Part shown: positions 1-64,000 of the stretch, piece after piece | Numbering within the stretch: position 1 is the first letter of the stretch | How the letters are laid out: each line of letters begins with the position of its first letter | Sequence record: OR515477.1 | DNA: 64,000 nt | DNA from: Escherichia phage Es2 | Reading direction: 5' to 3' (one strand) | Made by a program: the position numbers and the translations under genes | Notes under the pieces: model-generated | Told to the model about the DNA's origin: nothing | What the model saw: only the letters and a program-made list of their open reading frames with translations | The model's database searches: none

Positions 1-23
1 ATAAATTGAACTGGAGAAGCAAC

Positions 24-248
24 ATGACAGAACAAGAATTGAATGAACGTAAGCTGGTAATGCTTCGCTTACTAAATATTTTCTCTGGTATGGACGGTGG
101 AATTGACTTTGTTCATCTACGTTCTTTCGTAGAAGAAGCTGAAGGCGAATCTATCACTAAAATCCTTAAACACATGGGATTACTTTTAGATGCTGCTAAT
201 GTGGCTACTGAATATAAAATAGAAGATCTACCGGAGCGTGTTAAATGA
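24..248 (+). CDS. hypothetical early protein
   Basis: Track ORF 6..248 (begins at TTG); in-frame ATG at 24 has a GGAGA RBS upstream. Confidence 0.5.
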   Translation: MTEQELNERKLVMLRLLNIFSGMDGGIDFVHLRSFVEEAEGESITKILKHMGLLLDAANVATEYKIEDLPERVK

Positions 249-436
249 AACGATTAGTTAGATTTAAGTGTTGTGGTTCCGAGCACATTTTCACACATCT
301 TCGTGAATTTAAAATGTGTGATTGTGGTAAATCAGGCTATGACTCAGGAGATGGGTTCTACACCCGTACTCTAGGGAACTTCAATGATCTAGAATTTGAA
401 GATCTCGAAAAACAAGATAAACCGACCGTTGGCTGA
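245..436 (+). CDS. hypothetical Cys-rich small protein
   Basis: Track ORF; ATGA overlap with upstream ORF; 3' end overlaps predicted tRNA by about 14 nt. Confidence 0.4.
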   Translation: MKRLVRFKCCGSEHIFTHLREFKMCDCGKSGYDSGDGFYTRTLGNFNDLEFEDLEKQDKPTVG

Positions 437-498
437 ATGGCTTAGGCGAAGGATTGCAAATCCTTTTTATGTGAGTTCAAATCTCATGCGGTCGTCCA
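423..498 (+). tRNA. tRNA-Cys (anticodon GCA)
   Basis: Hand-folded: acceptor CGACCGT/GCGGTCG, anticodon stem AAGGA/TCCTT with loop TTGCAAA, T-arm GTGAG-TTCAAAT-CTCAT, encoded CCA. Confidence 0.65.
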
Positions 499-650
499 AT
501 TTGCTGAAAGAATTGTTAAATCAATTCAGGCACGCGTAGGAACACTGTCTCCGTAATTGAAAGATGAGGCACGGTTTGGAGAGGTATGCCGCTACACGCT
601 ACGGTGCTAACTCCGTCTAGGTGAAAATCCTAGTCAGCAATATAAATTTA

Positions 651-733
651 GGGTCGTTAGCCAAGCGGTTTGGCGGTGGACTGTTAATCCATGTCGAAAG
701 ACAACGTAGGTTCGAATCCTACACGGCCCGCCA
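651..733 (+). tRNA. tRNA, anticodon GTT (Asn-decoding) with unusually long variable arm
   Basis: Acceptor GGGTCGT/ACGGCCC, D stem GCCA/TGGC, anticodon loop CTGTTAA, 13-nt variable region, T-arm GTAGG-TTCGAAT-CCTAC, CCA. Confidence 0.6.
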
Positions 734-835
734 AATTCTGTGTAGAGTTAAGTAAACCGGTAGCCAACCAGCTATCATTGCTGATATCGAATTCAGCCAC
801 AGATACCATTTTCATTAATAACTGAGGAAACAAGC

Positions 836-1021
836 ATGTCCAAGAATGTAATTGCACAGCTAGAAGTTCATCGTGATAACACAGCTAATAACATTAAGTG
901 CCGACAAAAAGATATTGAAGCTCGAAAGGCTGATCTTTTAATGAGTATTCGAGAGCTTAATGTACGGAAAGAGTTTCTTAAAGAACTTAATGCAGCTATT
1001 GAAAAACTCAAAGTTGAGTAA
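836..1021 (+). CDS. hypothetical coiled-coil protein
   Basis: Track ORF with GAGGAAA RBS. Confidence 0.55.
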   Translation: MSKNVIAQLEVHRDNTANNIKCRQKDIEARKADLLMSIRELNVRKEFLKELNAAIEKLKVE

Positions 1022-1030
1022 ATAAATTAT

Positions 1031-1107
1031 GCGACCGGGGCTGGCTTGGTAATGGTACTCCCCTGTCACGGGAGGGAATGTGGGTTCAAATCCCATCGGT
1101 CGCGCCA
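1031..1107 (+). tRNA. tRNA-Asp (anticodon GTC)
   Basis: Perfect acceptor GCGACCG/CGGTCGC, anticodon stem CTCCC/GGGAG with loop CTGTCAC, T-loop TTCAAAT, CCA. Confidence 0.8.
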
Positions 1108-1132
1108 AATTAATTTAGTATGAGAATATACT

Positions 1133-1480
1133 ATGCGTAATGCTAAAGAAGAGTTGTTACTTGCCTTAAAAAATACTAATTCTGAAGTTAAATGTATTAA
1201 AATAGAATTCGGGTATTATGGGGATAAAAAAGTTTGGGTATTACCTTTAGGTTATACAGAAAAAGATATTGAGGATTTTCTTAATAATCTAGACTTTAAG
1301 TACGATTCTGGGTATGGTGGGCAATTACTTTATGGTAATGTATGGTTTGCCGACGGAACTTGGCTAGAACGTGGGGAATACGATGGTGCTGAGTGGTGGG
1401 AGTACAAAGCTACCCCGGAAATTCCAGAGGAATGCCGAACAATTAATGGTGAAGTAGATAATACTTTACTATTAAACTAA
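1133..1480 (+). CDS. hypothetical early protein
   Basis: Track ORF, 115 aa. Confidence 0.55.
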   Translation: MRNAKEELLLALKNTNSEVKCIKIEFGYYGDKKVWVLPLGYTEKDIEDFLNNLDFKYDSGYGGQLLYGNVWFADGTWLERGEYDGAEWWEYKATPEIPEECRTINGEVDNTLLLN

Positions 1481-1872
1481 AAGAATTTCAGTGCAGAACA
1501 CGGAGCTAGCAATTCGGAAGTGCTGACTCATGATAAGCTGCCTATGTACTTGCTAAGCGGTCGTGTCCAAGACTCGGACTCTTGCACTGAAAACAATCAA
1601 ACATTCTAGCGTGGTTGATGGGGAAACCAGCTTGGCTAGGGCAGAAGCTCGTTCGATTCGAGTGAAAGAATGGTTCTCGTAAGTCCGCACAAGTGATAGC
1701 AGGTTCGAGTCCTGTCTAGAATGACACTATAAAGTTTACTTATTATGTAGGTTCCGATAGATCGGCGGGTCTATTCTGGCATTTAAGAGAAGTCTCGCAA
1801 ACTTCTTTGTCAGCCGTGGGGTTGGTAGCCTCCAGGTGGCCTACACAATAAGTAAATTTATTAAAAATTCAT

Positions 1873-1901
1873 TTGCTATTTTTCTTAATTATCTGTATAA
1901 T
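1873..1901 (+). promoter_or_regulatory. early-type sigma70 promoter (TTGCTA - 17 bp - TGTATAAT)
   Basis: -35 TTGCTA at 1873, extended -10 TGnTATAAT at 1894-1901, conserved AT-rich leader and GAGAAGG RBS. Confidence 0.7.
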
Positions 1902-1933
1902 ATATTTTATAAAGTGAAGAGAAGGAAAGCAAA

Positions 1934-2083
1934 ATGAAACACAAGATAGCCCAAGTTTTTATGGCATTATGGTGTATGCCAATAGCTATAACAGCATTTA
2001 ATCTAGATACTTTTACTATAGAAGAAAAATGTATCGGATTAGTTAGCGGCTTTAGTATGCTTGGCTTATCTTTGTTGTGGTTG
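1934..2083 (+). CDS. hypothetical 49-aa hydrophobic peptide (below ORF-track size cutoff)
   Basis: Hand translation MKHKIAQVFMALWCMPIAITAFNLDTFTIEEKCIGLVSGFSMLGLSLLWL; directly downstream of promoter and RBS. Confidence 0.5.
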
Positions 2084-2096
2084 AAGAAATAATATT

Positions 2097-2174
2097 CTCC
2101 GTGTAGCTCAGTTTGGCCAGAGCGTTTCGTTTGGGGCGATAGGGTCGGGGGTTCAAATCCTCCCACGGAGACCA
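2097..2174 (+). tRNA. tRNA-Pro (anticodon TGG)
   Basis: Acceptor CTCCGTG/CACGGAG, anticodon loop TTTGGGG, T-loop TTCAAAT, CCA. Confidence 0.65.
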
Positions 2175-2180
2175 AACAAT

Positions 2181-2258
2181 TGCGGGTTAGATCTCTGGTA
2201 GAGATCGCTAGTCTCATAAGCTAGAAAGAGGTAGGTTCGATTCCTGCACCCGCTTCCA
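2181..2258 (+). tRNA. tRNA-Met (anticodon CAT)
   Basis: Anticodon stem CTAGT/GCTAG with loop CTCATAA, T-arm GTAGG-TTCGATT-CCTGC, CCA. Confidence 0.65.
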
Positions 2259-2278
2259 TTTTAATAGAGGATTTCGAA

Positions 2279-2446
2279 ATGAAAGTATTTCGATTAGTAG
2301 TAAGTGACAAACGGTTAGGTAAGAATACATCAAAATCCCTACTCGCTCATTACGGTAAAAATTGGGATGAAGTAATGGCAGAGTTTAGTACTAATCACCC
2401 TTACTTGAAAGTTCACTCTATTAAAGAAGTATATAATGGTTACTAA
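2279..2446 (+). CDS. hypothetical 55-aa protein (below ORF-track size cutoff)
   Basis: Hand translation MKVFRLVVSDKRLGKNTSKSLLAHYGKNWDEVMAEFSTNHPYLKVHSIKEVYNGY; AGAGGA RBS; sits between two tRNAs. Confidence 0.45.
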   Translation: MKVFRLVVSDKRLGKNTSKSLLAHYGKNWDEVMAEFSTNHPYLKVHSIKEVYNGY

Positions 2447-2447
2447 T

Positions 2448-2526
2448 AGATCGCTAGCTCAATAGGTTTAGTAGCATCCGACTTTTAATCGGAAGGTTCT
2501 GGGTTCGAGTCCCAGGCGATCTACCA
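2448..2526 (+). tRNA. tRNA-Lys (anticodon TTT)
   Basis: Perfect acceptor AGATCGC/GCGATCT, anticodon stem TCCGA/TCGGA with loop CTTTTAA, T-arm CTGGG-TTCGAGT-CCCAG, CCA. Confidence 0.75.
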
Positions 2527-2530
2527 AATT

Positions 2531-2604
2531 GCTCGGTTAGTTTAATGGGAGAACCCCGTCTTTACACGGCGGTTGAGATAGTTCAATTCTATCACCGAGT
2601 ACCA
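2531..2604 (+). tRNA. tRNA-Val (anticodon TAC)
   Basis: Acceptor GCTCGGT/ACCGAGT, anticodon stem CCGTC/GGCGG with loop TTTACAC, T-arm GATAG-TTCAATT-CTATC, CCA. Confidence 0.65.
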
Positions 2605-2623
2605 ATTAACTCAAAATAAGGAA

Positions 2624-2983
2624 TTGCAAATGCAATTATCAAGCAAGATTCAAGGTTATTTCGGTCATGTAACAATGGAGTTCGCTATCTCTAAAGGTTG
2701 GGACTTCGAACAAGATTTAGCTGAGTTCTACAAAGATATTGATCTGAACGTACCGTACATGGGACTTTCTACTGGTCAGGAGATCACAGAAGCCGATGTA
2801 TTCAAGGCAAGTCAAGGTGAGGTAACACCTAGTTTTGCCGAGTTCTGGTTAGGCATTACGTTAAAAGAAGATGCACCAGATAGTGGTGTACTAATGTCTA
2901 GTATGCACTCTGGAAGTTCCGATTACCTTTTCATTAGCGATGTTAAGGAAATACAAGAAGTCTGCAAAAATGTACTTGCTTGA
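2624..2983 (+). CDS. hypothetical early protein
   Basis: Track ORF, 119 aa, AAGGAA RBS. Confidence 0.6.
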   Translation: MQMQLSSKIQGYFGHVTMEFAISKGWDFEQDLAEFYKDIDLNVPYMGLSTGQEITEADVFKASQGEVTPSFAEFWLGITLKEDAPDSGVLMSSMHSGSSDYLFISDVKEIQEVCKNVLA

Positions 2984-3004
2984 TGCTTAATTTCTTGTTA
3001 TAAT
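2976..3004 (+). promoter_or_regulatory. early-type sigma70 promoter feeding the tRNA block
   Basis: TTGCTT - 17 bp - TATAAT; leader contains hairpin GATGAGGAGAAATCCTCATC; no ORF follows, tRNAs downstream. Confidence 0.65.
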
Positions 3005-3242
3005 ATTTATATAAATTGATGAGGAGAAATCCTCATCATAGTTCACTAAGGTATTAGCTCGACCTAGGACTGGCTGCCAAAAAGCACGATCCCTACGATT
3101 CGGGAAAAGTTCTAGATTGGTCCACTAGATTCAGCGGCAACTGAATAGTGTATTGGGTTTGCGAGATGACGTAGTTCCTTCCGCTCTAAGCGAAGGTGCT
3201 GTAGTTACGCCGAGCTAATAGCCTTAGTAAACTAAAGAATTT

Positions 3243-3321
3243 GGGGAATGGGTCTGCATGGAGTGGACACCTCGCTTGCACCGAGGACATCAGAACGGTT
3301 CGATTCCGTTATTCTCCACCA
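3243..3321 (+). tRNA. tRNA-Ala (anticodon TGC)
   Basis: Acceptor GGGGAAT/ATTCTCC, anticodon stem CCTCG/CGAGG with loop CTTGCAC, T-arm AACGG-TTCGATT-CCGTT, CCA; 7-nt variable loop. Confidence 0.65.
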
Positions 3322-3326
3322 AATAC

Positions 3327-3403
3327 GCGTGATTGATGGAATGGGCATACATACCGTCCTTAGAAGTCGGGTTTTGAGGGTTCGAATCCCTTGTCACGCA
3401 CCA
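3327..3403 (+). tRNA. tRNA, anticodon TAG (Leu-decoding) with short variable loop
   Basis: Acceptor GCGTGAT/GTCACGC, anticodon loop CTTAGAA with one stem mismatch, T-arm GAGGG-TTCGAAT-CCCTT, CCA; isotype uncertain. Confidence 0.5.
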
Positions 3404-3515
3404 AATTTGATGGTCAGAGTAAATTAAACCTACTATCTCGGTTGAGCTGTTTTAATGGGTTCGAATCCCAGCGGGGCGTAACTGCCTGGTGTGATAGAGG
3501 CATCATCTTATTATT

Positions 3516-3606
3516 GGAAGAGCAAATCGAATTGGCGACGAAAACCGCTTGGAAAGTGGCTGACTGGTAAAACGGCTTGAGAGTTCAAATCTCTCCTCTT
3601 CCGCCA
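3516..3606 (+). tRNA. tRNA-Ser (anticodon GGA), type II
   Basis: Perfect acceptor GGAAGAG/CTCTTCC, anticodon loop TTGGAAA, long variable arm, T-arm GAGAG-TTCAAAT-CTCTC, CCA. Confidence 0.7.
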
Positions 3607-3618
3607 AACAATTTATAT

Positions 3619-3713
3619 GGTAGGTCAATCCAATGGCTGGCGCTGGACTCCGACTTGAAATCGGTTGATCGTAGTGATACGGTGTAAGGGTTCGATCCCC
3701 TTACCTACCTCCA
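3619..3713 (+). tRNA. tRNA-Ser (anticodon TGA), type II
   Basis: Perfect acceptor GGTAGGT/ACCTACC, anticodon loop CTTGAAA, long variable arm, T-arm AAGGG-TTCGATC-CCCTT, CCA. Confidence 0.7.
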
Positions 3714-4079
3714 AATCTTGAAGTATGCCGGAATCGGTAGACGGGGCTGCCTAAAAGGTTTATAGGGAACATCCACTCCCTGCAACATACCTCATAAAGC
3801 GGCTGAGATAAATGGTCTATCTCGTGAAGGTTCAAGTCCTTCTGCTTCTTGATACATCTATGGCTCAAAGTGTAACGGTGCTATTTGATGCTCTTGGTAA
3901 GACTTCCCCGACATGCGTTCGGGAGTAAGCTGCTAAGACTAGAGTAGAAGAGTTTCTGAGAGCCGCCACAATTGAAAATTCGTACTCGTCTTGAGCTGCG
4001 CGCAATAGGAGATAACTTGATTAGTATTCTAGAACATGCTAATTGAGGAAGGTTTCGCTAACCCTGCGAGTTTTCAATT

Positions 4080-4156
4080 GTGGCTATATCATAATTGGTT
4101 AATGATCCTGATTGTGAATCAGGCCTATGTGGATTCGAATTCCACTAGCCACCCCA
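4080..4156 (+). tRNA. tRNA-His (anticodon GTG)
   Basis: Perfect acceptor GTGGCTA/TAGCCAC, anticodon stem CCTGA/TCAGG with loop TTGTGAA, T-arm GTGGA-TTCGAAT-TCCAC, CCA. Confidence 0.8.
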
Positions 4157-4180
4157 AATTAACTTAAATAGGAAATAAAT

Positions 4181-4387
4181 ATGGCTGATTTCTGCAAACA
4201 ATGCTCCATTGATATGTGGGGTAAAGATACTGGTGATCTTTCTGGTTTGATTACAGAAGCTGAAGTTAAAGAAGGCTACGGTGCTGCTGTGATCTGCGAA
4301 GGATGCGGAGTTATTCGAGTAGATCATGAAGGCAAACGTTTAGAAGATCCAAAAAGTATTAAGAAGAAGGTTAGCCAAGTAGGTTAA
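4181..4387 (+). CDS. hypothetical CxxC-CxxC small protein
   Basis: Track ORF 68 aa, AGGAAA RBS; 3' end overlaps next tRNA by about 23 nt. Confidence 0.5.
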   Translation: MADFCKQCSIDMWGKDTGDLSGLITEAEVKEGYGAAVICEGCGVIRVDHEGKRLEDPKSIKKKVSQVG

Positions 4388-4440
4388 GGCTGGGGTCTCT
4401 GAAATCCTGATCAGTGGTTCGAATCCACTACCTTCTGCCA
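4365..4440 (+). tRNA. tRNA-Gln (anticodon CTG)
   Basis: Perfect acceptor AGAAGGT/ACCTTCT, anticodon loop CTCTGAA, T-arm AGTGG-TTCGAAT-CCACT, CCA. Confidence 0.65.
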
Positions 4441-4446
4441 AACAAT

Positions 4447-4524
4447 TGGGGATTAGCTTAGCTTGGCCTAAAGCTTCGGCCTTTGAAGTCGAGATCATTG
4501 GTTCAAATCCAATATCCCCTGCCA
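4447..4524 (+). tRNA. tRNA-Gln (anticodon TTG)
   Basis: Acceptor (T)GGGGAT/ATCCCCT, anticodon stem TCGGC/GTCGA with loop CTTTGAA, T-arm ATTGG-TTCAAAT-CCAAT, CCA. Confidence 0.65.
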
Positions 4525-4535
4525 GCTAAATTAAT

Positions 4536-4610
4536 GCGTGATTAGTTCAGTGGCTAGAATAACTGGCTTCCAACCAGTAGACACGAGTTCGACTCTCGTA
4601 TCCCGCACCA
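4536..4610 (+). tRNA. tRNA-Gly (anticodon TCC)
   Basis: Acceptor GCGTGAT/ATCCCGC (one mismatch), anticodon stem ACTGG/CCAGT with loop CTTCCAA, T-arm ACGAG-TTCGACT-CTCGT, CCA. Confidence 0.65.
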
Positions 4611-4624
4611 AATAAGGAAACGTT

Positions 4625-4846
4625 ATGCACGTTTTTGAGTTTCGTAATAAAAATACTGATAAGCGAGTTATCATTATTGGAGAAACATACCGAGCATATG
4701 AACAAACTGACGGCTCTGTTATCTTGAATGATGAGAAAGGAGGTTTTAGCTTTTATCCAGAAGAACCTTATGAAGAGTTTCGTACTAAGTTTCTTTTACC
4801 AGACTGGCTAGCAGTAGCCGAGCAACGAGAATCCGAAGATGGCTGA
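4625..4846 (+). CDS. hypothetical early protein
   Basis: Track ORF 73 aa, AAGGAAA RBS. Confidence 0.55.
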   Translation: MHVFEFRNKNTDKRVIIIGETYRAYEQTDGSVILNDEKGGFSFYPEEPYEEFRTKFLLPDWLAVAEQRESEDG

Positions 4847-5003
4847 TAACCTAAAATTAAGGGTCGACAAACAAAAGAAATACATTGAGGTTGAATTAGG
4901 CGAAGAACGATTAAAGCTAACTTTCGAGTTTCTTCAGCAGTTGGCTATGACAGTTATGACTGATAAGTCTCCTGTTATTGAAAAAGAAATCCCGTTGAAA
5001 TAA
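4839..5003 (+). CDS. hypothetical 54-aa protein (below ORF-track size cutoff)
   Basis: Hand translation MADNLKLRVDKQKKYIEVELGEERLKLTFEFLQQLAMTVMTDKSPVIEKEIPLK; start overlaps upstream stop (ATGGCTGA). Confidence 0.45.
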   Translation: MADNLKLRVDKQKKYIEVELGEERLKLTFEFLQQLAMTVMTDKSPVIEKEIPLK

Positions 5004-5013
5004 CGGGATCATC

Positions 5014-5088
5014 GCTCCTAAAGCATTGCTGGCGATGCAGTTGCCTTGTAAGCATCTGAACCGGGTTCGATTCCTGGTGGGAGCACCA
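5014..5088 (+). tRNA. tRNA-Thr (anticodon TGT)
   Basis: Acceptor GCTCCTA/TGGGAGC, D stem GCAT/ATGC, anticodon loop CTTGTAA, T-arm CCGGG-TTCGATT-CCTGG, CCA. Confidence 0.65.
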
Positions 5089-5103
5089 AATTTAAAAATT
5101 CAT

Positions 5104-5132
5104 TTGCTTTCTCTCTTATTTATTGTTATAAT
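5104..5132 (+). promoter_or_regulatory. early-type sigma70 promoter
   Basis: TTGCTT - 17 bp - TATAAT, then conserved leader ATAAATTAATGAGAGG. Confidence 0.7.
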
Positions 5133-5162
5133 ATTCATATAAATTAATGAGAGGGAAGCCAA

Positions 5163-5456
5163 ATGAAACGTTATCTTTCTGTTGTGTTCCAAACTGGTGG
5201 TCAACGCTATACTTACGAATTTCCTGGCTCTTGGAAGATCAAAGAAGGTGATCAAGTAGTAGTGTTAACACCGCGTGAGGGTTTTAAGGTAGTAACGGTT
5301 AAGCAAGTATTTCCAAAAGAGCGTGAACCAGCTAAAGGCATTCGCTATAAGATGATTCATGGTGTAGTTCGTCAAGTACCACGAGCGGAAGTCGAAATCA
5401 AAGTAGATAAAGATGGTAAACTTAAATATACCTCTTGCTTAGACGAGTTGCTATAA
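5163..5456 (+). CDS. hypothetical early protein
   Basis: Track ORF 97 aa, promoter and RBS upstream. Confidence 0.6.
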   Translation: MKRYLSVVFQTGGQRYTYEFPGSWKIKEGDQVVVLTPREGFKVVTVKQVFPKEREPAKGIRYKMIHGVVRQVPRAEVEIKVDKDGKLKYTSCLDELL

Positions 5457-5662
5457 TGAGGATTACTTTTACAGAAAAGATCATGAGTAATGGTGTTATG
5501 ATCATTACCGCATGGGATGGTAATCAGTGGTGTAGTGTTTCAGGTATTAAGCCTGAAGAACAAACACTAGATAATATCTCAAAGATTAAGCGAAGAATGA
5601 CAGAACGTGCACGACTTCCAGGTGCACCTAGAAATGGCAAACGTTCTGCTGCAAAATGTTAA
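5456..5662 (+). CDS. hypothetical early protein
   Basis: Track ORF 5435..5662 trimmed to in-frame ATG at 5456 that overlaps upstream stop (TAATG). Confidence 0.5.
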   Translation: MRITFTEKIMSNGVMIITAWDGNQWCSVSGIKPEEQTLDNISKIKRRMTERARLPGAPRNGKRSAAKC

Positions 5663-5663
5663 T

Positions 5664-5740
5664 GCTTCGGTAGCTTAGCGATCTAAAGCACTCGGCTGAT
5701 AACCGAGAGATCGGGGGTTTAAATCCCTCCCGGAGTACCA
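5664..5740 (+). tRNA. tRNA-Ile (anticodon GAT)
   Basis: Perfect anticodon stem CTCGG/CCGAG with loop CTGATAA, T-loop TTTAAAT, CCA. Confidence 0.65.
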
Positions 5741-5836
5741 AATTTAGGAATTAAGACTATGCGTCCAGGAAAGTTTAAAAAAGCTAATTGGTCTAAAGAG
5801 TATAAAGAATACTTACTTAGTCTAGTAAAACATAAT

Positions 5837-5912
5837 AGTTAGTTGGCAGAGTGGTTATGCACCTCCTTCATACGGAGCGACTACAGTGGTTCAAATCCAC
5901 TACTAACTACCA
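5837..5912 (+). tRNA. tRNA-Met (anticodon CAT), second copy; initiator/elongator/Ile2 not resolved
   Basis: Perfect acceptor AGTTAGT/ACTAACT, anticodon loop TTCATAC, T-arm AGTGG-TTCAAAT-CCACT, CCA. Confidence 0.65.
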
Positions 5913-5949
5913 TTAAAAGAGCTAGAGATAGCTAACTTTAGGAGCAGCT

Positions 5950-6144
5950 ATGTTAACAATTAAAATAATGTCAGCCAAGAATGGGGAACAGATTCATACA
6001 GGCAAAAGTGTAAGCTTTAATCCTAGAAATAAAAGACTGGCTATAGTTGGAGTAGACCAAGCCATCTTTTTAAAAGAAGATGAAGTAGCATATGTCATGA
6101 ACCAAACTGGTAAGACAGTTTCCGTATACTATGGAAAAGTATAA
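5950..6144 (+). CDS. hypothetical early protein
   Basis: Track ORF 64 aa, AGGAG RBS. Confidence 0.55.
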   Translation: MLTIKIMSAKNGEQIHTGKSVSFNPRNKRLAIVGVDQAIFLKEDEVAYVMNQTGKTVSVYYGKV

Positions 6145-6186
6145 AGAATAAATAGCTGAGCCAAATTCTAACATCGGGGAGATCTA

Positions 6187-6555
6187 ATGAAAGCATATCA
6201 AAACCTTAAATCTGGCGTAATTAATATTGTTCATAATAATCAGATCATTCAGCTATATTCCGATAATGGTGAACTTAAACAGAAAGTTCTAGTTGAAGAT
6301 CTAGAAGGTATCACACCTCACTTTGACCCTGAGGCCTTTCGCATTGTAGATGTGGAAGTGGTTCCTCAAATCGAAGGTGGTCAGCACCTAAATGTCAATG
6401 TATTAAGCCGTGATCAGCTTTTGGATGCGCAGAAACATCCTGAAAAATACCCTCAATTAACTATCCGTGTTTCAGGGTACGCTGTTCGATTTAATGCACT
6501 GACTCGTGAACAACAGAACGACGTTATTAGTCGTACATTTACTCAGGCGATGTAA
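6187..6555 (+). CDS. hypothetical early protein
   Basis: Track ORF 122 aa. Confidence 0.6.
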
Positions 6556-6636
6556 TGGGGTTTGGGTACGATTTCTCCCAGCTACGCAAGGTAGTCGAGC
6601 AAACTCCGTTTATCTCCCAAGTTTTAGGAGAAATGT

Positions 6637-6951
6637 GTGGATCGAGCATTAAGACGTCATCACAGGCAACGTGTAAAGAACAACCGCAAGAAGTACTGGA
6701 CAGTCTTTCCACATGAAGAAAGCCCTAAGCGGTTAGGTATTATCACTACTACTCCTTGCATCTGTTCTTGTTGGATGTGTGGGAACCCTCGCAAGTACTA
6801 TAAGAATAGTAAAGCAGGCATGAAAACCTCGGAGATCAGGAAAATGGAAGCGATGATTATGGGCATCTCAAATGATGAATTTGATGGCTTTGTAGGATTC
6901 GGAGAAGGAATCAGCTCAGGCTGTTTAGAAGATGAACGCCCCGACCTGTAA
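6637..6951 (+). CDS. hypothetical Cys-rich protein
   Basis: Track ORF 104 aa, CICSCWMCG motif. Confidence 0.5.
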   Translation: MDRALRRHHRQRVKNNRKKYWTVFPHEESPKRLGIITTTPCICSCWMCGNPRKYYKNSKAGMKTSEIRKMEAMIMGISNDEFDGFVGFGEGISSGCLEDERPDL

Positions 6952-6961
6952 TTAATAACAA

Positions 6962-6996
6962 ACCCCAGCTATTGAATAAGTAGTCTGGGGTTTTTC
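6962..6996 (+). terminator. intrinsic terminator
   Basis: Hairpin CCCCAG...CTGGGG followed by TTTTT. Confidence 0.6.
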
Positions 6997-7072
6997 TGTA
7001 TAAAGGTACATAATATATGTATAATAAAATTCATCCACATTAGGTTAATTTAAAAGACTTAATGGAGGTAAT

Positions 7073-7420
7073 ATGAGCCGTACTTATCGTAGACAATCTG
7101 GTGATCAGTGGTGGAAGTCTAAAGAACAATTCTCTCAAGAATATTCTTTCCTCAAAGAAAATGGCTACTGGATTCGTGTTATTTATGCCAAATCCTGGGA
7201 CGACATCAAAAAAGAAATGAAGGAAGCAACCATTCGTAATGAGAAAAAGGATGGTTATAACTGGAATTCCATTAGTAAGAATGTTAAGTGGCATTCTAAT
7301 AAAATGGTTCGTCAAGGGAATCGTCAAGAACTCCACCGCGTGATGAAAGATCCAGAAAATTACGACTATAATCGCGACCATGACATGCGTAAGCGTGGAT
7401 TATGGTGGTGCTATGACTAA
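7073..7420 (+). CDS. hypothetical early protein
   Basis: Track ORF 115 aa, GGAGG RBS. Confidence 0.6.
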   Translation: MSRTYRRQSGDQWWKSKEQFSQEYSFLKENGYWIRVIYAKSWDDIKKEMKEATIRNEKKDGYNWNSISKNVKWHSNKMVRQGNRQELHRVMKDPENYDYNRDHDMRKRGLWWCYD

Positions 7421-7437
7421 ATTCTGAAATAATTCAT

Positions 7438-7466
7438 TTGCTAAACCTCTCTTTTCTTGCTATAAT
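7438..7466 (+). promoter_or_regulatory. early-type sigma70 promoter
   Basis: TTGCTA - 17 bp - TATAAT, conserved leader TTTATAAATTGATAAGAGAGG. Confidence 0.7.
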
Positions 7467-7496
7467 ATATTTATAAATTGATAAGAGAGGTTTGAA

Positions 7497-7778
7497 ATGA
7501 AAAATCGCCTAGACTGTGCCATTCATGTTCTTGAACATGATGTTACGGGAACCTGTATGTCTTACCACGAAGCAGGTCGTTTAATTAAAGAACGCGTGGC
7601 AGATGTGTGCGGATTGAAGATTACTGCTGAGGAAGCTGATGATCTTTTAGGTCAAGCACTGGAGAAAACCGAAATGTTCCTCTGCGATTCTTGTTCTTGG
7701 TGGTGTGAAGCTCACGAACGTTCTTTCAACGATTATGATGTATGTCGTGATTGTAGTGGGGAGGATAAAGATGAATAA
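7497..7778 (+). CDS. hypothetical Cys-rich protein
   Basis: Track ORF 93 aa; CDSCSWWC and CRDCSG motifs. Confidence 0.55.
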   Translation: MKNRLDCAIHVLEHDVTGTCMSYHEAGRLIKERVADVCGLKITAEEADDLLGQALEKTEMFLCDSCSWWCEAHERSFNDYDVCRDCSGEDKDE

Positions 7779-8067
7779 GTTTATTATTGCACTGATGATC
7801 TCCGCAGTTAGTTTCGGTTCTCTGGCGTCTACCAAAGTTTCTATGAAAAATGGTAATGTTAAAGTCCAACAGAACGGTATTATTACTGAGTATGGTAAAG
7901 TTCGTGATGTTAAAGAACGTAATGGTAAGGTAGAAATCTATACTAATAAAAACTTCTCTACTCCAGCCGTTACTATTAGCAAACGCGGTGAAATAACCAC
8001 TCAACGTACTAATAGCTCCAGTTCTTTTACTTGTCGTTATGATTGCGACTTTGAAGGGGAAGAGTAA
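7771..8067 (+). CDS. hypothetical secreted protein (signal peptide)
   Basis: Track ORF 7705..8067 trimmed to ATG at 7771 with GAGGA RBS; N-terminus MNKFIIALMISAVSFGSLAS. Confidence 0.55.
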   Translation: MNKFIIALMISAVSFGSLASTKVSMKNGNVKVQQNGIITEYGKVRDVKERNGKVEIYTNKNFSTPAVTISKRGEITTQRTNSSSSFTCRYDCDFEGEE

Positions 8068-8068
8068 C

Positions 8069-8377
8069 ATGGAAAAGAACGTGAAAAAACTAAACATCAA
8101 CAGCACAGTGCAGATTCCAGCAACTAAGGATGTTTTAACATTCCTACGGAGTGAAAACGCTCAGTTTTGGCATGATCATGTTGTAAAGAACGGTAGTACT
8201 CCAGATGTAGTTTACTTTGCTAAAAAACGTATCGAAGAATATAAAGATCCAGAGATTAAAGATGGGATGATAACTATGCAATTGTGGGTAGCCATGAATA
8301 CGTTTGGACCTACTATGAGTCTAGGAGTTACTCCACTGTTTACTAATATTCTAATTAATGAAAAGGATCTGAAATGA
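8069..8377 (+). CDS. hypothetical early protein
   Basis: Track ORF 8039..8377 trimmed to ATG at 8069 with GAAGAG RBS. Confidence 0.5.
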   Translation: MEKNVKKLNINSTVQIPATKDVLTFLRSENAQFWHDHVVKNGSTPDVVYFAKKRIEEYKDPEIKDGMITMQLWVAMNTFGPTMSLGVTPLFTNILINEKDLK

Positions 8378-8658
8378 TTATCTCTCCATTTGCTCTTTGG
8401 TTCGTCATCGGATCTATAGTAGCTATTTACAGCTTGGTTGATGATCTGTATATTTCTAAGAATAAAGATGTAATATTATACATTATACATAAAACTCGAC
8501 CGTTAGATCTGCCTCCTCTTGATGATAAAACATTACTGAGATGTGCTAGATCTATGATATTTATTGTGGATATTCTTCTAGGCCCAACATCTGTGTTTTT
8601 CTTTTATAGAAAGACTCGTAATATGAAAAAATTTAAAGCTGAAATGCAGAATACCTAA
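8374..8658 (+). CDS. hypothetical membrane protein
   Basis: Track ORF 94 aa; two hydrophobic segments; ATGA overlap. Confidence 0.55.
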   Translation: MIISPFALWFVIGSIVAIYSLVDDLYISKNKDVILYIIHKTRPLDLPPLDDKTLLRCARSMIFIVDILLGPTSVFFFYRKTRNMKKFKAEMQNT

Positions 8659-8768
8659 AGAACTCGCGTAGGACCGAGTTGCGTCACCTGCAACTGTTAC
8701 GGATAAGGGAGTCGTGCCCCTTAGTGCGGTAAGTGGTGAGGTGGCTGCTAGCCCTAACTGGAGATAAT

Positions 8769-9113
8769 ATGACTATATTACTAATTCTTGTTACAACTTG
8801 GTTTTTAATCGGTGCTGGATATGCGATAGCTATTATTAGACATTTGGATGAACATTCTGCTGAATGGTTTGTTAAGTATCTACGTATTGATGGTCAAGAA
8901 CAGAAGTTTAAAGACGAAAAGCAGAAAAAAGCAGTAAATAATATGACAGCCAAAGAATGCTTGTTCTACATGCGTATTGTAGGGTTCTTTGGACTATTAG
9001 TTGCTGGCCCAATTGGTTCTACCATTGCCCCATATAAAGAAACAGTTGCTGACATCAAATTGTGGAGAAATGCAGGGGTACTGCACAAAGCTAGAAAAAC
9101 TAATATTACATAA
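8769..9113 (+). CDS. hypothetical membrane protein
   Basis: Track ORF 8733..9113 trimmed to ATG at 8769 with GGAGA RBS; hydrophobic N-terminus. Confidence 0.55.
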   Translation: MTILLILVTTWFLIGAGYAIAIIRHLDEHSAEWFVKYLRIDGQEQKFKDEKQKKAVNNMTAKECLFYMRIVGFFGLLVAGPIGSTIAPYKETVADIKLWRNAGVLHKARKTNIT

Positions 9114-9156
9114 GATTGACACTAAGTCAGCTTACTAGCAAAAGCAAATAATGACA

Positions 9157-9193
9157 AAGCCCAGCCTGCACTTTTGCGACTGGGCTATTTTTA
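9157..9193 (+). terminator. intrinsic terminator
   Basis: Hairpin GCCCAG...CTGGGC followed by T-run. Confidence 0.6.
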
Positions 9194-9207
9194 TAATAAA
9201 ATTTTAG

Positions 9208-9236
9208 TTGCTTAGATGCCCAAACTTTTGTATAAT
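9208..9236 (+). promoter_or_regulatory. early-type sigma70 promoter
   Basis: TTGCTT - 17 bp - TGTATAAT, RBS AAGAGGA. Confidence 0.7.
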
Positions 9237-9267
9237 ATGTTTATAGATTGAGGCAAGAGGATTAAAT

Positions 9268-9966
9268 ATGAGGATTATTTCTAAGTTCGCCGATGTGTAT
9301 GATTTGCAGAACAGTTTGTTTGACCCAGATCGTGTGTGGGAACGTAAAACTGAGGAGTTACTGGTTAAAGTAACCGATGATGCAGAAAAGAACATTGTGC
9401 ATACTCGCCAGGTATTTCGTGATGGTTCGCTATCTTTCCGTGGTGATTTCGAATACTTTGTAAACCCACTATTTGTTGCAGGTGAAGTTTACTGGTTACA
9501 CGAGCTGTACTGCTGGCATCCAGCATTTAGCTTCAAAACGTTCAACCTCGACACTATGTTCGATAAAATGGAAGAGATGGGATTGCATGCTCGCTCTTAC
9601 TTAATGGATAAGAGTCGCGGAGATGTTCGTGAAACAATGCGTGATTTGCTCGCTGAAGCAAAACCTAAAGCAGAACGTATCTTATCCGAACTGCGTGTAC
9701 CGATTGCATATGTGAAAGGTATTAAGAAGAACGATAACGATGATGTTCGTAACTTCGTGATTCAGACTAACATTCGTTTCCATCAGTCAGGTATTCCGTG
9801 GCAGGAAATTGAAAGTAACTTATACCGTTTACACCAAGTTCTCGAACAGTATATCTTCGGTGTACTAGGAACTGGTGAGCCTGATATGATTAAAGTATCA
9901 GATAAAGACAGGTTAGCAGCGCATGGATTTGATACAAAAACTTCTTTCAGGAATATGGCAAGGTAA
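9268..9966 (+). CDS. hypothetical early protein
   Basis: Track ORF 232 aa. Confidence 0.65.
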   Translation: MRIISKFADVYDLQNSLFDPDRVWERKTEELLVKVTDDAEKNIVHTRQVFRDGSLSFRGDFEYFVNPLFVAGEVYWLHELYCWHPAFSFKTFNLDTMFDKMEEMGLHARSYLMDKSRGDVRETMRDLLAEAKPKAERILSELRVPIAYVKGIKKNDNDDVRNFVIQTNIRFHQSGIPWQEIESNLYRLHQVLEQYIFGVLGTGEPDMIKVSDKDRLAAHGFDTKTSFRNMAR

Positions 9967-10372
9967 GTGGTATATCCTGGGAGCAGGTCTAGCGATAGGC
10001 ATCGGGTTCGGTGCTTATCACTTAGTAGATAAAGTGGAGACTTTAGCGGGAGATCTTGCGGTAGCTACTAAAAAGATCTCTTCTCTAGAAACTTCCCTTA
10101 ATAAGGTGAAAGCTGAGAGCGAACTTCGGGAGACTCGAATGAACCAGTATTTCACAATGAATAATATTTCGCAAGCAGATCTAGACAAAAAGATTAAGCA
10201 GCTAGATAAAGCTCTTAGTCGTCAAGATATTATAGCTGCAAAGCCTGGATTGGTAACATTAATAGCTAAAAAGCAGAGTAGAGAGTTCGAGGAAAGATTA
10301 GCATGTTTAACTGGAAACTTGGAATACTGCTCGCAGCCGCAATCACAATCACAGGCTGTGCAGAAGAAATAA
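9923..10372 (+). CDS. hypothetical membrane-anchored coiled-coil protein
   Basis: Track ORF 149 aa; N-terminal TM helix; start uncertain (overlaps upstream ORF). Confidence 0.5.
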   Translation: MDLIQKLLSGIWQGKWYILGAGLAIGIGFGAYHLVDKVETLAGDLAVATKKISSLETSLNKVKAESELRETRMNQYFTMNNISQADLDKKIKQLDKALSRQDIIAAKPGLVTLIAKKQSREFEERLACLTGNLEYCSQPQSQSQAVQKK

Positions 10373-10656
10373 AACCAGAGCCTTCTCATGAGTTAAAGCA
10401 AGCTCATGTAGACTGGCCTAAAGGACTTCAACCTTGTAGCTTTGACTTTAAGTTTGAAAAGAAATTAGCTACAAATGGGGAAGATGGCGTAGTAGTTGTT
10501 GTACCATATAAAGATTGGAATGCAAAAGCAAAATGTGAGGAAGCAGTTTACTCTTACATTTCACGACTGACTGGTATGGTTTGCTTCTATCGCCAAGATT
10601 TACAAGAAAAACGTTGCTTAGTTTACTATCCACCAATTAACAATAGGAAAGATTAA
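10303..10656 (+). CDS. putative lipoprotein
   Basis: Track ORF 117 aa; signal peptide ending in lipobox-like ITGC. Confidence 0.5.
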   Translation: MFNWKLGILLAAAITITGCAEEIKPEPSHELKQAHVDWPKGLQPCSFDFKFEKKLATNGEDGVVVVVPYKDWNAKAKCEEAVYSYISRLTGMVCFYRQDLQEKRCLVYYPPINNRKD

Positions 10657-11408
10657 TGTCAGTATTAGTCGGTTTACATGGTGAAGCTGGTTCGGGAAAA
10701 GATACCGTTGCAAAATTAATTATCGATTGGTGTAATGACACGTATCCAACGTGTTTATCCCGTCGTTATAGTTTTGCTAAGCCCGTTTATGAACTTGCAT
10801 CCGTAATCCTCGGTGTAACTCCAGAGTTTCTAGGAGAGCGCAGAGGAAAAGAGATTGCTCAATGGTTTACGGTCACACAATCTCAATTGGAGCGAGCTAG
10901 AGATGTGTGGTTTAAATACGGTATCGATAAGTTTGAAGACTTCTCGTACGTTTGGCCTATTTTTGAGGAAAAATATCTTAATCCTCAACAACTTATCTCA
11001 GAGAATAAAGAAGACGGACTTTATAGTTTATTTATTTCTCCGAGAAAAATGTTACAGCTCGTAGGGACAGAGCTAGGAAGGCAGCTGGTGCATGAACGCA
11101 TTTGGCTCATAATTCTGGAGCAATCCATCGCTAAAGACGACCCAGACGTCGCCGTAATAACAGATGTTAGATTCCCCAATGAAGGAGAGCTACTCAGAGA
11201 AACAAACCATTTAGATATGGATTCTTTGATAGTAAATGTAGTACCCGCTGAGCAGAAGTTTACTATTAAATCAGATCATCCATCTGAAAGTGGTATTCCT
11301 GCAAAATATATTACTCACGAATTAGTTAATAAATTCGATGGTATCAATAACCTTAAACTAGAAGTTTATAACTTCTGTGACTTAGAGCTAGAACCACTAG
11401 TTGGATAA
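10656..11408 (+). CDS. dnk: deoxynucleoside monophosphate kinase
   Basis: 250 aa; P-loop GEAGSGKDT; size matches my recollection of the T5 enzyme. Confidence 0.75.
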   Translation: MSVLVGLHGEAGSGKDTVAKLIIDWCNDTYPTCLSRRYSFAKPVYELASVILGVTPEFLGERRGKEIAQWFTVTQSQLERARDVWFKYGIDKFEDFSYVWPIFEEKYLNPQQLISENKEDGLYSLFISPRKMLQLVGTELGRQLVHERIWLIILEQSIAKDDPDVAVITDVRFPNEGELLRETNHLDMDSLIVNVVPAEQKFTIKSDHPSESGIPAKYITHELVNKFDGINNLKLEVYNFCDLELEPLVG

Positions 11409-11420
11409 TCAAGGATCGCT

Positions 11421-12020
11421 ATGACTAATAAAAAAGAAGAAAAGACTAACCTGTTTCACTCCATTCGCCAATCTAACGAGTATACCTTTTTCTTTGATGA
11501 AGAATTAGGCCCACCAGATGAATACCGTGATTTATCAATGGTACTTATGCAGGCAAATGAGGACGACGAAATTAATCTGATGATTAATGGTCCGGGTGGT
11601 TATGTTGATACTGCTGCACAGTTATCTAACTTAATTGCTAATTGCCGTGGAACAGTTATAGGGCATCTGATTGGTCCTAGTGCTTCTGCTTACTGCACAA
11701 TTTTCCTATCCTGTCATGGGTGGGTAGTACATCCACATGCTACGCTAATGGGGCACACGTTCTCTGGCGGATTCTGTGAGAAGGGTCAAGAAATTAAGAA
11801 AGCCTATGAATCTTACAACAAGTTCGTAGAAGATATGATGCTAGATGTCTACTATCCGTTCTTCTCAATAGACGAAATCGACGAGATGGTAAAAGACAAC
11901 AAAAATATCTATCTAGATAGCAAAGAAATCCATAAGCGTATTGAAATCTTGGCAAAATATCGATCTGAGCAATATAATAAAGCCCAGTTACCTCAATTAG
12001 AGGAGCACAGTGAAGAGTAA
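11421..12020 (+). CDS. ClpP-like serine protease (putative)
   Basis: 199 aa; MINGPGGYVD and GPSASAY segments resemble the ClpP/S14 fold; no search run. Confidence 0.5.
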   Translation: MTNKKEEKTNLFHSIRQSNEYTFFFDEELGPPDEYRDLSMVLMQANEDDEINLMINGPGGYVDTAAQLSNLIANCRGTVIGHLIGPSASAYCTIFLSCHGWVVHPHATLMGHTFSGGFCEKGQEIKKAYESYNKFVEDMMLDVYYPFFSIDEIDEMVKDNKNIYLDSKEIHKRIEILAKYRSEQYNKAQLPQLEEHSEE

Positions 12021-12030
12021 GTAGTTTTAA

Positions 12031-12062
12031 GCCAGGGTTTAACGACCCTGGCTTTTCTTTTA
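12031..12062 (+). terminator. intrinsic terminator
   Basis: Hairpin GCCAGGG...CCCTGGC followed by TTTTCTTTT. Confidence 0.65.
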
Positions 12063-12123
12063 TCTAAAATTCTTCTTGACAACGACAAAATTTTATGCTC
12101 CAGAAGTGATCTTTAAAAACACA

Positions 12124-12152
12124 TTGTAATTTTCCTCCAAAATTAGTATAAT
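12124..12152 (+). promoter_or_regulatory. sigma70 promoter upstream of lysis genes
   Basis: TTGTAA - 17 bp - TATAAT; a consensus TTGACA also lies at 12076. Confidence 0.55.
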
Positions 12153-12176
12153 GGTACTGGTTAGAGGAGGTTACAA

Positions 12177-12833
12177 TTGGAAAAGTTCTTACAATTATTA
12201 ACGGTACTGCTCCAAGAAGCGAAAGATCCAGCATCGCTTCTTAAACGTCTGCTAACTATCTTAGTTGCTGTCATTATTTTCTTATTTGTTAGTAATACTA
12301 GCGAGGTGATGTCATTCTTAAAGACTTTCTCCACGTCTGCGGTTCTACAGGATGTTCAAACTCAAAGGATAGATAACTTTCCTAATGTAGCTAGAGAAAA
12401 AAGCATGGTACTCTTTTCTCAAACGGGTGCGGATGCTGTTTTTGTCGTCAAGTATAAACCCGATGCCATTAATGATTATTCTAACATTATTGCATGGGAA
12501 AGCAATGCGCAATTAGATAGGGCTGACTTGGCCGATAAAGCGGTAAATAAAACGTCTGAGCTATATAGACGTCACTTGGAAGGCTTTAACTACGCATCGG
12601 ATTTAAGTGTAAAAGTAAATAAATACATGGGGTTAGATATACCTGCGTTTAAGAACGTTACTTTTAATTACATATACACTTGTCCATATTTCAATCTAAA
12701 CAATATCTATGCTGGATATATTGGTATTGCTTGGAAAGATAATCCTGTAGATGCAGCCGATTCTGAGAAATTTAACGAGTATTTAACAAAGCTCTGTTCC
12801 CCACAACAGAGATCTTTAGGTAGATCAATATGA
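12177..12833 (+). CDS. hol: holin (putative), TTG start
   Basis: 218 aa; TM segment near N-terminus; directly upstream of endolysin; GAGGAGG RBS before TTG. Confidence 0.6.
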   Translation: MEKFLQLLTVLLQEAKDPASLLKRLLTILVAVIIFLFVSNTSEVMSFLKTFSTSAVLQDVQTQRIDNFPNVAREKSMVLFSQTGADAVFVVKYKPDAINDYSNIIAWESNAQLDRADLADKAVNKTSELYRRHLEGFNYASDLSVKVNKYMGLDIPAFKNVTFNYIYTCPYFNLNNIYAGYIGIAWKDNPVDAADSEKFNEYLTKLCSPQQRSLGRSI

Positions 12834-13243
12834 GTTTTAAATTTGGTAAAAATAGTGAAAAACAATTAGCTACCGTTAAGCCAGAGCTACAAAAAGTAGC
12901 TCGTAGAGCTTTAGAATTATCTCCATATGATTTCACGATCGTACAGGGTATTCGTACAGTAGCACAAAGTGCCCAGAATATTGCTAATGGTACTTCATTT
13001 TTAAAAGATCCTAGTAAAAGCAAGCATATTACTGGGGATGCCCTTGATTTTGCTCCATATATTAATGGCAAAATTGATTGGAATGATTTAGAAGCATTTT
13101 GGGCAGTTAAAAAGGCTTTTGAACAAGCAGGTAAAGAACTAGGCATTAAACTTCGTTTTGGTGCTGATTGGAATGCTTCGGGAGACTATCACGATGAAAT
13201 AAAACGTGGTACCTATGATGGCGGTCATGTCGAACTAGTTTAA
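12830..13243 (+). CDS. lys: endolysin, L-alanyl-D-glutamate peptidase type
   Basis: 137 aa; H..D..H zinc-peptidase-like motif positions (HITGDALDF, DGGHVE); size matches my recollection of T5 Lys. Confidence 0.75.
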   Translation: MSFKFGKNSEKQLATVKPELQKVARRALELSPYDFTIVQGIRTVAQSAQNIANGTSFLKDPSKSKHITGDALDFAPYINGKIDWNDLEAFWAVKKAFEQAGKELGIKLRFGADWNASGDYHDEIKRGTYDGGHVELV

Positions 13244-13254
13244 TTGATAACTGA

Positions 13255-13278
13255 GGCGGGAATATTCCCGCCTTTTTA
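13255..13278 (+). terminator. intrinsic terminator
   Basis: Hairpin GGCGGG-AATATT-CCCGCC followed by TTTTT. Confidence 0.7.
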
Positions 13279-13320
13279 GGCAAAGGGGGCTTTAATAATT
13301 TTTGAAGATAGGAGAAAGCC

Positions 13321-13737
13321 ATGTTTGCAGAACTATTCACTATGATGCTGCTAGGTATCTGGAAAATAAGTCTAGTAGTATTCGTTTTAATGATAGTTTT
13401 TACTATCCTTGCATTAACTACCCGAAATAGCTTACTAATAAAGGTTATTCACGGACTAGAGTATATAATTATGGGTTCATTCGGCGTTTGTAAATGCAAT
13501 TGCCATAGAGATACGAAATATTGTTGGTTATGGATGGAACTAGAGAATCCTATATCCATAGCTTTGGCTGTTTCATTCGGCATGATTCTTATGGCCCTTA
13601 CTCTAGCATTAATTCCTTTGATGTTAGCTGGGGGAGTTACAGCGTATTTCACCCTTTTCTCCCCGATACTTATGTACTCAATTTACCCAATAACTATGTA
13701 TCTAGTTAGGAAAAGATTTATACATGCAGTAGATTAA
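13321..13737 (+). CDS. hypothetical multi-pass membrane protein
   Basis: Track ORF 138 aa, several hydrophobic segments. Confidence 0.55.
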   Translation: MFAELFTMMLLGIWKISLVVFVLMIVFTILALTTRNSLLIKVIHGLEYIIMGSFGVCKCNCHRDTKYCWLWMELENPISIALAVSFGMILMALTLALIPLMLAGGVTAYFTLFSPILMYSIYPITMYLVRKRFIHAVD

Positions 13738-13750
13738 GATAAAAAAGTAG

Positions 13751-13779
13751 TTGACTTTTAGCCCTAGTTATTATATAAT
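13751..13779 (+). promoter_or_regulatory. early-type sigma70 promoter
   Basis: TTGACT - 17 bp - TATAAT, leader CATAAATTAGTTAAGAGAGG. Confidence 0.7.
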
Positions 13780-13812
13780 ATATACATAAATTAGTTAAGA
13801 GAGGTATATATT

Positions 13813-14244
13813 ATGTCTGATCGTTTCTATACTCAAATGGCGGAACATTTTCGTATACCACATTACGAGCTAAACATTGCACTCCGTGATCATGACTCTC
13901 CTGAGTACAAAAAGCTCGAAAAGAAAGCGGAAAAATCTATTGATACAAAGGTAGGTGCATCTATGTCTAAGGGCAAAAAGTTAACTCGTCTTGATCTTAA
14001 TAAAATTTTAACTGAACTTTTGGGTACTGATATTGAAGGTGCTAAATTACCGCTTCTTGTACTAGAGACTATGATTAAAAAGGTCAAAAATAAAGAGTAT
14101 AAAAAGGTAGAAGTCCCAGAAGGCAGATTAAAGGCTCCTTATCAGGAAGCATTAACCGAGTGTTTGGGTGTAAATCTTGATCTGAGCACCGCAACCGTAA
14201 AAACTATGAAAAACTTCTTAGAGGCCATTAATAACTATGAGTAA
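13813..14244 (+). CDS. hypothetical early protein
   Basis: Track ORF 143 aa. Confidence 0.6.
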   Translation: MSDRFYTQMAEHFRIPHYELNIALRDHDSPEYKKLEKKAEKSIDTKVGASMSKGKKLTRLDLNKILTELLGTDIEGAKLPLLVLETMIKKVKNKEYKKVEVPEGRLKAPYQEALTECLGVNLDLSTATVKTMKNFLEAINNYE

Positions 14245-14527
14245 ATTAGTATATCTATTGAAAGGTTCTACTTGCAACCCTTGCAAAATGTTTGAGCCAG
14301 TATTTGATAAAGTAGTCAATGAATATAATTTGGAAGTCCATAAAGAGACTGATAATACAGAATTAATGCAGAAATTTGGCGTACGCCAAGTTCCTGTAGT
14401 AGTTCTGGCAGATCGCTTACCTAATGGTCGAGTAGAAGCTAATCATATTTTGATTGGACGTCAGCTTCGTAAAGAAACTATGCACGAAGCTATTAAAAAT
14501 TTCCTGGATGATAATCCAGAGGATTAA
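14237..14527 (+). CDS. thioredoxin/glutaredoxin-like protein
   Basis: 96 aa; CNPC active-site-like motif near N-terminus. Confidence 0.55.
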   Translation: MSKLVYLLKGSTCNPCKMFEPVFDKVVNEYNLEVHKETDNTELMQKFGVRQVPVVVLADRLPNGRVEANHILIGRQLRKETMHEAIKNFLDDNPED

Positions 14528-14534
14528 TAAACCA

Positions 14535-14566
14535 AGCCTGATCTTAGCGGATCAGGCTTTTATTTT
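14535..14566 (+). terminator. intrinsic terminator
   Basis: Hairpin AGCCTGATC...GATCAGGCT followed by T-run. Confidence 0.65.
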
Positions 14567-14568
14567 AC

Positions 14569-14597
14569 TTGCTTTCAGCTAAAAATTTTGGTATAAT
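14569..14597 (+). promoter_or_regulatory. early-type sigma70 promoter
   Basis: TTGCTT - 17 bp - GGTATAAT, leader TATAAATTGATTGGAGG. Confidence 0.7.
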
Positions 14598-14624
14598 ACT
14601 TATATAAATTGATTGGAGGATTAA

Positions 14625-14870
14625 ATGTTAGCGGAACAAGCAAAACGTTTAGCTAGGATAAATAGAGCTGCTCTTCTCAAGAGCAGAAAGAAGCCGTATA
14701 GATACGTTAAAAGACGGATTCTAGCTTCTGTAGAGGCTGGGGGTTCTTTTATACAATTTAATCGTGATGAAATTAGTTATGAAGCTATAAAAGCCCTCTA
14801 TAAAGATGGTTATACTCTAAAACTATCAAATAATTATGGTACAACTATTTTAAATGTTATTTGGGAATAA
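14625..14870 (+). CDS. hypothetical early protein
   Basis: Track ORF 81 aa. Confidence 0.55.
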   Translation: MLAEQAKRLARINRAALLKSRKKPYRYVKRRILASVEAGGSFIQFNRDEISYEAIKALYKDGYTLKLSNNYGTTILNVIWE

Positions 14871-15736
14871 TTATGAAAAAAGAATTTAATGTACATAAAA
14901 CACTAGTAGTACCTGATGATGTTAACTTATTCTTTGTTGGTGATATTCATGGATGCAACGATTTACTAGAAGATGCACTACAATTAGCTGGATATAACGG
15001 CAAGAAAGATTGCGTTGTATGCGTGGGAGATTTAATTGATCGAGGCACGCAGAACCTACAAGTTTTAGCTAAATTCCTGTATAATCCACGCTTTATCAGT
15101 GTCCGTGGTAATCATGACCAATTTATGATTGTGGGAGATTGGGCTAACTGGATGTATAACGGTGGTATGTGGGCTATGAATGAACTAGATGCAGATACCA
15201 TTAAAAATATTGCCGAAGACATGGCTGAAAAAATGCCAGTATTCCTAACTGTTAAACATCGCGGCAAGAAGTATGGTGTTGTTCATGGTGGTGTACCTTT
15301 TACATACAAAGAATGTGGTAATGAAGTAGAAACCCCAGTATGGGATAATCTTATTGCACAAGTAGAAGCAGCTAAGGAAGACCCACACGACCATCCTGGA
15401 TACCATGTTGAGCCATACTTATGGGATCGAGATGTAATCCAAGAAATAGGTTTTCACTTAGCTAAAAATGGTGAAGAACACTCATATTTCCAGCGTTATG
15501 CAGGGTTTAAAGAGAAATACATGGTAGAAGTACCTCCAGTTAATGGGGTAGACTTTGTATTTCATGGACATACCGGAGTACCTTACCCGATTTTATACCA
15601 GAACCGTGTTTATCTTGATACTGGCGGTGTTTTCAACGGGCAGTTGACGGTTGCGCAAGTTAATGATGAAACTGGGAAAATCACAACATTTACCACGCTT
15701 CGAGAAGATAGCTGTGGTGTACAGAGGATTCTTTAA
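14861..15736 (+). CDS. Ser/Thr protein phosphatase (calcineurin-like metallophosphatase)
   Basis: 291 aa; GDIHGC, GDLIDRG and RGNHD motifs. Confidence 0.75.
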   Translation: MGIIMKKEFNVHKTLVVPDDVNLFFVGDIHGCNDLLEDALQLAGYNGKKDCVVCVGDLIDRGTQNLQVLAKFLYNPRFISVRGNHDQFMIVGDWANWMYNGGMWAMNELDADTIKNIAEDMAEKMPVFLTVKHRGKKYGVVHGGVPFTYKECGNEVETPVWDNLIAQVEAAKEDPHDHPGYHVEPYLWDRDVIQEIGFHLAKNGEEHSYFQRYAGFKEKYMVEVPPVNGVDFVFHGHTGVPYPILYQNRVYLDTGGVFNGQLTVAQVNDETGKITTFTTLREDSCGVQRIL

Positions 15737-16023
15737 TGAATGATAGAATGAAAGAAGTACAAGAAGAATTACGAGCAATGCGTATTGATGCCCTTCGTTG
15801 GAGAGCATTAGTTAATGCTTTCGTCAAAGGAGATACCGGAGTAATATATTCTGGAATAGCAGTCAATTTTTGTTTTAATTCTCCTGCTGAAATAGAGATA
15901 GAAACAAGGCTTACTACCTACCTTAATGAGGTAGACCTTAAGGAAGGAGAGACTCCCGGGGAGTTTAAAACTAGAGTATTAACTACCTGGGTTGATAATT
16001 TAATACAAAAAAGGAGTAAGTGA
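15736..16023 (+). CDS. hypothetical early protein
   Basis: Track ORF 95 aa. Confidence 0.55.
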   Translation: MNDRMKEVQEELRAMRIDALRWRALVNAFVKGDTGVIYSGIAVNFCFNSPAEIEIETRLTTYLNEVDLKEGETPGEFKTRVLTTWVDNLIQKRSK

Positions 16024-16613
16024 TGAAGGTTAAATTCTGGTCAGACTTGCACTTAGACCACCCTGGAGCACTACGTTTCCGTCCGTGGTTTAAGAACATG
16101 AAAGAGCACGATGAGTATATTCTAGATACTTTATCCAAGCATATTGGTAAACGAACAAAACTTATTTTGCTAGGAGATATTGCAGTAGGTCGTGAAGGTC
16201 TGGCCAAATTAAAGTCGGTTATCCACAATGTCCCTAATCAACTCATTATGGGTAATCATGATGCGGAGCGTCAAGGACTGAGTATTAGGGACTTAGCGGA
16301 AGTTTATGACGATATTCAAGCTCTAGGCAAACAGACTGGAGGTGGCAAAAAGTTTTGGCTATCTCACTGCCCTTTGCACCCTAATGAACTTCGTGGCAAA
16401 CTAAATATTCACGGACATGTACATACTACTTCTTTACGTGATCCACGTTATATTAATGTCTCATTTGAAATGAGTAGAACTCCAATTCCACTAGAGGATA
16501 TTGTGTCTGGTAAGTTTACTAGTTACGATAGAGTGGTTAATTGTACTACCGGCGAGGTATTACAAATAGGAGAAGACGTAGCTGCTGTATTGCGTGGCGA
16601 TATAAATGTCTAA
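16020..16613 (+). CDS. metallophosphoesterase (second copy)
   Basis: 197 aa; GDIAVG and GNHD motifs, GHVH near C-terminus. Confidence 0.6.
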   Translation: MMKVKFWSDLHLDHPGALRFRPWFKNMKEHDEYILDTLSKHIGKRTKLILLGDIAVGREGLAKLKSVIHNVPNQLIMGNHDAERQGLSIRDLAEVYDDIQALGKQTGGGKKFWLSHCPLHPNELRGKLNIHGHVHTTSLRDPRYINVSFEMSRTPIPLEDIVSGKFTSYDRVVNCTTGEVLQIGEDVAAVLRGDINV

Positions 16614-16720
16614 GTATATAGCTAGGGCTATTATTAAACGAATTATACAAGTGATAGCAATACTTATAGTTATTTGTATTGCCATTGGCACAGGACTAGG
16701 CATTTTAATTAAAAGTTTTA

Positions 16721-16749
16721 TTTGCTAAAATGCCTAAATTTCTGTATAA
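16721..16749 (+). promoter_or_regulatory. early-type sigma70 promoter
   Basis: TTGCTA - 17 bp - TGTATAAT, leader TTTATAAATTGATGAGAAGG. Confidence 0.7.
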
Positions 16750-16780
16750 TTACTTTATAAATTGATGAGAAGGAATAAAA

Positions 16781-17212
16781 ATGAACAAAGTCGATAAAGC
16801 CTTAGTTTTCGCAGCAGCAGATAAGTTTGAACAAGTCAAGGCAACTTTCCGAACCTTGTTCCAGTCTTACGTTCAAGATAAGTCTAATCCTATTTCTGAA
16901 CGCTTAATGGTTTGGGAATGTCATGCTTGCAATGCCCTGCTAATTGCGGATTATCGTAGTGATATAGATAAAGATCTCTGTGAAATCCTCATCCCTGAGG
17001 AAGCAGAACGTTATCAGCTAATCTCTTTTCAAGATTTGGCAGAGCACATAATCCCTGATGATCTTTGGGATAAATACTATGGTGATCCTGAAGATGAGGG
17101 GATGACTCCAGAAGCATGTATTGAGTTAATCTGTAAGGATCATCCTGAAATTGCAGAAAAATTTGAAAAAGTTTTTGCTTCTGAGTTCTCTGGTGTTGTT
17201 AACGATTGGTAA
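16781..17212 (+). CDS. hypothetical early protein
   Basis: Track ORF 143 aa. Confidence 0.6.
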   Translation: MNKVDKALVFAAADKFEQVKATFRTLFQSYVQDKSNPISERLMVWECHACNALLIADYRSDIDKDLCEILIPEEAERYQLISFQDLAEHIIPDDLWDKYYGDPEDEGMTPEACIELICKDHPEIAEKFEKVFASEFSGVVNDW

Positions 17213-17228
17213 GTAATTAAAAAATTCA

Positions 17229-17257
17229 GTTGCTTTAAGCCTTAAAATTCTGTATAA
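17229..17257 (+). promoter_or_regulatory. early-type sigma70 promoter
   Basis: TTGCTT - 17 bp - TGTATAAT, leader TCATAAATTAATGAGAGAGG. Confidence 0.7.
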
Positions 17258-17272
17258 TAAGTTCATAAATTA

Positions 17273-17542
17273 ATGAGAGAGGAAATTCTAATGGAAAACA
17301 TGACTAAAAATGAAATGGCTAACGTTCTGGCAATTCTCCTCGACATGCAGGGTTTTGAGGGTCAGCTCATGAAGATGTCTATTCCGGCAATGAAAAAGAT
17401 GTATGATTCTCTGAATAAGAATGCTATGGCATTCAACCTTGCAAAACAGGAAGCACGTTTTGCTAAAGAGCATCAAGCGACTGCCGAACGTCGTGCAGCA
17501 TCTTTTGAGCGTGAAGTTAAGCAACTGAAAGGTAAGAAATAA
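17273..17542 (+). CDS. hypothetical early protein
   Basis: Track ORF 89 aa. Confidence 0.55.
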   Translation: MREEILMENMTKNEMANVLAILLDMQGFEGQLMKMSIPAMKKMYDSLNKNAMAFNLAKQEARFAKEHQATAERRAASFEREVKQLKGKK

Positions 17543-17564
17543 GGACTAAGGGAGTATATAATTA

Positions 17565-17846
17565 ATGTTGATTGAAATTCTTATTGGGTTACTAGTTCTT
17601 ACTACCCTAGTAGCGATTGGCGGAGTTATTGGGATTGTGAATGCACGAAAAAGCATGGAAAATATGCTTATTACTAATGATGGACTACACCACCGTTTGC
17701 TAGAGCAAGAGCAGGATATTGAATTAGCACAAAGACGCTCGGATATTCTTAAGGAAAAATTAAATAATATAGAAGCAATAGTTGGGAATAATAAATTACC
17801 TGCTAAAGTAATGCGTACACAGATAATCACGGAGATTAAAAAATGA
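17565..17846 (+). CDS. hypothetical membrane-anchored protein
   Basis: Track ORF 93 aa, N-terminal TM helix. Confidence 0.55.
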   Translation: MLIEILIGLLVLTTLVAIGGVIGIVNARKSMENMLITNDGLHHRLLEQEQDIELAQRRSDILKEKLNNIEAIVGNNKLPAKVMRTQIITEIKK

Positions 17847-18088
17847 TGATGTTTATTCTAGCGTTTTATCTAATTGTGGTTGGTGTACTGGTTACTAAGT
17901 ATCACACATGGACACCAAAGAATGTAGGTAAGGTAGCACTGTTTGTTATCCCAGTTCCACTTATTATCTTTTCTATGTTACTGGTGATGTTAATTGGTAA
18001 AGTAACAAAAACTGATATTAAACGTATTGCTGATGAATTGCAACAGTCTTGTGATATGGTAGAGGATATTATTAAAGATGAAGCTTAA
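17843..18088 (+). CDS. hypothetical membrane protein
   Basis: Track ORF 81 aa, two hydrophobic segments. Confidence 0.55.
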   Translation: MMMFILAFYLIVVGVLVTKYHTWTPKNVGKVALFVIPVPLIIFSMLLVMLIGKVTKTDIKRIADELQQSCDMVEDIIKDEA

Positions 18089-18404
18089 TTTTAATGAATT
18101 AAATACCTTACATGAGATATTACAGTTTGTGAATAATAATATTAGTATTCCAGATGATACTCTAGAAGTTCTCATGTTAATCGAGAAAAAGGTAGGAATT
18201 GAAATTGAGGATTCTTGGAAACCACTTTCTGTATTAACACCACTTAATATAAAAGTGATAGTTAAAAATATTGATACTGGTGAAGAGTGTGAAATGATTC
18301 GTAAAGAACTAGCTGATAGTTATTCACCAAAGTCTGTAGTAATGTACCATGATGATACTCCTAAGGTTCTACAGACAGCTAATTACGTATGGCGTCTACC
18401 ATGA
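18078..18404 (+). CDS. hypothetical early protein
   Basis: Track ORF 108 aa. Confidence 0.55.
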   Translation: MKLNFNELNTLHEILQFVNNNISIPDDTLEVLMLIEKKVGIEIEDSWKPLSVLTPLNIKVIVKNIDTGEECEMIRKELADSYSPKSVVMYHDDTPKVLQTANYVWRLP

Positions 18405-18503
18405 TTGATCTAGTACCAGTTACTGCGGGGCTAATAGCATTGCTAGTATTAGCAGTATTCATTATTGTGGAGCAGGCCAAAGTAATAAGGAGACTTAAAA
18501 ACA

Positions 18504-18704
18504 ATGATAAAACGTCTTGTTTATCAGGCACCAAAGATTGTAACTGAGTATTTTGTATTACTGCCTCAGATTGTATTTCTAACAGCATTATTTAATATAC
18601 TTTTTCGACATCTAGGAATAACGGAAAATATCTTCTACACTTCTGAACTACTTCCCTTTATGTACGAAGGCATCATCGTGGCAATTAACGGAGTTCGTAA
18701 ATGA
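18504..18704 (+). CDS. hypothetical early protein
   Basis: Track ORF 66 aa with AGGAGA RBS. Confidence 0.5.
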   Translation: MIKRLVYQAPKIVTEYFVLLPQIVFLTALFNILFRHLGITENIFYTSELLPFMYEGIIVAINGVRK

Positions 18705-19162
18705 CAGCACTACAACAACTACAGAATTACTGGTTTGATAACCAATTTAACGATCTCTTTATCCAGTTGTTTGTCGAAACGAACGGACGCTTCAACTACC
18801 GATTCTTTAATAAGTTTCACGAAACAAAATTCTCCCATACAGAAATTAACGCAGCAATTCAGGACTTAACAGGTTCTAAGGTAATTCAGTATCGTGAAGT
18901 AGACTTTACACCAGATTGTTTTGGATTTGAATTGTTTAAGAAAGCGTATAAATTTGGCAAGTTTGAGGATGCTCGTCAATGGGTTCATGATTTCTGGTAT
19001 AATACCGATATTGTTCCTAGTCGTGTGCTGATTCTTAACTGGATTGCTAAACAACACCCACCTAAAGCTCAATCGTCCTTCTTACCAACTGACACAGGAA
19101 ACCTTTACCATGACAGAAAAGAAAAATCCATTGCTGGAGCAGATGAAGGAATGGGAGAGTAA
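18701..19162 (+). CDS. hypothetical early protein
   Basis: Track ORF 153 aa. Confidence 0.6.
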   Translation: MTALQQLQNYWFDNQFNDLFIQLFVETNGRFNYRFFNKFHETKFSHTEINAAIQDLTGSKVIQYREVDFTPDCFGFELFKKAYKFGKFEDARQWVHDFWYNTDIVPSRVLILNWIAKQHPPKAQSSFLPTDTGNLYHDRKEKSIAGADEGMGE

Positions 19163-19481
19163 TATTGAAACTGGTCTAGTAGACGGAGAAGATATTGTTA
19201 ACTCTATGCTAGAAGTAACAGTGGATAATATTAACCCTATTTTGGCCGGGGAAACCTCAGATCTTATAGGACTTTCTAGTACATTCGATTCTTTGGCTAA
19301 ATTAGCCTTAGATAACGAAGAGATAACCAAAGAAGATCTCGCTACAGCTATGAATATGGCTATTAACGCCTATATTGGTAAACGTACTGATGAACTCGAT
19401 AAACAAATCAAAAAGCGTGATACAACGTTAGATCTTATGGAAATGGCCACTATGTTAAGAAGTGGTAAACAACTTCATTAA
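19110..19481 (+). CDS. hypothetical early protein
   Basis: Track ORF 19044..19481 trimmed to internal ATG at 19110; start uncertain. Confidence 0.45.
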   Translation: MTEKKNPLLEQMKEWESNIETGLVDGEDIVNSMLEVTVDNINPILAGETSDLIGLSSTFDSLAKLALDNEEITKEDLATAMNMAINAYIGKRTDELDKQIKKRDTTLDLMEMATMLRSGKQLH

Positions 19482-19486
19482 TTTTA

Positions 19487-19517
19487 GGGGCCAGGACTTA
19501 ATTGTTCTGGCCTTTTG
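19487..19517 (+). terminator. intrinsic terminator
   Basis: Hairpin GGCCAG...CTGGCC followed by TTTT. Confidence 0.6.
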
Positions 19518-19535
19518 TGTTTCAAGGAACTCCAA

Positions 19536-19739
19536 ATGCAAGTATACGTCCTTACTAGAGACATAAATGAGTATAATCAGGATGGTGAGTATTTTGTAAA
19601 AGTGTTCGCTGAAAAGCCAAGTAAACAACAACTATTAGACGCTGGAGTACCAGAAGACCAGGCTAAGTATATACTACAAGATAAAGAATTTACTGGAGAT
19701 GCTTACGAATGCTTCCATCTTAGTTGTGAGAATATCTAA
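19536..19739 (+). CDS. hypothetical early protein
   Basis: Track ORF 19515..19739 trimmed to ATG at 19536 with AAGGAA RBS. Confidence 0.5.
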   Translation: MQVYVLTRDINEYNQDGEYFVKVFAEKPSKQQLLDAGVPEDQAKYILQDKEFTGDAYECFHLSCENI

Positions 19740-19740
19740 T

Positions 19741-20187
19741 ATGAGAGAAAAAGTAAATGAATTATTAATCGAGGAAGCGAACAACTTCCCAATAAATAGG
19801 TTTATCAAATCGGATGGATCTATTAATAGAACTAAGATTAAGCAGTTACACCCCGACTTTCAACAAGAAGCGCTAAATCTTATATTTGTCAAGAAAGCTG
19901 TTGCAGCTCATGGGGTTTTCTTCGGGTATGAGCGTGTAAATTATAAGACAATGCAACAGCAGGTTGAGATATATTGTCCAGACCACAAGGGTTATTACTG
20001 GCAAACTGCTAGATCTCATTTAGAAGGGCATGGTTGTCGACTGTGCGCACACAAGGTTGTGCAGCGTATCACGGATTATGGAACTTATACCGTACCAGCA
20101 TGTTATCATAAATTTGTAATTGACGATAACCATATAGTTTGGTATAATAAGTTTTCAAAGTTAAGAATGGAGATAAATAGTGAGTAG
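19741..20187 (+). CDS. hypothetical protein with Cys/His cluster
   Basis: Track ORF 19699..20187 trimmed to ATG at 19741; CPDH...HGCRLCAH motif. Confidence 0.5.
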   Translation: MREKVNELLIEEANNFPINRFIKSDGSINRTKIKQLHPDFQQEALNLIFVKKAVAAHGVFFGYERVNYKTMQQQVEIYCPDHKGYYWQTARSHLEGHGCRLCAHKVVQRITDYGTYTVPACYHKFVIDDNHIVWYNKFSKLRMEINSE

Positions 20188-20470
20188 CTACATTGTATGG
20201 TCAAATCCATTAGCAGCACTTAGTAATAAATTATTTAAAACAGAATGGGGTAAAAACGAAATAGACTTAGGTAGTCGCCCAATACCAAATAAGCACCCAT
20301 TAGTACCCGAGCTATATAGGGTAGTTATAAATGGCACAGAGTATTTGGTCGATAAATTTGACAGAAAACGTTTACTAGAGGGTATCTACGATAATTCTAT
20401 ATCAATAAATGAATTAGTGGAACATGCCCAAATATATGATAAAAGCTGGATGTTAATATGGAAATCATAG
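20180..20470 (+). CDS. hypothetical early protein
   Basis: Track ORF 96 aa. Confidence 0.55.
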   Translation: MSSYIVWSNPLAALSNKLFKTEWGKNEIDLGSRPIPNKHPLVPELYRVVINGTEYLVDKFDRKRLLEGIYDNSISINELVEHAQIYDKSWMLIWKS

Positions 20471-20691
20471 CAATTATTTTAGTAGTTATGTTATTCATCG
20501 TAGTACTTGTATCTTTTGCTATTATGAGCAGAGCTAGAGAACTAGCAGAAGATCTAACAAAATTACGTGGTGAAGTGGCCGCCCTTAAACTACAGCGTGA
20601 GGCTTTAAAGTTGTTTGTAGTTCAGGGTAGCGTAGCTCATACACCAGAAGACTTCATCATATACCTCAAACGCTATATGGGGATTAAATAA
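20458..20691 (+). CDS. hypothetical membrane protein
   Basis: Track ORF 77 aa, N-terminal TM helix. Confidence 0.5.
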   Translation: MEIIAIILVVMLFIVVLVSFAIMSRARELAEDLTKLRGEVAALKLQREALKLFVVQGSVAHTPEDFIIYLKRYMGIK

Positions 20692-20876
20692 TGGAAACAC
20701 TTTTTCTTTTAATGCTCGTAGGTTCGTTAGTAGTTATATTAGCACTCCTATTAATCTGTAATATTCTTAATAATAAGAATTTAGGACTAAAGTGTGAGAA
20801 CCAAATCCTTAATCGTGAACTTGAGCAATATAACCTAGCAGCCCATAAACTATTAGACAAACTGGAGAATAAATAA
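20691..20876 (+). CDS. hypothetical membrane protein
   Basis: Track ORF 61 aa, N-terminal TM helix. Confidence 0.5.
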   Translation: METLFLLMLVGSLVVILALLLICNILNNKNLGLKCENQILNRELEQYNLAAHKLLDKLENK

Positions 20877-21475
20877 TGTTCACACAACAACCTATTCAAG
20901 TAGTACCAGACCATGAACTGAACACATGGGATTATAGCTTTAAAGATTTAACTGCTACTGTACAATTCAAATCTATGAAGCTAACATTTGCACACACTGA
21001 CCTTAGAGCATGTAAAGATCTTGAAGGTAAGCTAGAAGATGCTCGTAAGATTTTTGGCAAGGCTCGCATCCCGGCTGATAACCTGATTAATGCACTGATC
21101 GATGCAGGATACAAACTCGTGAAGGCTGAGGTTAACCGTCCTAGTACTCCAGTGACTATTAGAGATCCGTGGCAATCAGGGCCAATCGCAATGCTAAATA
21201 AATCATCGGATTTGCACAATGTTCCATGTGGCGGTACGCTGTCGTCTAATCAATCCTATCGAGTTGGGGAAGATTATGGGCCTTCTATACAGTTGAAACA
21301 TACTCAAGAAGCTCTTGAGTCTGACATGAAAAGCGTAGCACCGGGGAACTCTGGAGTTTCTAGGAATTCTGTCTATACTGTTCATTTAAACAATCCTGGT
21401 AATCATGGAAGTTTAGAGGATGCTATTATGGAGGCGTTGGGAGCTGTCATTAATGAAGATAAGAGAGGTAATTAA
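20876..21475 (+). CDS. hypothetical early protein
   Basis: Track ORF 199 aa. Confidence 0.6.
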   Translation: MFTQQPIQVVPDHELNTWDYSFKDLTATVQFKSMKLTFAHTDLRACKDLEGKLEDARKIFGKARIPADNLINALIDAGYKLVKAEVNRPSTPVTIRDPWQSGPIAMLNKSSDLHNVPCGGTLSSNQSYRVGEDYGPSIQLKHTQEALESDMKSVAPGNSGVSRNSVYTVHLNNPGNHGSLEDAIMEALGAVINEDKRGN

Positions 21476-21822
21476 TGATATTTGGTAAAACAAAAATAGC
21501 CCCTGCTGGGGAAAATTTAATTACTCTTAGCCTCTACTATAAGGATGAAAATGTAGAAATAGAAACATTAGAGTATGTTCTTATAAATACTAATAAGCCT
21601 AAAATAGGAGAGTTACTTGGTATAATCTCTAATATCTCTGATAGGGAAGATATTCCAAGTATAACACCAAAGAATATAGCTCACTTAGCACAACAATTAG
21701 GAATCTTGTGGTATAAAGTAGATCTTCCAGCTAAAGAAAGAACCAAAGGAACCTTTGCAGAGATCGCAAGAAAACCTAAGTCAGAAAAGAAAGAAACAGG
21801 GGAGCAAGCGTCTGATATATGA
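21475..21822 (+). CDS. hypothetical early protein
   Basis: Track ORF 115 aa. Confidence 0.55.
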   Translation: MIFGKTKIAPAGENLITLSLYYKDENVEIETLEYVLINTNKPKIGELLGIISNISDREDIPSITPKNIAHLAQQLGILWYKVDLPAKERTKGTFAEIARKPKSEKKETGEQASDI

Positions 21823-22532
21823 TTAAAGAAGCCGAAAAATTAAAACGTCTCATCCAGCTAGCGCGGGGTGCTACACAAAAGAGTCTTTCCCAGCTAACTA
21901 ATGAAGAAAAATATGCAGTAATGTTTTTAGGAGATCATTATCCTGCTAGGTGGGATAAAGGTAAGATCAAGTATGATCGTGATGCAAAACAAGTTGTTTG
22001 GTCAGGCTCATATGTAGAAGTGAATAAAGCATTAAAGGCTTTAGATCCTGAAGCAAAAGGTTTCTCTTCTAATGCTATTCATATTCTAATTGATGAAGAT
22101 CTCCCAAGATTTAAGGAAGCATCATTTAAAGAAGCATTAGCTAGTGAAGATCTTATTCCTTTTAAACACGGTAAGTATGCACATCTTCCACCACTAGAAA
22201 AAGAGAAACCTACTCTAGTTAAAGATGAAGTTTATCGTGGGATTGGCACAATGCTAGCGAGTTTGACTGTAGCTCTCCATAAAGATCTAGAGTTAACGCC
22301 CCTAGAAAACGCTGTGCATTTCATGTGCCATAAGTACGAGGATACATTTAAAGAGCTATGTAAGTCGCTAGGAATGCCAAGTTACACGATATTAAACTAT
22401 GCTCCTGAATATACTAGAGCAGCTCGTGGAACTATGGATTACGATGATACAGGATCCACTGCTTCCTATTTAGCAACTTATATCTACTTCGCATCCTTAG
22501 GTATCAAACTCAAATCCAAGAAGGAGGAATAA
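21819..22532 (+). CDS. hypothetical early protein
   Basis: Track ORF 237 aa; last coding gene before the repeat region. Confidence 0.6.
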   Translation: MIKEAEKLKRLIQLARGATQKSLSQLTNEEKYAVMFLGDHYPARWDKGKIKYDRDAKQVVWSGSYVEVNKALKALDPEAKGFSSNAIHILIDEDLPRFKEASFKEALASEDLIPFKHGKYAHLPPLEKEKPTLVKDEVYRGIGTMLASLTVALHKDLELTPLENAVHFMCHKYEDTFKELCKSLGMPSYTILNYAPEYTRAARGTMDYDDTGSTASYLATYIYFASLGIKLKSKKEE

Positions 22533-22549
22533 AAGTTAACAAAAAGTTC

Positions 22550-22579
22550 TTGCATTCTCATACCCAAACATGTTATAAT
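22550..22579 (+). promoter_or_regulatory. sigma70-like promoter firing into the non-coding repeat region
   Basis: TTGCAT - 18 bp - TATAAT; no ORF downstream. Confidence 0.45.
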
Positions 22580-22918
22580 AATCTCATAGATTAACAACTA
22601 CTCTAGTTGATTAACTCTAGGGGCGATGATTATTACACGAATGTCTCGTATAGCTTGCGGCCTAGCAACAGCGGTATGACGGCATGAGTACTCACGTAAT
22701 TAATCACGCGCCCACAGGAGAGACTCTCATGAAATTGGGGGTCTCTTTTTCTTTATATTATTTAAATATTTTTAATGGCAATATCTGTGTTCAAGATGAT
22801 ACACCTGTTGCCGCTCATCTGCTAGGATGGCACAACACTTTCTTCTAGACTCCTAAGTTTCTAGGAATAGTTGAGCACTAACTCTAGAGTTTACATTAAA
22901 CTTTAAATCTGTTTCTCT

Positions 22919-23075
22919 AGTCAACTCAGGCGGTTTTCATATTCCTAGAAACTCTAGCAATAGGCGGTTAATACAGGGCGGTTTTAGGGAGGGCGGTTAT
23001 TTCTAGAAGACATTTTTTGAAAACACATTTCTAGAAATTACTGTCGTATTTGCACACTGCATTTCTAGAAATTTA
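22919..23075. repeat. GGCGGTT direct repeats and ATTTCTAGAAAT palindromic 12-mers
   Basis: Four GGCGGTT(T/A) copies between 22919 and 23000; TTTCTAGAA(A/G) palindromes at about 23010, 23030 and 23062. Confidence 0.7.
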
Positions 23076-23643
23076 TGGTCGGATTTGCACAAACGCCTAA
23101 GTTTTTAGGAACATATAATCTCTTGAAAATGGCAGCATTATTTCGGGCCGAAGGCCCGTGATTGCCTGAGTTTTTAGAGCCACAAGAATTTTCACTTGTC
23201 AAGCTATTTTGCCCCATTTAGCAAATAAAATTTTACTTTATCTCCTCTAATCTCAAATTAACCCAAATCTTCTCAACTCTTCCCCAAAATACCCGCAAAT
23301 CAGGTGCTCCGCACCAAACATGCGCCTCTCCCACAGTTCCCCCAAAATTTCTCTCGCTCTCTCAACTTCTCCCCAAACATACACAATCACACACCCTCCA
23401 ATCGAAGCCACAAAAATCTTGTCGGATTCGCACATCTTAATCCTAGAAAAACCGTGTCGGATTTGCACATACCCCACAGGATTCGAACGCAGTTCGAGAT
23501 TGCTGGAGTTTTTAGGAAAATTCATTGTCGGATTCGCACACTATAAAAATTTTTCGGGTCGGATTTGCACACTACCAAAAATTGTCGGATTCGCACATAC
23601 ACGCCCGCACGTAACACCCGTGGAGCAATGTCGGATTTGCACA
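23042..23643 (+). repeat. eight direct copies of 15-bp motif (T/G)GTCGGATT(T/C)GCACA
   Basis: Copies at 23042, 23077, 23420, 23455, 23525, 23556, 23582 and 23629, all in the same orientation. Confidence 0.85.
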
Positions 23644-23667
23644 AAAGCGCAGGGCAATTGCCCTGCG
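23644..23667. repeat. perfect 24-bp palindrome AGCGCAGGGCAATTGCCCTGCGCT
   Basis: Read directly; centred on CAATTG, immediately after the last 15-bp repeat. Confidence 0.85.
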
Positions 23668-23880
23668 CTAAATGAGAATAAAAATAAGAATCATTCTCAT
23701 TTAGAAAGCGGAATGAGAATGATAATAATTCGCATTTAGAAAGCGAAATGAGAATCAATCTCATTTAAGAACGGAAACGAAAATTATTCAGGAAGTGAAA
23801 CGATTCTCATTTAGAAAGTGGAATGATTCTCATTTAGAAAGTGGAATGCAAATGATAATGATTCGCATTTAAGAATGGAA
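23668..23880. repeat. degenerate repeat family TCATTTAGAAAG(C/T)GGAATGA(T/G)
   Basis: At least six related copies with internal dyads (GAATGATTCTCATTC-like); a further copy at 24207-24232. Confidence 0.7.
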
Positions 23881-24012
23881 GTGAGAAACACTGTTATTTA
23901 AGTTATCCACAGACTTATCAACAGCACGATTTGACTTGACAAAATTCTAGCCATTTTGAGGCGTTATCAACAGACTTATCAACAGCTTATCCTACTGTAT
24001 AAATATACAGTA
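23880..24012. repeat. inverted-repeat arm L with DnaA-box-like 9-mers
   Basis: TTATCCACA at 23903 and TTATCAACA at 23915, 23964 and 23976; palindrome CTGTATAAATATACAG; reverse-complementary to 27111-27245. Confidence 0.8.
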
Positions 24013-24378
24013 TTCCTATGCAGTGAATAATTCTAATATACAGCTAAAACGCTCTCAAACGCATTCTAACGCGTTTAATTTTGGTGGGGATACTAAAACA
24101 CGGGCAAAATTGGAGGAGGCTTAGAAATTAGTTAGCTCGCTAACGATCACACAAGGCGACACGTAACATCCTAACCATTAGCAGGCTAACCATCGCGGGC
24201 GCGGTCAAATGAGAATGATTCTCATTTGAGAATTGGGGGCACTTCCTGATAGTTGCGCCCCGTGATTATTACAGTAGTGGGCAACCTTTACGCTTTGCCC
24301 ATTCCCGCCACTCATCTTGATGTCTAGACTTGCGACGGCGTACTAAAAACCATTTATACCAGTGATTAAACCATCGTT

Positions 24379-24582
24379 TCATAAATCCTCCTCCGGTAGT
24401 CGGTGCGTGATTTTTTCCTCCTCTCCGTAGGAATCCACTAAATGCTGATAATAACCATCGTGATCATAAATCACTTTATCATATTCGCCACGCTCGACCG
24501 CTTGTCGGTTTTCCGGCGTATCTGGCACGTAAAAAACATCAACCATTGTACTGATTTTGGTTACAACAATTTTATTGCTCAT
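24379..24582 (-). CDS. hypothetical small acidic protein
   Basis: Track ORF 67 aa; about 15 Asp/Glu against 7 Lys/Arg; last gene of the leftward operon. Confidence 0.55.
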   Translation of the reverse strand: MSNKIVVTKISTMVDVFYVPDTPENRQAVERGEYDKVIYDHDGYYQHLVDSYGEEEKITHRLPEEDL

Positions 24583-24607
24583 AATAACGCTCCGTTATTA
24601 TATAATC

Positions 24608-24952
24608 TCATTGTGCCACCTTTCGAAACGCTGTTTCAATACTTTCCGCAGTTGACTGAATATACGCGCCTTTCATGATCAGGCGCTCAGTGCATACCTT
24701 ACGGAAGATATTAATAAAATCATCTTCATTTTCTGCAATTAACGCTTCACCCATAACCTGAACGTCACAAGATGCAAAGGTCAAAAATTGAAACGCTAGT
24801 TCACGGGCAACGACCTCATTGATTTTATAATGCGCCTTGCCCTCATAAATATTAATAACGCCCTTATATGTTGGGGAAAGCTGATTTAAATAATTTGCTA
24901 ATAATGCTGGGCGGCAATTAGCAATAAAACGATTGCCTTCATAAATAACCAT
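24608..24952 (-). CDS. hypothetical protein
   Basis: Track ORF 24608..24967 trimmed to MVIYEG start with GGGAGG RBS. Confidence 0.55.
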   Translation of the reverse strand: MVIYEGNRFIANCRPALLANYLNQLSPTYKGVINIYEGKAHYKINEVVARELAFQFLTFASCDVQVMGEALIAENEDDFINIFRKVCTERLIMKGAYIQSTAESIETAFRKVAQ

Positions 24953-25079
24953 TTGACAGCCTCCCAATTAGATAGCCAGATAATAACATAAAGATCCCCA
25001 ATGAAAGGGGGTCATTTTTAAATAGGGTGGCGGTAAAACCGCCAGCCATTGCAAGGATGATAACAATAACGCTTTTCAT
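24939..25079 (-). CDS. hypothetical 46-aa membrane micro-protein
   Basis: Hand translation MKSVIVIILAMAGGFTATLFKNDPLSLGIFMLLSGYLIGRLSNGYL; overlaps neighbouring genes; below track cutoff. Confidence 0.4.
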   Translation of the reverse strand: MKSVIVIILAMAGGFTATLFKNDPLSLGIFMLLSGYLIGRLSNGYL

Positions 25080-25288
25080 AGTACCCCACGAAACGCAGCG
25101 TAAAAGGTGGCAAAATGTTTAACTGTTTCAGCTATCACGTTGCCGCGCTTGTCAAATTTCTTTTCTGTAACACGAAAGGCATTCTTATTACGTGCTACAT
25201 ATTCAATTTTACAATCTTCCCGCTCGAACGTGTTAACATCCACCAGCTTAAAGCCTTTCGAACGTGCAAGAGAAACATTGCGGATCAT
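25076..25288 (-). CDS. hypothetical basic protein
   Basis: Track ORF 70 aa; AGGAG RBS 8 nt upstream. Confidence 0.55.
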   Translation of the reverse strand: MIRNVSLARSKGFKLVDVNTFEREDCKIEYVARNKNAFRVTEKKFDKRGNVIAETVKHFATFYAAFRGVL

Positions 25289-25293
25289 TTTTA

Positions 25294-25440
25294 TTCTCCT
25301 TTACTAGTCATGCAGCCCAGCAGATAAGAAAATGCAGCGATACCCGCGCCAATAATAACCGCGTGAACACCGAAAGCTATTGCAAAAAGGGATAAAATAG
25401 CGCCCAAGATACCTGCTAGAATAGCTCGAAAAATAACCAT
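25294..25440 (-). CDS. hypothetical 48-aa membrane micro-protein
   Basis: Hand translation MVIFRAILAGILGAILSLFAIAFGVHAVIIGAGIAAFSYLLGCMTSKGE; GGAGA RBS; below track cutoff. Confidence 0.45.
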
Positions 25441-25486
25441 TTTCATTCTCCTAGTTTGCGGGGCGAAAGTAACGCCCCGTTATTAC

Positions 25487-25717
25487 TTACATTAAAACAA
25501 TTTTTGCCGCTTGTTTTTTAGTACAGTGTTCCGCTTTCAGGGTATCCAGCAAAAAGCCGGCCGTTTGCTGATCGATTTTATCGGCGTTGTATAGTTCTTG
25601 GATGGTGTTATAAGTTTTAGCAATGCCGAACTCCTGCACCATTTCATGAATGATGGCGCGATTAGATACCCAGCCTTGCGCGGTGAACAGATGACTAGCA
25701 GAAGAATAAGCAACCAT
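25487..25717 (-). CDS. hypothetical protein
   Basis: Track ORF 25487..25750 trimmed to MVAYSS start with GGAGG RBS. Confidence 0.55.
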   Translation of the reverse strand: MVAYSSASHLFTAQGWVSNRAIIHEMVQEFGIAKTYNTIQELYNADKIDQQTAGFLLDTLKAEHCTKKQAAKIVLM

Positions 25718-25835
25718 TTTAAACCTCCAAATTTTTGGGAAAATTTTCAACCGTCCTCAAACGGTGTAAAGGCATTATAACAAAAAAGGTCGCCATAAAA
25801 GGCGACCTTTACAAAACTTTACATTAGATTATTTA

Positions 25836-26846
25836 TTACTCGTTTTCGGTGTTAGTGGTAAAAGTAGAAATATCGATACCTTTTACCATTTCATCAATCA
25901 TTTCAGCGATGTTAAAACTTTGCACCATTTCCAACATTGCCGCTTCCATAGCTGCCCCTGCTACCGCTTTCGCTTTCTGGTTGCTTGGGGCATACTGGTC
26001 AACCGCTACGCTCAGCAGGTTGGCAATTACTACTCGACCGATAGGCGTATCAATATAACCTTTAATCATGAACGGTGCTTTTTTAGCCGCTACTTTCGTA
26101 ATTTGAGTCAGTGCAATTTTACCCGCTTCCAGTTTTGCAGCGTTTACAACGGCGGATTTATTAGCGGCAACGATGTTAGCAATCTTGGTCATGGTATTTT
26201 TTCCTTTATTTTCAGTGATTTGAGTATTAACGCTTTGAGTGTTAGAATTTACAGCATGGTTTTCTACGCTGTCAATAATCTGATCTTCATCTTTCCAGAA
26301 AGAAAAACCAGCGCTTTCTATATCCCCATCATAAATATACGGGTATAGCTCCCGTGGTAACAAAAAATTACCGTCGCCATCAAAAGCCATTATACCGGTA
26401 TATTGAGATCCGTCGTTATCCGGCTTATACCATCCAGCGGGTAAATACTTCCAGATAACATCTAAAAATCCCTCAATGCTAGAAAGTCCATTTATCAGAT
26501 CAAGCCCAATAAGCTCAAAACCATTTATATTAAATGATTGACGGCCTGAATTGCTATGATACGCAACAATAGTATTGCCCTGCGCAACAATAAAATCGGT
26601 ATCCGGCCCCGCTCCCCTGCCCGTAAAGATATGGCAATCCCGATTATGTAAAACTAGCGTTGCCCCTTGCTTATATAAGGGTAGAAAACTATCCATATCA
26701 TAGGCGTCATATTCATCAAAAAAGTTTTGATGAATAGTTTCAACCTTGTTAATAAAATGTTTAATGCTGGTTGACTTGCTACCGTCCAGCAGGTTACGCA
26801 ATGCACCTTTTAAGACGGTTGCGTTATCTGGTTTATAAAGCCTCAT
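25836..26846 (-). CDS. hypothetical protein with Ala/Lys-rich C-terminal half
   Basis: Track ORF 336 aa; first gene of the leftward operon. Confidence 0.65.
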   Translation of the reverse strand: MRLYKPDNATVLKGALRNLLDGSKSTSIKHFINKVETIHQNFFDEYDAYDMDSFLPLYKQGATLVLHNRDCHIFTGRGAGPDTDFIVAQGNTIVAYHSNSGRQSFNINGFELIGLDLINGLSSIEGFLDVIWKYLPAGWYKPDNDGSQYTGIMAFDGDGNFLLPRELYPYIYDGDIESAGFSFWKDEDQIIDSVENHAVNSNTQSVNTQITENKGKNTMTKIANIVAANKSAVVNAAKLEAGKIALTQITKVAAKKAPFMIKGYIDTPIGRVVIANLLSVAVDQYAPSNQKAKAVAGAAMEAAMLEMVQSFNIAEMIDEMVKGIDISTFTTNTENE

Positions 26847-27110
26847 TTGTTCGGCCTCCTCGTTAATCGGTGAGTGAATGATAAAGGTATTTTCTTTCTA
26901 GGGGCAAATATTATTTTACCTTTTTATTTTCTTTGCCTAACTCCTAGTTTTATGCTAATCGCGCAGCGGTACAGTAAAGAGCAAAACACGGCGAAGCCAC
27001 CAGGGCGACGGGTGAAGGCTTTACTTTAATATTACCCCACTGCATTTAGCTCGTTAGAAAGCGATTTAGGCCGCTTAAAATTGATTGCAGTTGTTAACAC
27101 TACCTTTTTA

Positions 27111-27245
27111 CCCTGTATATTTATACAGTAGGATAACCTGTGGATAAGTCTGTGTAAAAGTCCTTATATCGCCGCCTATCATGTCAAGTTATTTTACAAA
27201 ATGTATAAGTCTGTGGATAACTTAAATAATAGTGTTTCTCACTAA
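27111..27245. repeat. inverted-repeat arm R with DnaA-box-like 9-mers
   Basis: TGTGGATAA at 27139 and 27212; palindrome CTGTATATTTATACAG; reverse-complementary to 23880-24012. Confidence 0.8.
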
Positions 27246-27410
27246 CTAATTTATGCAGTTATTATATCGTAAAATATAGTTAGTTGGCTAATAGGATTTT
27301 AAAGTGATTATGAGTCCGCTAATTAAACCTGAAAAACTCATTAGCTAGTCTGCTAATCATTTTGATATAATATAATAGAGATTAAATTAATAACATAAGG
27401 AAACAATTAG

Positions 27411-27929
27411 ATGCCTAAATATAAACATATAGATTATGACCTTTTTAATAGTTACTTTTATTATGATGAAACATCGTTATCATTTTTACGCTGGCGAGAA
27501 GATCATGCCATCGCTGGTGGTTTAAATGGTAATTATTGGCAAGTTGAATTATTAGATAAAGGACAATTCAAAGTACATAGAATTATTTTTTGTATAATGA
27601 ATGGTGGTATAGATAGCGAGCTAATGATTGATCATATTGATCGTAACCCCCGTAATAATAACATTTGGAATCTTCGCGCGGTTGATAGTTCCCAGAATAA
27701 CTATAATAAGACTCCTAGTGAGTATGAAAACTATAAGCGTGCTAATGGTATCCCTAGAAACATTTACGTTAATAAAATTCGCCCCCGTGATAGTTTCGGG
27801 CGTGATTATTTAACTGCTCAAATTAAGAATCCTATTACTAACAAGCGTGTTAGTAAGTCTGGTTATGATTTACAAGAGTTATTATTATGGCTTGAAGCTA
27901 AAAAAGCTGAATTCGGAATTGTCAATTAA
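27411..27929 (+). CDS. HNH endonuclease (homing-endonuclease-like)
   Basis: 172 aa; HIDRNPRNNNIWNLR...SQNNYNK His-Me finger pattern; AT-rich gene inside a more GC-rich module. Confidence 0.65.
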   Translation: MPKYKHIDYDLFNSYFYYDETSLSFLRWREDHAIAGGLNGNYWQVELLDKGQFKVHRIIFCIMNGGIDSELMIDHIDRNPRNNNIWNLRAVDSSQNNYNKTPSEYENYKRANGIPRNIYVNKIRPRDSFGRDYLTAQIKNPITNKRVSKSGYDLQELLLWLEAKKAEFGIVN

Positions 27930-28154
27930 TTTATTTTATAAATTAACTCGTTTAGTCTTGATTTTTAAAAGTCAAGACCTTTTTCAACTATTTTTCAATT
28001 TTGCGGTTGTTAAATATTTGTTAAACCGAAAATAAGCCGCCTAAAACGCCCCAGAACGCGATGAAAGTTTTAGTCATGCCATTGCATTGCCTACCCTCGT
28101 TTATCGCTACCACGAGCTTTTTAGATTTTGTCAAGTAGGGGAAAGCAAATATAA

Positions 28155-28445
28155 ATGAAAAAATTACTTGCCTATCTGCTATGTTTTGTGGTATTCACGC
28201 GCCCGTTTCTTTTAATTTTAGTGTGCCGCGCCCTAGTCGCCGCACGCCGTCCGGTGAATCGTGTCTTTACGTTTCTTTACAAAAATAAGGTTGCGCCATT
28301 TTCGGGAATCCCCTATTATTTATCACGTAGGGCGGCAATGACGAACTACACGGCGGGAAGTTTACCGCCACGCTCTTTAAAAATTGGGTATATCTTAAAG
28401 CCTATCGGCGGTAAACTTATTCATTATAAGGAATCGACGATATGA
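28155..28445 (+). CDS. doubtful ORF (possible small secreted protein)
   Basis: Track ORF 96 aa with hydrophobic N-terminus, but GC-rich and structured region; could be non-coding. Confidence 0.25.
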   Translation: MKKLLAYLLCFVVFTRPFLLILVCRALVAARRPVNRVFTFLYKNKVAPFSGIPYYLSRRAAMTNYTAGSLPPRSLKIGYILKPIGGKLIHYKESTI

Positions 28446-28645
28446 AACAAACGCTTTTGATAACTGGTAAACCAGCTAAAAAATTAGATGGTACTACTAA
28501 AAAATTGTTGACAGTAGCGCAAAGATCCATAAGATATAGATTCACGCAGTACAAGAAAGGCCGCCAGCAAGGTTTAGAAATGATCTGGCGAAATATTATG
28601 ATTGACCTGAAAGAAAATCATAAAAAACTGCAAAAAATTGTTTGA
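28442..28645 (+). CDS. hypothetical small basic protein
   Basis: Track ORF 67 aa; bracketed by a 17-bp perfect inverted repeat. Confidence 0.5.
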   Translation: MKQTLLITGKPAKKLDGTTKKLLTVAQRSIRYRFTQYKKGRQQGLEMIWRNIMIDLKENHKKLQKIV

Positions 28646-28670
28646 CACCCTAGCCGATAGGCTTTAAGAT
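28642..28670 (+). promoter_or_regulatory. sigma70 promoter overlapping an inverted-repeat arm
   Basis: Consensus TTGACA at 28642, 17-bp spacer, TAAGAT at 28665; overlaps IR arm 28653-28669. Confidence 0.5.
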
Positions 28671-28875
28671 GTACCCAGTTCGATGAGAGCGATAACTTGA
28701 TACAATTTGACGGTCGGTGCTTACCATAATGCATCCCGCCCCCTAACTGGGATATAGCGGCCTGAGTGGAGTTCTTTAAATTGATTATAATGGCGAGCGG
28801 ATTGTTACTTATTACCTGCTACTATTTTCTAGTAGGTAATGCGAAACAATCCCCTAAATAACTGGAGTTTATACT

Positions 28876-29127
28876 ATGCAAAACGTTACTAATGCGCCGA
28901 AAATTGGTCAATCCGTTTTTATCCCTTTCGTTACCAAAACGGATGAATTAACCGGAAAAGCCGAACGTATTAAAGGTGCGGCGCTTATGCCGTTCGATAC
29001 AATCGACGCGGTATACGCTGAAAATGAACGCAGTAACAACGGCAAGCCGATTTATAACGTTCGCGTTAAATCCGGCGACGTTGTAAAGGTTGTTCAACGC
29101 AACGAAAAATGGGAAGCTGTACTGTAA
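28876..29127 (+). CDS. hypothetical pre-early protein
   Basis: Track ORF 83 aa, GGAG RBS; followed by a 9-bp-stem hairpin at 29143-29168. Confidence 0.6.
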   Translation: MQNVTNAPKIGQSVFIPFVTKTDELTGKAERIKGAALMPFDTIDAVYAENERSNNGKPIYNVRVKSGDVVKVVQRNEKWEAVL

Positions 29128-29225
29128 TCTAGTGTTAACTTTATATTCCCCTGAAATATGGGGAATATAACGATTAACATTAGTTAATCATAATCCCTTA
29201 AATTAAACTAATAGGAGTTTATATC

Positions 29226-29633
29226 ATGACTAACGCAAAAACCGCAAAATTCGCATGGAATGAAGAAAACACCCAAAAAGCTGTTACCATGTACCAGCAG
29301 TTAATCAACGAAAACGGTTTAGATTTCGCAAATAGTGACGGGCTGAAAGAGATTGCAAAAGCAGTAGGCGCGGCTTCTCCCGTATCCGTTCGCTCAAAAT
29401 TGACCAGTGCAAAAGCCTACCAGAAAAGCGATAAGCCGCGTAAAGTTGGCGGCGGCAGTTCTGTACGCAAAGCGCATTATGTGCGTGTTATTGCTAAACA
29501 TGCCATTGATTCCGGCATTATCAAAGACGCTGACGATCTGGCATCACTGGAAAGTGCAAAACTTGAAACGCTGGACGCGGTAGCGCAATTGCTAGGCGTT
29601 GCCGATGAAGTGAAACAAGCCGCAGGCGAATAA
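29226..29633 (+). CDS. A2: A2-like pre-early protein (putative DNA-binding)
   Basis: 135 aa; position immediately upstream of the A1-like gene; assignment by synteny and size only. Confidence 0.5.
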   Translation: MTNAKTAKFAWNEENTQKAVTMYQQLINENGLDFANSDGLKEIAKAVGAASPVSVRSKLTSAKAYQKSDKPRKVGGGSSVRKAHYVRVIAKHAIDSGIIKDADDLASLESAKLETLDAVAQLLGVADEVKQAAGE

Positions 29634-29722
29634 TAGTTATACATTGCCCTTCCTAGTGGGAGGGCAATAATATAACTGTTTAGCGATAGTTATTTTCTTC
29701 CCTTAAATCAGGAGTTTTAAAA

Positions 29723-29920
29723 ATGATTTTCTTTCCTACTGAATCATTAATTTTAGGCTTGTTTATTATGGCGGCCTCATTATTGTTCGCTTATTTTCAA
29801 AATGATTTAGATTCATATTATTTTAAACGTAAATCTAAGTTAGCAAAGCGTTTAGGTCTGATTTGTTTTATTGCCGCCGTTGCTTGTGGTGTTAGTTCTA
29901 GCCTTATGCCTTTAAATTAA
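29723..29920 (+). CDS. hypothetical membrane protein
   Basis: Track ORF 65 aa, two hydrophobic segments. Confidence 0.5.
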   Translation: MIFFPTESLILGLFIMAASLLFAYFQNDLDSYYFKRKSKLAKRLGLICFIAAVACGVSSSLMPLN

Positions 29921-30016
29921 TGTTGCAAATTATAACGCCTATTATTCAAGGCGTTATATTTGGCAATATTTGCCAATAACAAACGTTTTTTAATCCCTTT
30001 AATGGAGTTTATTACT

Positions 30017-31681
30017 ATGATTATTTCCGCAGAAAAACAAACCGTTATCCTGAAAATGGCCGCTGACTTTAATTTCTATGGTAAACGTCTGCGCGCCACT
30101 AAACTGGAGGTCTGCGACGATATATCAAAAGCGGTCTACGATACAACAAAACACTCGACCGCCATTTGTGATTGGCTGGAAGCAAATAAACCAGTTAAAC
30201 CAAAAGCTGCAAAAGTAGCAAAAGCTATTAAAAACGATGAGCGCCCCGAAGCGGCTGGGATCGTTTCTAGCACGGTTGAACAGTGGGAAGTAAAACAAGG
30301 CAAACGCTTTATTATTACGTCGATTCAGAATAATACTTTCCCGCATAAAAACTTTTTGGCCTCGCTTGAACAGTATGCTAAATACATCGGCGCTGATTTG
30401 CTTGTTTCTAAGTATATTTATAATAAAAACGGCTTCCAAAATGGTGAAGGTGCGGATGGAATCAAATATGATTCCGCGTTCGATAAGTATATTTGCAGCA
30501 AAAACGTGTTTTTAAACAACCGCCGTTTTGCTTTCATGGCTGAAATTAACGTTTTGCCTACCGCAGATTATCCGCTTTCTGGATTCGCTGAAACTGCAAC
30601 GGCGCTTAATCTTGAAGGTCTGGCAATTGGTCACGCTAAAATCACCGCCGAAAGCGTGCCAGCTTTAAAAGGTGAAGTAGTACGCCGCATGTACTCAACC
30701 GGAACGGCAACGCTAAAAAACTACATTCAGCAGAAAGCAGGGCAAAAAGCGGAAGCGCTGCATAACTTCGGTGCGCTGATTGTTGAGTTCGACGAAGACG
30801 GTGAGTTTTTTGTACGCCAGCTTGAAACAATGGACGAAAGCGGGGTGTTTTATGATCTGAATGTTTGCGCTACTCCCGCAGGATGCTATGAAACATCGGG
30901 GCATGTTTTAGGTTTACAATATGGCGACATCCACGCAGAAAAATTAGATGATGATTGTGCCGTTGCGTCATGGGCTGGCGAAAATAGCTTGCTTGATATT
31001 CTTAAACCAAAATATCAGTTTATCCATGACGTTCACGATTTTACATCTCGCAATCATCATAATCGTGCGTCCGGTGTATTCCTAGCGAAACAGTACGCCG
31101 CCGGACGTGATAAAGTTCTGGATGATCTTATCGATACGGGGCGCGTGCTGGAATCAATGGAACGTGATTTTAGTCAAACGATCATTGTTGAATCGAATCA
31201 CGATTTGGCGCTATCCCGTTGGCTGGATGATCGTAATGCTAACATTAAAGACGATCCAGCAAACGCCGAACTATATCACCGCCTGAATGCTGCAATTTAC
31301 GCGGCAATCGGTGAACACGACGAAACGTTTAACGTGTTAGATTATGCGCTGCGCAAGGTTGCAGGTTGCGAGTTTAACGCCATTTTCCTAACAACTGACC
31401 AATCATTTAAAATTGCAGGCATCGAGTGTGGCGTACACGGTCACAACGGCATTAACGGAAGCCGTGGCAATCCTAAACAGTTTAAGAAATTGGGCAAACT
31501 GAACACGGGGCATACGCATACGGCAAGCATTTACGGCGGGGTATACACCGCTGGCGTGGCTGGTAGTCTGGACATGGGTTACAACGTTGGCGCGTCAAGC
31601 TGGACGCAAACGCATTTAATTACCTATGCAAACGGTCAGCGCACTTTGATTGACTTTAAAAACGGTAAATTCTTTGCGTAA
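30017..31681 (+). CDS. A1: A1-like pre-early protein with metallophosphatase motifs
   Basis: Track ORF 29960..31681 trimmed to ATG at 30017 with GGAG RBS (554 aa); ESNHD and GHTHT phosphoesterase-like motifs. Confidence 0.7.
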   Translation: MIISAEKQTVILKMAADFNFYGKRLRATKLEVCDDISKAVYDTTKHSTAICDWLEANKPVKPKAAKVAKAIKNDERPEAAGIVSSTVEQWEVKQGKRFIITSIQNNTFPHKNFLASLEQYAKYIGADLLVSKYIYNKNGFQNGEGADGIKYDSAFDKYICSKNVFLNNRRFAFMAEINVLPTADYPLSGFAETATALNLEGLAIGHAKITAESVPALKGEVVRRMYSTGTATLKNYIQQKAGQKAEALHNFGALIVEFDEDGEFFVRQLETMDESGVFYDLNVCATPAGCYETSGHVLGLQYGDIHAEKLDDDCAVASWAGENSLLDILKPKYQFIHDVHDFTSRNHHNRASGVFLAKQYAAGRDKVLDDLIDTGRVLESMERDFSQTIIVESNHDLALSRWLDDRNANIKDDPANAELYHRLNAAIYAAIGEHDETFNVLDYALRKVAGCEFNAIFLTTDQSFKIAGIECGVHGHNGINGSRGNPKQFKKLGKLNTGHTHTASIYGGVYTAGVAGSLDMGYNVGASSWTQTHLITYANGQRTLIDFKNGKFFA

Positions 31682-31735
31682 TTAAATTATTACCCTAGCG
31701 GCTTGAAATACAGCCGCTATTATAGGAGTCAAAAA

Positions 31736-31993
31736 ATGAAAGTTACATTACCCAAAACATTAGACGAAAAAGCGTTTATTTCCCCCGATGAAATGGAATC
31801 CGATAAAGTTTACAGCTTCGGGCCTATCCTAGCCGCCAAAACTAATACTGATGGAATTATTACAGTCGATTATCGTGATAATGATATTGTTCCCTTTGAC
31901 GATGATGACGCTTTTTACGAGTGGTTAAGCGATAATAATTTACCCGTAAGTGGTGAATTAACGCCGTATCAGATGCAAATCATTATCAAATAA
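31736..31993 (+). CDS. hypothetical pre-early protein
   Basis: Track ORF 31703..31993 trimmed to ATG at 31736 with AGGAG RBS. Confidence 0.55.
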   Translation: MKVTLPKTLDEKAFISPDEMESDKVYSFGPILAAKTNTDGIITVDYRDNDIVPFDDDDAFYEWLSDNNLPVSGELTPYQMQIIIK

Positions 31994-32032
31994 TTTAAAT
32001 CCCCTTATTAAACTAATTGGAGTTTTATAACT

Positions 32033-32425
32033 ATGAAAAAGCAAAATATCCCATTCGACCGCGCTCAGTCCTCAATTGTTCTGGTTTATTCCAACGGCGA
32101 ACGTTACCACGTCGAGGCGGGGCACGTTATTGATGACCTATTAGATTTCAATGACGCTTTGCAGGTTACTACCTTTGCATATACGCAGGGCAAACTAACC
32201 AGCCATATTAAAGCAAAAGGCGTTTATGTTGACACGGTGAAACAAGAAACGATTATCATCGACGCCGTAAAATCCGGCCTAGCCTTTGCAGTTGTCGCGC
32301 CTTGCCTCGCTTGCCTTGATGATCAATTGATTAGTGCAAAGGTCTACACATGTGCGGGGATTCGTTCTAGCGTATCCGGTGAGGATGTTAGTTTTATCGC
32401 TGATGCGTTGGCTTATGGTCTTTAA
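32033..32425 (+). CDS. hypothetical pre-early protein
   Basis: Track ORF 130 aa, GGAG RBS. Confidence 0.6.
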   Translation: MKKQNIPFDRAQSSIVLVYSNGERYHVEAGHVIDDLLDFNDALQVTTFAYTQGKLTSHIKAKGVYVDTVKQETIIIDAVKSGLAFAVVAPCLACLDDQLISAKVYTCAGIRSSVSGEDVSFIADALAYGL

Positions 32426-32505
32426 TAGTTGATTTATTATTGCCCGCTTATAAATAGCGGGTAATGCTGAATTAATCTAATCCCTTAAATGGAGAACGTA
32501 ACAAA

Positions 32506-33240
32506 ATGAGTCAAGTTAAAACGAATATTACCCGCTCTTTCCCGCATATTTCCCGCGTTATGATTTGGGATCTGGACGGCACTATCATTAATTCTTTCCA
32601 TCGTGTAGCGCCTTGTTTTGATAGCGAGGGCAATTTAGATTTAAATAAATATAAAAATGAAGCCTGCAAACATCATTTAATAATGCAGGATTCATTATTG
32701 CCATTAGTTGAATATATGCGCCAGTGTATGAATGACGCTAACACGTTAAACATTATTTGCACCGCTCGACTGATGAGCAAGTCAGATTATTATTTCTTGC
32801 GTAAACAAGGATTGCGGGGGCGTGGAAATAGCAATATCCGCGTGTTTTCCCGCGATACCCTGCACAAATACTTTAAAGCTGATAAAGTTAGCGAGATATA
32901 CCACAGTAAGGACGCAGTTTATAAATCTTATTATTTTGAATTATTTAAACAATTATATCCGAACGCTGATTTTACAATGATTGATGATCATAAAGGCGTG
33001 TTAGCGGCGGCGGCATCATACGGATTTAAAACGCTGGACGCACAAGCCGTTAACGATATTCTATCAATCGGTGTTACATTGATTGGTGAAACCTTTATTG
33101 ATGAATCGCTCGACGATGATAATGATTATCAGTTCCTAGCAGACCGCCTGCAATTATGTTGGGAAGGTATGACCGAGGAAGAACGCGCAGAATATAGTTG
33201 CAGTCCTCAACAGTACATCGAGAAATTAAAAGTTGCATAA
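32506..33240 (+). CDS. dmp: 5'-deoxyribonucleotidase, HAD family
   Basis: 244 aa; HAD motif I IWDLDGTIINS; size and position match my recollection of T5 dmp. Confidence 0.75.
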   Translation: MSQVKTNITRSFPHISRVMIWDLDGTIINSFHRVAPCFDSEGNLDLNKYKNEACKHHLIMQDSLLPLVEYMRQCMNDANTLNIICTARLMSKSDYYFLRKQGLRGRGNSNIRVFSRDTLHKYFKADKVSEIYHSKDAVYKSYYFELFKQLYPNADFTMIDDHKGVLAAAASYGFKTLDAQAVNDILSIGVTLIGETFIDESLDDDNDYQFLADRLQLCWEGMTEEERAEYSCSPQQYIEKLKVA

Positions 33241-33397
33241 TAATTAAAGTTGAAATAGTCACGGTGTGTAATGATAACATGCCGTGACTATTAGTCTGCT
33301 AAGTACCGGGCGGTAATGAGACTCATTCTCATCTGGTGGGCCACTGGACACACCTCCATGTGTAATCTTATGAAATTTGGCAAAAAGGTAATTAGCG

Positions 33398-33601
33398 CTA
33401 TTTACGGACTGACTGCTCAAAGACTTCCCGCCACAGAGGGTCAGTCTTAACTAGATTATTAATATGCTCAATAGCTTCATCAAATCTCATGAATCCTTCC
33501 GGGATTTCCGAAGACTTAGGAAAAACTTGCAGCATCTCCTGTGTGATACCCATCTTTTCAAGATCTTCTTGGGTTAACTTAAACTGTCCGAATTCTTTCA
33601 T
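33398..33601 (-). CDS. hypothetical protein
   Basis: Track ORF 67 aa. Confidence 0.5.
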   Translation of the reverse strand: MKEFGQFKLTQEDLEKMGITQEMLQVFPKSSEIPEGFMRFDEAIEHINNLVKTDPLWREVFEQSVRK

Positions 33602-33843
33602 GAACTTCTCCTGTCTACCGGCTTATCTCCAGATTCTGACATACGAAATCTCTTTCGTGACGCCCGAGAACCGTCCGCCCACTCCCTCTCAAACTCCGCA
33701 CGTTTCTTCGCAAACCTCCGCTCTCTTTCCGCAATCTCCCGCGACACTTCCGCAATATATTTACGATGCGTATTAATAGCCGCAGTCATTCCGAAAACTC
33801 CCGCGATTACCCCGATAATAAAAGCAATTACAATACTAAACAT
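33598..33843 (-). CDS. hypothetical single-pass membrane protein with charged tail
   Basis: Track ORF 81 aa; N-terminal TM helix then Arg/Glu-rich region. Confidence 0.5.
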   Translation of the reverse strand: MFSIVIAFIIGVIAGVFGMTAAINTHRKYIAEVSREIAERERRFAKKRAEFEREWADGSRASRKRFRMSESGDKPVDRRSS

Positions 33844-34030
33844 CTAGTTCTCTCTCAATTTGCAGAATACGAGTGCTATCACAACGTTGCAATTCTACTA
33901 ATTTTTCTATAGCAAATTGTTGTTGTTTTACCTGGGCCTCTAGAGTTTTTAGGCGAACGTACACGGTGTAAGAAATAATGAAAGCTGACCAAACTGCTAG
34001 TACTATTAATATAGCTACTACTTCCATCAT
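33836..34030 (-). CDS. membrane micro-protein, paralog c
   Basis: Track ORF 64 aa MMEVVAILIV...; TM helix plus coiled-coil tail; ATGA overlap with paralog b. Confidence 0.5.
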   Translation of the reverse strand: MMEVVAILIVLAVWSAFIISYTVYVRLKTLEAQVKQQQFAIEKLVELQRCDSTRILQIERELDV

Positions 34031-34134
34031 TTACGTTTCTCCAGTAACAGAGTTTCAATTCTAGCTAAGTGGTTATCTAAAATACATTGCCCGATAATCA
34101 CAATCCCTAGTAGTGCAATAATTACCCATTCCAT
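34027..34134 (-). CDS. membrane micro-protein, paralog b (35 aa)
   Basis: Hand translation MEWVIIALLGIVIIGQCILDNHLARIETLLLEKRK; below track cutoff. Confidence 0.45.
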   Translation of the reverse strand: MEWVIIALLGIVIIGQCILDNHLARIETLLLEKRK

Positions 34135-34289
34135 TGTTTACGCTCCTCTAATAAAATTTCAATCCTAGATAATCTGTTACTCAACTGCATTAATTTAGCT
34201 TCTACTTGTGTTATAGAGGTATCTATTACACGTAAGCCTACAAAGAGAAGTATCAGTAAGATGAATATGCCAATAATTACCCATTCCAT
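34122..34289 (-). CDS. membrane micro-protein, paralog a (55 aa)
   Basis: Track ORF 34122..34319 trimmed to MEWVIIGIFILL start that overlaps upstream stop (TAATG). Confidence 0.5.
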   Translation of the reverse strand: MEWVIIGIFILLILLFVGLRVIDTSITQVEAKLMQLSNRLSRIEILLEERKQWNG

Positions 34290-34480
34290 TAAATCCACCC
34301 CGCCATAGCTGCTAACCAAAAACCTACGAAAATAAAGAATAGGATAGTTCCGAACCCAAAACTATTTATCCAGCTATCATATACCTCTCCACGTCTGCTC
34401 TTTCTTTTGTTTGACATATCTTTCATGCTCCTATAAATGTGATTTTTGAAATATTCTATAATTTGTGCACAACCGACCAT
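34289..34480 (-). CDS. hypothetical membrane protein
   Basis: Track ORF 63 aa; C-terminal hydrophobic segment. Confidence 0.5.
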   Translation of the reverse strand: MVGCAQIIEYFKNHIYRSMKDMSNKRKSRRGEVYDSWINSFGFGTILFFIFVGFWLAAMAGWI

Positions 34481-34593
34481 GCCTGTGAACTCATAGAAGG
34501 ACTTCTACTTTTCTTACATAGTGGTTTCTGCCAATATACCATCCAAGAAATAAAAAATTTAGTTTACTTGGATGTCTTTTTGTTTTATACTAA

Positions 34594-34860
34594 TTACAGG
34601 TAATTAGATTGCTCTAGTTTAAATTTACAATCACCGTATTTAAGGTCAAACTGACTGAGATCCCACCACCCAAACTTAGTACGGAGCTGTACTACTGGAA
34701 AGCGATCTCCCTTAATACGAACTTTTTGAACCTTGAGGCCGTAATGTTCCTCTCCAGCACCACCAAAAGATTTTACAAACCCCGTACAAAATGGTTTGGG
34801 GGCAGGTGCACAACCAGATAACATAACTGCGGCAACTAGTGCAATCACAAACTTTTTCAT
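34594..34860 (-). CDS. llp: Llp-like lipoprotein (candidate receptor-blocking lytic-conversion protein)
   Basis: 88 aa; signal peptide with lipobox LSGC; divergent from the receptor-binding protein gene. Confidence 0.65.
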   Translation of the reverse strand: MKKFVIALVAAVMLSGCAPAPKPFCTGFVKSFGGAGEEHYGLKVQKVRIKGDRFPVVQLRTKFGWWDLSQFDLKYGDCKFKLEQSNYL

Positions 34861-34945
34861 ATTTATCTCTCCATTTCTAATTTATGAATCTATTATAGCA
34901 AAATAGAGAGATGAAAGCAAATACATTTTTATAATAGGAGATTAT

Positions 34946-36703
34946 ATGGGTTTTTTCGCTGGAAAATATAGCGATGGTAAGACCGTACTATCTTTAAATA
35001 CTGAATCTGGTGGTGACATTAATCGTCACTATAGCCCAAATGCCAATAGTATTTTTCATAGTGATATGCCATTTGTCCTAGTTGATGGTACTTACGAGGC
35101 TGGGTTAGGTAATGCCGGGAATGGGTTTTTTGTATGTCAAATGCCCTCTGACATAATAAATATTAAATCTAATGACCCGGGTAGAGTTATACTAACTGCT
35201 ATTGAAATTAATGGTACTCACAGAGCTTTTCTTAATGGTACTCAGAGTAAGGTTGGTCAAACTATAGTTGCCACTCAGGCAGACCCCTTTAGGTCTTTTG
35301 CCAGTGTTTCTCAAACCAGTGGATTTGCATTTGGTAATAGTCTAGCATCTGGCACTTATAACTACAACCCCTCTCTAGGGCATGAAGAATCTATCTCTAG
35401 AAGTGGCACAGGGGGTACTACGTTACATAGTACGTATCATGGTATAGTTAGGCCCGGTGGTGGAGCACCTGTAGGAGTTACTGTTGCAGAAGCCTTTGCA
35501 CAATTAGGTTTTCCTACTAATAGTAGCACAGTACCTGTAGATGGTAATAACCCATACTATTGGGATCCTGGATGGATGGCTCCTCTAGGAGCAGCATATA
35601 GGGGGCATGATTGGTTTTATGTTTGCAATTCTAATATACGTGGATATGGTGGGGTTAGGCAAGGGCTCCCTGGTAATGTAAATACTATGTACCATGATGG
35701 TGGTAATAGATTTGTTTGTAGAGGGTCTACTACTAATTTAGCTAACCAGTCGGGTGACTCTACAATACTACAGGACTGGTATAATATAACTCCTACTAAG
35801 GTTATTTGGTATGTTCTTAATTTAAGGTACTCAAATGGTGGAATGAGTATTTCAGGTAACCCTTTCACTGGTTCTGATATTCTTATATCTCCTTCTAATT
35901 TTATAATTAAAGGGGTAAGTCTCCCTAATACCGGGTATAAATTTATTAATCAGAATGCTTTTGGTAACCTAGGTTACCGTCCTGATATGGAGTATATAGG
36001 GAATAACGCTGCGTATACTGGGGTTTTTGGGGATACCACTGCAAGGTGTGAACTTGTAGGATCTAGTAATGGAGGGTTGTGGTCTCCTGTAGATTATGGA
36101 GGTGCCAAATCACAGATTAGCATTTACAAATTTGGAGCAGGTAAACAGTGGTATGTAAACTCTAACGATAATACTATTGGTAATGAGCATGGGGTTGTTT
36201 GGGGACCATCAGCAGTTCCATTACGACTTTTTGGAGGAAATGTAGGTAGCTCTTACATGGGGGATGATATTACTCCTAGCTATCCAGGAACTGGGGATAG
36301 GTACGTTGGTTTATCAACTATTGGGCTAGGTATACCTGGTGGCAATGCTACAGTAATTCTTACTACTGAAGTTATATCAGGTAATCTTAACTGTGCAGGT
36401 GTCCCAGCTAACACATGGAATAATGGTGTGTTTCAAGTACAAGGAAGAAAAGCGCATAGTTATAGTAATGGAGATGCAATATTCCACCAGATTCTAACGC
36501 TACCTGTGGGCTATCTAGTACCTTTTCATACTACAGCAGCTTTTAGATACACCCCTAATAATGCTTTAAGCAGGAATAGTTTTATATATACCGCTAAAAA
36601 CCTAGGAAATGGAAATGTAGAGTTAGGGGTAGTTATGCATGTCAGTTTAGGTAGTGCAGTTTTCTTACCTAGACTAAGAGTAACAGTTCAACGCCTTACC
36701 TAA
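34946..36703 (+). CDS. oad: receptor-binding tail protein (pb5-like)
   Basis: 585 aa, Gly/Asn-rich; position next to llp and before terminase; receptor identity not determinable here. Confidence 0.65.
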
Positions 36704-36713
36704 AGGAGGAAAT

Positions 36714-37196
36714 ATGGCAAATGATGTACTAGTACCAGATCTTATGTCCCCTGAAGGGATGGATGTGATTGAAGCTTATTTACAGTGCGGCAGCGATGTG
36801 CCTTCTGCCGCACGTAGTCTTGGAATGTCCGAAATTGCTTTCCGAGATATTATGAATCGTAGTGAAGTTAAGAACTACTTAAATGATATTTTTATGGAGA
36901 GTGGTTTCCGTAATAGGGATCGTTTATTTGGTGTTCTAGATGAAGTTATTAAACGTAAGCTAGAGGAGCTAGAAGAAACTGGCATGGGTTCTGACCAAGA
37001 TATTATGGATATTCTCTGGAAAGCACATAAAATGAAAATGGAAGAAATGAAGATGATGGTAGAGTTGGAAAAAGCTAAAGCTGCTGTCCGTGCTCCTGCT
37101 AATCAGACCAATATTCAGAATAACATTATTGCTGGAGCTGGGGATCAAAACTACATGGATTTAATTACTTCCCTAGCTACTGGAGGTAAAAAGTAA
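36714..37196 (+). CDS. terminase small subunit
   Basis: 160 aa, directly upstream of and overlapping the large terminase gene. Confidence 0.7.
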
Positions 37197-38512
37197 TGGA
37201 AGTATCAAGACCCTATGTTAATACAGTAGACGTTATTGACTTCGGAATAGATAAACGTTTCTTCCGTCTACCTGTTTCAGGAATACTAGCACAAGAGGGT
37301 ATTACACCTAATGGTCCTCAAATAGCAATTATTAATGCACTAGAAGACCCTAGACATCGTTTTGTAACAGCGTGTGTGTCACGTCGTGTAGGCAAATCCT
37401 TCATCGCATACACACTTGGGTTTCTAAAATTGCTGGAACCCAATGTGAAGGTGTTAGTAGTTGCCCCTAACTATTCACTGGCTAATATTGGTTGGTCACA
37501 GATTCGTGGTCTTATCAAGAAATATGGGCTACAAACAGAACGTGAGAACGCTAAGGATAAAGAGATTGAGTTAGCTAATGGTTCTCTATTTAAACTAGCT
37601 TCTGCAGCGCAGGCTGACTCCGCAGTTGGACGTTCATATGACTTTATCATTTTTGACGAAGCTGCAATTTCTGATGTAGGTGGTGATGCTTTTAGAGTTC
37701 AGTTGCGACCTACTCTGGATAAGCCTAATTCTAAGGCTCTGTTTATCTCTACTCCTCGTGGTGGTAACTGGTTTAAAGAGTTTTATGCCTACGGATTTGA
37801 TGATACGCTACCTAACTGGGTATCTATTCATGGTACATATCGTGATAACCCTCGTGCCGACCTGAATGACATTGAGGAAGCACGTCGTACTGTTAGTAAA
37901 AACTACTTCCGCCAGGAATATGAGGCTGATTTCTCTGTATTCGAAGGACAGATCTTTGATACCTTTAACGCTATCGATCATGTTAAAGACCTCAAAGGTA
38001 TGCGTCACTTCTTTAAAGATGATGAAGCATTCGAAACATTACTTGGTATTGACGTTGGTTATCGTGATCCTACGGCAGTTCTTACTATTAAATATCATTA
38101 CGATACAGATACTTACTATGTATTAGAAGAGTACCAGCAGGCGGAGAAAACTACAGCTCAACATGCCGCTTATATTCAGCACTGTATAGATCGTTATAAT
38201 GTAGATCGTATCTTTGTTGACTCTGCAGCAGCTCAGTTCCGTCAGGACTTAGCTTATGAACATGAAATTGCATCAGCTCCAGCTAAAAAGTCTGTCCTAG
38301 ATGGCCTAGCATGTTTGCAAGCGCTATTCCAACAGGGTAAGATTATTGTAGATGCTTCATGTTCCTCCCTAATTCATGCATTGCAGAATTATAAGTGGGA
38401 CTTCCAAGAAGGCGAAGAGAAATTATCACGTGAAAAACCACGTCATGATGCTAACTCTCACCTTTGTGATGCACTGCGCTATGGAATTTACTCTATTTCC
38501 CGTGGTAAATAA
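37196..38512 (+). CDS. terminase large subunit
   Basis: 438 aa; Walker A-like RRVGKS and Walker B DFIIFDEA. Confidence 0.85.
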   Translation: MEVSRPYVNTVDVIDFGIDKRFFRLPVSGILAQEGITPNGPQIAIINALEDPRHRFVTACVSRRVGKSFIAYTLGFLKLLEPNVKVLVVAPNYSLANIGWSQIRGLIKKYGLQTERENAKDKEIELANGSLFKLASAAQADSAVGRSYDFIIFDEAAISDVGGDAFRVQLRPTLDKPNSKALFISTPRGGNWFKEFYAYGFDDTLPNWVSIHGTYRDNPRADLNDIEEARRTVSKNYFRQEYEADFSVFEGQIFDTFNAIDHVKDLKGMRHFFKDDEAFETLLGIDVGYRDPTAVLTIKYHYDTDTYYVLEEYQQAEKTTAQHAAYIQHCIDRYNVDRIFVDSAAAQFRQDLAYEHEIASAPAKKSVLDGLACLQALFQQGKIIVDASCSSLIHALQNYKWDFQEGEEKLSREKPRHDANSHLCDALRYGIYSISRGK

Positions 38513-38626
38513 ATAAGTATAGGATGGGATACTACTCAGTTGGTATCCCATTCCTGCATTTTAAAATCCCCTTTACAAATTCGATACGATTATGTATACT
38601 ATATTCATACAGTTGAGGAGAACACT

Positions 38627-39064
38627 ATGGCAAGCAATATAAAATATAAACGCGATGCTATATCCCTTATGAGAGACGGAATAAAAAGTCAATATAAAAA
38701 AGACTCTCAATGTGCTATCTGCGGTTGTGCTGAAGAATTAGAGCTTCATCATTACCATACGGTGTCTCTACTAGTTAAAAAATTTGCTAAAGAACTCCAA
38801 TTGGATTTCACTGACGAAGAAACAGTCCTCTCAAATAGGACGGCATTCTATGATCGATATAGGCATGAGCTAGTAGAAGACACTGTTACCCTTTGTGTAC
38901 ACCATCACCAATTATTACATAAGGTTTACACAAAAGAACCTCCTTTATTTTCTGCTAATAAGCAAAAAGTGTGGGTTCAAAAGCAGAAAGACAAATTACA
39001 GAATCCTCAAGAAAAGACACAAGTCAAGACTGAAACAAAATCAGGATTCGCAAGGTTCTTATAA
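38627..39064 (+). CDS. HNH endonuclease
   Basis: Track ORF 38540..39064 trimmed to ATG at 38627 with GAGGAG RBS; CAICGC...HHYH...CVHHHQLLH. Confidence 0.65.
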   Translation: MASNIKYKRDAISLMRDGIKSQYKKDSQCAICGCAEELELHHYHTVSLLVKKFAKELQLDFTDEETVLSNRTAFYDRYRHELVEDTVTLCVHHHQLLHKVYTKEPPLFSANKQKVWVQKQKDKLQNPQEKTQVKTETKSGFARFL

Positions 39065-40275
39065 TGGGTTTTAAAAGCTGGATTACTGAAAAGCTAAATC
39101 CGGGTCAACGTATTATAAGAGACATGGAACCAGTTAGTCACCGCACTAACCGTAAGCCTTTTACCACTGGACAAGCCTATAGCAAGATTGAGATTCTCAA
39201 TCGAACTGCCAATATGGTTATAGATAGTGCGGCGGAGTGTTCTTATACTGTCGGAGATAAATATAATATTGTCACGTATGCCAATGGCATCAAGGCAAAG
39301 ACTCTAGACACTCTCTTAAATGTACGACCTAATCCATTCATGGATATAAGCACATTCCGTAGACTTGTAGTCACTGACCTACTTTTTGAAGGTTGTGCGT
39401 ACATCTATTGGGATGGCACAGCACTTTATCATGTCCCTGCTGCACTAATGCAAGTAGAGGCAGATGCCAATAAGTTTATCAAAAAATTTATATTTAATAA
39501 CCAGATAGACTATCGCGTAGATGAGATTATCTTTATAAAGGATAACAGTTACGTGTGTGGCACAAATTCTCAAATTTCTGGACAATCTCGTGTTGCCACT
39601 GTTATTGATTCTCTTGAGAAGCGTTCTAAGATGCTTAACTTTAAAGAGAAGTTCCTCGATAACGGAACCGTGATTGGTCTTATTCTTGAGACGGATGAAA
39701 TCCTGAACAAGAAATTGCGTGAGCGTAAACAAGAAGAATTACAACTAGATTATAATCCTAGTACTGGTCAGTCCTCTGTCCTGATTCTAGATGGTGGTAT
39801 GAAAGCTAAACCGTACTCCCAAATATCCTCTTTTAAAGATCTAGACTTTAAGGAAGACATTGAAGGATTTAATAAATCTATCTGTCTAGCCTTTGGTGTT
39901 CCGCAAGTGCTACTTGATGGTGGTAATAACGCGAACATTCGACCAAACATCGAACTGTTCTATTACATGACTATCATTCCTATGCTGAACAAACTGACTA
40001 GTTCTCTAACTTTCTTTTTTGGTTATAAGATCACTCCTAATACAAAGGAAGTCGCAGCATTAACACCAGATAAAGAAGCAGAGGCTAAACATTTAACCTC
40101 ATTGGTTAATAATGGTATTATAACCGGTAACGAAGCTCGTTCAGAGCTGAACCTGGACCCTTTAGATGATGAGCAGATGAATAAGATTCGTATTCCTGCT
40201 AACGTCGCTGGTTCCGCAACAGGTGTATCTGGTCAAGAAGGTGGCAGACCCAAAGGTTCCACCGAGGGAGATTAA
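39064..40275 (+). CDS. portal protein
   Basis: 403 aa; position between terminase and protease. Confidence 0.8.
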   Translation: MGFKSWITEKLNPGQRIIRDMEPVSHRTNRKPFTTGQAYSKIEILNRTANMVIDSAAECSYTVGDKYNIVTYANGIKAKTLDTLLNVRPNPFMDISTFRRLVVTDLLFEGCAYIYWDGTALYHVPAALMQVEADANKFIKKFIFNNQIDYRVDEIIFIKDNSYVCGTNSQISGQSRVATVIDSLEKRSKMLNFKEKFLDNGTVIGLILETDEILNKKLRERKQEELQLDYNPSTGQSSVLILDGGMKAKPYSQISSFKDLDFKEDIEGFNKSICLAFGVPQVLLDGGNNANIRPNIELFYYMTIIPMLNKLTSSLTFFFGYKITPNTKEVAALTPDKEAEAKHLTSLVNNGIITGNEARSELNLDPLDDEQMNKIRIPANVAGSATGVSGQEGGRPKGSTEGD

Positions 40276-40277
40276 GA

Positions 40278-40760
40278 ATGATTGATTATAGTGGTCTAAA
40301 GACCATTTTTGGTGAAAAACTGCCAGAATCTCATATCTTCTTTGCTACGGTTGCTGCACATAAATATGTTCCTAGCTATGCTTTTCTTCGAAGAGAACTA
40401 GGGCTTTCATCTGCGCATACTAACCGTAAAGTATGGAAGAAATTTGTAGAGGCTTATGGTAAAGCAGTTCCTCCGGCCCCACCATTAACTCTTTCTAAAG
40501 ATTTAACTGCTAGCATGTCAGTTGAAGAAGGAGCAGCATTAACACTTTCTGTTACTGCAACTGGTGGTACTGGTCCATATACTTATGCATGGACTAAAGA
40601 TGGTTCTCCTATTCCTGGTGCTTCAGGGGCTACCTATACTAAGCCTACAGCAGCAGCTGAGGATGCTGGCTCTTATAAAGTAACTGTAACAGATAGTAAG
40701 CGAGTAAGTAAGGATTCTACTGCGTGCACTGTGACAGTTAACCCTGGGGTTGGAGGCTAA
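40278..40760 (+). CDS. capsid decoration protein with Ig-like domain (pb10-like)
   Basis: 160 aa; C-terminal Ig-like segment ATGGTGPYTYAWTKDGSPIPGA. Confidence 0.65.
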   Translation: MIDYSGLKTIFGEKLPESHIFFATVAAHKYVPSYAFLRRELGLSSAHTNRKVWKKFVEAYGKAVPPAPPLTLSKDLTASMSVEEGAALTLSVTATGGTGPYTYAWTKDGSPIPGASGATYTKPTAAAEDAGSYKVTVTDSKRVSKDSTACTVTVNPGVGG

Positions 40761-40763
40761 TAA

Positions 40764-41396
40764 ATGACACAAGCTGCGATTGACTATAATAAGTTAAAAT
40801 CAGCACCGGTTCATTTAGATGCTTATATTAAATCTATTGATAGCGAATCCAAAGAGGGTGTTGTAAAAATCCGTGGATTCGCTAATACAATTAGTAAAGA
40901 TCGCGCTGGTGATGTAATTCCTGCTTCTGCATGGAAAACGTCTAATGCACTTACTAACTACATGAAAAACCCGATTATTCTTTTCGGACACGATCATCGT
41001 CGTCCAATCGGTAAGTGTATTGATCTTAACCCTACTGAAATGGGCCTCGAAATCGAATGCGAGATCTATGAAAGTTCTGACCCGGCTATCTTTTCACTAA
41101 TTAAAAACGGTGTACTGAAAACTTTTAGTATCGGATTCCGCTGCCTAGATGCAGAGTGGGATGAAGCTACTGATATATTTATTATTAAAGATTTAGAACT
41201 ATACGAAGTTTCGGTAGTTTCTGTACCTTGTAATCAGGACTCAACATTCAATCTCGCTAAGAGTATGAATGGTCATGATTATACTGAATGGCGTAAATCT
41301 TTTACTGCAATAAGTTCTAAAGCTGCCCCAGCTCAAGAACGTAATCTTTCTGAACTAGAAAAACTTGCGATAGCTTTAGGCTACGTTAAAGAATAA
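40764..41396 (+). CDS. prohead protease
   Basis: 210 aa; position immediately upstream of the major capsid gene. Confidence 0.75.
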   Translation: MTQAAIDYNKLKSAPVHLDAYIKSIDSESKEGVVKIRGFANTISKDRAGDVIPASAWKTSNALTNYMKNPIILFGHDHRRPIGKCIDLNPTEMGLEIECEIYESSDPAIFSLIKNGVLKTFSIGFRCLDAEWDEATDIFIIKDLELYEVSVVSVPCNQDSTFNLAKSMNGHDYTEWRKSFTAISSKAAPAQERNLSELEKLAIALGYVKE

Positions 41397-41413
41397 CGGA
41401 GAATTATTTAAAA

Positions 41414-42790
41414 ATGACTATTGATATTAATAAGCTGAAAGAAGAACTTGGTCTGGGTGATCTGGCTAAATCTCTGGAAGGTCTGACCGCTGCTCAGAAA
41501 GCTGCTGAAGCTGAACGTATGCGTAAAGAGCAGGAAGAAAAAGAACTGGCTCGTATGAATGACCTGGTTTCTAAAGCAGTTGGCGAAGATCGTCAGAAAC
41601 TGGAACAAGCTCTGGAACTGGTTAAGTCTCTGGATGAGAAATCTAAGAAGAGCGCAGAACTGTTCGCACAGACCGTAGAAAAACAACAGGAAACTATTGT
41701 TGGTCTTCAGGATGAAATTAAATCTCTGCTGACAGCTCGTGAAGGTCGTTCCTTCGTCGGTGATAGCGTAGCTAAAGCACTGTATGGTACTCAGGAAAAC
41801 TTTGAAGACGAAGTAGAAAAACTGGTTCTGTTATCTTATGTAATGGAAAAAGGCGTATTCGAGACCGAGCATGGTCAGAGACACCTGAAAGCAGTGAATC
41901 AGTCTTCTTCCGTAGAAGTTTCTAGTGAAAGCTATGAAACTATTTTCTCTCAGCGTATTATCCGCGACCTGCAGAAAGAGCTGGTAGTTGGTGCACTGTT
42001 CGAAGAACTGCCGATGTCTAGTAAGATTCTTACTATGCTGGTTGAACCGGATGCTGGTAAAGCTACTTGGGTTGCTGCTTCTACCTATGGTACTGATGCA
42101 ACTACTGGTGATGAAGTTAAAGGCGCTCTTAAAGAAATTCACTTCAGTACTTACAAACTGGCTGCTAAGTCCTTCATTACTGATGAAACTGAAGAAGATG
42201 CAATCTTCTCCCTGCTGCCACTGCTACGTAAGCGTCTGATTGAAGCACACGCTGTTTCTATCGAGGAAGCGTTTATGACCGGTGATGGTACTGGTAAGCC
42301 TAAAGGTCTGTTGACTCTTGCTAGCGAAGATGGTGCTAAAGTTACTACTGAAGCTAAAGCTGATGGTACTGTTCTGGTAACTGCTAAAACCATTTCTAAA
42401 CTACGTCGTAAACTGGGCCGTCATGGTCTGAAACTGAGCAAACTGGTACTTATCGTATCTATGGATGCTTACTATGATCTTCTGGAAGATGAAGAATGGC
42501 AGGATGTTGCACAGGTTGGTAACGATGCTGTTAAACTGCAAGGTCAGGTTGGTCGTATCTATGGTCTGCCGGTTGTAGTTTCTGAGTACTTCCCAGCTAA
42601 AGCAGCTGAGAAAGAGTTCGCAGTTATTGTTTATAAAGATAACTTCGTAATGCCACGCCAGCGTGCTGTTACTGTTGAACGTGAGCGTCAAGCTGGTAAA
42701 CAGCGTGATGCATACTACGTTACTCAGCGTGTTAACCTGCAACGTTACTTTAGTAATGGTGTTGTATCCGGTGCTTACGCTACCGCTTAA
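41414..42790 (+). CDS. major capsid protein precursor with N-terminal scaffolding-like domain
   Basis: 458 aa; coiled-coil-rich N-terminal third. Confidence 0.85.
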   Translation: MTIDINKLKEELGLGDLAKSLEGLTAAQKAAEAERMRKEQEEKELARMNDLVSKAVGEDRQKLEQALELVKSLDEKSKKSAELFAQTVEKQQETIVGLQDEIKSLLTAREGRSFVGDSVAKALYGTQENFEDEVEKLVLLSYVMEKGVFETEHGQRHLKAVNQSSSVEVSSESYETIFSQRIIRDLQKELVVGALFEELPMSSKILTMLVEPDAGKATWVAASTYGTDATTGDEVKGALKEIHFSTYKLAAKSFITDETEEDAIFSLLPLLRKRLIEAHAVSIEEAFMTGDGTGKPKGLLTLASEDGAKVTTEAKADGTVLVTAKTISKLRRKLGRHGLKLSKLVLIVSMDAYYDLLEDEEWQDVAQVGNDAVKLQGQVGRIYGLPVVVSEYFPAKAAEKEFAVIVYKDNFVMPRQRAVTVERERQAGKQRDAYYVTQRVNLQRYFSNGVVSGAYATA

Positions 42791-42810
42791 TACAGGCTTT
42801 TCAGCCGATA

Positions 42811-42836
42811 AGGAGAGCTTCGGCTCTCCTTTTTTA
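42811..42836 (+). terminator. intrinsic terminator
   Basis: Hairpin AGGAGAGC-TTCG-GCTCTCCT followed by TTTTTT. Confidence 0.8.
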
Positions 42837-42849
42837 TTGGGAAAAATAA

Positions 42850-43362
42850 ATGCAAATAATCACAGCTGAAGACTATAGATTATACGGTGGGTTAAAACGA
42901 CCGGAACTAGAATCTGGTGTAGAAATGATGATTACTGCTGCCAATGCGCTGATTACTAGCCTTCTAGGCATGGATGATGCTGATGCGGTAGACCAGTTAA
43001 TCAATACAAAACCTACTCGTAAAAAATACTTTTTAAGTTCTCCCTCAGCTACTTCAGTAACCAAAATGACTATTAATGATAAGGAGATAGATCCCGAGCA
43101 ATACAAGTTATACTCAGATGGGGTTATACTTCTTAAATTTAATCCTCCAGAAGGTTATATGGATGTAGAATACACACAAGGTGGATTTAATCCAATACCT
43201 GAGGATCTCAAACTTGCAGCATGCATGCTAGTAGATCATTGGCACAAACAGGATTATCGCCAAGCTAAAACAATTGGTGGAGAAACAGTTACTTTTAATA
43301 ATACTAAGTCTGGTATACCAGAGCATATTCGTACTATTATTGAAGTCTACAGGAGAGTATAA
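42850..43362 (+). CDS. head-tail connector / head completion protein (putative)
   Basis: 170 aa; position after capsid gene. Confidence 0.55.
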   Translation: MQIITAEDYRLYGGLKRPELESGVEMMITAANALITSLLGMDDADAVDQLINTKPTRKKYFLSSPSATSVTKMTINDKEIDPEQYKLYSDGVILLKFNPPEGYMDVEYTQGGFNPIPEDLKLAACMLVDHWHKQDYRQAKTIGGETVTFNNTKSGIPEHIRTIIEVYRRV

Positions 43363-44129
43363 TGTCTCTTTCTGATTTAGCTACACAAATTATTAAGGAG
43401 CAACTAGATACTGCGGGACGTTCCGAGAATAATAAGAATACCGTTGTATATTCTGTTGAAACAGGACTGAAAGATCCTACTAGAGATGGTACTGTTGCTC
43501 AGGTATCTTTTAAATTCTCAAAACCTGTATCCCAAGACCTCCTTAATGTTAGGACCGCTTCTATTCTAAAAGCAGTTTCTTCTAGCTTAGATCTAACAGG
43601 AGACTTAGGTGCTTTAGAAAGTCTTATTCAAGCAACCGCTGGTAAAAAATCCTCTGTAGGTAAAAAACGTTCTACTGGTAGAGTTCAAGTAAACTTTGGG
43701 GATCCTAGAGACGTAGAAGATGGATATTCTGGTGCAGTAACAGGTGCTTCAGGACGTTTTGTATCTAATAGCAATATGAAGGTTATTCTGGAGTTGGTTG
43801 CTAAAGAATACCTTATAAAGGATATGAAAAAAGCAGGAGCTCCACTTAAATTTAGAACAGGTCGTTTTGCAAATTCTCTAAAAGTTAAAGATGTTATGCT
43901 TAGAGATGCTGGAACTAGCAAAGGTGCTCCTGAATTAAATGTTACATATAATTATATGGTACGTCCATATTCAGTATTTAATCCTGCAGTATCTACATAT
44001 CGAAGGTTGTCATTACGACCCTACCCAGGTGCTAGAAACCCTCAAAGACTAATTGGAGAGGCGATAGCTAAAGCTGCAAGAGACTTAATTCACTCCAGAT
44101 ACAAAATTAAGGTTAATCAAGGAACCTAA
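43362..44129 (+). CDS. head-tail joining / tail completion protein (putative)
   Basis: 255 aa; position. Confidence 0.5.
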   Translation: MSLSDLATQIIKEQLDTAGRSENNKNTVVYSVETGLKDPTRDGTVAQVSFKFSKPVSQDLLNVRTASILKAVSSSLDLTGDLGALESLIQATAGKKSSVGKKRSTGRVQVNFGDPRDVEDGYSGAVTGASGRFVSNSNMKVILELVAKEYLIKDMKKAGAPLKFRTGRFANSLKVKDVMLRDAGTSKGAPELNVTYNYMVRPYSVFNPAVSTYRRLSLRPYPGARNPQRLIGEAIAKAARDLIHSRYKIKVNQGT

Positions 44130-44132
44130 TAA

Positions 44133-44618
44133 ATGGATCACAGAACAAGTATAGCACAAGCTCTGGTTGACCGAATAGCCAAACAAATGGATGGCTCCCA
44201 ACCAGATGAATATTTTAATAACTTGTATGGAAACGTCTCACGTCAAACTTATAAGTTTGAGGAGATAAGAGAGTTTCCTTATGTTGCAGTTCATATCGGA
44301 ACTGAAACTGGGCAGTATCTTCCCTCAGGTCAACAGTGGATGTTTTTAGAACTTCCTATCCTGGTGTATGATAAAGAGAAAACAGACATTCAAGAGCAAC
44401 TTGAAAAACTCGTAGCGGATATAAAAACCGTTATTGACACAGGTGGAAATTTAGAATATACTGTTAGTAAACCTAATGGATCGACCTTCCCATGTGAGGC
44501 GACTGATATGAGCATTACATCAGTTAGTACAGATGAGGGTCTACTGGCCCCATATGGTTTAGCAGAAATAAATGTAACAGTGAGGTATCAGCCTCCACGT
44601 AGGTCACTTCGCAGATAA
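44133..44618 (+). CDS. tail terminator / completion protein (putative)
   Basis: 161 aa; position immediately upstream of the tail tube gene. Confidence 0.5.
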   Translation: MDHRTSIAQALVDRIAKQMDGSQPDEYFNNLYGNVSRQTYKFEEIREFPYVAVHIGTETGQYLPSGQQWMFLELPILVYDKEKTDIQEQLEKLVADIKTVIDTGGNLEYTVSKPNGSTFPCEATDMSITSVSTDEGLLAPYGLAEINVTVRYQPPRRSLRR

Positions 44619-44644
44619 GTTACAGATTAGGAGAAAATAATTAA

Positions 44645-46051
44645 ATGTCTTTACAACTATTACGTAATACTCGAATCTTCGTGTCTACGGTTAAGACTGG
44701 TCACGATAAGACCAACACGCAAGAGATTCTAGTTCAGGATGATATTTCTTGGGGTCAGGACAGTAACTCAACAGATATTACTGTTAACGAAGCTGGTCCG
44801 CGTCCTACTCGTGGTTCTAAACGTTTTAACGATTCTTTAAATGCGGCTGAGTGGAGTTTTTCTACTTATATCCTGCCATACAAGGATAAAACTACTAGCA
44901 AACAAATTGTCCCTGACTATATGTTATGGCATGCACTTTCTAGTGGTAAAGCTATTAACCTTGATGGAGATACCGGAGCACATAATAATGCTACTAACTT
45001 CATGGTTAACTTCAAAGATAACGCATATCACGAACTGGCTATGCTGCATATTTACATTCTAACTGACAATGCGTGGAGTTACATTGACTCTTGCCAGATC
45101 AACCAGGCAGAAGTTAACGTTGATATTGAAGATATTGGTCGTGTAACTTGGTCTGGTAATGGTAATCAGCTCATCCCGTTAGACAGCCAACCATTTGACC
45201 CTGATGCATTAGGTATTGATGATGAAACCTATATGGCTATTCAGAGTTCTTACATTAAGAACAAGTTAACTATCCTAAAAATTAAGGATATGGATTCTGA
45301 TAAGGCATATGATATTCCTATTACTGGTGGTACTTTTACCATTAATAACAACATCACGTACCTAACCCCGAATATTATGTCACGTGTAAATATTCCAATC
45401 GGCTCATTTACTGGTGCGTTTGAACTAACGGGTTCTTTGACAGCATACCTTAATGATAAGTCTCTAGGATCTATGGAATTATATAAAGATCTAATTAAAA
45501 CCCTTAAGGTAGTTAACCGTTTTGAAATCGCACTTATTTTGGGTGGTGAATATGACGAGGAACGTCCGGCAGCTGTGTTAGTTGCTAAACAGGCGCACGT
45601 TAACATTCCTACTATTGAGACTGATGATGTACTTGGTACTTCAGTAGAGTTTAAGGCTATTCCTACAGATTTGGATACTGGTGACGAGGGTTATCTCGGA
45701 TTTTCTAACAAGTATACAAAAACTACTGTGGCTAATCTGATTGCTACGGGGGATGGTGCTAAAACTCCACCAAAACTAGTTGAATCAATCACAGTTAAAT
45801 CTGCTGGTGAGGCTACTTCTGTAACAAATAGTAATACTTTACAGATGTCTGTTGAGGTAACACCTCCAGAAGCTACTAATAAGGCTGTAACTTGGTCTAT
45901 TTCTAGCGGTAACGCAGCTACGATTGATGCAGAATCAGGGTTATTAACAGCTGATGCTTCTAGAACTGGTGCAGTTACTGTGAAGGCTGTAGCTAAAGAC
46001 GGTTCTGGTGTAGAAGGTACTAAAACTATCACAGTTAGTGCTGGTGGTTAA
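44645..46051 (+). CDS. major tail tube protein with C-terminal Ig-like domain (pb6-like)
   Basis: 468 aa; C-terminal Ig-like segment VTVKAVAKDGSGVEGTKTITVSAG. Confidence 0.8.
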   Translation: MSLQLLRNTRIFVSTVKTGHDKTNTQEILVQDDISWGQDSNSTDITVNEAGPRPTRGSKRFNDSLNAAEWSFSTYILPYKDKTTSKQIVPDYMLWHALSSGKAINLDGDTGAHNNATNFMVNFKDNAYHELAMLHIYILTDNAWSYIDSCQINQAEVNVDIEDIGRVTWSGNGNQLIPLDSQPFDPDALGIDDETYMAIQSSYIKNKLTILKIKDMDSDKAYDIPITGGTFTINNNITYLTPNIMSRVNIPIGSFTGAFELTGSLTAYLNDKSLGSMELYKDLIKTLKVVNRFEIALILGGEYDEERPAAVLVAKQAHVNIPTIETDDVLGTSVEFKAIPTDLDTGDEGYLGFSNKYTKTTVANLIATGDGAKTPPKLVESITVKSAGEATSVTNSNTLQMSVEVTPPEATNKAVTWSISSGNAATIDAESGLLTADASRTGAVTVKAVAKDGSGVEGTKTITVSAGG

Positions 46052-46055
46052 ATAA

Positions 46056-46955
46056 ATGTACTACTCTCTAATGCGAGAGTCAAAAGTTATAGTTGAGTAT
46101 GATGGTAGGGCATTTCATTTTGATGCCCTATCAAACTATGATGTACAAACCTCCTACGAGGAATTCAAGACTCTTCGTAGGACTGTTCATCGTAGAACTA
46201 ACTATGCAGACTCTATTATAAATGCTCAAACCCCTTCTTCTATCTCTCTAGCAGTAAATTTTAGTAATACTCTTACTGAAGCTAACTTCTTTGAATGGTT
46301 AGGTTTTGATAGAAAAGGTAATACTTTCTTACTCCCATTATATAGTAATAATATTGAACCTATTATGTTTAATATCTATATAGTAAATAAAGATAATAAC
46401 TGTGTATATTTTGAAAACTGCTATGTATCTACAGTAGATTTTTCTTTAGATAAAAATATACCAATTCTTAATGTTGGTATTGAATCGGGAAAATTTTCCG
46501 AAGTATCTACGTATAGGGAAGCAGCTTCTATTATACAGGGTGAAGTAATGTCTTACAGCCCAGTAATAGCTTCTACTAATGGCAGCATCTTACCAGGTCT
46601 TATTTCTGCCTCTTTATCTTTCCAACAGCAGTGCTCCTGGAGAGAGGATAAGAGTGTTTTTGATATAAATAAAATTTATAATAATAAAAGAGCTTATGTA
46701 ACTGAAATGAATGCTTCGGCAACCATTTCTCTGTACTACTTAAAACGTTTTGCAGGAGACATGGTTTACAATATCGAACCGGAGATAGATGTACCATTAA
46801 ATATAAGAAATAATAATATTTCTATAGATTTTCCTTCAGCACGTATTACAAAACGCCTAGATTTCTCAGATGTGTATAGAGTTGAGTGGGATATTATACC
46901 TACTGCTTCTTCAGACCCAGTGAGAATAGATTTCTTTGGAGAAATTAAAAAATGA
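46056..46955 (+). CDS. tail tip ring protein (p140-like)
   Basis: 299 aa; position and size. Confidence 0.6.
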   Translation: MYYSLMRESKVIVEYDGRAFHFDALSNYDVQTSYEEFKTLRRTVHRRTNYADSIINAQTPSSISLAVNFSNTLTEANFFEWLGFDRKGNTFLLPLYSNNIEPIMFNIYIVNKDNNCVYFENCYVSTVDFSLDKNIPILNVGIESGKFSEVSTYREAASIIQGEVMSYSPVIASTNGSILPGLISASLSFQQQCSWREDKSVFDINKIYNNKRAYVTEMNASATISLYYLKRFAGDMVYNIEPEIDVPLNIRNNNISIDFPSARITKRLDFSDVYRVEWDIIPTASSDPVRIDFFGEIKK

Positions 46956-47356
46956 TTAATTTAAAAGATATTACTCTCGATACTCGTACTATTACTCTTT
47001 CCTACCCGGGTATGCCGAACTTTAAACTAGAACTTAACTATATGTCTCGTGCTACCTCTAAACGTGTTATTTCTTCTGCTAAACGCGATGAATGGGTTAA
47101 TGGTACTTTGATTCAGGTACAGGATGATGATAAGTTCATTGAAGCCTTTGTTGACGCAGCTATTAAAGGTTGGACCGGTTTGACTGTAGGTGATGTTGAA
47201 AAACTGATGCTGATTGAAACAGATGCTGATCCTGCTACTGAAGTTCCTTTTAGCCGCGATAATGCTGTAATGCTCATGCAGAACTCTGCTGCGTTTGATT
47301 CTTGGATCAACCAGACAGTGTTCCACTTAGATACTTTTCGTAGCCCAAAAGCGTAA
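46952..47356 (+). CDS. tail assembly chaperone (putative)
   Basis: 134 aa; position upstream of tape measure. Confidence 0.5.
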   Translation: MINLKDITLDTRTITLSYPGMPNFKLELNYMSRATSKRVISSAKRDEWVNGTLIQVQDDDKFIEAFVDAAIKGWTGLTVGDVEKLMLIETDADPATEVPFSRDNAVMLMQNSAAFDSWINQTVFHLDTFRSPKA

Positions 47357-47417
47357 AGAACTTCTAGATGCTGTTGCTGATTTCGCAGATAAATGTATTA
47401 AAAGCTCAGCATCTAAA

Positions 47418-47786
47418 ATGACCAAACAACAATATTTAATACTTTGTGAGTCAATGGGTATAGAACCTGATCCTAAGGCTATGCCTGTTGAACTCGAAGA
47501 TTTTCCACCTATTGTGGCTATTAGTATGAATATTTATAATAGTCTGATTGACTGCTTCATACCAAGTGACTTTCCTATCTTTATAGGTAAAGATAAGGCT
47601 GCTCTAGGTGTTTTATTTGATATTTATGGGATTACTGATCCTATAGAGAAAGAATTTGTTCTACACATTATCAATATATTTGATGCTAAAGCTGTAGATG
47701 CTGCACGTAAACGTGCTGAGAAGCATAAACCGCAAAACGGAAGGATTCCTAACGTTAAGCCACATGCTAGATCTCGTGCACGGTAA
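47418..47786 (+). CDS. hypothetical tail assembly protein
   Basis: 122 aa; basic C-terminus; position upstream of tape measure. Confidence 0.5.
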   Translation: MTKQQYLILCESMGIEPDPKAMPVELEDFPPIVAISMNIYNSLIDCFIPSDFPIFIGKDKAALGVLFDIYGITDPIEKEFVLHIINIFDAKAVDAARKRAEKHKPQNGRIPNVKPHARSRAR

Positions 47787-47821
47787 AAGTTTCCTCCAAT
47801 GGGCGTTCCACGATGAGGCTT

Positions 47822-47853
47822 GGCTCTGGGTGATTTGCCCAGAGCCTTTTTTA
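47822..47853 (+). terminator. intrinsic terminator
   Basis: Hairpin GGCTCTGGG...CCCAGAGCC followed by TTTTTT. Confidence 0.8.
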
Positions 47854-47869
47854 TTGGGAAAAATAAAAT

Positions 47870-50800
47870 ATGACTGACAAGCTAATACGAGAATTACTAA
47901 TAGACGTTAAACAGAAGGGGGCAACTCGTACTGCAAAGTCTATTGAAAACGTATCTGATGCATTAGAGAATGCTGCTGCTGCTTCTGAACTAACAAATGA
48001 GCAGTTAGGTAAAATGCCCAGAACTCTTTATTCCATTGAGAGGGCAGCAGACAGAGCAGCGAAAAGTCTTACTAAAATGCAAGCTAGTAGGGGTATGGCT
48101 GGTATCACTAAATCCATTGATGGTATTGGTGATAAGCTAGACTACCTAGCTATCCAGCTTATTGAAGTAACAGATAAACTAGAAATTGGATTCGATGGAG
48201 TTTCTAGATCTGTTAAAACAATGGGTAATGATGTTGCAGCTGCAACAGAAAAAGTCCAGGATAGATTATACGATACTAATAGAGCATTAGGTGGCACAGC
48301 TAGGGGTTTTAATGATACTGCTGGTGCCGCTGGTAGAGCTTCTAGAGCTATTGGTAATACTTCTGGTTCAGCACGTGGTGCAACTCGTGATTTTGCGGCA
48401 ATGGCTAAGATCGGTGGTAGTCTACCTATTATGTACGCAGCTCTTGCTTCCAACATCTTCGTTTTGCAATCAGCATTTGAACAACTTAAACTAGGTGATC
48501 AGCTAAATCGTCTAGAAAAATTTGGTGTTATAGTAGGTACTCAGACAGGTACTCCTGTTCAGACCCTTGCTAGATCGTTACAAGAAGCTGCCGGATATGC
48601 TATTTCTTTTGAGGAAGCAATGAGACAGGCATCTTCAGCATCTGCTTATGGATTTGATGCTGAACAACTTAATAAATTTGGTTTAGTAGCTCGTCGTGCG
48701 GCTGCTGTTCTTGGCGTTGATATGACTGATGCACTTAACCGTGTAATTAAGGGCGTATCTAAACAAGAAATCGAACTTCTGGATGAACTTGGTGTTACTA
48801 TTCGCCTTAACGATGCTTATGCTGATTACGTTAAACAGTTAAATGCTGCAAACACAGGTATAACATATAATGTTAATAGTCTTACCACTTTCCAGAAACA
48901 ACAAGCATACGCTAACGCGGTAATTGCTGAATCTACTAAGCGGTTTGGCTACCTAGATGAAGTACTACGTGCAACTCCATGGGAGCAATTTGCTGCTAAT
49001 GCAGATGCTGCACTAAGAAAAATACAACAAGCTGCTGCTAAGTATTTAGGGCCAGTAATTGATGCTATCAATACAGTATTTTATACATCTCAGGCTTCTA
49101 TATCTGCGGAGGCAGCTAGAGCTCAAGAAAAAACTAATAGACAGATAGACCCTACCAACGTTGGTGCTGTTGCTTTAAGTTTAGCTGCTTCTGAAGAAGG
49201 CTATAATAAAGCTCTAGATATGTATAAGGAATCTCTTGATAAGCGTAATAAGCTAAAATCTGAGTTCGATAAACGAATGGAACAAGCAGATTTCTATACA
49301 AAACTAGCTATACGTCAAGTTGGTGAAGGTATTCCTGTTGGTCTCGCAGCAGCAGGTGCTTCGGAGGCCAATAAGCAATTTGTAGCAGAAACTGCAGCTA
49401 TGGGTCTACAAGTAACTAGACTTGGTAAGGAAGTAGAGGATTCTACAGAGAACCTCAATGCTTGGAAATCAGCGTATCAAGCTGCTGGGGCTGCTGCTGC
49501 AAAGGCTAGTCCAGAGTTTCAGAAGCAAATTAATCTACAGAGAGATACTACTGATCCTGATGCTGTATACGATTTTAATTCTACTGTATTAAAAGGTCTA
49601 ACTGAGCAACAGAAAGCGTACAATCAGACTAAGAAAACTGCTAGTGACTTAGCTAATGATATACAGAACGTTGCTCAGAATACAGATACTGCTGCTAAAA
49701 CTAGTGCTACTTTAGCAGATGCTATAAAAAACATAGAATCTCTATCTCTAGGTACTGGTAAGAGTGCTGATGAATACGTTAAAAATCTTAACCTAGGCTA
49801 CAACACTCTGTCTGAAATGAAAACTGCGTCTCAGGCCTTATCTGAGTACGTTAAACTAACCGGTAATGAGACTAAGAACCAGTTAGCAGTTCAACAGAAG
49901 ATAGCTGACGTATACAACCAAACTAAAGATAAAGAAAAGGCACAGGAAGCCGGTAGGCGTTTAGAACTCCAACAGTTAGAAGAGCAAGAAGCTGCTTTAC
50001 GCCGTGTTCTTCAAACAAACCAGGGAAATAAAGCTGTTGAGAAAGAAATTGAAAAAATTCAGCTGGAGAAACTTAAACTTACTAATCAGGGTATGGAGGC
50101 TCAGAAGAAAGTTAAGGATTATACAGATAAAATTCTGGGTGTAGACCGTGAGATAGCTCTTCTGAATGACCGTACTATGACTAGCACTCAGTATAGATTA
50201 GCACAGTTAAGGTTAGAACTAACCATAGAGGAAGAAAAATACGAGTGGTACTTAAAACAAGCGGATAAACAAAAAGAGGCAGAGCAGTCTAGACGTGCTC
50301 AAGCACAGATAAGTAGAGAGTTATGGGAAGCAGAGAAACAAGCTACTGCTACTCATGTATCCGCCCTTATGGATGCCTTAGAGGTTAGCCAAACGCAGAG
50401 AAATGTCACTGGTCAGTCACAGATTCTCACTGAAAGGTTATCTATTCTGCAGCAGCAGCTGGAACTGTCTAAAGGTAATACTGAAGAAGAAATTAAATAT
50501 CGTAATGAGATTTATAAAACTTCAGCAGCCTTAGAGCAGCTTAGAAAACAGAGAGATAGCCAGATGCAGCAACAGGTAGGGTCTTCTGTAGGTGCTGTAT
50601 ATACTCCTACAACTGGACTATCTGGAGAAGATAAAGATTTTGCTGATATGGGAAATAGAATGGCTTCTTATGATCAGGCAATCTCTAAACTATCTGAGCT
50701 AAACTCTGAAGCAACCGCTGTAGCTCAAAGCATGGGTAACTTAACCAATGCTATGATTCAATTCTCTCAGGGATCTTTAGATACTACATCTATGATTGCT

Positions 50801-51550
50801 TCCGGTATGCAGACTGTGGCCTCTATGATTCAATATAGTACTAGTCAACAGGTTAGTGCAATTGATCAGGCTATTGCAGCAGAGCAGAAACGAGATGGTA
50901 AATCTGAAGCATCTAAAGCTAAACTGAAAAAGTTAGAAGCTGAAAAGCTGAAGATTCAACAAGACGCAGCTAAGAAGCAGATTATCATCCAAACTGCCGT
51001 AGCTGTAATGCAGGCGGCAACAGCTGTACCTTACCCGTTCTCTATCCCTCTAATGGTAGCGGCAGGTTTGGCAGGTGCATTAGCTCTTGCTCAAGCATCT
51101 TCTGCATCTGGTATGTCAAGTATTGCTGATTCTGGAGCGGATACAACTAGTTACCTAACCTTAGGAGAGCGCCAGAAGAATATAGATGTGTCTATGTCTG
51201 CTAATGCTGGTGAATTATCTTATATTCGTGGCGATAAAGGCATAGGCGGTGCTAATTCATTTGTGCCTCGTGCCGAAGGTGGTAATATGTACCCTGGGGT
51301 TAGCTATCAAATGGGGGAGCATGGTACAGAAGTAGTTACCCCTATGGTTCCTATGAAAGCTACGCCTAATGATGAGCTAAAAACCTCATCCAACTCAACT
51401 TCAGGAAGACCTATCATCCTGAATATTAGTGCTATGGATGCTGCAAGTTTTAGAGAGTTTGCTTCTAGTAATAGTGGTGCTCTAAGAGACGCGGTAGAAT
51501 TAGCTCTGAATGAGAACGGTGCTAGTCTGAAAACATTAGGAAATTCTTAA
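47870..51550 (+). CDS. tape measure protein (pb2-like)
   Basis: 1226 aa; long coiled-coil regions, Ala/Gly-rich hydrophobic stretch near C-terminus. Confidence 0.85.
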   Translation: MTDKLIRELLIDVKQKGATRTAKSIENVSDALENAAAASELTNEQLGKMPRTLYSIERAADRAAKSLTKMQASRGMAGITKSIDGIGDKLDYLAIQLIEVTDKLEIGFDGVSRSVKTMGNDVAAATEKVQDRLYDTNRALGGTARGFNDTAGAAGRASRAIGNTSGSARGATRDFAAMAKIGGSLPIMYAALASNIFVLQSAFEQLKLGDQLNRLEKFGVIVGTQTGTPVQTLARSLQEAAGYAISFEEAMRQASSASAYGFDAEQLNKFGLVARRAAAVLGVDMTDALNRVIKGVSKQEIELLDELGVTIRLNDAYADYVKQLNAANTGITYNVNSLTTFQKQQAYANAVIAESTKRFGYLDEVLRATPWEQFAANADAALRKIQQAAAKYLGPVIDAINTVFYTSQASISAEAARAQEKTNRQIDPTNVGAVALSLAASEEGYNKALDMYKESLDKRNKLKSEFDKRMEQADFYTKLAIRQVGEGIPVGLAAAGASEANKQFVAETAAMGLQVTRLGKEVEDSTENLNAWKSAYQAAGAAAAKASPEFQKQINLQRDTTDPDAVYDFNSTVLKGLTEQQKAYNQTKKTASDLANDIQNVAQNTDTAAKTSATLADAIKNIESLSLGTGKSADEYVKNLNLGYNTLSEMKTASQALSEYVKLTGNETKNQLAVQQKIADVYNQTKDKEKAQEAGRRLELQQLEEQEAALRRVLQTNQGNKAVEKEIEKIQLEKLKLTNQGMEAQKKVKDYTDKILGVDREIALLNDRTMTSTQYRLAQLRLELTIEEEKYEWYLKQADKQKEAEQSRRAQAQISRELWEAEKQATATHVSALMDALEVSQTQRNVTGQSQILTERLSILQQQLELSKGNTEEEIKYRNEIYKTSAALEQLRKQRDSQMQQQVGSSVGAVYTPTTGLSGEDKDFADMGNRMASYDQAISKLSELNSEATAVAQSMGNLTNAMIQFSQGSLDTTSMIASGMQTVASMIQYSTSQQVSAIDQAIAAEQKRDGKSEASKAKLKKLEAEKLKIQQDAAKKQIIIQTAVAVMQAATAVPYPFSIPLMVAAGLAGALALAQASSASGMSSIADSGADTTSYLTLGERQKNIDVSMSANAGELSYIRGDKGIGGANSFVPRAEGGNMYPGVSYQMGEHGTEVVTPMVPMKATPNDELKTSSNSTSGRPIILNISAMDAASFREFASSNSGALRDAVELALNENGASLKTLGNS

Positions 51551-51554
51551 AACT

Positions 51555-51584
51555 GGAGGAGGACTTTGAGTCCTCCTTTTCTTT
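51555..51584 (+). terminator. intrinsic terminator
   Basis: Hairpin GGAGGAC-TTTGA-GTCCTCC followed by TTTTCTTT. Confidence 0.75.
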
Positions 51585-51659
51585 ATGGAAAAATAAAAAT
51601 TTCTTGATAAAATTTTCTAATACTATTATAATAATTGTATCTAAGAGGAGAAATTAACT

Positions 51660-52274
51660 ATGAGATTACCAGACCCATACACGAATCCAGAACTTTCAGG
51701 ATTAGGATTCGAAAGTGTTAACCTGATTGATAATGACCCAGTAATTCGTGATGAGTTACCTAATGGTAAAGTTAACGAAGTTAAGGTATCTGCTCAGTAC
51801 TGGGGTATAAATATTTCTTACCCAGAATTGTTTCCCGATGAATATAGTGTTCTCGATTCCTTTATTCTAGAGTATAAGAGGACAGGAGGCTATATTGATG
51901 TTATATTACCTCAGTATGAGGCTTTTAGGGTTAGGGGTAATACTAACTTAGTAAATATACCAGCAGGACAAAAAGGCTCCAATATTACTATGGATACAAA
52001 AGGTATTCTTACGGGTATCCCTAAACCAGGTGATTTATTTAAGTTATCCAATCACCCAAAAGTTTATAAAATAACATCATTTAATAGATCTGGTAATTCA
52101 TGGTCTATTAACGTATATCCTGACCTATTTATAACTACTACTGGAGCTGAAAAACCAGTATTTAATGGGATACTATTTAGAACAAAACTCATGAATGGTG
52201 ATGCTTTCGGATCTACATTAAATAATAATGGAACATACTCCGGCATCTCATTAAATTTACGGGAAAGTTTATGA
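51660..52274 (+). CDS. distal tail protein (Dit, pb9-like)
   Basis: 204 aa; position after tape measure. Confidence 0.75.
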   Translation: MRLPDPYTNPELSGLGFESVNLIDNDPVIRDELPNGKVNEVKVSAQYWGINISYPELFPDEYSVLDSFILEYKRTGGYIDVILPQYEAFRVRGNTNLVNIPAGQKGSNITMDTKGILTGIPKPGDLFKLSNHPKVYKITSFNRSGNSWSINVYPDLFITTTGAEKPVFNGILFRTKLMNGDAFGSTLNNNGTYSGISLNLRESL

Positions 52275-55120
52275 AAAAAATACTAGATAGTGCTAGAAAC
52301 TACTTAAAAAATAATAGCAGAATAAAAACTGCTAGTCTAATTTCTTTAGAATTACCTGGCTCTACTGGTACTAGTACTGCTTTTATTTACTTAACTGACT
52401 ATTTTAGAGATGTACTATATAATGGTATTTTGTACCAGGCCGGTAAAGTTAAGTCTATTAGCACACATAAACAAAATAGAGATTTATCTATTGGCAGCCT
52501 ATCTTTTACTATTACAGGTACAGCGCAGGATGAAGTACTGAAATTAGTGCAGAATGGTGTATCTTTTTTAGACAGATTAGTATCAATTCACCAAGCAATT
52601 ATTACAGAAGATGGTTCTATTTTATCTGTAGACCCAGACACAAATGGGCCTTTATTATACTTTAGAGGTAGAATTACTGGTGGAGGTATTAAGGATAATA
52701 TTAGCACTTCGGGAGTTGGAACCTCCACAATTACTTGGAATTGTTCTAACCAATTCTATGATTTTGATAGGGTTAATGGTAGATTTACTGATGATGCTTC
52801 TCATAGAGGGCTTGAAGTTGTAGCAGGACAATTACTTCCATCTAACGGGGCTAAAAGACTTGAGTACCAAGAAGACTACGGTTTCTTTCATGCCAATAAA
52901 AGTATCTCTATTCTAGCAAAGTATCAGGTACAGGAAGAAAGATACAAACTAAAGTCTAAGAAAAAGCTATTTGGACTATCTAGAAGTTATAGTCTTAAAA
53001 AGTATTATGAGACTGTTACTAAAGAAGTAGATATAGATTTTAACCTTGCTGCTAAGTATATACCAGTAGTTTATGGTGTACAGAAAATACCAGGAATACC
53101 TATTTTTGCGGATACGGAATTACATAATCCTAACATAGTTTATGTAGTATATGCTTTTGCTGAAGGAGAGATAGACGGTTTTCTTGACTTTTCCTTTGGG
53201 GATAACCCTATGATTTGTATGGACTCTAATGATAGCTCCGCTAGAACCTGCTTTGGTACTAAAAAAGTGGCTGGGGACACCATGCAAAGAATAGCGTCAG
53301 GAACACCTTCTAGTAGTCCTTCCGTTCATGGGCAGGAGTATAAGTATAATGATGGTAATGGTGACATAAGAATTTGGACGTATCATGGAAAACCTGACCA
53401 AACGGCTTCTGAAGTACTAGTAGATATAGCTAAAGAACGTGGGTTCTACCTTCAGAATATGAATGGCAATGGACCGGAGTATTGGGATGCTAGGTATAAA
53501 CTACTAGATACTGCATACGCAGTGGTGCGCTTCACTATTAATGAAAATAGGACTGAGATTCCTGAAGTTAGTGCTGAAATTCAAGGTAAAAAAGTAAAAG
53601 TCTATCATTCTGATGGTAGAGTAACTGCTAATAGTACTAGTTTAAATGGTATTTGGCAAACACTTGATTACTTAACCTCTGATAGATATGGCGCTAATAT
53701 TACCCTTGATCAGTTCCCTCTTCAGCAACTAATACAGGAAGCAGCTATTTTAGATATTATAGATGAATCCTATCAGGTATCTTGGCAGCCGTATTGGAGA
53801 TACGTTGGGTGGACTGATCCACTAGCAGAAAATAGACAAATAGTACAAATGAATACTATTCTGGATACATCTGAATCAGTATTTAAAAATGTGCAAGGTT
53901 TATTAGAGTCCTACGGTGGGGCTATTAACAATTTATCTGGCCAGTATAGAGTTACTGTAGAAAAATACTCTAATACTCCGCTAGAGATTAATTTTCTAGA
54001 TACTTACGGTGATTTGGAGCTATCAGATACTACTGGTAGAAATAAATTCAATTCAGTTCAAGCATCTATCGTAGATCCCGCCCTTAGTTGGAAAACTAAT
54101 TCCATTACATTCTATAATTCCAAGTATAAGGAACAGGACAAGAACCTAGATAAAAAATTACAACTGTCTTTTGCTAATATTACTAATTATTATACTGCAA
54201 GAAGTTTTGCTGATAGGGAGCTTAAGAAATCCAGATACTCAAGAACACTCTCTTTCTCATTACCATATCAATTCATTGGTATTGAACCTAATGATGCTAT
54301 TGCATTTACATACGACCGTTATGGGTGGGATAAGAAGTATTTCCTAGTAGACGAAGTGGAAAACTCTAGGGAAGGAAAAATAAATGTTACCCTACAGGAA
54401 TATGGAGAAGATGTATTTATCAATTCTGAGCAGGTTGATAATAGCGGTAATGATATTCCTGATATTAGTAATAATGTCCTTCCTCCTAGAGACTTTAAAT
54501 ATACTCCTACTCCTGGCGGTTTAGTAGGCTCTATAGGTAAAAATGGTGAGTTATCTTGGCTTCCGAGTCTAACCAATAATGTAGTCTATTACTCTATCGT
54601 GCATTCCGGTCATGCTGAACCTTATATTGTGCAGCAACTAGAAACAAATCCCAACGAACGGATGATCCAAGAGATAATTGGAGAGTCTGCAGGTTTAGCA
54701 ATATTTGAAATAAGGGCTGTGGATATAAACGGTAGAAGAAGTTCTCCAGTAACATTATCTATAGAACTTAACTCTGCTAAAAACCTAAGTGTAGTATCTA
54801 ATTTTAGGGTAACTAATACGGCTTCTGGGGATGTAACTGAGTTTGTAGGCCCAGATGTAAAACTAGCTTGGGATAGAATACCAGAAGAAGATATAATAGA
54901 GAGTATATTCTATACTCTGGAGATCTATGATTCCCAGAATAGAATGCTAAGAAGTGTACGTATTGAAAATCAGTATACTTATGACTATTTATTAACGTAT
55001 AATAAGGCAGATTTTGCTCTTCATAACAGTGATGCTCTAGGAATCAATAGAAAACTATATTTTCGTATTAGAGCAGAAGGAGATGATGGAGAACAGTCTG
55101 TGGAGTGGGCATCCATTTAA
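52271..55120 (+). CDS. baseplate hub protein (pb3-like)
   Basis: 949 aa; position and size. Confidence 0.8.
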   Translation: MKKILDSARNYLKNNSRIKTASLISLELPGSTGTSTAFIYLTDYFRDVLYNGILYQAGKVKSISTHKQNRDLSIGSLSFTITGTAQDEVLKLVQNGVSFLDRLVSIHQAIITEDGSILSVDPDTNGPLLYFRGRITGGGIKDNISTSGVGTSTITWNCSNQFYDFDRVNGRFTDDASHRGLEVVAGQLLPSNGAKRLEYQEDYGFFHANKSISILAKYQVQEERYKLKSKKKLFGLSRSYSLKKYYETVTKEVDIDFNLAAKYIPVVYGVQKIPGIPIFADTELHNPNIVYVVYAFAEGEIDGFLDFSFGDNPMICMDSNDSSARTCFGTKKVAGDTMQRIASGTPSSSPSVHGQEYKYNDGNGDIRIWTYHGKPDQTASEVLVDIAKERGFYLQNMNGNGPEYWDARYKLLDTAYAVVRFTINENRTEIPEVSAEIQGKKVKVYHSDGRVTANSTSLNGIWQTLDYLTSDRYGANITLDQFPLQQLIQEAAILDIIDESYQVSWQPYWRYVGWTDPLAENRQIVQMNTILDTSESVFKNVQGLLESYGGAINNLSGQYRVTVEKYSNTPLEINFLDTYGDLELSDTTGRNKFNSVQASIVDPALSWKTNSITFYNSKYKEQDKNLDKKLQLSFANITNYYTARSFADRELKKSRYSRTLSFSLPYQFIGIEPNDAIAFTYDRYGWDKKYFLVDEVENSREGKINVTLQEYGEDVFINSEQVDNSGNDIPDISNNVLPPRDFKYTPTPGGLVGSIGKNGELSWLPSLTNNVVYYSIVHSGHAEPYIVQQLETNPNERMIQEIIGESAGLAIFEIRAVDINGRRSSPVTLSIELNSAKNLSVVSNFRVTNTASGDVTEFVGPDVKLAWDRIPEEDIIESIFYTLEIYDSQNRMLRSVRIENQYTYDYLLTYNKADFALHNSDALGINRKLYFRIRAEGDDGEQSVEWASI

Positions 55121-57177
55121 TGATTTCGAATAATGCACCAGCCAAAATGGTCTTAAATAGTATAATGACTGGATATACAATGGCATATGTCCAGCACTCT
55201 ATATATACTGACTATGACGTTATTGGTAGATCTTTTTGGTTAAAGACAGAAGAAAGTATAGATAGACGTGATTATACTGGTATAGATACTTTCTTCGTAA
55301 TGATTAATAATCTAACCCCTTCTACCTCCTACGGGGTTCAGGGGGCTTTCTATGACTCAATTATTGACTCAGAGTTACTGGAAGCTAAGATTGGTATCAA
55401 CCTCTCTAATGAAACTAACTTTAGAACAAAGGAAAAGCCAATAATTACTGCAGCAAGATCTGAATCAGAACCCGTCGACGTGGGTGTTGGTGCTCCAATA
55501 GTTGTTGTAGATACTACTGGGGAAGCTAGTTACTGCACTATTGAATTAAAAAGTACTGCATCAGAAGATAGTGAATGGGTTAAGTATTATATAGGCGCAT
55601 TGGGATCTACTATCAAATTTGGTGGTGTTCCGGTTGGCGACTATAAGATCAGAATATCGGGTCAAGTTACGATGCCAGATGGTGTTACAGTTGACTCATC
55701 TGGTTATTATGAATACCCTAGCGTTTTCACTGTAGCTTATAATTTCGTACCACCTACTGCACCTACTAACATTGCCTTTAAAGCTGCACGAATCGCAGAC
55801 GGTAAGGAACGATATGATGTTAGAATAGAGTGGGACTGGGAACGTGGTGCTGGTGCTAATGTCCGTGAATTTCTAGTCACTTATATAAACTCTGAGGAAT
55901 ATGCTAAGACTGGCTGGGCTAAAGCTCAAAAGATAAACGTTGGGGCTGCTAGAGCTGCAACGATCATATCATTCCCATGGAAAGTTGAGCATACTTTTAA
56001 GGTATCATCAATTGCCTGGGGACCAAATAAGCAAGATATAACAGAATCAGCTCCTGTAACATTTATATTGAATGAAGATACTCCTCTAGACAACAGCTTT
56101 GTCAATGAGACGGGTATTGATGTTAATTATGCCTTTATTAAAGGTAGTATGAAAGATGGAGAAATCTGGAGGCAGACATTCTTAATCGACGCAGCCACTG
56201 GCGCTATTAACATTGGTCTGTTAGATGAAGAAGGAAAAGCACCTATTTCTTTTGACCCTATAAACCGTGTTGTTAACGTTGATGGGAAAGTAATTACTAG
56301 AGATATTAATGCTGCAAACTTTATTATGACTAACTTATCCGGTAAGGATAATCCAGCAATTTACACTCAAGGTAAATCTTGGGGGGATAATAACTCCGGT
56401 ATTTGGATGGGCATGGATAATACCTCTGCCAAAGCTAAGTTAGACATTGGTAATGCCACACAGTGGATTCGTTATGATGGTGATGTGCTACGTATTTCTA
56501 GCGGTGTAGTAATTGGAACACCAAATGGTGACGTAGATATTGAAACTGGTTTGCAAGGCAAACAAACCGTATTTATTTATAAACTTGGTAAAAGTTTGCC
56601 AGCAAAACCATTAGAGCAAGATTATCCCCCTCCTGGTTGGTCTAAAACACCGCCTAATCGTACTGATATGACTCAGAATATCTATGCTACTACTGGTACT
56701 TTAGATCCTGTTACTAATAGATTATTAGAGGGTACTAGCTGGTCTGATGTAGTTCAGTGGAGTGGTACTGAAGGTACTATAGGGCATGACGGACAACGTG
56801 GTCCTGGGATGTACTCCTTAGGCATACCTGGTCTTGGGGGCTGGGATGATGGACAAGCTAATTCCTTCTTCCAGAATAACTTTGGTAGTCCCCCTGTTAA
56901 ATATGATGTATTAACTGAATTTAATAGTAATGCCCCACAATCAGCATTTACACGGCAATGGAATGGTTCTAGTTGGGTTAACCCTGCAATGGTTCTCCAC
57001 GGAAACATGATTGTTAATGGAACAGTGACGGCAGATAAAATTGTAGCAGGAAATGCTTTCTTGTCTCAAATTGGTGTTAATATCATCTATGATAGAAATG
57101 CTGCGTTATCCGGGAATCCTGAGGCATACTACAAGATGAAGATAGACCTAAATAGTGGGTATATCCATATAAGGTAA
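55105..57177 (+). CDS. central straight fibre protein (pb4-like)
   Basis: 690 aa; position and size. Confidence 0.75.
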   Translation: MGIHLMISNNAPAKMVLNSIMTGYTMAYVQHSIYTDYDVIGRSFWLKTEESIDRRDYTGIDTFFVMINNLTPSTSYGVQGAFYDSIIDSELLEAKIGINLSNETNFRTKEKPIITAARSESEPVDVGVGAPIVVVDTTGEASYCTIELKSTASEDSEWVKYYIGALGSTIKFGGVPVGDYKIRISGQVTMPDGVTVDSSGYYEYPSVFTVAYNFVPPTAPTNIAFKAARIADGKERYDVRIEWDWERGAGANVREFLVTYINSEEYAKTGWAKAQKINVGAARAATIISFPWKVEHTFKVSSIAWGPNKQDITESAPVTFILNEDTPLDNSFVNETGIDVNYAFIKGSMKDGEIWRQTFLIDAATGAINIGLLDEEGKAPISFDPINRVVNVDGKVITRDINAANFIMTNLSGKDNPAIYTQGKSWGDNNSGIWMGMDNTSAKAKLDIGNATQWIRYDGDVLRISSGVVIGTPNGDVDIETGLQGKQTVFIYKLGKSLPAKPLEQDYPPPGWSKTPPNRTDMTQNIYATTGTLDPVTNRLLEGTSWSDVVQWSGTEGTIGHDGQRGPGMYSLGIPGLGGWDDGQANSFFQNNFGSPPVKYDVLTEFNSNAPQSAFTRQWNGSSWVNPAMVLHGNMIVNGTVTADKIVAGNAFLSQIGVNIIYDRNAALSGNPEAYYKMKIDLNSGYIHIR

Positions 57178-57183
57178 TAAATA

Positions 57184-57606
57184 ATGAGTACTGAAAATAG
57201 AGTTATAGACTTAGTAATAGATGAGAAAGTGCCTTATGGTCTACTAATGCAATTCTTAGATGTTGATGATAGTACTTATCCCCCTACAAATACCCCTGTT
57301 AACTTAACGGGGTATTCTCTAAGGGGTACTATAAAGAATAGCCTTGATGAGACTGCGGAAACTTTAGCATCTTTTACTACTAAAATTATTGATGCTGCTC
57401 AAGGTGCTATAGCTATAAGTTTACCCATAGAAGCGGTAGAGAATATTGGTGAAAAAGCCACCAAAGAAAGAGATAGATATAACCCTCGTCAGCGATTCGC
57501 AGGATACTATGATATAATTATGACTAGAGATGTTATAGGATCTGCAATTAGCTCCTTTCGTATAATGGAGGGTAAAGTATTTATCAGTGATGGGGTAACT
57601 AAATAA
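57184..57606 (+). CDS. collar protein (p132-like)
   Basis: 140 aa; position immediately upstream of fibre genes. Confidence 0.6.
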
Positions 57607-59960
57607 TGGCAGTAACTACTAAAATTATCGTACAGCAGATATTAAATATTGATGATACTAAAGCTACTGCTAGTAAATTTCCTAGATATACAGTAACTCT
57701 AGGTAATTCTATTAGCTCTATTACTGCAAGTGAGTTAGTATCTTCTATTGAGGCAGCAGCTAAGTCTGCTGCAGCTGCAAAAGATTCTGAGATAGCGGCT
57801 AAAACTTCGGAGCTTAACGCTAAGAACTCTGAACAGGAAGCTGCTATTTCTGCTGGAGCTTCTGAAGCTTCTGCTACTCAGTCTGCTACCTCTGCTACTC
57901 AGTCTGCCACTTCTGCTACTAAATCTGCAGAATCAGCTGCAGCTGCAAAAACCTCTGAAACCAATGCTAAGTCTAGTGAAACAAAAGCTAAAACCTCCGA
58001 GACTAATGCAAAAACTAGTGAAACTAATGCAAAGTCTAGTGAAATCAAAGCTAAGGCCTCCGAGACTAATGCTAAGGCTAGTGAAACTAATGCTGCTGCT
58101 TCGGCTGCAGCGGCAAAACTTAGTGAGGATAATGCAAAAATCAGTGAGACTAATGCTGCTGCATCCGCTGCGGATTCCAGTGGTTTTAGGAATGAGGCGG
58201 AAACATTCTCTACACAAGCTGCCACATCAGCTTCTGCTGCAAAAACCTCCGAAACAAAGGCTAAAACTAGCGAAACTAATGCAAAAGCTAGTGAGACTAA
58301 AGCCAAAGCTAGTGAGACTAACGCAGCTAGTTCCGCAACTTCAGCTAGTCAGTCAGTAACTACTATTCAAGGCTTAAAATCAGATGTTGAGCAGCTAAAA
58401 TCAGATACTCAGGCCATTAAAAACAGTGCTGTAACAGAGACAACAGCTATAAAGGCAGATGTTGCGCAGTTAAAAACGGATACACAAGGTATTAAAGATA
58501 GCGCGGTAGCTGAGACAACAACTTTAAAAAACCAAGCTGCAACTTCTGCAACTAATGCTGCTAATTCTGCAGCAGAAGCGGGGAGACAGGCTACTGCTGC
58601 TGCTAATAGTACTAATACTGCTAAAACTGAAGCCGATCGTTCAAAAACTGAGGCTGATAGATCAGAAGCTGCTGCCAATGCTACTCCTGACATTCAGCCT
58701 CTTCCAGATGTATGGATACCGTTCAACGATTCACTGGATATGATTACGGGCTTTTCTCCATCTTATAAAAAGATTGTTATTGGTGACGATGAAATTACGA
58801 TGCCGGGCGACAAGATTGTTAAATTTAATCGAGCGTCTACTGCAACGTATGTTAATAAGTCTGGCGCGTTCACAATTGCTGAAATCGATGAACCAAGATT
58901 TGAACGTGAAGGTTTGCTTATTGAGGGGCAGAGAACTAATTATCTATTAAACTCAAATAAACCGCAGTCGTGGCCTATACACTCATCACTAAATAAAGAG
59001 TTTAGTAGCGACAATTTTAACTTCAACTATGCAACAGTATCGCCGACTAATGGTATTATAGGGACAACAGGTGGCTACATGATAATCAATGTTGCCACCA
59101 GAGATAGGTTTAATCTACCTAACGGTGAAAGTTTTACTTTTTCTTGTCGTGCAAAAGGTAGCAAGTGCAGACTCAGAGCGCGTGTAGCTTACGCTGGTGA
59201 TGGTGGTGCTGATGTTTTTTCGGCAGACGCATACCTTGACTTTGATTCAGTATCGGCTTCAGTAAGCGGTCAAACCAATCTTATTAGATCAAAAGTTGAA
59301 CAGCGTGGAGAATGGCTTTATTTTGAAGTGACATACACGGCGGACGCTGATCGCAACGCCATAAACTGTGCTTTCTTTTTTGCTAACAAGATTAGAGAAG
59401 AACCATTTTATGAAGATTCAACGATTACGCTAGCTACATCACAAATTGAGCTTGGCTCCTGCGCATCATCGTTTATTGTATCAGGTGGCACTCCAACCAC
59501 AAGAGCAAGTGACGTTGTGACCATTCCAGCACAAAACAACCTTGCTATTAGGCCATTTACTGTTCTTTGCGAAGTAAACAAAAATTGGACTACTCCACCA
59601 AATGTAGCCCCACGTATATTTGATGTCGGTGGGCACCAGATTGATGATAATTATTTGTCACTTGGGTTTGTATCAACAGGAAAGCTGGCTGCAAATGTCG
59701 GAATGATTCAACCGCAGATTGCTGTTGATGGGGATAAGTTTGTTGTTGGTTTAAGGGCTAAATCAGACTTATCTGTTAATGCTATATTCAATGGCAATTA
59801 TACAACTAACCCTAATGGTAAAGAGTTCGGAATCACGGCAACATCGTACCGATTCGGAGGGCAAACTGCGGCGGGAACTCGTCACTTATTTGGCCATATC
59901 CGCAATTTAAGAATCTGGTTTAAAGAGCTAACTGATAGACAAATGAAGGAGTATGTATGA
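57606..59960 (+). CDS. long tail fibre protein, proximal part (LtfA-like) with tandem repeat shaft
   Basis: 784 aa; tandem SETNAK(A/T) repeats (aa about 90-250) and Ala/Thr-rich coiled coil. Confidence 0.7.
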   Translation: MAVTTKIIVQQILNIDDTKATASKFPRYTVTLGNSISSITASELVSSIEAAAKSAAAAKDSEIAAKTSELNAKNSEQEAAISAGASEASATQSATSATQSATSATKSAESAAAAKTSETNAKSSETKAKTSETNAKTSETNAKSSEIKAKASETNAKASETNAAASAAAAKLSEDNAKISETNAAASAADSSGFRNEAETFSTQAATSASAAKTSETKAKTSETNAKASETKAKASETNAASSATSASQSVTTIQGLKSDVEQLKSDTQAIKNSAVTETTAIKADVAQLKTDTQGIKDSAVAETTTLKNQAATSATNAANSAAEAGRQATAAANSTNTAKTEADRSKTEADRSEAAANATPDIQPLPDVWIPFNDSLDMITGFSPSYKKIVIGDDEITMPGDKIVKFNRASTATYVNKSGAFTIAEIDEPRFEREGLLIEGQRTNYLLNSNKPQSWPIHSSLNKEFSSDNFNFNYATVSPTNGIIGTTGGYMIINVATRDRFNLPNGESFTFSCRAKGSKCRLRARVAYAGDGGADVFSADAYLDFDSVSASVSGQTNLIRSKVEQRGEWLYFEVTYTADADRNAINCAFFFANKIREEPFYEDSTITLATSQIELGSCASSFIVSGGTPTTRASDVVTIPAQNNLAIRPFTVLCEVNKNWTTPPNVAPRIFDVGGHQIDDNYLSLGFVSTGKLAANVGMIQPQIAVDGDKFVVGLRAKSDLSVNAIFNGNYTTNPNGKEFGITATSYRFGGQTAAGTRHLFGHIRNLRIWFKELTDRQMKEYV
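57880..58350 (+). repeat. in-frame tandem repeats (about 21-bp units) within the fibre gene
   Basis: Repeated ACTAGTGAAACTAATGCAAAA-like units encode the SETNAK heptads; generates spurious ORFs in other frames. Confidence 0.8.
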
Positions 59961-60235
59961 GAGATATAATCCTAAAATTCACGGATAAATCAGCATATAA
60001 AGATTTTCTCTTAAAAATAGAGTGGGATACTAATGAAACTTTGCAAAACCAAATAATGCTTGATGAAATTGGATATACTTATACTGAAATCTCTCCGCTA
60101 GGTGATGATGAGCCTAGATGCATCCGTAATGAGGGGTATTATGTTAATGTAAGGATTCTTGATGAATCCTTTACTTACGAATACTTTGAGCCTTTTATAG
60201 TTCAGCTAGAACAGCCTCTTAGAGAGTGGGCATAA
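59957..60235 (+). CDS. hypothetical protein between the fibre genes
   Basis: Track ORF 92 aa; ATGA overlap with upstream gene. Confidence 0.5.
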   Translation: MRDIILKFTDKSAYKDFLLKIEWDTNETLQNQIMLDEIGYTYTEISPLGDDEPRCIRNEGYYVNVRILDESFTYEYFEPFIVQLEQPLREWA

Positions 60236-60244
60236 GGTTTTATA

Positions 60245-61990
60245 ATGGTAACTAAAACAGTAATTCCTACGGATATTACAAAACTTAAAAACGAGTCACT
60301 TAATAAGAATAATAACCTGAGTGACTTAGCAGACCGTGCAGCAGCATGGCTAAATGTGCGTCCTATTGGATCCACCCCTCTTGCGGGGGATCCTGTTGGG
60401 GACTATGATGCCGCAACTAAACGTTGGGTAGAGAATAAGATTAACACTGGTACAGTTGGACCCACTATGAATGGTGTTATGAACTACGGTGTTGGTGATT
60501 TTCACCTCCGAGATAGTCGTGCATATATTCAACCATACGAAGTCGTTTCTGACGGACAGCTTCTTAATAGGGCTGACTGGCCTGAGCTTTGGGCTTATGC
60601 TCAGATGGTTGGGCTTATAGAGGATTCCGTCTGGTTAGCGGATAAATTCCAGCGTGGTAAATACTCATCAGGAGATGGAACAACAACTTTTCGTGTTCCA
60701 GATAGGAATGGGGTACAGCAAGGGTCAATACGTGCTCTTTATGGTCGTGGTGATGGCGGTATGTCCGACGCTAACGGTCGTGCTTTTGAATCCGCTGCAC
60801 CGAATATTACAGGTGCTGTTCCTAGCTACTCAGGAGGTATGTATGCTCAGGTATTCGGTTCTGCTGCTAGAGGTGCATTCTTTTCTGATAATATGCTTTT
60901 TCCTAACGGGGATGGGGATGTCATCCCTGCAGGTAAGACACCGCTTACTGGCCGTTGTAACACGCTAAATTTTGACGCCTCACGTTCAAGTCCAATTTAC
61001 GGAGCATCAAATGATGAGATTCTTACACGAAATTTTGTAGGTGTATGGGTGATTCGTGCATCTGGTGGTTTCGTTGCAGCAAATACATCATGGAGTGTTA
61101 TTAACGGCGATGCGACCAGACCGATAGACGGCACAAGAGTTGAATCAGGGAAAGTAAGCGTAGAATATAAGATTGGAACGGCTATTGAGGCGCAGGGTAA
61201 TGTCTATACTGCTGCAACAATGGGTGGGGCATATTCTACCCAGCTCTCTGTTAAAAATGCCACTACGGGCAAAGAGAAAGATATCAGCGTCACAGAAGAT
61301 GGTGATCTGTGGTCCGACCGCTTTAAGGCTAGATTTGGCACCCGTATGGCTTGGGCTCAGACCGGCTGGGCCTATGGCACATTTTCCCAAGCCAACCAAT
61401 CCATCGGTAACGACTACAATTTCTACAGTATTCTTAGCGGCTCCCAAAGTTCAAGCACGGGCTATAAAACTCATACCCATATTGGTCAAATCCACAATGA
61501 CAACGGTTCATTTGCTGATAGCTGCTGGCATGTTGCAGGTGATGATGATAACAAATATGGTGTACGTTTAAAAATTCAGCCTAATAATAATAGTATTTAT
61601 TTCTATTCTTGGTGGCCTGGTGCTTCAGCAGTCTATACTTTGCAATTAAATGCTGTATCTGATTCTCGCTTAAAGCATGATATTAAGGCTATAGACGCAA
61701 CTAAGTCCATCGAGGTATTAAAAGGATTAGAATTCCAATCCTTTGTATATAATAACGATGAAAAATCTCGCGTCCGACGTGGGGTTATTGCTCAGCAAGT
61801 AGAGACTATAGAACCACTTTATGTAAAAACTAGAAGATTTTATAATAATGATGGGGTGGAGCAAGAACAGAAGGAATTAGATACGACTCCAATGCTTCTT
61901 GACACTATGCATGTCGTGCAAGAACTTATAAAACGGATTGAATCTTTGGAAGAAGAACTCAAACAATTAAAAGTACAATTAGTACAGTAA
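60245..61990 (+). CDS. long tail fibre protein, distal part (LtfB-like) with C-terminal intramolecular-chaperone-like domain
   Basis: 581 aa; C-terminal SDSRLKHDI...RRGVIAQQVE segment and terminal coiled coil resemble self-cleaving fibre chaperone domains. Confidence 0.65.
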   Translation: MVTKTVIPTDITKLKNESLNKNNNLSDLADRAAAWLNVRPIGSTPLAGDPVGDYDAATKRWVENKINTGTVGPTMNGVMNYGVGDFHLRDSRAYIQPYEVVSDGQLLNRADWPELWAYAQMVGLIEDSVWLADKFQRGKYSSGDGTTTFRVPDRNGVQQGSIRALYGRGDGGMSDANGRAFESAAPNITGAVPSYSGGMYAQVFGSAARGAFFSDNMLFPNGDGDVIPAGKTPLTGRCNTLNFDASRSSPIYGASNDEILTRNFVGVWVIRASGGFVAANTSWSVINGDATRPIDGTRVESGKVSVEYKIGTAIEAQGNVYTAATMGGAYSTQLSVKNATTGKEKDISVTEDGDLWSDRFKARFGTRMAWAQTGWAYGTFSQANQSIGNDYNFYSILSGSQSSSTGYKTHTHIGQIHNDNGSFADSCWHVAGDDDNKYGVRLKIQPNNNSIYFYSWWPGASAVYTLQLNAVSDSRLKHDIKAIDATKSIEVLKGLEFQSFVYNNDEKSRVRRGVIAQQVETIEPLYVKTRRFYNNDGVEQEQKELDTTPMLLDTMHVVQELIKRIESLEEELKQLKVQLVQ

Positions 61991-61995
61991 TAAAA

Positions 61996-62030
61996 GAAAA
62001 CCCCAGTGGACAAAATCCACTGGGGTTTTA
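61996..62030. terminator. bidirectional intrinsic terminator between convergent genes
   Basis: Hairpin CCCCAGTGGA...TCCACTGGGG flanked by an A-run upstream and T-run downstream. Confidence 0.8.
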
Positions 62031-62034
62031 TTAC

Positions 62035-62295
62035 TTATTTACTGCCTTCTATAATACCAAGATTATAAATGGCTAAAAGGAATTTTAAATGCTCATTGTC
62101 ACTATTAGTGCAAAGTTCTATAAAACCTTCAGGATCCCAAAAAGTAACATTACCTTCTTTATCTGTTTTCAGCACAAACTTTTCGGATTCAGTGGTTTTA
62201 ATCTGATAAGTAGACATATTGGTATTAACAATACCTACCATACTAGGGTTAGTAAAATTATTTGTTTCCTGAACTTCCAAATCCACCTTCTCCAC
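62035..62295 (-). CDS. hypothetical protein
   Basis: Track ORF 86 aa; overlaps start of dUTPase gene region. Confidence 0.5.
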   Translation of the reverse strand: MEKVDLEVQETNNFTNPSMVGIVNTNMSTYQIKTTESEKFVLKTDKEGNVTFWDPEGFIELCTNSDNEHLKFLLAIYNLGIIEGSK

Positions 62296-62704
62296 GTTCT
62301 GTCTCCTCTAGTTCATCAACGATTTCAAAATGATGAGTTGAATAGTGTGGTAGTACCACTAGCTGACAAAGTCTTTCAAAATTTTCCAGGGTTTGCATTT
62401 CGGAACCGTAATTGAATAGGTTCATCTTAATAGTTCCACGATAGTCTGAGTCGATCACTCCTGCGGTGTTTGCAATCATCAGATGACGCTTACCTAAGGA
62501 GCTACGAGGAACTACCAAACCGAACCAACCTCGCGGAATTTCTACCGCGACACCGGTGTCAATCATTAAGGATTTGCCTGGTGCAATAGCACGTAAATCT
62601 GCAGCAGGGTTAGTACCAAAGAATGCTCGCAGATCCATACCTGCAGCATCTTCGGAACCAATCTTAGGCATACAATCTGGATGAGTTAATTTAATTTTAA
62701 TCAT
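62258..62704 (-). CDS. dut: dUTPase
   Basis: 148 aa; GVIDSDYRG and C-terminal RGEGGFGSSG motifs. Confidence 0.9.
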   Translation of the reverse strand: MIKIKLTHPDCMPKIGSEDAAGMDLRAFFGTNPAADLRAIAPGKSLMIDTGVAVEIPRGWFGLVVPRSSLGKRHLMIANTAGVIDSDYRGTIKMNLFNYGSEMQTLENFERLCQLVVLPHYSTHHFEIVDELEETERGEGGFGSSGNK

Positions 62705-63576
62705 TGTTCTGCAATCTCCAAAATATCTTTTGTAAACTTATCTAATACATCTTGACCTACAGCGGCGATAGCATCTACACAGTAGGTTGGTAAATCAACC
62801 AGAATTAAGTTTCGATAAAGTAATTCTTCCGAAGCATTTAAATTCTGTATATATTTCTGTTTTCCAGGTAGTGGAAGCTGATCAATAATATCCAGAACGT
62901 TACCAAATTCACGAATAATATTATACCCGCGTTTTGCCCCAATACCTTCAACACCTCGGATATTATCCCCTAAATCACCCATAATTGCTTTCAGAGAGAT
63001 AAACTGCTCTACATCGTCAACATTATGATGCTCATACATATCACGAAGATGATATTCACGACGTGTTGTAAAAGAAAAACGAGAAACTTTATCAGTTAAT
63101 AAAGTATCCCAGTCACCATCAGTAGAAATCAACCAAACGTGATCATACAGATGTCCAATGAGTTTAACAATATAAGCCGCCATATCATCTGCTTCTACAC
63201 CACGAATAGTGAAAGTTGGGAATGTAGTTTCACATAATTCGAAAGCATCTTTCAAATACTCGAAGAACTGCTCATCTAATGCTTTCTCCTCTTCCGTACG
63301 CTGAGAGTATTTCTCATCTCGGTTCCCTTTATACTCGGGGAGATGCTCTAAGCGGAATGCAGACTTTCCTTTATCTCCTAAAACTATTGTAGTTCTAGCG
63401 GAATAAGATTTTGCTAGAGACTGAATAGTGGAAACATAACTTGAGGCAAATGGTTTTTTACTGTTATTATGCTTGAAGCGAAAGCCTAAGTTAGTTCCAT
63501 CGACAATCATTAGGTTACGACGGGAAGCCATTTCAGCTTCCTCTTCTTCAATAAATTTTCCCCAGGATTTACTCAT
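62701..63576 (-). CDS. D15: 5'-3' exonuclease / flap endonuclease (D15-like)
   Basis: 291 aa; N-terminus MSKSWGKFIEEEEAEMASRRNLMIVDGTNLGFRF matches my recollection of T5 exonuclease; acidic PIN-like residues. Confidence 0.9.
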   Translation of the reverse strand: MSKSWGKFIEEEEAEMASRRNLMIVDGTNLGFRFKHNNSKKPFASSYVSTIQSLAKSYSARTTIVLGDKGKSAFRLEHLPEYKGNRDEKYSQRTEEEKALDEQFFEYLKDAFELCETTFPTFTIRGVEADDMAAYIVKLIGHLYDHVWLISTDGDWDTLLTDKVSRFSFTTRREYHLRDMYEHHNVDDVEQFISLKAIMGDLGDNIRGVEGIGAKRGYNIIREFGNVLDIIDQLPLPGKQKYIQNLNASEELLYRNLILVDLPTYCVDAIAAVGQDVLDKFTKDILEIAEQ

Positions 63577-64000
63577 TATTTAATTAAGTCCTCAACAGAT
63601 GCATGATGTAGCCACGGCTCAAATAAACCAATTACGATTTCCATGTCTTTCTTATTTAACACCATATGGGTACGACTCATTAAGTTGTCAACCATCGGGT
63701 CTGAGCTATCCAAAGCTATTAACCACTGTCCTCTGTCTTTCTTGAATATTAATGCAGGTTTGGAGTTCATCTGCTCACCTTCACGTGAGCATTGCTGCCA
63801 CCACTTCTCTAGAGTGGATTCACCAACATTAAATAAATTACTTGATATATTATCATCTTTATACCACTTAACTTCGAAGCAGTATTTACTAATGTGTCCA
63901 CTTTGTGGTGGAAGGTAGATGTCACCTTTTAGTCCATGGCTCTGGCCAAAAGCACCAGAGCCAGGAACACGTTCCCACTCAAGACCTGTACGCTCACGTA
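63576..64000 (-). CDS. hypothetical replication-region protein, partial (5' end beyond window)
   Basis: Hand translation shows the frame of track ORF 63576..63770 stays open to the window edge. Confidence 0.5.
   Translation of the reverse strand, partial: RERTGLEWERVPGSGAFGQSHGLKGDIYLPPQSGHISKYCFEVKWYKDDNISSNLFNVGESTLEKWWQQCSREGEQMNSKPALIFKKDRGQWLIALDSSDPMVDNLMSRTHMVLNKKDMEIVIGLFEPWLHHASVEDLIK

Follow-up and report, generated by a model that had tools for sequence, protein, structure and literature searches.

The question raised by this locus is why a phage tRNA with the anticodon of asparagine, an isotype normally without a long variable arm, should carry one. Such an arm is ordinarily confined to tRNAs for leucine, serine and tyrosine. 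The window, that is, the whole stretch of DNA analysed, comprises 64,000 nucleotides of Escherichia phage Es2 (OR515477.1). Its first 6.5 kb are those of a T5-like phage (Tequintavirus, Demerecviridae), with 98% identity to Escherichia phage IME178, and ARAGORN finds 16 tRNA genes in a 6-kb part of the window. A preliminary description of one of these genes, made from the letters alone, reported an Asn-anticodon tRNA with a 13-nt variable region and left three readings: the gene could be a tRNA-Asn of unusual form, belong to another isotype and carry a non-standard anticodon, or encode a tRNA-like RNA.

The tRNA-Asn gene of Es2

The gene occupies 651-733 on the + strand, is 83 nt long and encodes its own CCA. 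ARAGORN called tRNA-Asn(gtt) at exactly 651-733. The Rfam covariance model RF00005 matched the gene over its full length (model positions 1-71) with 59.0 bits (E = 3.3e-10; gathering score 29), the fifth-highest Rfam score among 15 tRNAs of the window. In this alignment the anticodon loop has full posterior probability and 10 nt of the variable region appear as an insertion. The minimum-free-energy fold is a cloverleaf with a separate GUC-GAAA-GAC hairpin (-30.5 kcal/mol, z = -2.3). The parts of the tRNA and its neighbours are as follows.

423-498, + strand: upstream neighbour, tRNA-Cys(GCA) of the same tRNA cluster (ARAGORN, Rfam, AJ604531)
651-657, + strand: acceptor 5' strand GGGTCGT, pairing with ACGGCCC at 723-729; the 1-72 pair is G-C
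658-659, + strand: linker TA (direct reading)
660-674, + strand: D arm GCCA/AGCGGTT/TGGC, stem 660-663 with 671-674, loop 664-670 (sequence and fold)
675, + strand: position 26, a G (direct reading)
676-692, + strand: anticodon arm GTGGA-CTGTTAA-TCCAT, stem 676-680 with 688-692, loop 681-687
683-685, + strand: anticodon GTT, reading AAC and AAU (ARAGORN, Rfam)
693-705, + strand: variable region GTCGAAAGACAAC, 13 nt (fold; covariation in relatives)
693-695 with 700-702, + strand: variable-arm stem GTC/GAC
696-699, + strand: GAAA tetraloop of the variable arm
703-705, + strand: AAC tail of the variable arm
706-722, + strand: T arm GTAGG-TTCGAAT-CCTAC, stem 706-710 with 718-722, loop 711-717 (sequence, Rfam, fold)
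723-729, + strand: acceptor 3' strand ACGGCCC, pairing with 651-657
730, + strand: discriminator G73 (direct reading)
731-733, + strand: encoded CCA (direct reading)
736-808, + strand: downstream neighbour RNA3, a tRNA-like RNA (rna3 annotated in AJ604531 and T5; fold z = -3.4)

The cloverleaf and the anticodon loop CTGTTAA (GUU) first reported are borne out by direct reading, ARAGORN and Rfam, which agree. The 13-nt variable region is confirmed at 693-705, as a hairpin in the predicted fold. The preliminary description had named a covariance model as the check on the anticodon, and at 59.0 bits against a threshold of 29 the model left the anticodon loop where it was, so the observation stands. 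With 13 nt, a 3-bp stem and a GAAA loop the variable region is of class II, which we defined as at least 10 nt with a base-paired arm. The D stem is not of the class II type (three pairs with G.A at 13:22), as it has A13-U22 and four Watson-Crick pairs. The encoded CCA and standard T loop suit a working tRNA and weigh against a tRNA-like RNA. Judged from its sequence, 651-733 is very probably a functional Asn tRNA.

RNA3 begins 2 nt past the CCA and lies outside the tRNA. Searched permissively with Rfam, 380-1120 returned the three tRNAs only, with other matches at chance level. The 152-nt spacer at 499-650 folded no better than its shuffles (z = -1.8), and promoter and terminator signals in 1-1300 did not exceed shuffle expectation. 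The T5.081 'tRNA amidotransferase' beside the tRNA cluster was dropped as a lead, having no Pfam support at E <= 0.01.

The gene is already known, because the identical sequence is annotated as tRNA-Asn in AJ604531 ('Bacteriophage 5 tRNA gene region') and in many other records. The tRNAN of AJ604531 matches 651-733 at 83 of 83 positions and is annotated with codon AAC. The depositor's note adds that a CUA anticodon makes it an amber suppressor, which implies that the RNA is made and processed and that ribosomes use it. Copies with at least 99% identity are present in 105 phage records; a few annotation pipelines label the gene 'tRNA-Asx' or omit it. No match to the 83-nt gene turned up in 5,426 E. 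coli genomes, a result that says nothing about its origin.

Probable asparagine identity in a long-armed body

The identity nucleotides of E. coli AsnRS are G34, U35, U36 and G73 (PMC9976931). The Es2 tRNA has the full set, with GTT at 683-685 in a 7-nt loop and G73 at 730. A tRNA-Ser has an arm of at least 5 bp, a 1-nt 3' tail and G73; the G73 is present in Es2, but with a 3-bp stem and a 3-nt tail. A tRNA-Tyr has A73 and GUA, where Es2 has G73 and GUU, and G73 is listed as an antideterminant for both TyrRS and LeuRS (PMC9976931). The antideterminant and an arm geometry unlike that of tRNA-Ser disfavour the reading as another isotype, while the high-scoring cloverleaf, the four AsnRS nucleotides and the curated tRNA-Asn annotation support the reading as an unusual tRNA-Asn. 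Charging with asparagine is well supported by inference from these elements.

We compared the tRNA with E. coli reference sequences for tRNA-Asn, tRNA-Ser and tRNA-Tyr, each verified at 100% identity. E. coli tRNA-Asn (asnT/U/V/W) is identical to Es2 at positions 29-41 and has GUU and G73 in common with it. It differs in having a 5-nt variable loop (AUGUC), U16, C28-G42, U1-A72 and a D stem with C13-G22, and the acceptor and D arms of the two tRNAs are unrelated in sequence. The arm itself is closest to that of E. coli tRNA-Tyr (tyrT/V), which likewise has a 13-nt variable region, a GUC/GAC stem, a 3-nt 3' tail and the 7/5 acceptor/T arrangement; a G13.A22 D-arm core is common to tRNA-Tyr and relatives of the Es2 tRNA. 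Against tRNA-Tyr, Es2 has GUU not GUA, G73 not A73, GAAA instead of AUC, no unpaired base 5' of the arm stem and four Watson-Crick pairs in the D stem. The arm of E. coli tRNA-Ser, with its 5-bp stem and 1-nt tail, is unlike the 3-bp stem and 3-nt tail of Es2.

Because class IIb synthetases reach the tRNA on its variable-loop side, the arm could be an obstacle to AsnRS. The long-armed Asn family presumably means that a class II body is no bar to AsnRS, EF-Tu or the ribosome, which bears on identity rules and on tRNA engineering.

Long-armed tRNA-Asn in phages and cells

Long-armed tRNA-Asn genes, of which the Es2 gene is one, form a large set that is enriched in viruses, and compensatory changes maintain their arm. 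The set spans several unrelated phage groups: distant BLAST searches combined with ARAGORN identified tRNA-Asn(GUU) genes, 82-87 nt in length, in Novosibvirus, Epseptimavirus, several genera of Straboviridae, Marfavirus, Phikzvirus and Phapecoctavirus. A search pattern consisting of the anticodon arm and T loop with an obligatory long variable region matched in at least 120 viral contigs. The same pattern matched 37 stretches in cells (one genome each of 185,579 species). ARAGORN confirms a long Asn tRNA in 17 of these 37, of which 11 lie inside arrays of at least seven tRNAs; the other 20 are mostly without an ARAGORN tRNA call at the match. One Saprospiraceae match was rejected as a long tRNA-Asn, as it consists of tandem truncated tRNA-Asn 5' halves. 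A scan permitting either arm length gave 10 long and 70 short forms among the 80 matches listed.

The variable stems of the relatives change on both sides (GUC/GAC, GUUC/GAAC, AUCC/GGAU, GUCA/UGAC, GGC/GCC) and carry GAAA or GCAA loops. Strict parsing yielded 44 distinct sequences with 24 distinct arm stems. G73 is present in all 44 and CCA is encoded in 31. In 34 the hairpin opens directly with the first variable nucleotide, and 38 have 3 nt after it; the loop is GAAA in 25, GUAA in four and UUCG in three. Of the two core pairs of the arm, one is formed in 57/57 distinct sequences, in four pair types, and the other in 55/56, in five. All seven acceptor pairs covary across the relatives, with 100% of cells paired. 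The 57-sequence alignment was fitted to a covariance model, and 71 of 79 aligned rows have the Asn loop CTGTTAA, the remaining eight being other long-armed tRNAs (Cys, Trp, Tyr, Ser, Ile). The arm hairpin of Es2 is beyond chance because compensatory changes keep it in these relatives.

The rest of the molecule changes with the arm. The 13:22 pair is G.A in 36 of 88 long alleles and in one of 107 short alleles, and position 9 is G in 35/88 long and 5/107 short. The D-arm core thus changes with the arm, and therefore the whole body tends towards the class II type, although the D stem of Es2 itself has four Watson-Crick pairs. A Levitt-type pair between 15 and 48, taken as the last base of the arm, was found in 15 of 44 relatives against 11.4 expected, a count affected by numbering slips. 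Long arms are also found in phage tRNAs for Cys, Trp and Ile(UAU), isoacceptors that are not known Toprim targets, while many phage Leu tRNAs lack the long arm. Among tRNA-Lys(UUU), none of 85 had one.

T5-like phages have both forms at one locus. The tRNA-Asn of T5 (T5t17) lies, as in Es2, between tRNA-Cys and RNA3, but has 78 nt and a variable loop of only 5 nt. It has the same anticodon, G73 and encoded CCA as the Es2 long allele. Its anticodon stem is GCAUC/GUUGA, with mismatches, and reads U36-A-A-G-U-U41. This short allele, found in 152 phage records, carries the annotation that it cannot be made into an amber suppressor; the annotation of the long allele says that it can. The 'T5 tRNA-Asn' of the PARIS study was considered as a candidate for the Es2 long allele and rejected, as the T5 locus holds the different, 78-nt allele; the tRNA-Asn that contributes to neutralising PARIS is presumably the short allele of the T5 reference genome. 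The tRNA-Asn of Bas32 differs from that of Es2 at three positions only (28, 32 and 42), which restore C28-G42.

Asparagine is not alone in this. Both Asn and Thr(UGU) have paired long and short alleles in T5-like phages, and the alleles of the two assort independently. The long-armed tRNA-Thr(UGU) of phage 5, Bas33 and IME178 is a different isoacceptor from Es2 Asn, but likewise a class I isoacceptor in the same T5-like tRNA cluster; it has the hairpin GGA-GUAA-UCC, with a GNRA loop, and an anticodon stem nearly identical to the host's. Bas33 (HildyBeyeler) encodes Asn and Thr(UGU) tRNAs that are both long-armed, the latter 87 nt in length, and no Lys(UUU). Positions 28-31 and 39-42 of its tRNA-Thr are identical to E. 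coli thrU, both nuclease motifs included.

Our full-text literature search found no description of a phage-wide class or of a function for the arm; the T5 tRNA papers of the 1980s were outside its reach. The gene itself is known, and the wider long-armed pattern is one for which we found no description, which does not prove that there was none before.

Host tRNA nucleases and a possible role of the arm

The AriB nuclease of PARIS cuts E. coli tRNA-Asn(GUU) between positions 40 and 41 (PARIS study). Changing U16 to C impairs AriB cleavage of tRNA-Lys, and the second AriB subunit has been modelled on U16-U17. P2 OLD also cleaves tRNA-Asn(GUU) in vitro, and requires a paired CNG motif, C28-N-G30 with C40-N-G42. 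The verified E. coli tRNA-Asn has both U16 and the paired motif. The Es2 tRNA shares its anticodon with this cut host tRNA, as would be expected of a replacement. It has C16 and U28-A42, while its AriB site (U36-A-A-U-C-C41, cut before C41) is unchanged. The paired CNG motif is lost in Es2 because 28:42 is U-A; C28-G42 is kept in 70 of 88 long-armed relatives.

The overall explanation that we favour, and think rather probable, is a class II-type tRNA-Asn in the early T5-like cluster providing a supply of Asn tRNA that survives nucleases. The tRNA would be transcribed together with the adjacent genes and would be 83 nt long when mature, with its own CCA. Host AsnRS would charge it through G34, U35, U36 and G73, with TyrRS and LeuRS blocked by G73 and SerRS avoided through the short, Tyr-like arm geometry. 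Once charged, it would decode AAC and AAU. Judging from experiments with related alleles, it may stand in for host tRNA-Asn when PARIS AriB, P2 OLD or other Toprim nucleases cleave the anticodon stem of the latter. We regard the chances that the Es2 tRNA-Asn has this nuclease-escape role as roughly even. The candidate resistance determinants, relative to the host tRNA, are C16, U28-A42 and the extra arm, which adjoins the cut strand.

That the arm is one of the determinants of escape is speculative and rather unlikely. Some results from other phages fit with it. The long-armed tRNA-Thr of Bas33, despite its host-identical positions 28-31 and 39-42, is reported to give strong counter-defence against OLD, better than T5 tRNA-Thr. 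The short Asn allele of T5, at the locus of the long one, has a mutated anticodon stem in place of an arm. Bas33 is rescued from PARIS by T5 tRNA-Lys alone (PARIS study), and therefore its own long-armed tRNAs suffice under PARIS. Inhibition of Retron-Eco7, whose PtuA-PtuB effector cuts host tRNA-Tyr, needs the variable loop of a phage tRNA-Tyr; tRNA-Tyr variants with a remodelled variable loop (SP15, T5) are phage tRNAs in which the variable arm matters in evading a host tRNA nuclease. In those tRNAs, however, the isotype has an arm by nature and the nuclease cuts in that arm, whereas in Es2 an arm has been added to an isotype normally without one.

Against the escape role, the AriB site is unchanged in Es2 and most long relatives keep C28-G42. 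Other observations speak against a shielding arm. Lys(UUU), the prime target of AriB, has the long arm in none of 85 cases, while Cys, Trp and Ile(UAU) tRNAs can have it. Bas34 encodes its own tRNA-Asn, as a long or short allele, yet needs T5 tRNA-Asn under PARIS. Nor did long and short Thr(UGU) tRNAs of the sampled viral contigs differ in retention of the nuclease motifs: 5-bp stems were found in 8/12 long and 35/62 short, CNG/CNG in 5/12 and 26/62, and UAAUC in 7/12 and 30/62. It is doubtful that arms added to class I isoacceptors, mainly Asn(GUU) but also Thr(UGU), are a general phage strategy that blocks Toprim nucleases beside the 3' strand of the anticodon stem. If it were true, AsnRS, the modification enzymes and the ribosome could still meet a host-like anticodon stem-loop, and the arm would be an alternative to the documented mutation of cleavage sites. 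It would also account for the frequency of long-armed tRNA-Asn in viruses and its near absence from cells.

A serious rival to a protective arm, and a possible if not probable one, is that this is an ordinary supply tRNA whose arm is a neutral quirk of its lineage, tolerated, spread horizontally and kept by co-adaptation of the core, with no role in defence. The Thr(UGU) comparison, where arm length has no association with motif retention, fits with this. So does the apparent lability of arm length in phages, which we draw from the scatter of arms over several isoacceptors and their loss from many phage Leu tRNAs, and the covariation of the D-arm core with the arm is what structural lock-in would produce. 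However, such a quirk does not readily account for the strong enrichment of the class in viruses over cells, or for a stem kept by compensatory change across many phage families with a preference for stable GNRA or UUCG loops. It also leaves aside that Asn and Thr(UGU), both Toprim targets, show paired long and short alleles in T5-like phages.

Maintenance of the two alleles by a homing endonuclease is improbable. The short T5 allele would travel with a GIY-YIG ORF and be immune, and the long allele would be the ancestral target. The T5.069 ORF does overlap the 5' end of the short allele and is GIY-YIG-like by its Pfam matches (T5orf172 and MUG113); its counterpart in phage JLBYU40 is annotated as a GIY-YIG nuclease. 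There is a parallel in T-even phages, where the GIY-YIG endonuclease SegB cuts preferentially inside the tRNA-Asn gene of T2L, and the independent assortment of Asn and Thr alleles among T5-like phages would also fit. The activity of T5.069 is, however, a prediction from its Pfam matches, and long-armed Asn tRNAs occur in many phage groups. Homing would account for the dimorphism but not for the arm, and leaves the covariation of the stem without a reason.

It is very unlikely that the class II body serves SerRS, TyrRS or LeuRS and partly recodes AAC and AAU. There are precedents for such a switch. The nev-tRNAs of nematodes are long-armed with anticodons of class I amino acids, and so are bacterial allo-tRNAs; both are charged by their body (Leu, Ser, Ala), causing recoding or suppression. 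Es2 differs from them in keeping the Asn set, and from allo-tRNAs also in its 7/5 acceptor/T arrangement, theirs being 8/4 or 9/3. SerRS does use a long arm and G73, and G1-C72, G2-C71 and C11-G24 of Es2 resemble the verified E. coli tRNA-Ser. While E. coli tRNA-Asn(CUA) is inactive (PMC9976931), the CUA derivative of the Es2 allele suppresses amber codons, and therefore some other synthetase accepts the body after the anticodon change. Against the switch, the natural tRNA has the full AsnRS set with G73 invariant, which blocks TyrRS and LeuRS, and an arm of 3-4 bp with a 3-nt tail is Tyr-like rather than the 5 bp and 1-nt tail of Ser. Bas33 requires no additional Asn tRNA under PARIS, and Asn-to-Ser recoding across the proteome would be costly.

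Least likely of all is that the tRNA is not a decoder but a Tyr-like decoy absorbing nucleases, Retron-Eco7 PtuAB and Septu, that act on the variable arm of tRNA-Tyr. Its anticodon loop differs from that of tRNA-Tyr by one base, its GUC/GAC stem is the same as in E. coli tRNA-Tyr and the PARIS study mentions the possibility that phage tRNAs inhibit by competition. However, stem sequence varies freely among the relatives, there is strict conservation of the Asn identity elements, the phage has a tRNA-Tyr of its own and a 3-bp match could easily be chance.

Phage tRNAs are now seen as countermeasures to immunity that cuts tRNAs, and the escape routes so far have been point mutations near the cut. 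The natural long and short alleles at the same T5-like loci make the question of the arm directly testable. If it is protective, the conserved arm of Asn tRNAs, and of some that read Thr(UGU), would offer a route of another, structural kind.

The surroundings of the tRNA-Asn gene

The tRNA-Asn(GUU) of the window, the 83-nt long allele, is followed immediately by a second structured RNA, and in T5 the short 78-nt allele at the same locus is preceded by an open reading frame. A further T5 reading frame adjoins the tRNA cluster of that phage, outside the window.

Window 736-808, + strand: RNA3, a tRNA-like RNA starting 2 nt past the CCA of tRNA-Asn
T5 NC_005859 34006-34524 (8007-8525 of locus L292): T5.069, replacing the tRNA-Cys/tRNA-Asn spacer
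Locus L298 118-552: T5.081, adjoining the T5 tRNA cluster; RefSeq label 'tRNA amidotransferase'

RNA3 has a 6-bp terminal stem enclosing two internal hairpins, one of which carries the T-loop-like sequence AUCGAAU, and its 3' end is ACCA. The fold has a z score of -3.4. RNA3 is annotated as a tRNA-like RNA both in AJ604531, the tRNA gene region of Bacteriophage 5, and in T5, and it adjoins the long and short Asn alleles alike.

The interval between tRNA-Cys and tRNA-Asn is a 152-nt spacer, in the place of which T5 has T5.069, overlapping the short tRNA-Asn allele at the latter's 5' end. As its product matches the Pfam families T5orf172 and MUG113 (GIY-YIG-like), T5.069 is likely to be a homing endonuclease that travels with the short allele. 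The 144-residue T5.081 protein had no Pfam match at E <= 0.01, despite its label.

Asn tRNAs in cellular genomes and in doubtfully labelled records

The chief cellular homes of long-armed tRNA-Asn(GUU) are tRNA arrays in Micromonospora and Verrucosispora chromosomes (L258, L259, L263 and L287), each holding 23 to 36 tRNA genes in a stretch of 8 kb and, among them, such a tRNA of 89-90 nt. A different arrangement was found in a Saprospiraceae metagenome-assembled genome.

Locus L266 5470-5930: three tandem 128-nt repeats, then one intact tRNA-Asn

Each repeat unit holds the 5' half of tRNA-Asn as far as the anticodon arm and then continues into unrelated sequence, and the repeats look like stacked integration remnants at the tRNA-Asn gene.

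Two phage records, OR848495.1 and MG065650.1, are named 'Listeria phage LM 4-14-1' and 'Campylobacter phage B15'. The former, of 5.7 kb, holds the T5-like, enterobacterial tRNA-Asn region of the window in a copy that is 97% identical, and the latter matches a coliphage Asn tRNA. Probably both host labels are wrong or the samples were contaminated.

Arm length in other phage tRNAs

Three other tRNA genes of the window are as follows.

Window 5014-5088, + strand: tRNA-Thr(UGU), short allele; mismatches in the anticodon stem (GUUGC/GCAUC)
Window 3243-3321, + strand: tRNA-Ala(UGC), 79 nt, called by ARAGORN
Window 3327-3403, + strand: tRNA-Leu(UAG), 77 nt

The tRNA-Thr(UGU) is identical at 75 of 75 positions to that of phage Bas32, a tRNA found by northern blot in a 2026 preprint to resist the tRNA-cutting nuclease P2 OLD. 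The other Thr(UGU) allele, of 84-87 nt with a GGA-GUAA-UCC variable arm, is carried by phage 5, Bas33 and IME178. Across T5-like phages, the Thr allele varies independently of the Asn allele.

Phage contigs also contain long-armed Cys(GCA) and Trp(CCA) tRNAs, their variable arms GNRA-capped, and Ile(UAU) tRNAs of 91-96 nt.

Loci L019 9032-9115, L056 345-430, L058 1324-1409, L061 4387-4473 and others: long Cys(GCA), Trp(CCA) or Ile(UAU) tRNAs

ARAGORN called 16 tRNA genes in the window, whereas Rfam gave 15 matches. The tRNA-Ala(UGC) of the ARAGORN call has a G3.U70 pair and what looks to be an irregular D arm, and scored below the Rfam tRNA gathering threshold.

The tRNA-Leu(UAG), with A73 and a variable loop of just 5 nt, is thus a class I-like Leu tRNA. 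Its T5 counterpart at the corresponding position is a long-armed Leu(UAG) of 85 nt. Short Leu tRNAs (74-79 nt) make up a large share of the Leu tRNAs in the sampled viral contigs, and the arm length of phage tRNAs therefore changes in both directions.

Follow-up and report, generated by a model that had tools for sequence, protein, structure and literature searches.

The RNA2 element of T5-like phages: a conserved non-coding gene with a tRNA cloverleaf scaffold and a fixed insert in the anticodon loop

Introduction

The genes for the "stable RNAs" of bacteriophage T5 were reportedly cloned in the early 1980s by the group of Ksenzenko, Kryukov and Bayev. In the T5 record, rna2 (a misc_RNA of 125 nt) is labelled "tRNA-like stable RNA with unknown functions"; next to it come rnaIV ("stable RNA with unknown functions") and then promoter P13a. 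The same rna2 annotation is found in BF23 (AJ604530) and in T5 AY692264, where the term "stable RNA" is the annotation given by the depositors. A literature search found no paper describing T5 RNA2, and RNA2 has been annotated for about two decades, since the T5 and BF23 records of the mid-2000s, with no function assigned to it. Because RNA2 has no Rfam family, annotation pipelines ignore it or overlay it with "hypothetical protein" CDSs.

The T5 tRNAs are documented counter-measures to tRNA-cleaving defences (PMC11464382, PMC10644984). The T5 tRNA cluster is known for its counter-defence tRNAs (PARIS, retron Eco7), which makes RNA2 an obvious candidate for a related role. The mutant T5Mos, which carries the deletion 30661-38625, is viable and forms plaques on laboratory E. 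coli (PMC11464382). This deletion covers rna2 (32959-33083), which indicates that RNA2 is accessory and dispensable for plaque formation on laboratory E. coli.

In this work, an RNA2 element in a T5-like phage was analysed by sequence comparison, covariance modelling and folding. We add to the existing annotation a scaffold backed by covariation, which corresponds to a tRNA-Arg(CCG) split by a fixed insert of 48 nt that bears a second T-loop, a list of invariant motifs, and the phylogenetic range of the element (Markadamsvirinae, Sugarlandvirus, My1, KEY and Novosibvirus, and not Vibrio phage Cody). RNA2 is a conserved, structured, non-coding gene that consists of a tRNA cloverleaf scaffold with a fixed insert in the anticodon loop, and it is a well-defined, overlooked candidate in a region now known to be important for phage counter-defence.

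Results

Identity and layout of the element

The window, i.e., the whole stretch of DNA that was analysed, comprises 64,000 nt of Escherichia phage Es2 (OR515477.1), a T5-like phage whose best matches in a sequence search include IME178 and GSP044. The element in this window scored 151.3 bits (E ~7e-35) with the covariance model R1, and it is 96.6% identical over 146 nt to NC_005859 32950-33095 (T5 rna2, T5s06). Judged by its sequence, the element is a homologue of T5 RNA2, and as such already known and not new. The preliminary description of this stretch did not recognise it as an annotated RNA; of the "tRNA-derived regulatory RNA" that it offered as one possibility, the tRNA-derived nature agrees with the "tRNA-like stable RNA" annotation of T5 and BF23. 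The features of the element are as follows.

1603..1726 (+): complete RNA2 homologue (124 nt), running from the 5' end of the acceptor to the third nucleotide after the discriminator
1603..1609 (+): acceptor stem 5' strand AUUCUAG, which pairs with 1716-1722
after 1609 (+): CG between the acceptor 5' strand and the D-arm
1612..1629 (+): D-arm, 5-bp stem UGGUU/AACCA, loop GAUGGGGA with the conserved GG
1630..1634 (+): 5' strand GCUUG of the anticodon-stem equivalent (P1a), which pairs with CAAGU at 1690-1694
1635..1682 (+): 48-nt insert interrupting the anticodon loop; its in-silico removal gives an ARAGORN tRNA-Arg(CCG)
1647..1663 (+): inner T-arm mimic (P4), 5-bp stem GCUCG/CGAGU, 7-nt loop UUCGAUU
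1676..1682 (+): CUCGUAA motif, invariant in the Markadamsvirinae, Sugarlandvirus, My1 and KEY copies
1683..1689 (+): GUCCGCA anticodon-loop remnant, N32 U33 C34 C35 G36 C37 A38, with "CCG" at 1685-1687
1695..1698 (+): variable loop GAUA, 4 nt
1699..1715 (+): T-arm GCAGG-UUCGAGU-CCUGU, directly preceding the acceptor 3' strand
1716..1722 (+): 3' strand of the acceptor stem, CUAGAAU, matching ATTCTAG at 1603-1609 in all seven pairs
1723..1726 (+): discriminator G, then ACA, not CCA

The sequence observations of the preliminary description were all reproduced. ATTCTAG (1603-1609) and CTAGAAT (1716-1722), which it had described as perfectly paired, are exact reverse complements; the T-arm GCAGG-TTCGAGT-CCTGT that it called canonical lies directly before the acceptor 3' strand; its second T-arm-like motif at 1647-1663, GCTCG-TTCGATT-CGAGT, has a 5-bp stem and a 7-nt T-loop; and G1723 is followed by ACA, so that no CCA is encoded, as it had stated. 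The "about 45 extra nucleotides" that it noted in the body are present and can now be given as the 48-nt insert, and the hairpin-rich region 1480-1870 resolves into three separate modules and a promoter.

The Es2 element has the same length as RNA2 of T5 and BF23 and occupies the same place, in the tRNA cluster and on the tRNA strand, after the T5.067 homologue (1133-1480) and before the equivalents of RNA IV and P13a. It differs from T5 RNA2 by point differences only, e.g., G1630, where T5 has A, so that the pair at the base of P1 is G-U here and A-U in T5, and A1720 (G in T5). The T5 rna2 annotation begins one base earlier, which corresponds to C1602 here, and C1602 can pair with G1723.

Three features of a canonical tRNA are present, namely the 7-bp acceptor stem, the D-arm with GG and the T-arm with a UUCRANY loop. 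The canonical 7-nt anticodon loop, with U33 and a purine at 37, is absent and is replaced by a 55-nt domain. P1a is extended by the pairs G1635-C1688 and C1636-G1687, with A1689 bulged. The insert itself contains the invariant GGG (1639-1641), the inner hairpin, an A-rich joiner, AAUGG (1669-1673) and CUCGUAA (1676-1682).

ARAGORN called 16 tRNAs in the window at default settings, from 423 to 5912 and all on the + strand, and did not call the RNA2 element; all 16 of these tRNAs encode CCA, and the RNA2 element does not. In Rfam, the element matched RF00005 neither at the gathering score nor at E ≤ 10 and did not reach the threshold for a canonical tRNA. Only tRNAs were found in the window at gathering thresholds, and nothing relevant was found in 1400-1950 at E ≤ 10: the searches with tRNA, tmRNA and intron covariance models that the preliminary description had proposed returned no Rfam match to the element even at this level.

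Covariation of the stems

The folding energy of the single RNA2 sequence is ordinary (z = −0.41); therefore, the support for the structure rests on conservation and covariation. Within the window, we counted T-arms that have a TTCRANY loop and run directly into a 7-mer whose perfect complement lies 60-140 nt upstream. This motif occurs nine times, always on the + strand in the tRNA cluster and including 1603-1722, as against 0.01 per window in shuffled sequences.

For the structure comparison, about 35 distinct sequences were sampled out of the roughly 476 phage copies; the alignment A1 contains 26 distinct RNA2 sequences, and the model-based alignment A2 contains 30. Across the 30 distinct homologues, 95.6% of the cells in paired columns are paired. 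Changes on both sides were found in 17 of the 29 pairs, compared with 2-5 when the partners were slid by 1-3 columns, and none of 500 shuffles matched the observed pairing values. Covariation thus backs all four stems of the cloverleaf (acceptor, D, anticodon-like and T) as well as the inner hairpin.

All seven pairs of the acceptor stem vary on both sides between lineages. Three unrelated and fully complementary acceptor stems were found, ATTCTAG/CTAGAAT, AGACAAT/ATTGTCT (Erwinia KEY) and TACGGGG/TCCCGTA (Klebsiella phages), and Proteus phage 1 has a fourth acceptor-stem sequence. In the D-stem, four of the five pairs change on both sides and 99.3% of the cells are paired; in the T-stem, two pairs change on both sides, three are invariant and 98.7% of the cells are paired. 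The alignment pairs 31-96, 32-95 and 33-94 of the anticodon-type stem also change on both sides. The model R1 fits real tRNAs to the scaffold by skipping 55 interior positions, and the stem 1630-1634/1690-1694 then falls on the tRNA anticodon stem.

The stem of the inner hairpin takes four forms: GCUCG/CGAGU; GCUUG/CAAGU (S113); UACGG/CCGUA (Klebsiella, UTK0010 and My1 phages); and CUGGG/CCCAG (Proteus phage 1). These forms were taken by direct reading, as both A1 and A2 place the hairpin one column off in some lineages. The loop is constant, being the 7-nt UUCRAYU in all lineages. The inner hairpin is an exact mimic of a T-arm.

The most conserved positions of RNA2 lie in its interior, where GGG 1639-1641, AAUGG, CUCGUAA and UCCGCA are all invariant in A1. 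The acceptor stem and the discriminator (G, A or U) vary freely between copies. Mismatches at the top of the acceptor stem are found in some lineages, as A1-C72 in UTK0010 and U2-U71 in Epseptimavirus. Some lineages do encode CCA, namely Erwinia KEY (A-CCA), Klebsiella K7 and GZ8 (U-CCA), and UTK0010, EH5 and OSY-STA (G-CCA). The mismatches and the missing CCA of the T5-type copies show a relaxed constraint on the aminoacyl end. A relaxed aminoacyl end fits an RNA that is not charged, yet it also weakens any claim of CCA addition.

Fold of the insert

The nucleotides UCC 1684-1686 have two partner options. Pairing with GGG 1639-1641 would lengthen the anticodon-type stem and bury the old anticodon, and pairing with GG 1672-1673 would make a small hairpin with a CUCGUAA loop. 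Covariation does not help in choosing between the two, because all the columns concerned are invariant; the sole variable pair, 1642/1683, is C-G in Tequintavirus, U-A in Epseptimavirus and U-U elsewhere. Folding with the proven helices enforced prefers GGG 1639-1641 as the partner in most lineages; pairing with GG 1672-1673 agrees slightly better with OSY-STA, a natural recombinant, and with L135, a variant from a metagenome. In the intact RNA, the GUCCGCA remnant is predicted to pair with GC (1635-1636) and GGG (1639-1641), and CUCGUAA is predicted to be wholly or largely unpaired in the competing fold models.

Several further structures were considered and set aside. The helix AGAA/UUCU (1643-1646 with 1674-1677) is predicted thermodynamically and is not conserved, as its register is shifted in group B and it is broken in OSY-STA and Proteus phage 1. 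A class II tRNA with a short anticodon arm AGCUU/AAGCU and a long variable arm would require a helix that is not conserved in the Klebsiella phages, whereas P1 covaries. The reading of CUCGUAA as a mimic of the tRNA-Thr(CGU) anticodon loop was weakened, because Proteus phage 1 has CCCCGUAA, with no equivalent of U33, and the closing helix is poorly supported. CUCGUAA carries C32, U33, A37 and A38, and the loop of the T5-type tRNA-Thr is CUUGUAA.

The interrupted tRNA-Arg(CCG) scaffold

When 1635-1682 was deleted in silico, the remaining 76 nt were called as tRNA-Arg(CCG) by ARAGORN at default settings. The same call was obtained for the insert-deleted copies of three of five lineages at default settings (window, Klebsiella, UTK0010) and of all five at the 90% threshold. 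When long introns were permitted and the threshold was reduced to 80%, ARAGORN read the intact copies of the window, Klebsiella and Proteus as tRNA-Arg(ccg) and placed an intron of 47-48 nt near position 34. "Interrupted tRNA", another term of the preliminary description, is accordingly a good description of the architecture, and its "permuted tRNA" is not supported, since the arms are in the normal order. The insert is 47-53 nt long across the lineages and, besides the second T-arm-like hairpin, it holds the invariant single-stranded motifs AGGG, AAUGG and CUCGUAA.

These calls raise the question of a genuine intron-containing tRNA-Arg(CCG), in which the 48-nt insert would be excised and the exons ligated to give a decoding tRNA that reads CGG. 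Besides the ARAGORN calls of the intact form in three lineages and of the forms spliced in silico, the invariance of U33, C34, C35, G36 and A38 speaks for such a tRNA. The identity elements of E. coli ArgRS are A20, C35 and R73, and RNA2 has features that resemble them, in that, in most members, the D-loop GG is followed by an A and the discriminator is a purine. However, the discriminator varies among G, A and U, and the T5-type copies lack CCA. At 48 nt, the insert falls far below the size of a group I or group II intron, its point of insertion is 31/32 and not 37/38, and it showed no match to a known intron class in Rfam at E ≤ 10. No splicing machinery of bacteria or of T5 is known to act on an insert of this kind. 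The loop of the insert-deleted form would read N-U-CCG-C-A, in which U33 and A38 are normal and C37 is not; to our knowledge, C at position 37 essentially never occurs in functional tRNAs.

Moreover, the insert is more conserved than the exons, and no allele free of it was found among the matches listed in a BLAST search with an insert-free query (382 records), in which whole-query matches consisted of two pieces spanning 123-125 nt. One record annotated as "tRNA-Arg", PQ002169, was examined as a candidate and proved to be a deletion hybrid of the 5' part of tRNA-Arg(UCU) and the 3' part of RNA2. The depositors, too, annotate a stable RNA of 125 nt. On balance, a spliced tRNA-Arg is unlikely.

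Distribution and genomic neighbours

A BLAST search with 1590-1735 matched 476 phage records, mostly Salmonella, Escherichia and Klebsiella phages of Demerecviridae, together with Pectobacterium My1 and Erwinia KEY. The range of RNA2 covers Tequintavirus, Epseptimavirus, Sugarlandvirus, My1, Erwinia KEY and Novosibvirus; the last is represented by a divergent copy in Proteus phage 1, which scored 56.4 bits with R1, compared with at most 28.8 for the tRNAs of that phage. The exact core pattern was found in 27 IMG/VR contigs and 11 metagenome contigs, all T5-like, and all 11 metagenome matches fit the covariance model. For the tail-tube protein encoded in the window, 907 homologous records were found, of which 539 reach ≥60% identity. 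From about 476 against about 539 records, which come from two different searches, RNA2 is present in roughly nine tenths of the enterobacterial T5-like phages.

Outside this group, the tRNA cluster of Vibrio phage Cody gave no RNA2 match with R1. A protein search of IMG/VR with the T5.067 homologue yielded close T5 relatives and unrelated phages, and R1 found no RNA2 in the unrelated ones. In bacterial genomes, six matches to the core pattern were found, which is about the number estimated by chance, and none of them fit R1. E. coli genomes showed no sequence similarity to RNA2, which indicates that no host RNA was copied at the sequence level.

The neighbours of RNA2 differ between genera. 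In Epseptimavirus it follows tRNA-Lys(CUU) and precedes tRNA-Gly or an HNH gene, in Sugarlandvirus it follows tRNA-Leu, and in both Erwinia KEY and Proteus phage 1 tRNA-Thr comes immediately after it. RNA2 thus behaves as a movable module of the tRNA cluster. In several Epseptimaviruses, an HNH endonuclease gene is located immediately downstream of RNA2, and mosaic RNA2 variants occur beside the HNH gene.

A role mainly in cis, either as a signal for the processing or stability of the flanking transcript or as a DNA target or landing pad for homing endonucleases, would be in line with the HNH genes and mosaic variants just described, and with the location of RNA2, which closes a transcription unit and is shortly followed by RNA IV and promoter P13a. 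The flanking genes, however, are wholly different between genera while the element is kept; a DNA target site has no need of a cloverleaf; and the covariation is of the RNA type, being strand-specific and tolerant of G-U. A role of this kind is therefore considered highly improbable.

The preliminary description also named a degenerate duplicate, and RNA2 could be a decaying tRNA pseudogene, a passenger with no function in a recombination-prone tRNA cluster. CCA is missing in the Es2 lineage, the acceptor stem has mismatches in some lineages, a deletion hybrid with tRNA-Arg(UCU) exists, and the region is a dispensable deletion hotspot (PMC12483538; PMC11464382). Decay is contradicted by the compensatory changes, including those of the inner hairpin, which keep five helices across at least five genera, by the lack of an insert-free allele among the matches listed, and by the insert, which is the part most conserved across genera and whose long invariant runs persist in Proteus phage 1 (56 bits) despite its diverged stems. 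With RNA2 present in about 476 records against about 539 enterobacterial T5-like records, decay is very hard to credit.

The last alternative, a small protein, is effectively refuted: the ORFs 1563-1682 (+) and 1553-1690 (−) exist mechanically and several genome records annotate "hypothetical protein" CDSs over the stretch, but the substitutions in the stems are compensatory and not synonymous, and RNA2 is non-coding because the lineages differ in length by 1, 2, 3 or 5 nt inside the overlapping ORFs, the indels of 1, 2 and 5 nt being frameshifting.

Discussion

Proposed nature and role of RNA2

As described above, every RNA2 copy found carries the insert, and no other part of RNA2 is as well conserved. 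RNA2 is probably a non-decoding tRNA mimic that is matured by the tRNA-processing enzymes and whose conserved insert is functional. As the acceptor/T-arm minihelix is what these enzymes recognise, RNA2 would be cut from the polycistronic tRNA transcript by host RNase P at its 5' end and by trimming enzymes at its 3' end. In the T5 lineage, CCA may be added by the host CCA-adding enzyme or may be absent. The molecule would fold into an L-shaped tRNA mimic, in which an elongated, irregular arm of about 65 nt replaces the anticodon arm.

Such an RNA would be unable to decode, because the former anticodon is paired in the preferred fold and the loop is replaced. If it does not decode, RNA2 would act as a stable, tRNA-scaffolded RNA with the insert as its functional ligand. 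The contrast between the variable aminoacyl end and the invariant interior points in the same direction, suggesting that the insert is the functional surface and that the tRNA body is a scaffold for processing and stability.

The likeliest partner may be a host or phage protein that recognises tRNA, such as a synthetase, a modification enzyme or a tRNA-targeting defence nuclease, with RNA2 serving as a decoy or modulator. Of the roles considered, this one is put forward as the most likely since the T5 tRNAs are documented against tRNA-cleaving defences; being drawn from the genomic context, it is offered only tentatively. A more specific form is equally tentative: RNA2 might be a natural tRNA-scaffolded effector, a mimic derived from tRNA-Arg that uses its invariant insert and its masked anticodon loop to bind and neutralise an enzyme of the host that recognises tRNA. 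Candidate targets are an anticodon-arm nuclease from an anti-phage system or a bacteriocin, ArgRS, and a modification enzyme. If true, the effector reading would add a non-decoding RNA decoy to the known supply of cleavage-resistant tRNAs of T5. Among bacteriocins, colicin-D-like enzymes cut tRNA-Arg at 38/39, and this site corresponds to the position of the conserved bulged A1689.

Comparison with known RNAs

The nearest functional and architectural analogue of RNA2 is the species 1 RNA of T4 (rnaC). Like RNA2, it is a small stable RNA of unexplained function in a phage tRNA cluster, with a 3'-proximal T-arm and long extra hairpins; unlike RNA2, it has neither a scaffold of the RNA2 type with D-arm and anticodon stem nor a second T-loop. 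Homology with the T4 RNAs was rejected, as R1 gave only 13.7 bits (E 0.016) for rnaC, which is less than for the real tRNAs of T4, and nothing for rnaD. Within T5, rna2H is unrelated to RNA2, and rna3 gave only a weak, generic tRNA-like match.

YrlA, a bacterial Y-RNA-like RNA, resembles RNA2 in being a non-coding mimic of the tRNA elbow by means of T-arm and D-arm elements. Its 5' and 3' ends, however, form a Ro-binding stem, not an acceptor stem with an NCCA-type tail, and membership of RNA2 in this family was rejected since no Rfam match was found even at E ≤ 10. The tRNA-like domain of tmRNA shares with RNA2 the retained acceptor stem and T-arm and the replacement of the anticodon region by another structure. 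RNA2 differs from tmRNA in lacking a tag reading frame and pseudoknots, in being a third as large, and in having a complete D-arm. The ARAGORN tmRNA search was negative, also at the 80% threshold, and the pair 3:70 of RNA2 is U-A, not G3-U70.

The engineered "tRNA scaffold" chimeras, in which Ponchon and Dardel in 2007 reportedly replaced the anticodon arm by a cargo RNA, follow the same design as RNA2: the acceptor, T and D arms are kept, which gives tRNA-like processing and stability, and the cargo is placed on the anticodon stem. RNA2 differs from them in being natural and in carrying as its cargo a conserved 48-nt domain.

RNA2 and its flanks in the window

The features adjoining RNA2, the tRNA-like homologue of T5 rna2, are as follows.

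1486-1592 (+): 107-nt stretch lying 3' of the T5.067 homologue and 5' of RNA2
1745-1847 (+), with extended stem 1732-1862: homologue of T5 rnaIV, annotated in T5 as 'stable RNA with unknown functions'
1873-1901 (+): sigma-70-type promoter match (TTGCTA, 17 nt, TATAAT; 10/12)

The stretch on the 5' side is predicted to be closed by a stem of about 10 bp (UUCAGUGCAG/CUUGCACUGAA), and its folding z-score is only −0.94. The T5 equivalent, which carries no annotation in the T5 record, was matched weakly (5.5 bits) by R1, the covariance model built on RNA2 homologues. On the 3' side, the rnaIV homologue is predicted to form a four-way junction with three hairpins and a long closing stem, and the folding z-score reaches −4.97 when the extended stem is included (1732-1862). 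It has no T-loop, and Rfam gives no match to it.

The promoter match is strong and occupies the position of the T5 promoter P13a, which places RNA2 and RNA IV at the end of the upstream transcription unit. No intrinsic terminator was detected.

RNA2 in other phages

The RNA2 loci of other phages that are discussed here are given below, with coordinates within each locus.

L084, 588-790: Erwinia KEY, RNA2 followed by tRNA-Thr, 3-7 nt apart
L141, 15560-15763: Proteus phage 1, RNA2 followed by tRNA-Thr, 3-7 nt apart
L144, 658-737: Salmonella phage vB_Sen_SG_WM_RUS_R2 (PQ002169), hybrid annotated 'tRNA-Arg'

Erwinia KEY and Proteus phage 1 belong to distant lineages, and in Klebsiella phage EK80 a tRNA-Thr lies two genes 3' of RNA2; the gene order suggests that RNA2-tRNA-Thr may be an ancestral synteny.

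In several Epseptimaviruses (loci L087, L125, L127, L089 and L126), RNA2 is directly followed on its 3' side by a gene for an HNH endonuclease, for which OSY-STA and phage 2-3 show 77% identity, and a mosaic RNA2 is found beside one HNH variant. OSY-STA, EH5 and UTK0010 have the 3' part of RNA2 in common, where the common tract reaches progressively further 5'. These mosaic tracts look like co-conversion tracts from homing.

The PQ002169 hybrid begins as a tRNA-Arg(UCU), of which it has the 5' two thirds, and changes to the RNA2 3' end within the T-arm; its two ends are non-complementary, and ARAGORN does not call it. It probably arose by deletion, through recombination between the T-arms.

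In many phage records (e.g., PMBT29, chee130_1 and Seabear), RNA2 is overlaid by automated 'hypothetical protein' CDSs or left unannotated, because an RNA family model for RNA2 does not exist.

Other tRNA-like genes in the window

736-808 (+), approximate, just 3' of tRNA-Asn: probable homologue of T5 rna3, judged from its first bases
3516-3606 (+): class II tRNA-like gene, CCA encoded, anticodon loop GGA
3619-3712 (+): class II tRNA-like gene, CCA encoded, anticodon loop UGA

The first bases of the element at 736-808 resemble the start of T5 rna3, a 73-nt 'putative tRNA-like RNA' in the T5 record. Neither class II gene was called by ARAGORN or, at the gathering score, by the Rfam tRNA model; the tRNA-Sec model gave only 19.7 bits for 3516-3606 and 37.6 bits for 3619-3712, and R1 gave 20.7 bits for 3516-3606. 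Because their anticodon loops read GGA and UGA, the two genes are presumably a tRNA-Ser pair of the T5 type.

Follow-up and report, generated by a model that had tools for sequence, protein, structure and literature searches.

The stretch of Escherichia phage Es2 analysed here (64,000 nucleotides of record OR515477.1; the window) carries between 1873 and 17257 a series of similar promoter-like units, most of them directly upstream of short genes and with a common box behind the -10 element (Table 1), which raises the question of what these units are and what the box does. A first-pass annotation had described promoter-leader cassettes at this locus, and a repeated promoter cassette is confirmed. 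The pattern TTGCT-N18-TATAAT-N6-ATAAATT, allowing up to two mismatches, has nine matches in the window versus 0.03 expected from shuffles, none of which contained more than one, and all nine are co-directional with genes. The exact pattern TATAAT-N6-ATAAATT likewise occurs nine times versus 0.01 expected, and an independent repeat finder placed the copies in families D2-D5 (up to 75 nt, 60-81% identity).

Table 1. Promoter cassettes and associated features of the window
Feature	Coordinates	Strand	Promoter elements	Leader and downstream feature	Counterpart in T5
Cut cassette, 3' part (+1..+24)	1..24	+		ATAAATTGAACTGGAGAAGCAAC, then ATG 25	1-20: 100% to last 20 nt (+1..+20) of AY543070 'promoter P14b'; T5P18 of AY587007
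Cassette 1	1854..1933	+	-35 TTGCTA 1873-1878; -10 TATAAT 1896-1901; 7-nt discriminator; predicted +1 1909	Box ATAAAGT; SD AAGGA; ATG 1934; 52-aa ORF	1854-1928: 89% to AY543070 'promoter P13a'; 240-nt flank: 83% to T5P17
Cassette 2, no ORF	2955..3038	+	-35 TTGCTT 2976-2981; TGT; -10 2999-3004; predicted +1 3011 (ATAAATTGAT)	5' hairpin 3017-3038	91% to 'promoter P13b' (AY543070)
RNA2H orthologue	3052..3223	+			96% over 172 nt to RNA2H
tRNA-Ala	3243			After RNA2H orthologue	
Cassette 3	5084..5162	+	-35 5104-5109; TGT; -10 5127-5132; predicted +1 5139	SD GAGAGGG; ATG 5163	95% to AY543070 'promoter P11' (T5P16 in AY587007)
Cassette 4	7418..7496	+	-35 TTGCTA 7438-7443; TGC; -10 7461-7466; predicted +1 7473	SD AGAGAGG; ATG 7497	T5P14 and 'repeat b copy 1'
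Terminator-like hairpin (read from sequence)	near 9150-9190			5' of cassette 5	
Cassette 5	9188..9267	+	-35 9208-9213; -10 9231-9236; predicted +1 9243 (ATAGATTGAG)	Box ATAGATT; SD AAGAGG; ATG 9268	94% over 240 nt to T5P13
Holin promoter (non-member)	12124..12176	+	TTGTAA-N17-TATAAT; no ATAAATT box	18-nt leader; TTG start 12177	T5P12
Cassette 6	13731..13812	+	-35 TTGACT 13751-13756; no TG; -10 13774-13779; predicted +1 13786	SD AGAGAGG; ATG 13813	99% to T5P11 of AY587007
Terminator	14534-14559			5' of cassette 7 -35	
Cassette 7	14549..14624	+	-35 14569-14574; TGG; -10 14592-14597; predicted +1 14604	SD GGAGG; ATG 14625	T5P10
Cassette 8	16702..16780	+	-35 TTGCTA 16722-16727; -10 16745-16750; predicted +1 16757	SD AAGGA; ATG 16781 (DUF7020 protein)	T5P9
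Cassette 9	17210..17290	+	-35 17230-17235; -10 17253-17258; predicted +1 17265	SD GAGAGAGG; ATG 17291 (DUF7179 protein)	99% to T5P8
Variant copy	22550..22592	+	TTGCAT-N18-TATAAT-aatctc-ATAGATT	Repeat-rich non-coding DNA; no SD or ORF nearby	No T5 match
Variant copy	27248..27290	-	TATAAT-N6-ATAAATT; poor -35 (TAGCCA, N18)	Pre-early / terminal-repeat region	92% to unannotated T5 site 5999(+) and terminal-repeat copy 117612(+)
Full cassette	34858..34940	-	-35 TTGCTT 34920-34915; TGC; -10 34897-34892; predicted +1 34885	ATG 34860; lipoprotein (LPAM_1 lipoprotein signal)	Position of T5P41, early promoter of llp; flanks do not align to T5

Nine of the ten copies originally listed are true members. 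The tenth, before 12177, was rejected, since it reads TTGTAA-N17-TATAAT-ggtact-GGTTAGAGGAGG, with a different -35, no box and 40% identity to the family; its ORF encodes a holin (Phage_holin_T, E = 2e-113), and the box is also missing at the holin promoters of Sugarland and Vibrio phage River4, a conserved absence. The family continues beyond the range first given to it, with further copies at 1-20, 22550, 27248 and 34879. The description of the copies as near-identical was overstated, although they are alike well above random: between -50 and +25 two copies are on average 59% identical (range 48-75%) and random pairs 27%, with conserved blocks separated by variable spacers. The 17-bp spacer is present in all nine members, whereas the extended -10 ascribed to every copy is canonical (TGnTATAAT) in four, replaced by a TG directly abutting TATAAT in four and absent from one. 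Over only 10 copies, uncorrected for small sample and against a background of ~0.3 bit per position, information content reached 9.8 bits at the -35, 10.3 bits at the -10, 11.6 bits at -46..-36 and 13.9 bits at +1..+10. Eight of the nine have a purine-rich SD, followed by a start codon at 21-27 nt after +1 (the 25-nt leader from 9243 was read from the sequence). Behind the last copy, the ORF start initially placed at 17273 falls inside the leader at +9 and gives way to the SD-preceded start at 17291, with which the ORF is as long as its T5 orthologue ORF028 (252 nt).

The window belongs to a T5-like phage (Tequintavirus), 98.3% identical to IME178 and 96.4% to AKFV33. Each in-range copy aligns at 83-99% over 240 nt (the 2976 copy from -57) to a T5 site that one or more T5 records mark as an early promoter, which bears out the view of the cassettes as units of promoter and short leader. 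The T5 record AY587007 labels these sites 'putative early promoter T5P8-P14, P16, P17' and lists repeat families b (TATAATATTTATATAAATTGATGAG) and c (TGTATAATATATTCATAAATTTGAGAGAG), which correspond to the -10-to-RBS segment at seven T5 early promoters. Promoter features in AY543070 are 75 nt long and reach ~+20 in this alignment, and the AKFV33 record annotates the orthologous sites as 'promoter; similarity to T5 promoter consensus TTGCTT N17-18 TATAATA'. Niu 2012 (PMC3326045) reported 32 AKFV33 promoters with TTGCTw and TATAATA and with AT-rich sequence at -43 (AAAAATT) and +1 (TAAATT). The cassettes correspond to the known strong early promoters of T5-like coliphage, and the finding is real but ordinary and already known.

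The same orthology supports the proposal that the ORF-less 2976 copy drives the tRNA block, for T5 'promoter P13b' precedes RNA2H, annotated as 'stable RNA with unknown functions', and then tRNA-Ala. The site is labelled 'promoter P13b' in AY543070, 'promoter' in AKFV33 and only 'repeat b copy 3' in AY587007. Transcription from the 2976 promoter would yield the RNA2H orthologue first. The hairpin predicted at the 5' end of this transcript was recovered as a 9-bp stem with a GAAA loop at +7..+28; the 50-nt fold, comprising this hairpin and a small second stem, has -14.8 kcal/mol and z = -3.2, and the fold of 3011-3245 has z = -5.55.

We are confident that each cassette joins a sigma-70 promoter of the early class of a T5-like phage to a very short mRNA leader. 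Host RNA polymerase holoenzyme would bind a composite signal made of the -35 TTGCTw, the 17-bp spacer, the -10 TATAAT (sometimes with TGn), an AT-rich discriminator and an A-rich, UP-element-like block at about -46..-36, and these promoters would presumably be strong. Transcription would begin with the A of ATAAATT, 7 nt after the -10, so that the downstream box would be +1..+10, the start site and the initial transcribed sequence. The fixed Y(-1)/A(+1) context and the AT-richness of the box may favour start-site choice and melting, while the box and the purine-rich GAGAGG may set the efficiency of polymerase escape from very tightly bound promoters. GAGAGG would double as Shine-Dalgarno, giving each unit a leader of 21-27 nt, AUAAAUUGAUGAGAGG...AUG, and the 2976 copy would transcribe the stable RNA and the tRNA block behind its 5' hairpin.

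The box spans +1 to ~+10 and always begins 6-7 nt past the -10, a fixed register. The 70-mer used as query, which we take to be the N25 promoter, matches T5 63118-63187 at 100% identity, where the labels are T5P33 and repeat c copy 6, and reads TTGCTT-N17-TATAAT-AGATTC-ATAAATTTGAGAGAGGAG. In Klimuk 2020 (PMC7472727), TATAATAGATTCAT spans -12..+2 of N25, so that +1 falls on the A of ATAAATT. Since the register of the box equals the mapped N25 +1, the box is taken to be start site and initial transcribed sequence rather than a separate element exceeding what a promoter needs, as the first-pass annotation had it. A literature search turned up no global map of start sites for T5-like phages. The RNA polymerase footprint on promoter DNA reaches ~+20, and according to Hsu & Han 2025 (PMC12464699), citing Kammerer 1986, replacement of N25 +3..+20 left about one tenth of the full-length RNA; productive yield also correlates with purine-rich initial transcribed sequences (PMC10911233). 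PMC12464699 also describes N25 as escape-limited even when its own sequence is intact. It is not obvious that escape by itself would call for a near-invariant heptamer, since many initial transcribed sequences are compatible with it; the degree of box conservation and its class-specificity are thus only partly explained.

Both properties are evident from T5 and its relatives. T5 has 22 matches to TATAAT-N6-ATA[AG]A[TG]T, of which 19 lie in the early region in gene direction; the others are the early llp promoter and one site present in both terminal repeats, and none coincides with an annotated pre-early or late promoter. In orthologous promoters of Stitch (~77% DNA identity) and Sugarland (~65%), spacers and discriminators have drifted apart but the -35, the -10 and ATAAATT are retained, and in River4, which belongs to another subfamily, ATA(A/G) stands exactly 6 nt behind TATAAT at 14 sites, a pattern suggesting purifying selection. 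The box is also kept before RNA-only genes, at 2976 in the window and at River4 20906 (19 nt before tRNA-Cys) and 21055 (before a tRNA block, with no SD or ORF nearby), which indicates a role at the level of transcription or of the 5' end, not of translation.

The box might alternatively be a class-specific regulatory determinant, read by a phage factor acting on the polymerase-promoter complex, such as the RNAP-binding gpT5.026 or an early-shut-off factor, so as to turn early promoters off and spare late and lysis promoters. This idea is not new and could coexist with the initial-transcribed-sequence explanation. It would accommodate the early-class confinement of the box, its absence from the three holin promoters and its retention across subfamilies infecting different hosts; moreover, the literature calls the T5 class-switching mechanism unknown, RNAP binds the -5/+2 non-template segment less tightly in the presence of gpT5.026, and early RNA is made in excess by a gpT5.026 mutant. 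We nevertheless regard it as unlikely: the consistent dyad or repeat symmetry of an independent DNA-binding operator is lacking, AT-only palindromes around +1 change centre from copy to copy, the strict -10 register is what a start-site or initial-transcribed-sequence role predicts, and Klimuk et al. (PMC7472727) put the class difference in the discriminator (ATATT), not in transcribed bases. Less probable still is a function of the box as RNA, with the common 5' end AUAAAUU(G/A)A as translation enhancer, stability determinant or processing signal. Early mRNAs would indeed share an AU-rich 5' end and a strong SD 8-14 nt later within leaders of 21-27 nt, and the 2976 transcript has a 5' hairpin and would start 41 nt upstream of mapped RNA2H, a stretch that would need removal. 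However, the box is equally conserved at the three stable RNA/tRNA-only promoters, which have no start codon, so that translation cannot account for it; seven nucleotides at the very 5' end make a poor target for an endonuclease, the region has no Rfam family match, and the suggested processing-site role finds no support.

There is little to recommend the view that the cassettes are recombination modules that shuffle small ORFs and are kept alike for that, as in T4-type promoter/stem-loop cassettes. The region is mosaic among T5-like phages, a 477-bp ORF of AKFV33 is inserted directly after the box (window 14610-14620), and an extra ORF (2624-2983) runs up to -57 of the 2976 copy. Yet in this small sample of 36 related loci, a cassette start has a unique synteny breakpoint within -70..+40 in only 5 of 66 cases, which is no enrichment given that cassettes cover ~5% of the sequence and, by rough count, ~13% of gene junctions. 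Most indels are homing-endonuclease or small-ORF insertions, and copies resemble their orthologues more than their paralogues, giving no sign of gene conversion. Chance resemblance in AT-rich intergenic DNA can be practically dismissed. The window has ~39% GC and a generic sigma-70 scan found no excess of promoter-like sites (46 versus 59.5 expected), so that support for the cassettes comes from the family-specific pattern and orthology rather than generic scoring; but both pattern counts refute a chance origin, the copies do not vary in orientation, spacing or placement ahead of genes, and the sites are conserved in relatives.

Early-class promoters with short leaders, the preferred reading, have close parallels in known systems. 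T7 A1 and other strong early phage sigma-70 promoters are very-high-affinity host-RNAP promoters with purine-rich initial transcribed sequences, the T7 A1 transcript starting AUCGAGAGGG; unlike the Es2 cassettes, T7 A1 has no ATAAATT start block and no multi-copy family heading each small operon. T4-type PeSLs, promoter/stem-loop cassettes mediating modular shuffling, are likewise repeated early-promoter cassettes between small variable ORFs, whereas T5-type cassettes have neither enriched breakpoints nor an obligatory stem-loop. The N25 downstream-region effect (Kammerer et al. 1986; Hsu et al.) concerns the same +1..+20 segment as the box and GAGAGG stretch, in experiments on N25 only. AKFV33 (HQ665011; Niu et al. 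2012, PLoS One 7:e34585), with a 96%-identical genome, has the same sites annotated as promoters; there, unlike in Es2, an additional ORF separates the 14569 cassette from its gene. Compared with T5, Es2 is missing some insertions of homing endonucleases and carries a few additional small ORFs, and its copies at 22550 and 34879-34920 are without a sequence-level T5 orthologue. Nothing essential differs from the T5 early promoters (PN25; T5P6-P38/P41, Wang et al. 2005), which share with Es2 both orthologous positions and architecture: the A-rich -43 block, TTGCTw, 17 bp, TATAAT, the AT-rich discriminator, ATAAATT at +1 and GAGAGG.

The repeated cassettes, each a T5-like early promoter with a short leader, belong to the early promoter family long described for T5, block at +1 included, and are already known. 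Across the window, TTGCT-N18-TATAAT-N6-ATAAATT (<=2 mismatches) had nine matches versus 0.03 expected from dinucleotide shuffles, and exact TATAAT-N6-ATAAATT had nine versus 0.01. A pattern-free repeat search recovered the same sites as families D2-D5 (37-75 nt), confirming that the repeated cassette described in the first-pass annotation is real. Its promoter reading was also right, as 240-nt segments centred on the predicted starts align at 83-99% identity to T5 sites labelled 'putative early promoter T5P8-P14, P16, P17' in AY587007. All copies in the range 1873-17257 already carry annotation in relatives: the orthologous AKFV33 sites are entered as 'promoter; sequence similarity to T5 promoter consensus TTGCTT (N17-18) TATAATA', AY587007 marks the -10-to-RBS segment at seven early promoters as repeat b (TATAATATTTATATAAATTGATGAG) or repeat c (TGTATAATATATTCATAAATTTGAGAGAG), and the 75-nt promoter features of AY543070 extend to about +20 in alignments with the window. 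A generic sigma-70 scan gave no excess of promoter-like sites (46 versus 59.5 expected) and is uninformative for this family, because TTGCTT fits TTGACA at only 3/6 positions and is missed.

The best relatives by megablast of window 1800-9800, which matched 563 phage records, were Escherichia phage IME178 (98.3%) and vB_EcoS_AKFV33 (96.4%), both T5-like phages of Tequintavirus. Window 1-22500 (plus strand) is the counterpart of T5 34.7-11.8 kb (T5 minus strand), which comprises the early region and the tRNA cluster, with 16 tRNAs found by ARAGORN within 423-5912, and the cassettes all lie on the coding strand within the early region, in the same direction as the early genes. Matches to the full pattern in IMG/VR were mostly on contigs of 104-128 kb, a span typical of T5-like genomes. 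Two mosaic junctions adjoin cassettes, at 14610-14620, where an AKFV33 477-bp ORF is inserted directly past the box of the 14569 copy, and at 2605-2954, where there is an ORF (2624-2983) extra to T5 between tRNA-Val and the 2976 copy. With window 13650-17350 as query, the short 'Listeria phage LM 4-14-1 / 4-11-1' records matched T5-like DNA at 94-95% and the 'Campylobacter phage C13' record gave a short match at 84%; the records appear to be mislabelled or to stem from contamination. At about 28.5-37 kb of AY587007, several tRNA features overlap promoters, repeats or CDSs, such as tRNA-Val 31934-32007 with 'repeat b copy 3', and the tRNA features appear offset by ~75 nt from AY543070 after correcting for the coordinate offset between the records, which suggests coordinate errors in the AY587007 annotation.

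Multiple alignment of ten copies on their predicted starts, a check proposed in the first-pass annotation, brought out conserved blocks at -46..-36, -35, -10 and +1..+10, with the consensus tAAAAaTttA-TTGCTt-(17)-TATAAT-At.Ttt-ATAAATTgAtgAgagg. In raw values uncorrected for sample size (n=10), and with a background of ~0.3 bit/position, information content was 11.6 bits for the A-rich block at -46..-36 (tAAAAaTttA), 9.8 bits for the -35, 10.3 bits for the -10 and 13.9 bits for +1..+10. The 17-bp spacer and TATAAT are present in all nine box-bearing copies in range, with TTGCTw as the -35 in eight and TTGACT in one. The box begins 6 nt past the -10 (once 7), reading ATAAATT at this distance in six in-range copies, with the variants ATAGATT and ATAAAGT (the latter at 7 nt). 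The mRNA leaders are 21-27 nt long, and their purine run GAGAGG is also the Shine-Dalgarno (SD) sequence. The description of the copies as near-identical did not hold, given a mean identity of 59% (48-75%) over -50..+25 versus 27% for random pairs. The extended -10 ascribed to every copy was found in its canonical form, TGnTATAAT, in four of the nine (2976, 5104, 7438 and 14569, named by their -35 start); TG abuts TATAAT in four and neither form occurs in one, so the TGn element is not common to the whole family. The range 1873-17257 proved too narrow, since more members were found outside. One proposed ORF start, 17273, falls at +9 of its leader, and the start codon is at 17291.

Promoter copies, related sites and T5 RNA orthologues in the window, with matching AY543070 features
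Feature	Position	Strand	Predicted start	Layout or remark
Copy 1873	-35 start 1873	+	1909	
Copy 2976	-35 start 2976	+	3011	
Copy 5104	-35 start 5104	+	5139	
Copy 7438	-35 start 7438	+	7473	
Copy 9208	-35 start 9208	+	9243	
Copy 13751	-35 start 13751	+	13786	
Copy 14569	-35 start 14569	+	14604	
Copy 16722	-35 start 16722	+	16757	
Copy 17230	-35 start 17230	+	17265	
AY543070 P14b match	1-20			
AY543070 P13a match	1854-1928			
AY543070 P13b match	2955-3030			
AY543070 P11 match	5084-5157			
Holin promoter	12124-12176	+		TTGTAA-N17-TATAAT-ggtact-GGTTAGAGGAGG; predicted start near 12159
Near-consensus promoter	20120-20182	+		TTGACG-N17(TGg)-TATAAT-aagttt-TCAAAGTTAAGA
Variant cassette	22550-22592	+		TTGCAT-N18-TATAAT-N6-ATAGATT; no SD or ORF
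Variant copy	27248-27290	-		TATAAT-N6-ATAAATT, weak -35; pre-early region
Perfect copy	34879-34920	-		ahead of lipoprotein gene; predicted start 34885
RNA3 orthologue	736-808			
RNA2 orthologue	1602-1726			
RNAIV orthologue	1745-1847			
RNA2H orthologue	3052-3223			
RNA1 orthologue	3717-3861			
RNAI orthologue	3862-3968			
RNAIII orthologue	3973-4078			

The site before 12177 had been counted as a member and is a different promoter: its -35, TTGTAA, departs from the TTGCTw of the T5 early class, and it has no ATAAATT box. An 18-nt leader separates it from a TTG start at 12177, the gene behind it encodes a T-type holin (Pfam E = 2e-113), and the promoter type is thus particular to the holin/endolysin operon. 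In the relatives scanned, Klebsiella phage Sugarland and the Vibrio phage River4 among them, the holin promoter has no box either, and this conserved absence suggests a separate expression class.

Beyond the main range, the window edge truncates one copy, of which the transcribed end is left at window 1-20. The 34879-34920 copy was considered as the T5P41 (llp) orthologue, which it matches by position and gene type only and not by sequence. The 22550 variant has no T5 counterpart in the alignment to T5, and it points into repeat-rich non-coding DNA to 24300 (TCTAGAA and GGCGGTT motifs; families D6, D7, D9 and D10) that is probably the terminal-repeat boundary region. The 27248-27290 site is flanked by the inverted repeat CTAACTA...TAGTTAG and has an unannotated counterpart in T5 (5999/117612) at 92% conservation; immediately downstream, at 27150-27215, are DnaA-box-like TTATCCACA motifs. 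The 20120 promoter sits within the 3' end of the ORF ahead of it, with GGAG and then a GTG start (20180) behind it, and has a start block resembling the River4 variant ATAAAGTTGAGA.

As claimed earlier, the 2976 copy lacks an ORF and heads an RNA block. Its predicted transcript carries at +7..+28 a 9-bp hairpin capped by a GAAA loop (-14.8 kcal/mol and z = -3.2 for the 50-nt fold holding it), followed by the T5 RNA2H orthologue (96% identity) and tRNA-Ala at 3243, and the fold of the whole 3011-3245 segment has z = -5.55. Variants of the hairpin among relatives are few, including one A-C mismatch in T5, and give a covariation signal neither way. RNA2H is annotated in T5 as 'stable RNA with unknown functions', and the T5 counterpart of the 2976 copy has 'repeat b copy 3' as its sole label in AY587007. 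Seven T5 RNA orthologues (85-99% identity) are interspersed with the tRNA genes; in the T5 annotation RNA3 is a putative tRNA-like RNA and the other six are stable RNAs of unknown function, and 0/7 reached the Rfam gathering score. At this score, Rfam returned only tRNAs in window 1-24000, with no leader or cis-regulatory RNA family.

The N25 oligonucleotide TATAATAGATTCAT, from the classic T5 early promoter, spans positions -12 to +2 (PMC7472727), which makes the first A of ATAAATT position +1; judged from this register, the box is the predicted start site together with the initial ~10 transcribed bases. It falls inside the -50..+20 stretch of a promoter protected by RNA polymerase (PMC12464699). 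According to a passage of that paper citing Kammerer 1986, replacement of N25 +3..+20 ('antiDSR') reduced full-length RNA to 1/10 and increased abortive products, and productive yield correlates with purine-rich initial transcribed sequences (PMC10911233). The box could alternatively be a translation or processing element. However, it is retained at the 2976 copy with no protein gene downstream, at the River4 20906 copy starting 19 nt before tRNA-Cys, and at the River4 21055 copy, which lies inside the tRNA block and has neither an SD nor a start codon near it. This persistence at RNA-only promoters argues for a function of the box in transcription or at the 5' end rather than in translation; a translation or processing role is thus disfavoured, and a translation enhancer as the main role was rejected.

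The box is also specific to one promoter class. T5 has 22 occurrences of TATAAT-N6-ATA[AG]A[TG]T: 19 in the early region in gene direction, one at the promoter of llp, also early, and two representing one site in both terminal repeats. None falls at a promoter annotated as pre-early (P1-P5) or late (P39, P40, P42). When relatives were scanned with the -35 and -10 as the only anchors, orthologous promoters of Stitch (~77% DNA identity) and Sugarland (~65%) had kept the -35, -10 and ATAAATT, with diverged spacers and discriminators, and River4, from another subfamily, had 14 sites with ATA(A/G) exactly 6 nt past TATAAT. Such strict, early-class-specific conservation of the start-site block bears on the mechanism of T5 temporal switching, and the box may be a class-specific regulatory element: gpT5.026 alters how RNAP binds the -5/+2 strand, although no consistent dyad is seen in the box, which keeps a strict register with the -10. 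An operator was down-weighted by inspection, as the AT palindromes change register from copy to copy. It is conceivable, if rather unlikely, that the invariant, register-locked +1..+10 block (ATAAATTGA) is an 'early' mark across Demerecviridae, read by a phage factor that would engage the open complex or the initially transcribing one and time early shut-off. If true, this would explain the conservation of the box from coliphage T5 to Vibrio Thalassavirus, its retention even at tRNA-only promoters and its consistent absence from lysis, late and pre-early promoters. Cassettes as recombination modules, comparable to T4 PeSL, are not supported and were rejected, since 5/66 unique synteny breakpoints among 36 related loci fell within -70..+40 of a cassette start, without enrichment.

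The discovery value is small, as the repeat family and the +1 block are already in GenBank annotation and the AKFV33 genome paper. No T5 start-site map or transcriptome was found in the literature searched. The window annotation gains nine probable start sites and one corrected gene start, the holin promoter is set apart as another type, and the ORF-less copy is tied to the RNA2H/tRNA transcript. T5 early promoters are textbook strong promoters, N25 is a standard model for promoter escape, and Gentz and Bujard reportedly noted in 1985 that 'TTGA near +7' is conserved among early promoters. The N25 sequence matches T5 63118-63187 (T5P33, repeat c copy 6) at 100% identity, and its layout, TTGCTT-N17-TATAAT-AGATTC-ATAAATTTGAGAGAGGAG, is the same as that of the cassettes. 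The AKFV33 promoters have the consensus TTGCTw / TATAATA, 17-18 bp apart, with AT-rich regions at -43 (AAAAATT) and +1 (TAAATT) (Niu 2012, PMC3326045), and the A-rich -43 block of the cassettes is the block reported there.

Follow-up and report, generated by a model that had tools for sequence, protein, structure and literature searches.

Textbooks describe tRNA-Leu as a tRNA with a long variable arm. A review states that tRNA-Leu is long-armed everywhere except in animal mitochondria, and it lists as determinants of the E. coli leucyl-tRNA synthetase (LeuRS) A73, U8-A14, the Levitt pair A15-U48, G18G19, A20a and the D-loop/T-loop contacts, with both the long arm and the anticodon being dispensable for this enzyme (PMC9976931). 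A short-arm tRNA-Leu(CAA) with a 5-nt variable loop has been described in Streptomyces coelicolor, which also has long-arm tRNA-Leu and only one LeuRS; the E. coli LeuRS failed on this Streptomyces tRNA, and in the same work it is said that the E. coli enzyme "only charges type II" (PMC6614811). In Mycobacterium mucogenicum and M. phocaicum, a tRNA-Leu(TAG) with a short variable loop is located in an acquired tRNA gene cluster (PMC6582537). In the papers searched, we found no analysis of phage short-arm tRNA-Leu or of their charging, the only passing mention being the one in the work on this mycobacterial tRNA array (PMC6582537). In phage T5, tRNAL1(UAG) (NC_005859, 31624-31708) is 85 nt long and has a 13-nt variable region. 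According to the annotation of the T5 record, a version of tRNAL1 with a CUA anticodon functions as an amber suppressor; reports of such a function are confined to the T5 tRNA.

The DNA analysed in our study is a stretch of 64,000 nucleotides from Escherichia phage Es2 (OR515477.1), referred to here as the window. Its first 8 kb are similar to T5-like phages (Demerecviridae), the best match being Escherichia phage IME178 with 98% identity, and ARAGORN identifies 16 tRNA genes within the first 6 kb. One of them, at 3327-3403 on the + strand, is a 77-nt gene with the anticodon UAG and an encoded ACCA end, which belongs to the T5 tRNA cluster and occupies the slot that immediately follows tRNA-Ala(UGC); the ARAGORN call, tRNA-Leu(tag), has exactly these limits and this strand. 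Based on the analyses presented here, this gene probably encodes a functional elongator tRNA-Leu(UAG), from which the long variable arm has been lost, in a T5-like phage.

A first-pass annotation of this DNA had described a tRNA with a UAG anticodon, a 5-nt variable loop and a single mismatch in the anticodon stem, and had pointed out that bacterial Leu tRNAs have a long arm. A Leu tRNA with a short arm is indeed abnormal in bacterial translation, and the structural elements were all recovered in our study. ARAGORN and Rfam agree on the UAG anticodon in the loop CTTAGAA. The ARAGORN brackets consist of a 7-bp acceptor stem, 2 nt, a 3-bp D stem with an 11-nt loop, 1 nt, a 5-bp anticodon stem with one position unpaired and a 7-nt loop, a 5-nt variable loop (GTTTT, also found with RF00005) and a 5-bp T stem. 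With Rfam RF00005, positions 3327-3400 score 47.7 bits (gathering score, 29), as a full-length match (1-71) in the register of ARAGORN, and the sole non-standard pair flagged is U30·U40 (3357/3367), which is the mismatch of the anticodon stem. No better fold with another anticodon was obtained from ARAGORN, Rfam or model R1 (a covariance model trained on 41 long-arm tRNA-Leu from phages, the entire anticodon loop being masked), nor was there an alternative register. The coordinates of all the elements are given in Table 1.

Table 1. Elements of the short-arm tRNA-Leu(UAG) gene and their positions in the window.
Feature	Coordinates	Strand	Basis
Whole gene, short-arm (type I) tRNA-Leu(UAG), CCA included	3327..3403	+	ARAGORN, RF00005, model R1, GenBank identity
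Acceptor stem, 5' strand GCGTGAT, pairing with 3393-3399 GTCACGC; U7·G66 wobble	3327..3333	+	Sequence, ARAGORN brackets
U8, G9, D arm and A26; D stem ATG/CAT of 3 bp, G13·A22 unpaired	3334..3353	+	Canonical-position read-out
D loop A14 A15 U16 G17 G18 G19 C20 A20a U21	within 3334..3353	+	Canonical-position read-out
LeuRS hinge determinants	U8 3334, A14 3340, A15 3341, G18G19 3344-3345, A20a 3347	+	Read-out
Anticodon arm; stem CCGTC/GTCGG, mismatched at U30·U40	3354..3370	+	Sequence, ARAGORN, RF00005
Anticodon loop CTTAGAA; anticodon TAG	3359-3365; 3361-3363	+	Sequence
Variable loop of 5 nt (GTTTT), ending in U48 (3375), which forms the Levitt pair with A15	3371..3375	+	ARAGORN brackets, read-out
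T arm, stem GAGGG/CCCTT, loop TTCGAAT (U54 U55 C56 G57 A58 A59 U60)	3376..3392	+	Sequence, ARAGORN, RF00005
Acceptor 3' strand (3393-3399), discriminator A73 (3400), encoded CCA (3401-3403)	3393..3403	+	Sequence, read-out

Some of these results could raise doubts about the integrity of the molecule. The RF00005 score is only the 12th of 15 in the window, and folding of the single sequence gives a minimum-free-energy structure other than a cloverleaf, with a z-score of only -1.7; weak single-sequence folds of this kind are common for tRNAs. We accept the cloverleaf despite this z-score because the comparative data outweigh it. In 32 distinct tRNAs of one architecture, pairing is found in 94.0% of the cells versus 59.7% in shuffles, two-sided changes occur at 19 of the 23 pairs, and the covariation score is 0.945, as against 0.11-0.18 with slid partners. 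In the alignment of the short-arm family, two-sided changes affect all 7 acceptor pairs, and 4 of the 5 T-stem pairs covary. It is very improbable, in our opinion, that the gene is a tRNA-like remnant of an allele swap, either decaying or without a role in translation (e.g. a pseudogene, processing signal or decoy). Such an origin would fit the low Rfam rank, the z-score, the U·U mismatch, the 3-bp D stem and the "Pseudo" or "OTHER" labels in a few records, and the T5 cluster does contain tRNA-like stable RNAs whose function is not known; however, the gene is conserved at 95-100% in about 160 genomes, distant copies keep the cloverleaf through compensatory changes, and the anticodon, A73, the CCA end and all the LeuRS determinants are retained. 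In addition, the 3-bp D stem with an unpaired 13·22 is also present in the host leuW, and phage IrisVonRoten has no long-arm Leu tRNA alongside its short-arm gene. A scan for promoters and terminators around the gene gave sites no more numerous than in shuffled sequence.

The comparison with T5 indicates how the slot came to be occupied. T5 tRNAL1 is located in the same slot and shares with the window tRNA the UAG anticodon, the layout of the D arm (U8 G9, 3 positions, G13, AAYUGGNAN, A22), A37, A73 and the encoded CCA, but the two are only about 61% identical and their acceptor and T stems are unrelated. Due to these differences, an origin from T5 L1 by deletion of the arm was rejected, and the data are those of a gene replacement at this slot rather than of a simple deletion. 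The 77-nt short-arm gene is found in the L1 slot of the window, DT57C, IrisVonRoten and TrudiRoth, and the short-arm allele (163 phage records at ≥90% identity) is commoner than the long-arm gene of T5 (54 phage records). In T5, I14 and DaisyDussoix, the HNH endonuclease gene hegC lies at the position of the spacer that follows the tRNA-Leu gene in the window. Linkage of hegC to the long-arm allele fits these three phages; a strict linkage was rejected, since rutana has the long-arm gene followed by a plain spacer.

With E. coli leuW, the host tRNA with the same anticodon, the window tRNA shares a collinear D arm, U8, A14, A15, G18G19, A20a, A22, U48 and A73. The differences are in the variable region, which is a 13-nt arm in leuW and 5 nt in the window tRNA, and in the anticodon loop, which is UUUAGGU (U32, G37, U38) in leuW and CUUAGAA (C32, A37, A38) in the window tRNA. 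A blastn search with the window tRNA against 5,426 complete E. coli genomes gave no match at E values up to 10, and consequently the isotype cannot be assigned by similarity to host tRNAs. Regarding the bacterial short-arm examples, the variable loop of the Streptomyces tRNA-Leu(CAA) ends in C48, so that it does not possess the A15-U48 element, and its own LeuRS ignores A73, whereas the window tRNA keeps the E. coli-type determinants. The mycobacterial tRNA-Leu(TAG) belongs, like the window gene, to a mobile tRNA array, which also has an HNH endonuclease gene, with normal long-arm chromosomal copies nearby (PMC6582537); its host is of a different phylum, and it is likened to the window tRNA by description only.

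Other elements of the cluster were also identified. Between the tRNA-Leu gene and the next tRNA gene there is a 112-nt spacer (3404-3515, +), conserved in 248 phage records, where model R1 finds a T-arm-like fragment, GGGTTCGAATCCC, near 3456-3470 and no full tRNA. It is followed by two long-arm tRNA-Ser with anticodons GGA and UGA (3516-3606 and 3619-~3712, +), which correspond to tRNAS2(GGA) and tRNAS1(UGA) of T5; both have several stem mismatches, were missed by ARAGORN and are below the Rfam gathering score, and they appear only as weak tRNA-Sec-clan matches of 19.7 and 37.6 bits. Weak R1 matches on the + strand at 1656-1723 (20.4 bits), 3719-3795 (12.9 bits) and 736-805 (8.8 bits) fall where T5 annotates the tRNA-like stable RNAs RNA2, RNA1 and rna3. 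The upstream neighbour, tRNA-Ala(UGC) (3243-3321, +), is 79 nt long and has G8 G9, G3·U70 and a variable loop of 7 nt; it closely resembles the tRNA-Ala of PVP-SE1 (Vequintavirinae), unlike those of T5 and TrudiRoth, and the Ala and Leu tRNA pair may have moved between phage families as a single module. The tRNA-Asn(GUU) at 651-733 (+) presents the opposite anomaly, an extra arm on a normally short-arm isotype: it is 83 nt long and has a 13-nt variable region, GTCGAAAGACAAC, in which a small hairpin is possible.

The gene of the window is not an isolated case. Genes that are 100% identical to it are annotated as tRNA-Leu in phages Spc35, IrisVonRoten and HMD-7, so that it is already present in GenBank under this name, and it is a member of a conserved group of phage short-arm tRNA-Leu. 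In total, 282 phage records match, 163 of them at ≥90% identity and 108 at 80-90%, the latter in Felix O1-like and PVP-SE1-like phages. Most GenBank labels of the short-arm gene are tRNA-Leu, and a few are "tRNA-OTHER" or "tRNA-Pseudo-TAG". The 74-nt body plan of the window tRNA is found in PVP-SE1 (Vequintavirinae), FSL SP-107 and Sf14 (Ounavirinae) and EscoHU1 and TrudiRoth (Demerecviridae), and these relatives from enterobacterial phages have in common with it a 9-nt D loop AAYUGGNAN followed by A22, a 5-nt variable loop ending in U, and A73. Their core identity to the window tRNA is 81% for the PVP-SE1 copy, 75-79% for the FSL SP-107 and TrudiRoth copies and about 57% for the Sf14 copy. 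The U·U mismatch is common to the window, PVP-SE1 and FSL SP-107 copies and is replaced by a G·U pair in TrudiRoth.

The anticodons of these relatives are informative about their isotype. Three short-arm tRNAs built on this plan occur in the Felix O1-like phage FSL SP-107; their anticodons are UAG, CAA and UAA, and the UAA and CAA copies have variable loops of 6-7 nt. The T5-like phage EscoHU1 has a UAA version, and the cluster of IrisVonRoten includes only two Leu tRNAs, both of them 77-nt short-arm genes, with anticodons UAA and UAG, which read UUA and CUA. Anticodons of both leucine boxes on one and the same body would be expected with a synthetase that ignores the anticodon. A "tRNA-Thr" label on the FSL SP-107 match was rejected as an isotype call: the GenBank tRNA features of this record (KC139640.1) are offset by 381 nt from the ARAGORN genes, which accounts for the label. 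The nearest long-arm relative that we found, an 87-nt tRNA-Leu(UAG) in IMG/VR contig 3300046385_000120 (L008), has 68% core identity and shares with the window tRNA the anticodon arm CCGGTC-CTTAGAA-GTCCGG, in which U30·U40 is likewise mismatched; this likeness suggests a common Leu ancestry of the two sequences but does not identify a direct precursor. Pattern matches with an apparent variable region of 16 nt (...GGAATGTCAAACCTTAGATGTGCGGAGCTTGACAACTCGTCCCGGTTCGAGTCCGGG...) were also obtained, for L012, L013, L024 and about 25 others (IMG/VR sample 3300045988 et al.).

Special attention was given to the isotype, which the first-pass annotation had left as uncertain, recommending identity-element and covariance-model checks. 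The inspection of identity elements shows A73 together with the complete E. coli LeuRS set, in the same register as in the host leuW, with a trans-Levitt A15-U48 and with the T-loop determinants U54, U55, C56 and A58; in addition, the anticodon TAG is one of the leucine anticodons (NAG or YAA). Two features depart from a usual tRNA-Leu of this decoding group. First, the long arm of type II tRNAs is replaced by a 5-nt loop, and model R1 aligns the window tRNA with an 8-position deletion. Second, the tRNA has A37 (3364), whereas G37 is the base expected in E. coli-type CUN-reading isoacceptors, as seen in the host leuW. This G37 is methylated to m1G37.

The distribution of these determinants was examined in 875 distinct phage tRNAs parsed after a pattern scan of IMG/VR contigs. 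It is important to note that the abundance of short-arm Leu tRNAs in this sample is biased because the contigs were picked by tRNA(UAG), and therefore the counts of such tRNAs are not unbiased frequencies. The full identity set is present in 38 of the 60 short-arm representatives with Leu anticodons and in 24 of the 54 long-arm Leu tRNAs, and in 11 of the 692 non-Leu tRNAs. A15 and U48 occur together in 56 of these 60 short-arm representatives versus 231 of the 692 non-Leu tRNAs, and A73 is found in all 60. In the 32 short-arm Leu-anticodon tRNAs with the same architecture (alignment A4), U8, A14, A15, G18, A20a and U48 are invariant, and four of these positions (U8, G18, A20a and U48) played no part in selecting the 32 tRNAs.

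Models trained on other tRNAs lead to the same isotype. Model R1 gives 56.9 bits to 3327-3400, ranking the window tRNA first in its cluster, followed by Lys (44.2 bits) and His (42.6 bits). As controls, the host leuW, which is outside the training set, scores 84.6 bits and likewise ranks first in its cluster, and in four other phage clusters all eight short-arm tRNAs with Leu anticodons score above the other tRNAs of their clusters. We also used a 20-class naive-Bayes classifier on canonical positions, from which the anticodon loop, the length of the variable loop and the short-arm Leu tRNAs were all left out; it classifies the window tRNA as Leu by 9-10.5 bits and makes false Leu calls in 1-2 of the 692 non-Leu tRNAs, with an overall leave-one-out accuracy of 70%. 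Part of the Leu training set of the classifier was gathered with a pattern in which position 31 and the T loop are fixed, and the Leu call does not change once the pattern-fixed positions are dropped. Among about 870 phage tRNAs, 28 of the 29 nearest neighbours of the window tRNA have Leu anticodons. The body of the window tRNA is thus leucine-type.

An independent test is provided by the codons that this tRNA reads. In 58 ORFs of the window, CUA occurs at 18.0 per 1000 codons and makes up 22% of the Leu codons, compared with 2.6 per 1000 and 2.4% in 49 kb of E. coli, which is an excess of about 7-fold in the phage. UUA is likewise doubled with respect to E. coli, and UUA and CUA are exactly the codons read by the two short-arm Leu tRNAs of IrisVonRoten. 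When window ORFs of at least 100 codons were aligned to their T5 orthologues, 217 CUA codons could be compared: T5 has the identical codon at 115 of them, a different Leu codon at 91 (UUR in 44 cases) and a codon for one of seven other amino acids at 11 (5%). The non-synonymous fraction over these alignments as a whole is 9.3%. CUA evolves as a leucine codon in this phage.

These codon data bear on the possibility that the tRNA has another identity (e.g. Thr, Lys, Ile or Val) and, with its UAG anticodon, reassigns or mistranslates CUA. The short-arm architecture, atypical for a bacterial Leu tRNA, would agree with it, and the pairs G1-C72 and C2-G71 resemble the acceptor pairs of tRNA-Thr. There is also a precedent in the yeast mitochondrial tRNA-Thr(UAG). 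In the Sf14 relative, a more distant short-arm tRNA(UAG), the published tRNAscan-SE isotype scores rank Leu first (67.4), in favour of leucine, but Ile2 (65.7) and Lys (63.4) are near it, which is a small margin (PMC12482277). However, CUA exchanges with Leu codons, 91 of the 102 changed CUA positions being other Leu codons in T5 and only 5% of all those aligned being non-Leu, which makes a reassignment or mistranslation of CUA very unlikely. Moreover, the LeuRS identity set is complete, G3·U70 is absent, model R1 and the classifier both choose Leu, and the anticodon does not contain the bases read by ThrRS, LysRS, IleRS and ValRS (identity rules, PMC9976931). We consider that another identity has hardly any chance of being correct. 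Nor is the tRNA a suppressor or recoding tRNA: its UAG anticodon reads CUA and no stop codon, and 206 of the 217 aligned codons are Leu in T5.

The uncertainty of the isotype in the first-pass annotation is hence removed by five independent lines that lead to leucine, namely the identity elements, the long-arm Leu covariance model, the naive-Bayes classifier, the anticodons of the relatives and the evolution of the CUA codons, and the isotype of the window tRNA is settled as leucine by computation. The points that speak against a leucine reading are A37, the U·U mismatch, the "OTHER" and "Pseudo" labels, the small Sf14 margin, the negative charging result of PMC6614811 and the 70% accuracy of the classifier.

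As a working elongator tRNA-Leu(UAG), the gene would be transcribed along with the other genes of the tRNA cluster, and its transcript would need no CCA addition because the CCA is encoded in the gene. The host leucyl-tRNA synthetase would then charge it, reading A73, U8-A14, A15-U48, G18G19, A20a and their T-loop partners, and neither the anticodon nor a long arm. The charged tRNA would decode CUA, and possibly other CUN codons through wobble, thereby supplying a codon that represents 22% of the phage leucine codons and about 2% of those of the host. From the sequence we infer its expression, its charging by LeuRS, its base modifications and its main selective benefit, which may be codon supply or nuclease escape.

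Nuclease escape as the main benefit would mean that the tRNA is charged with leucine but kept mainly as a nuclease-resistant stand-in for the host tRNA-Leu, codon supply being secondary; the loss of the arm and the three changes in the anticodon loop would then allow it to evade tRNA-cleaving defences of the host or of a prophage. T5-like phages are blocked by Septu and retron-Eco7, which cleave the host tRNA-Tyr in its variable loop, and T5's own tRNA-Tyr is resistant owing to its differing variable loop (PMC13096335). The terminase of the Salmonella prophage Gifsy-1 fragments tRNA-Leu at the anticodon region (PMC11610961). The window loop CUUAGAA differs from the host UUUAGGU at positions 32, 37 and 38, the same three as in Sf14 (PMC12482277), and anticodon-loop differences have been proposed by others as a protection from anticodon nucleases. 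In the sampled viral contigs, short forms are common for Leu anticodons (17 of 23 CAA and 12 of 30 UAA tRNAs have ≤79 nt), whereas Ser and Tyr tRNAs remain long, although the choice of contigs for tRNA(UAG) biases the frequency of the short Leu forms. On the other hand, both alleles, long-arm and short-arm, occur among closely related T5-like phages and show no clear division by host, and the sevenfold CUA excess is already a sufficient reason for the gene. To our knowledge, no defence nuclease cuts the variable arm of tRNA-Leu. Taken together, we consider it unlikely that escape is the main reason for keeping the gene; escape from defence through the loss of the arm is at most conceivable. 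A broader proposal seems to us more doubtful still, according to which short-arm tRNA-Leu would be a widespread phage class charged by ordinary enterobacterial LeuRS, the changes in the arm and the loop removing a target of immunity. If true, it would run against the published view that E. coli LeuRS is restricted to long-arm tRNA-Leu, and it would parallel the evasion of Septu and retron-Eco7 by T5 tRNA-Tyr.

Under the preferred reading of a working elongator tRNA-Leu, the gene is an unusual form of an ordinary gene and not a recoding device, and its predicted function is that of an ordinary leucine tRNA; the "pseudo" or "OTHER" label that such genes sometimes bear looks wrong in this case. 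E. coli and Salmonella phages have natural short-arm tRNA-Leu genes that keep the determinants defined by in vitro selection for E. coli LeuRS, and, since these determinants are kept without the arm, such genes are natural material, readily at hand, for testing the rule of a dispensable arm. Another question to which the gene may be relevant is why phages carry tRNAs, with codon supply and escape from tRNA-cleaving defences as the alternatives.
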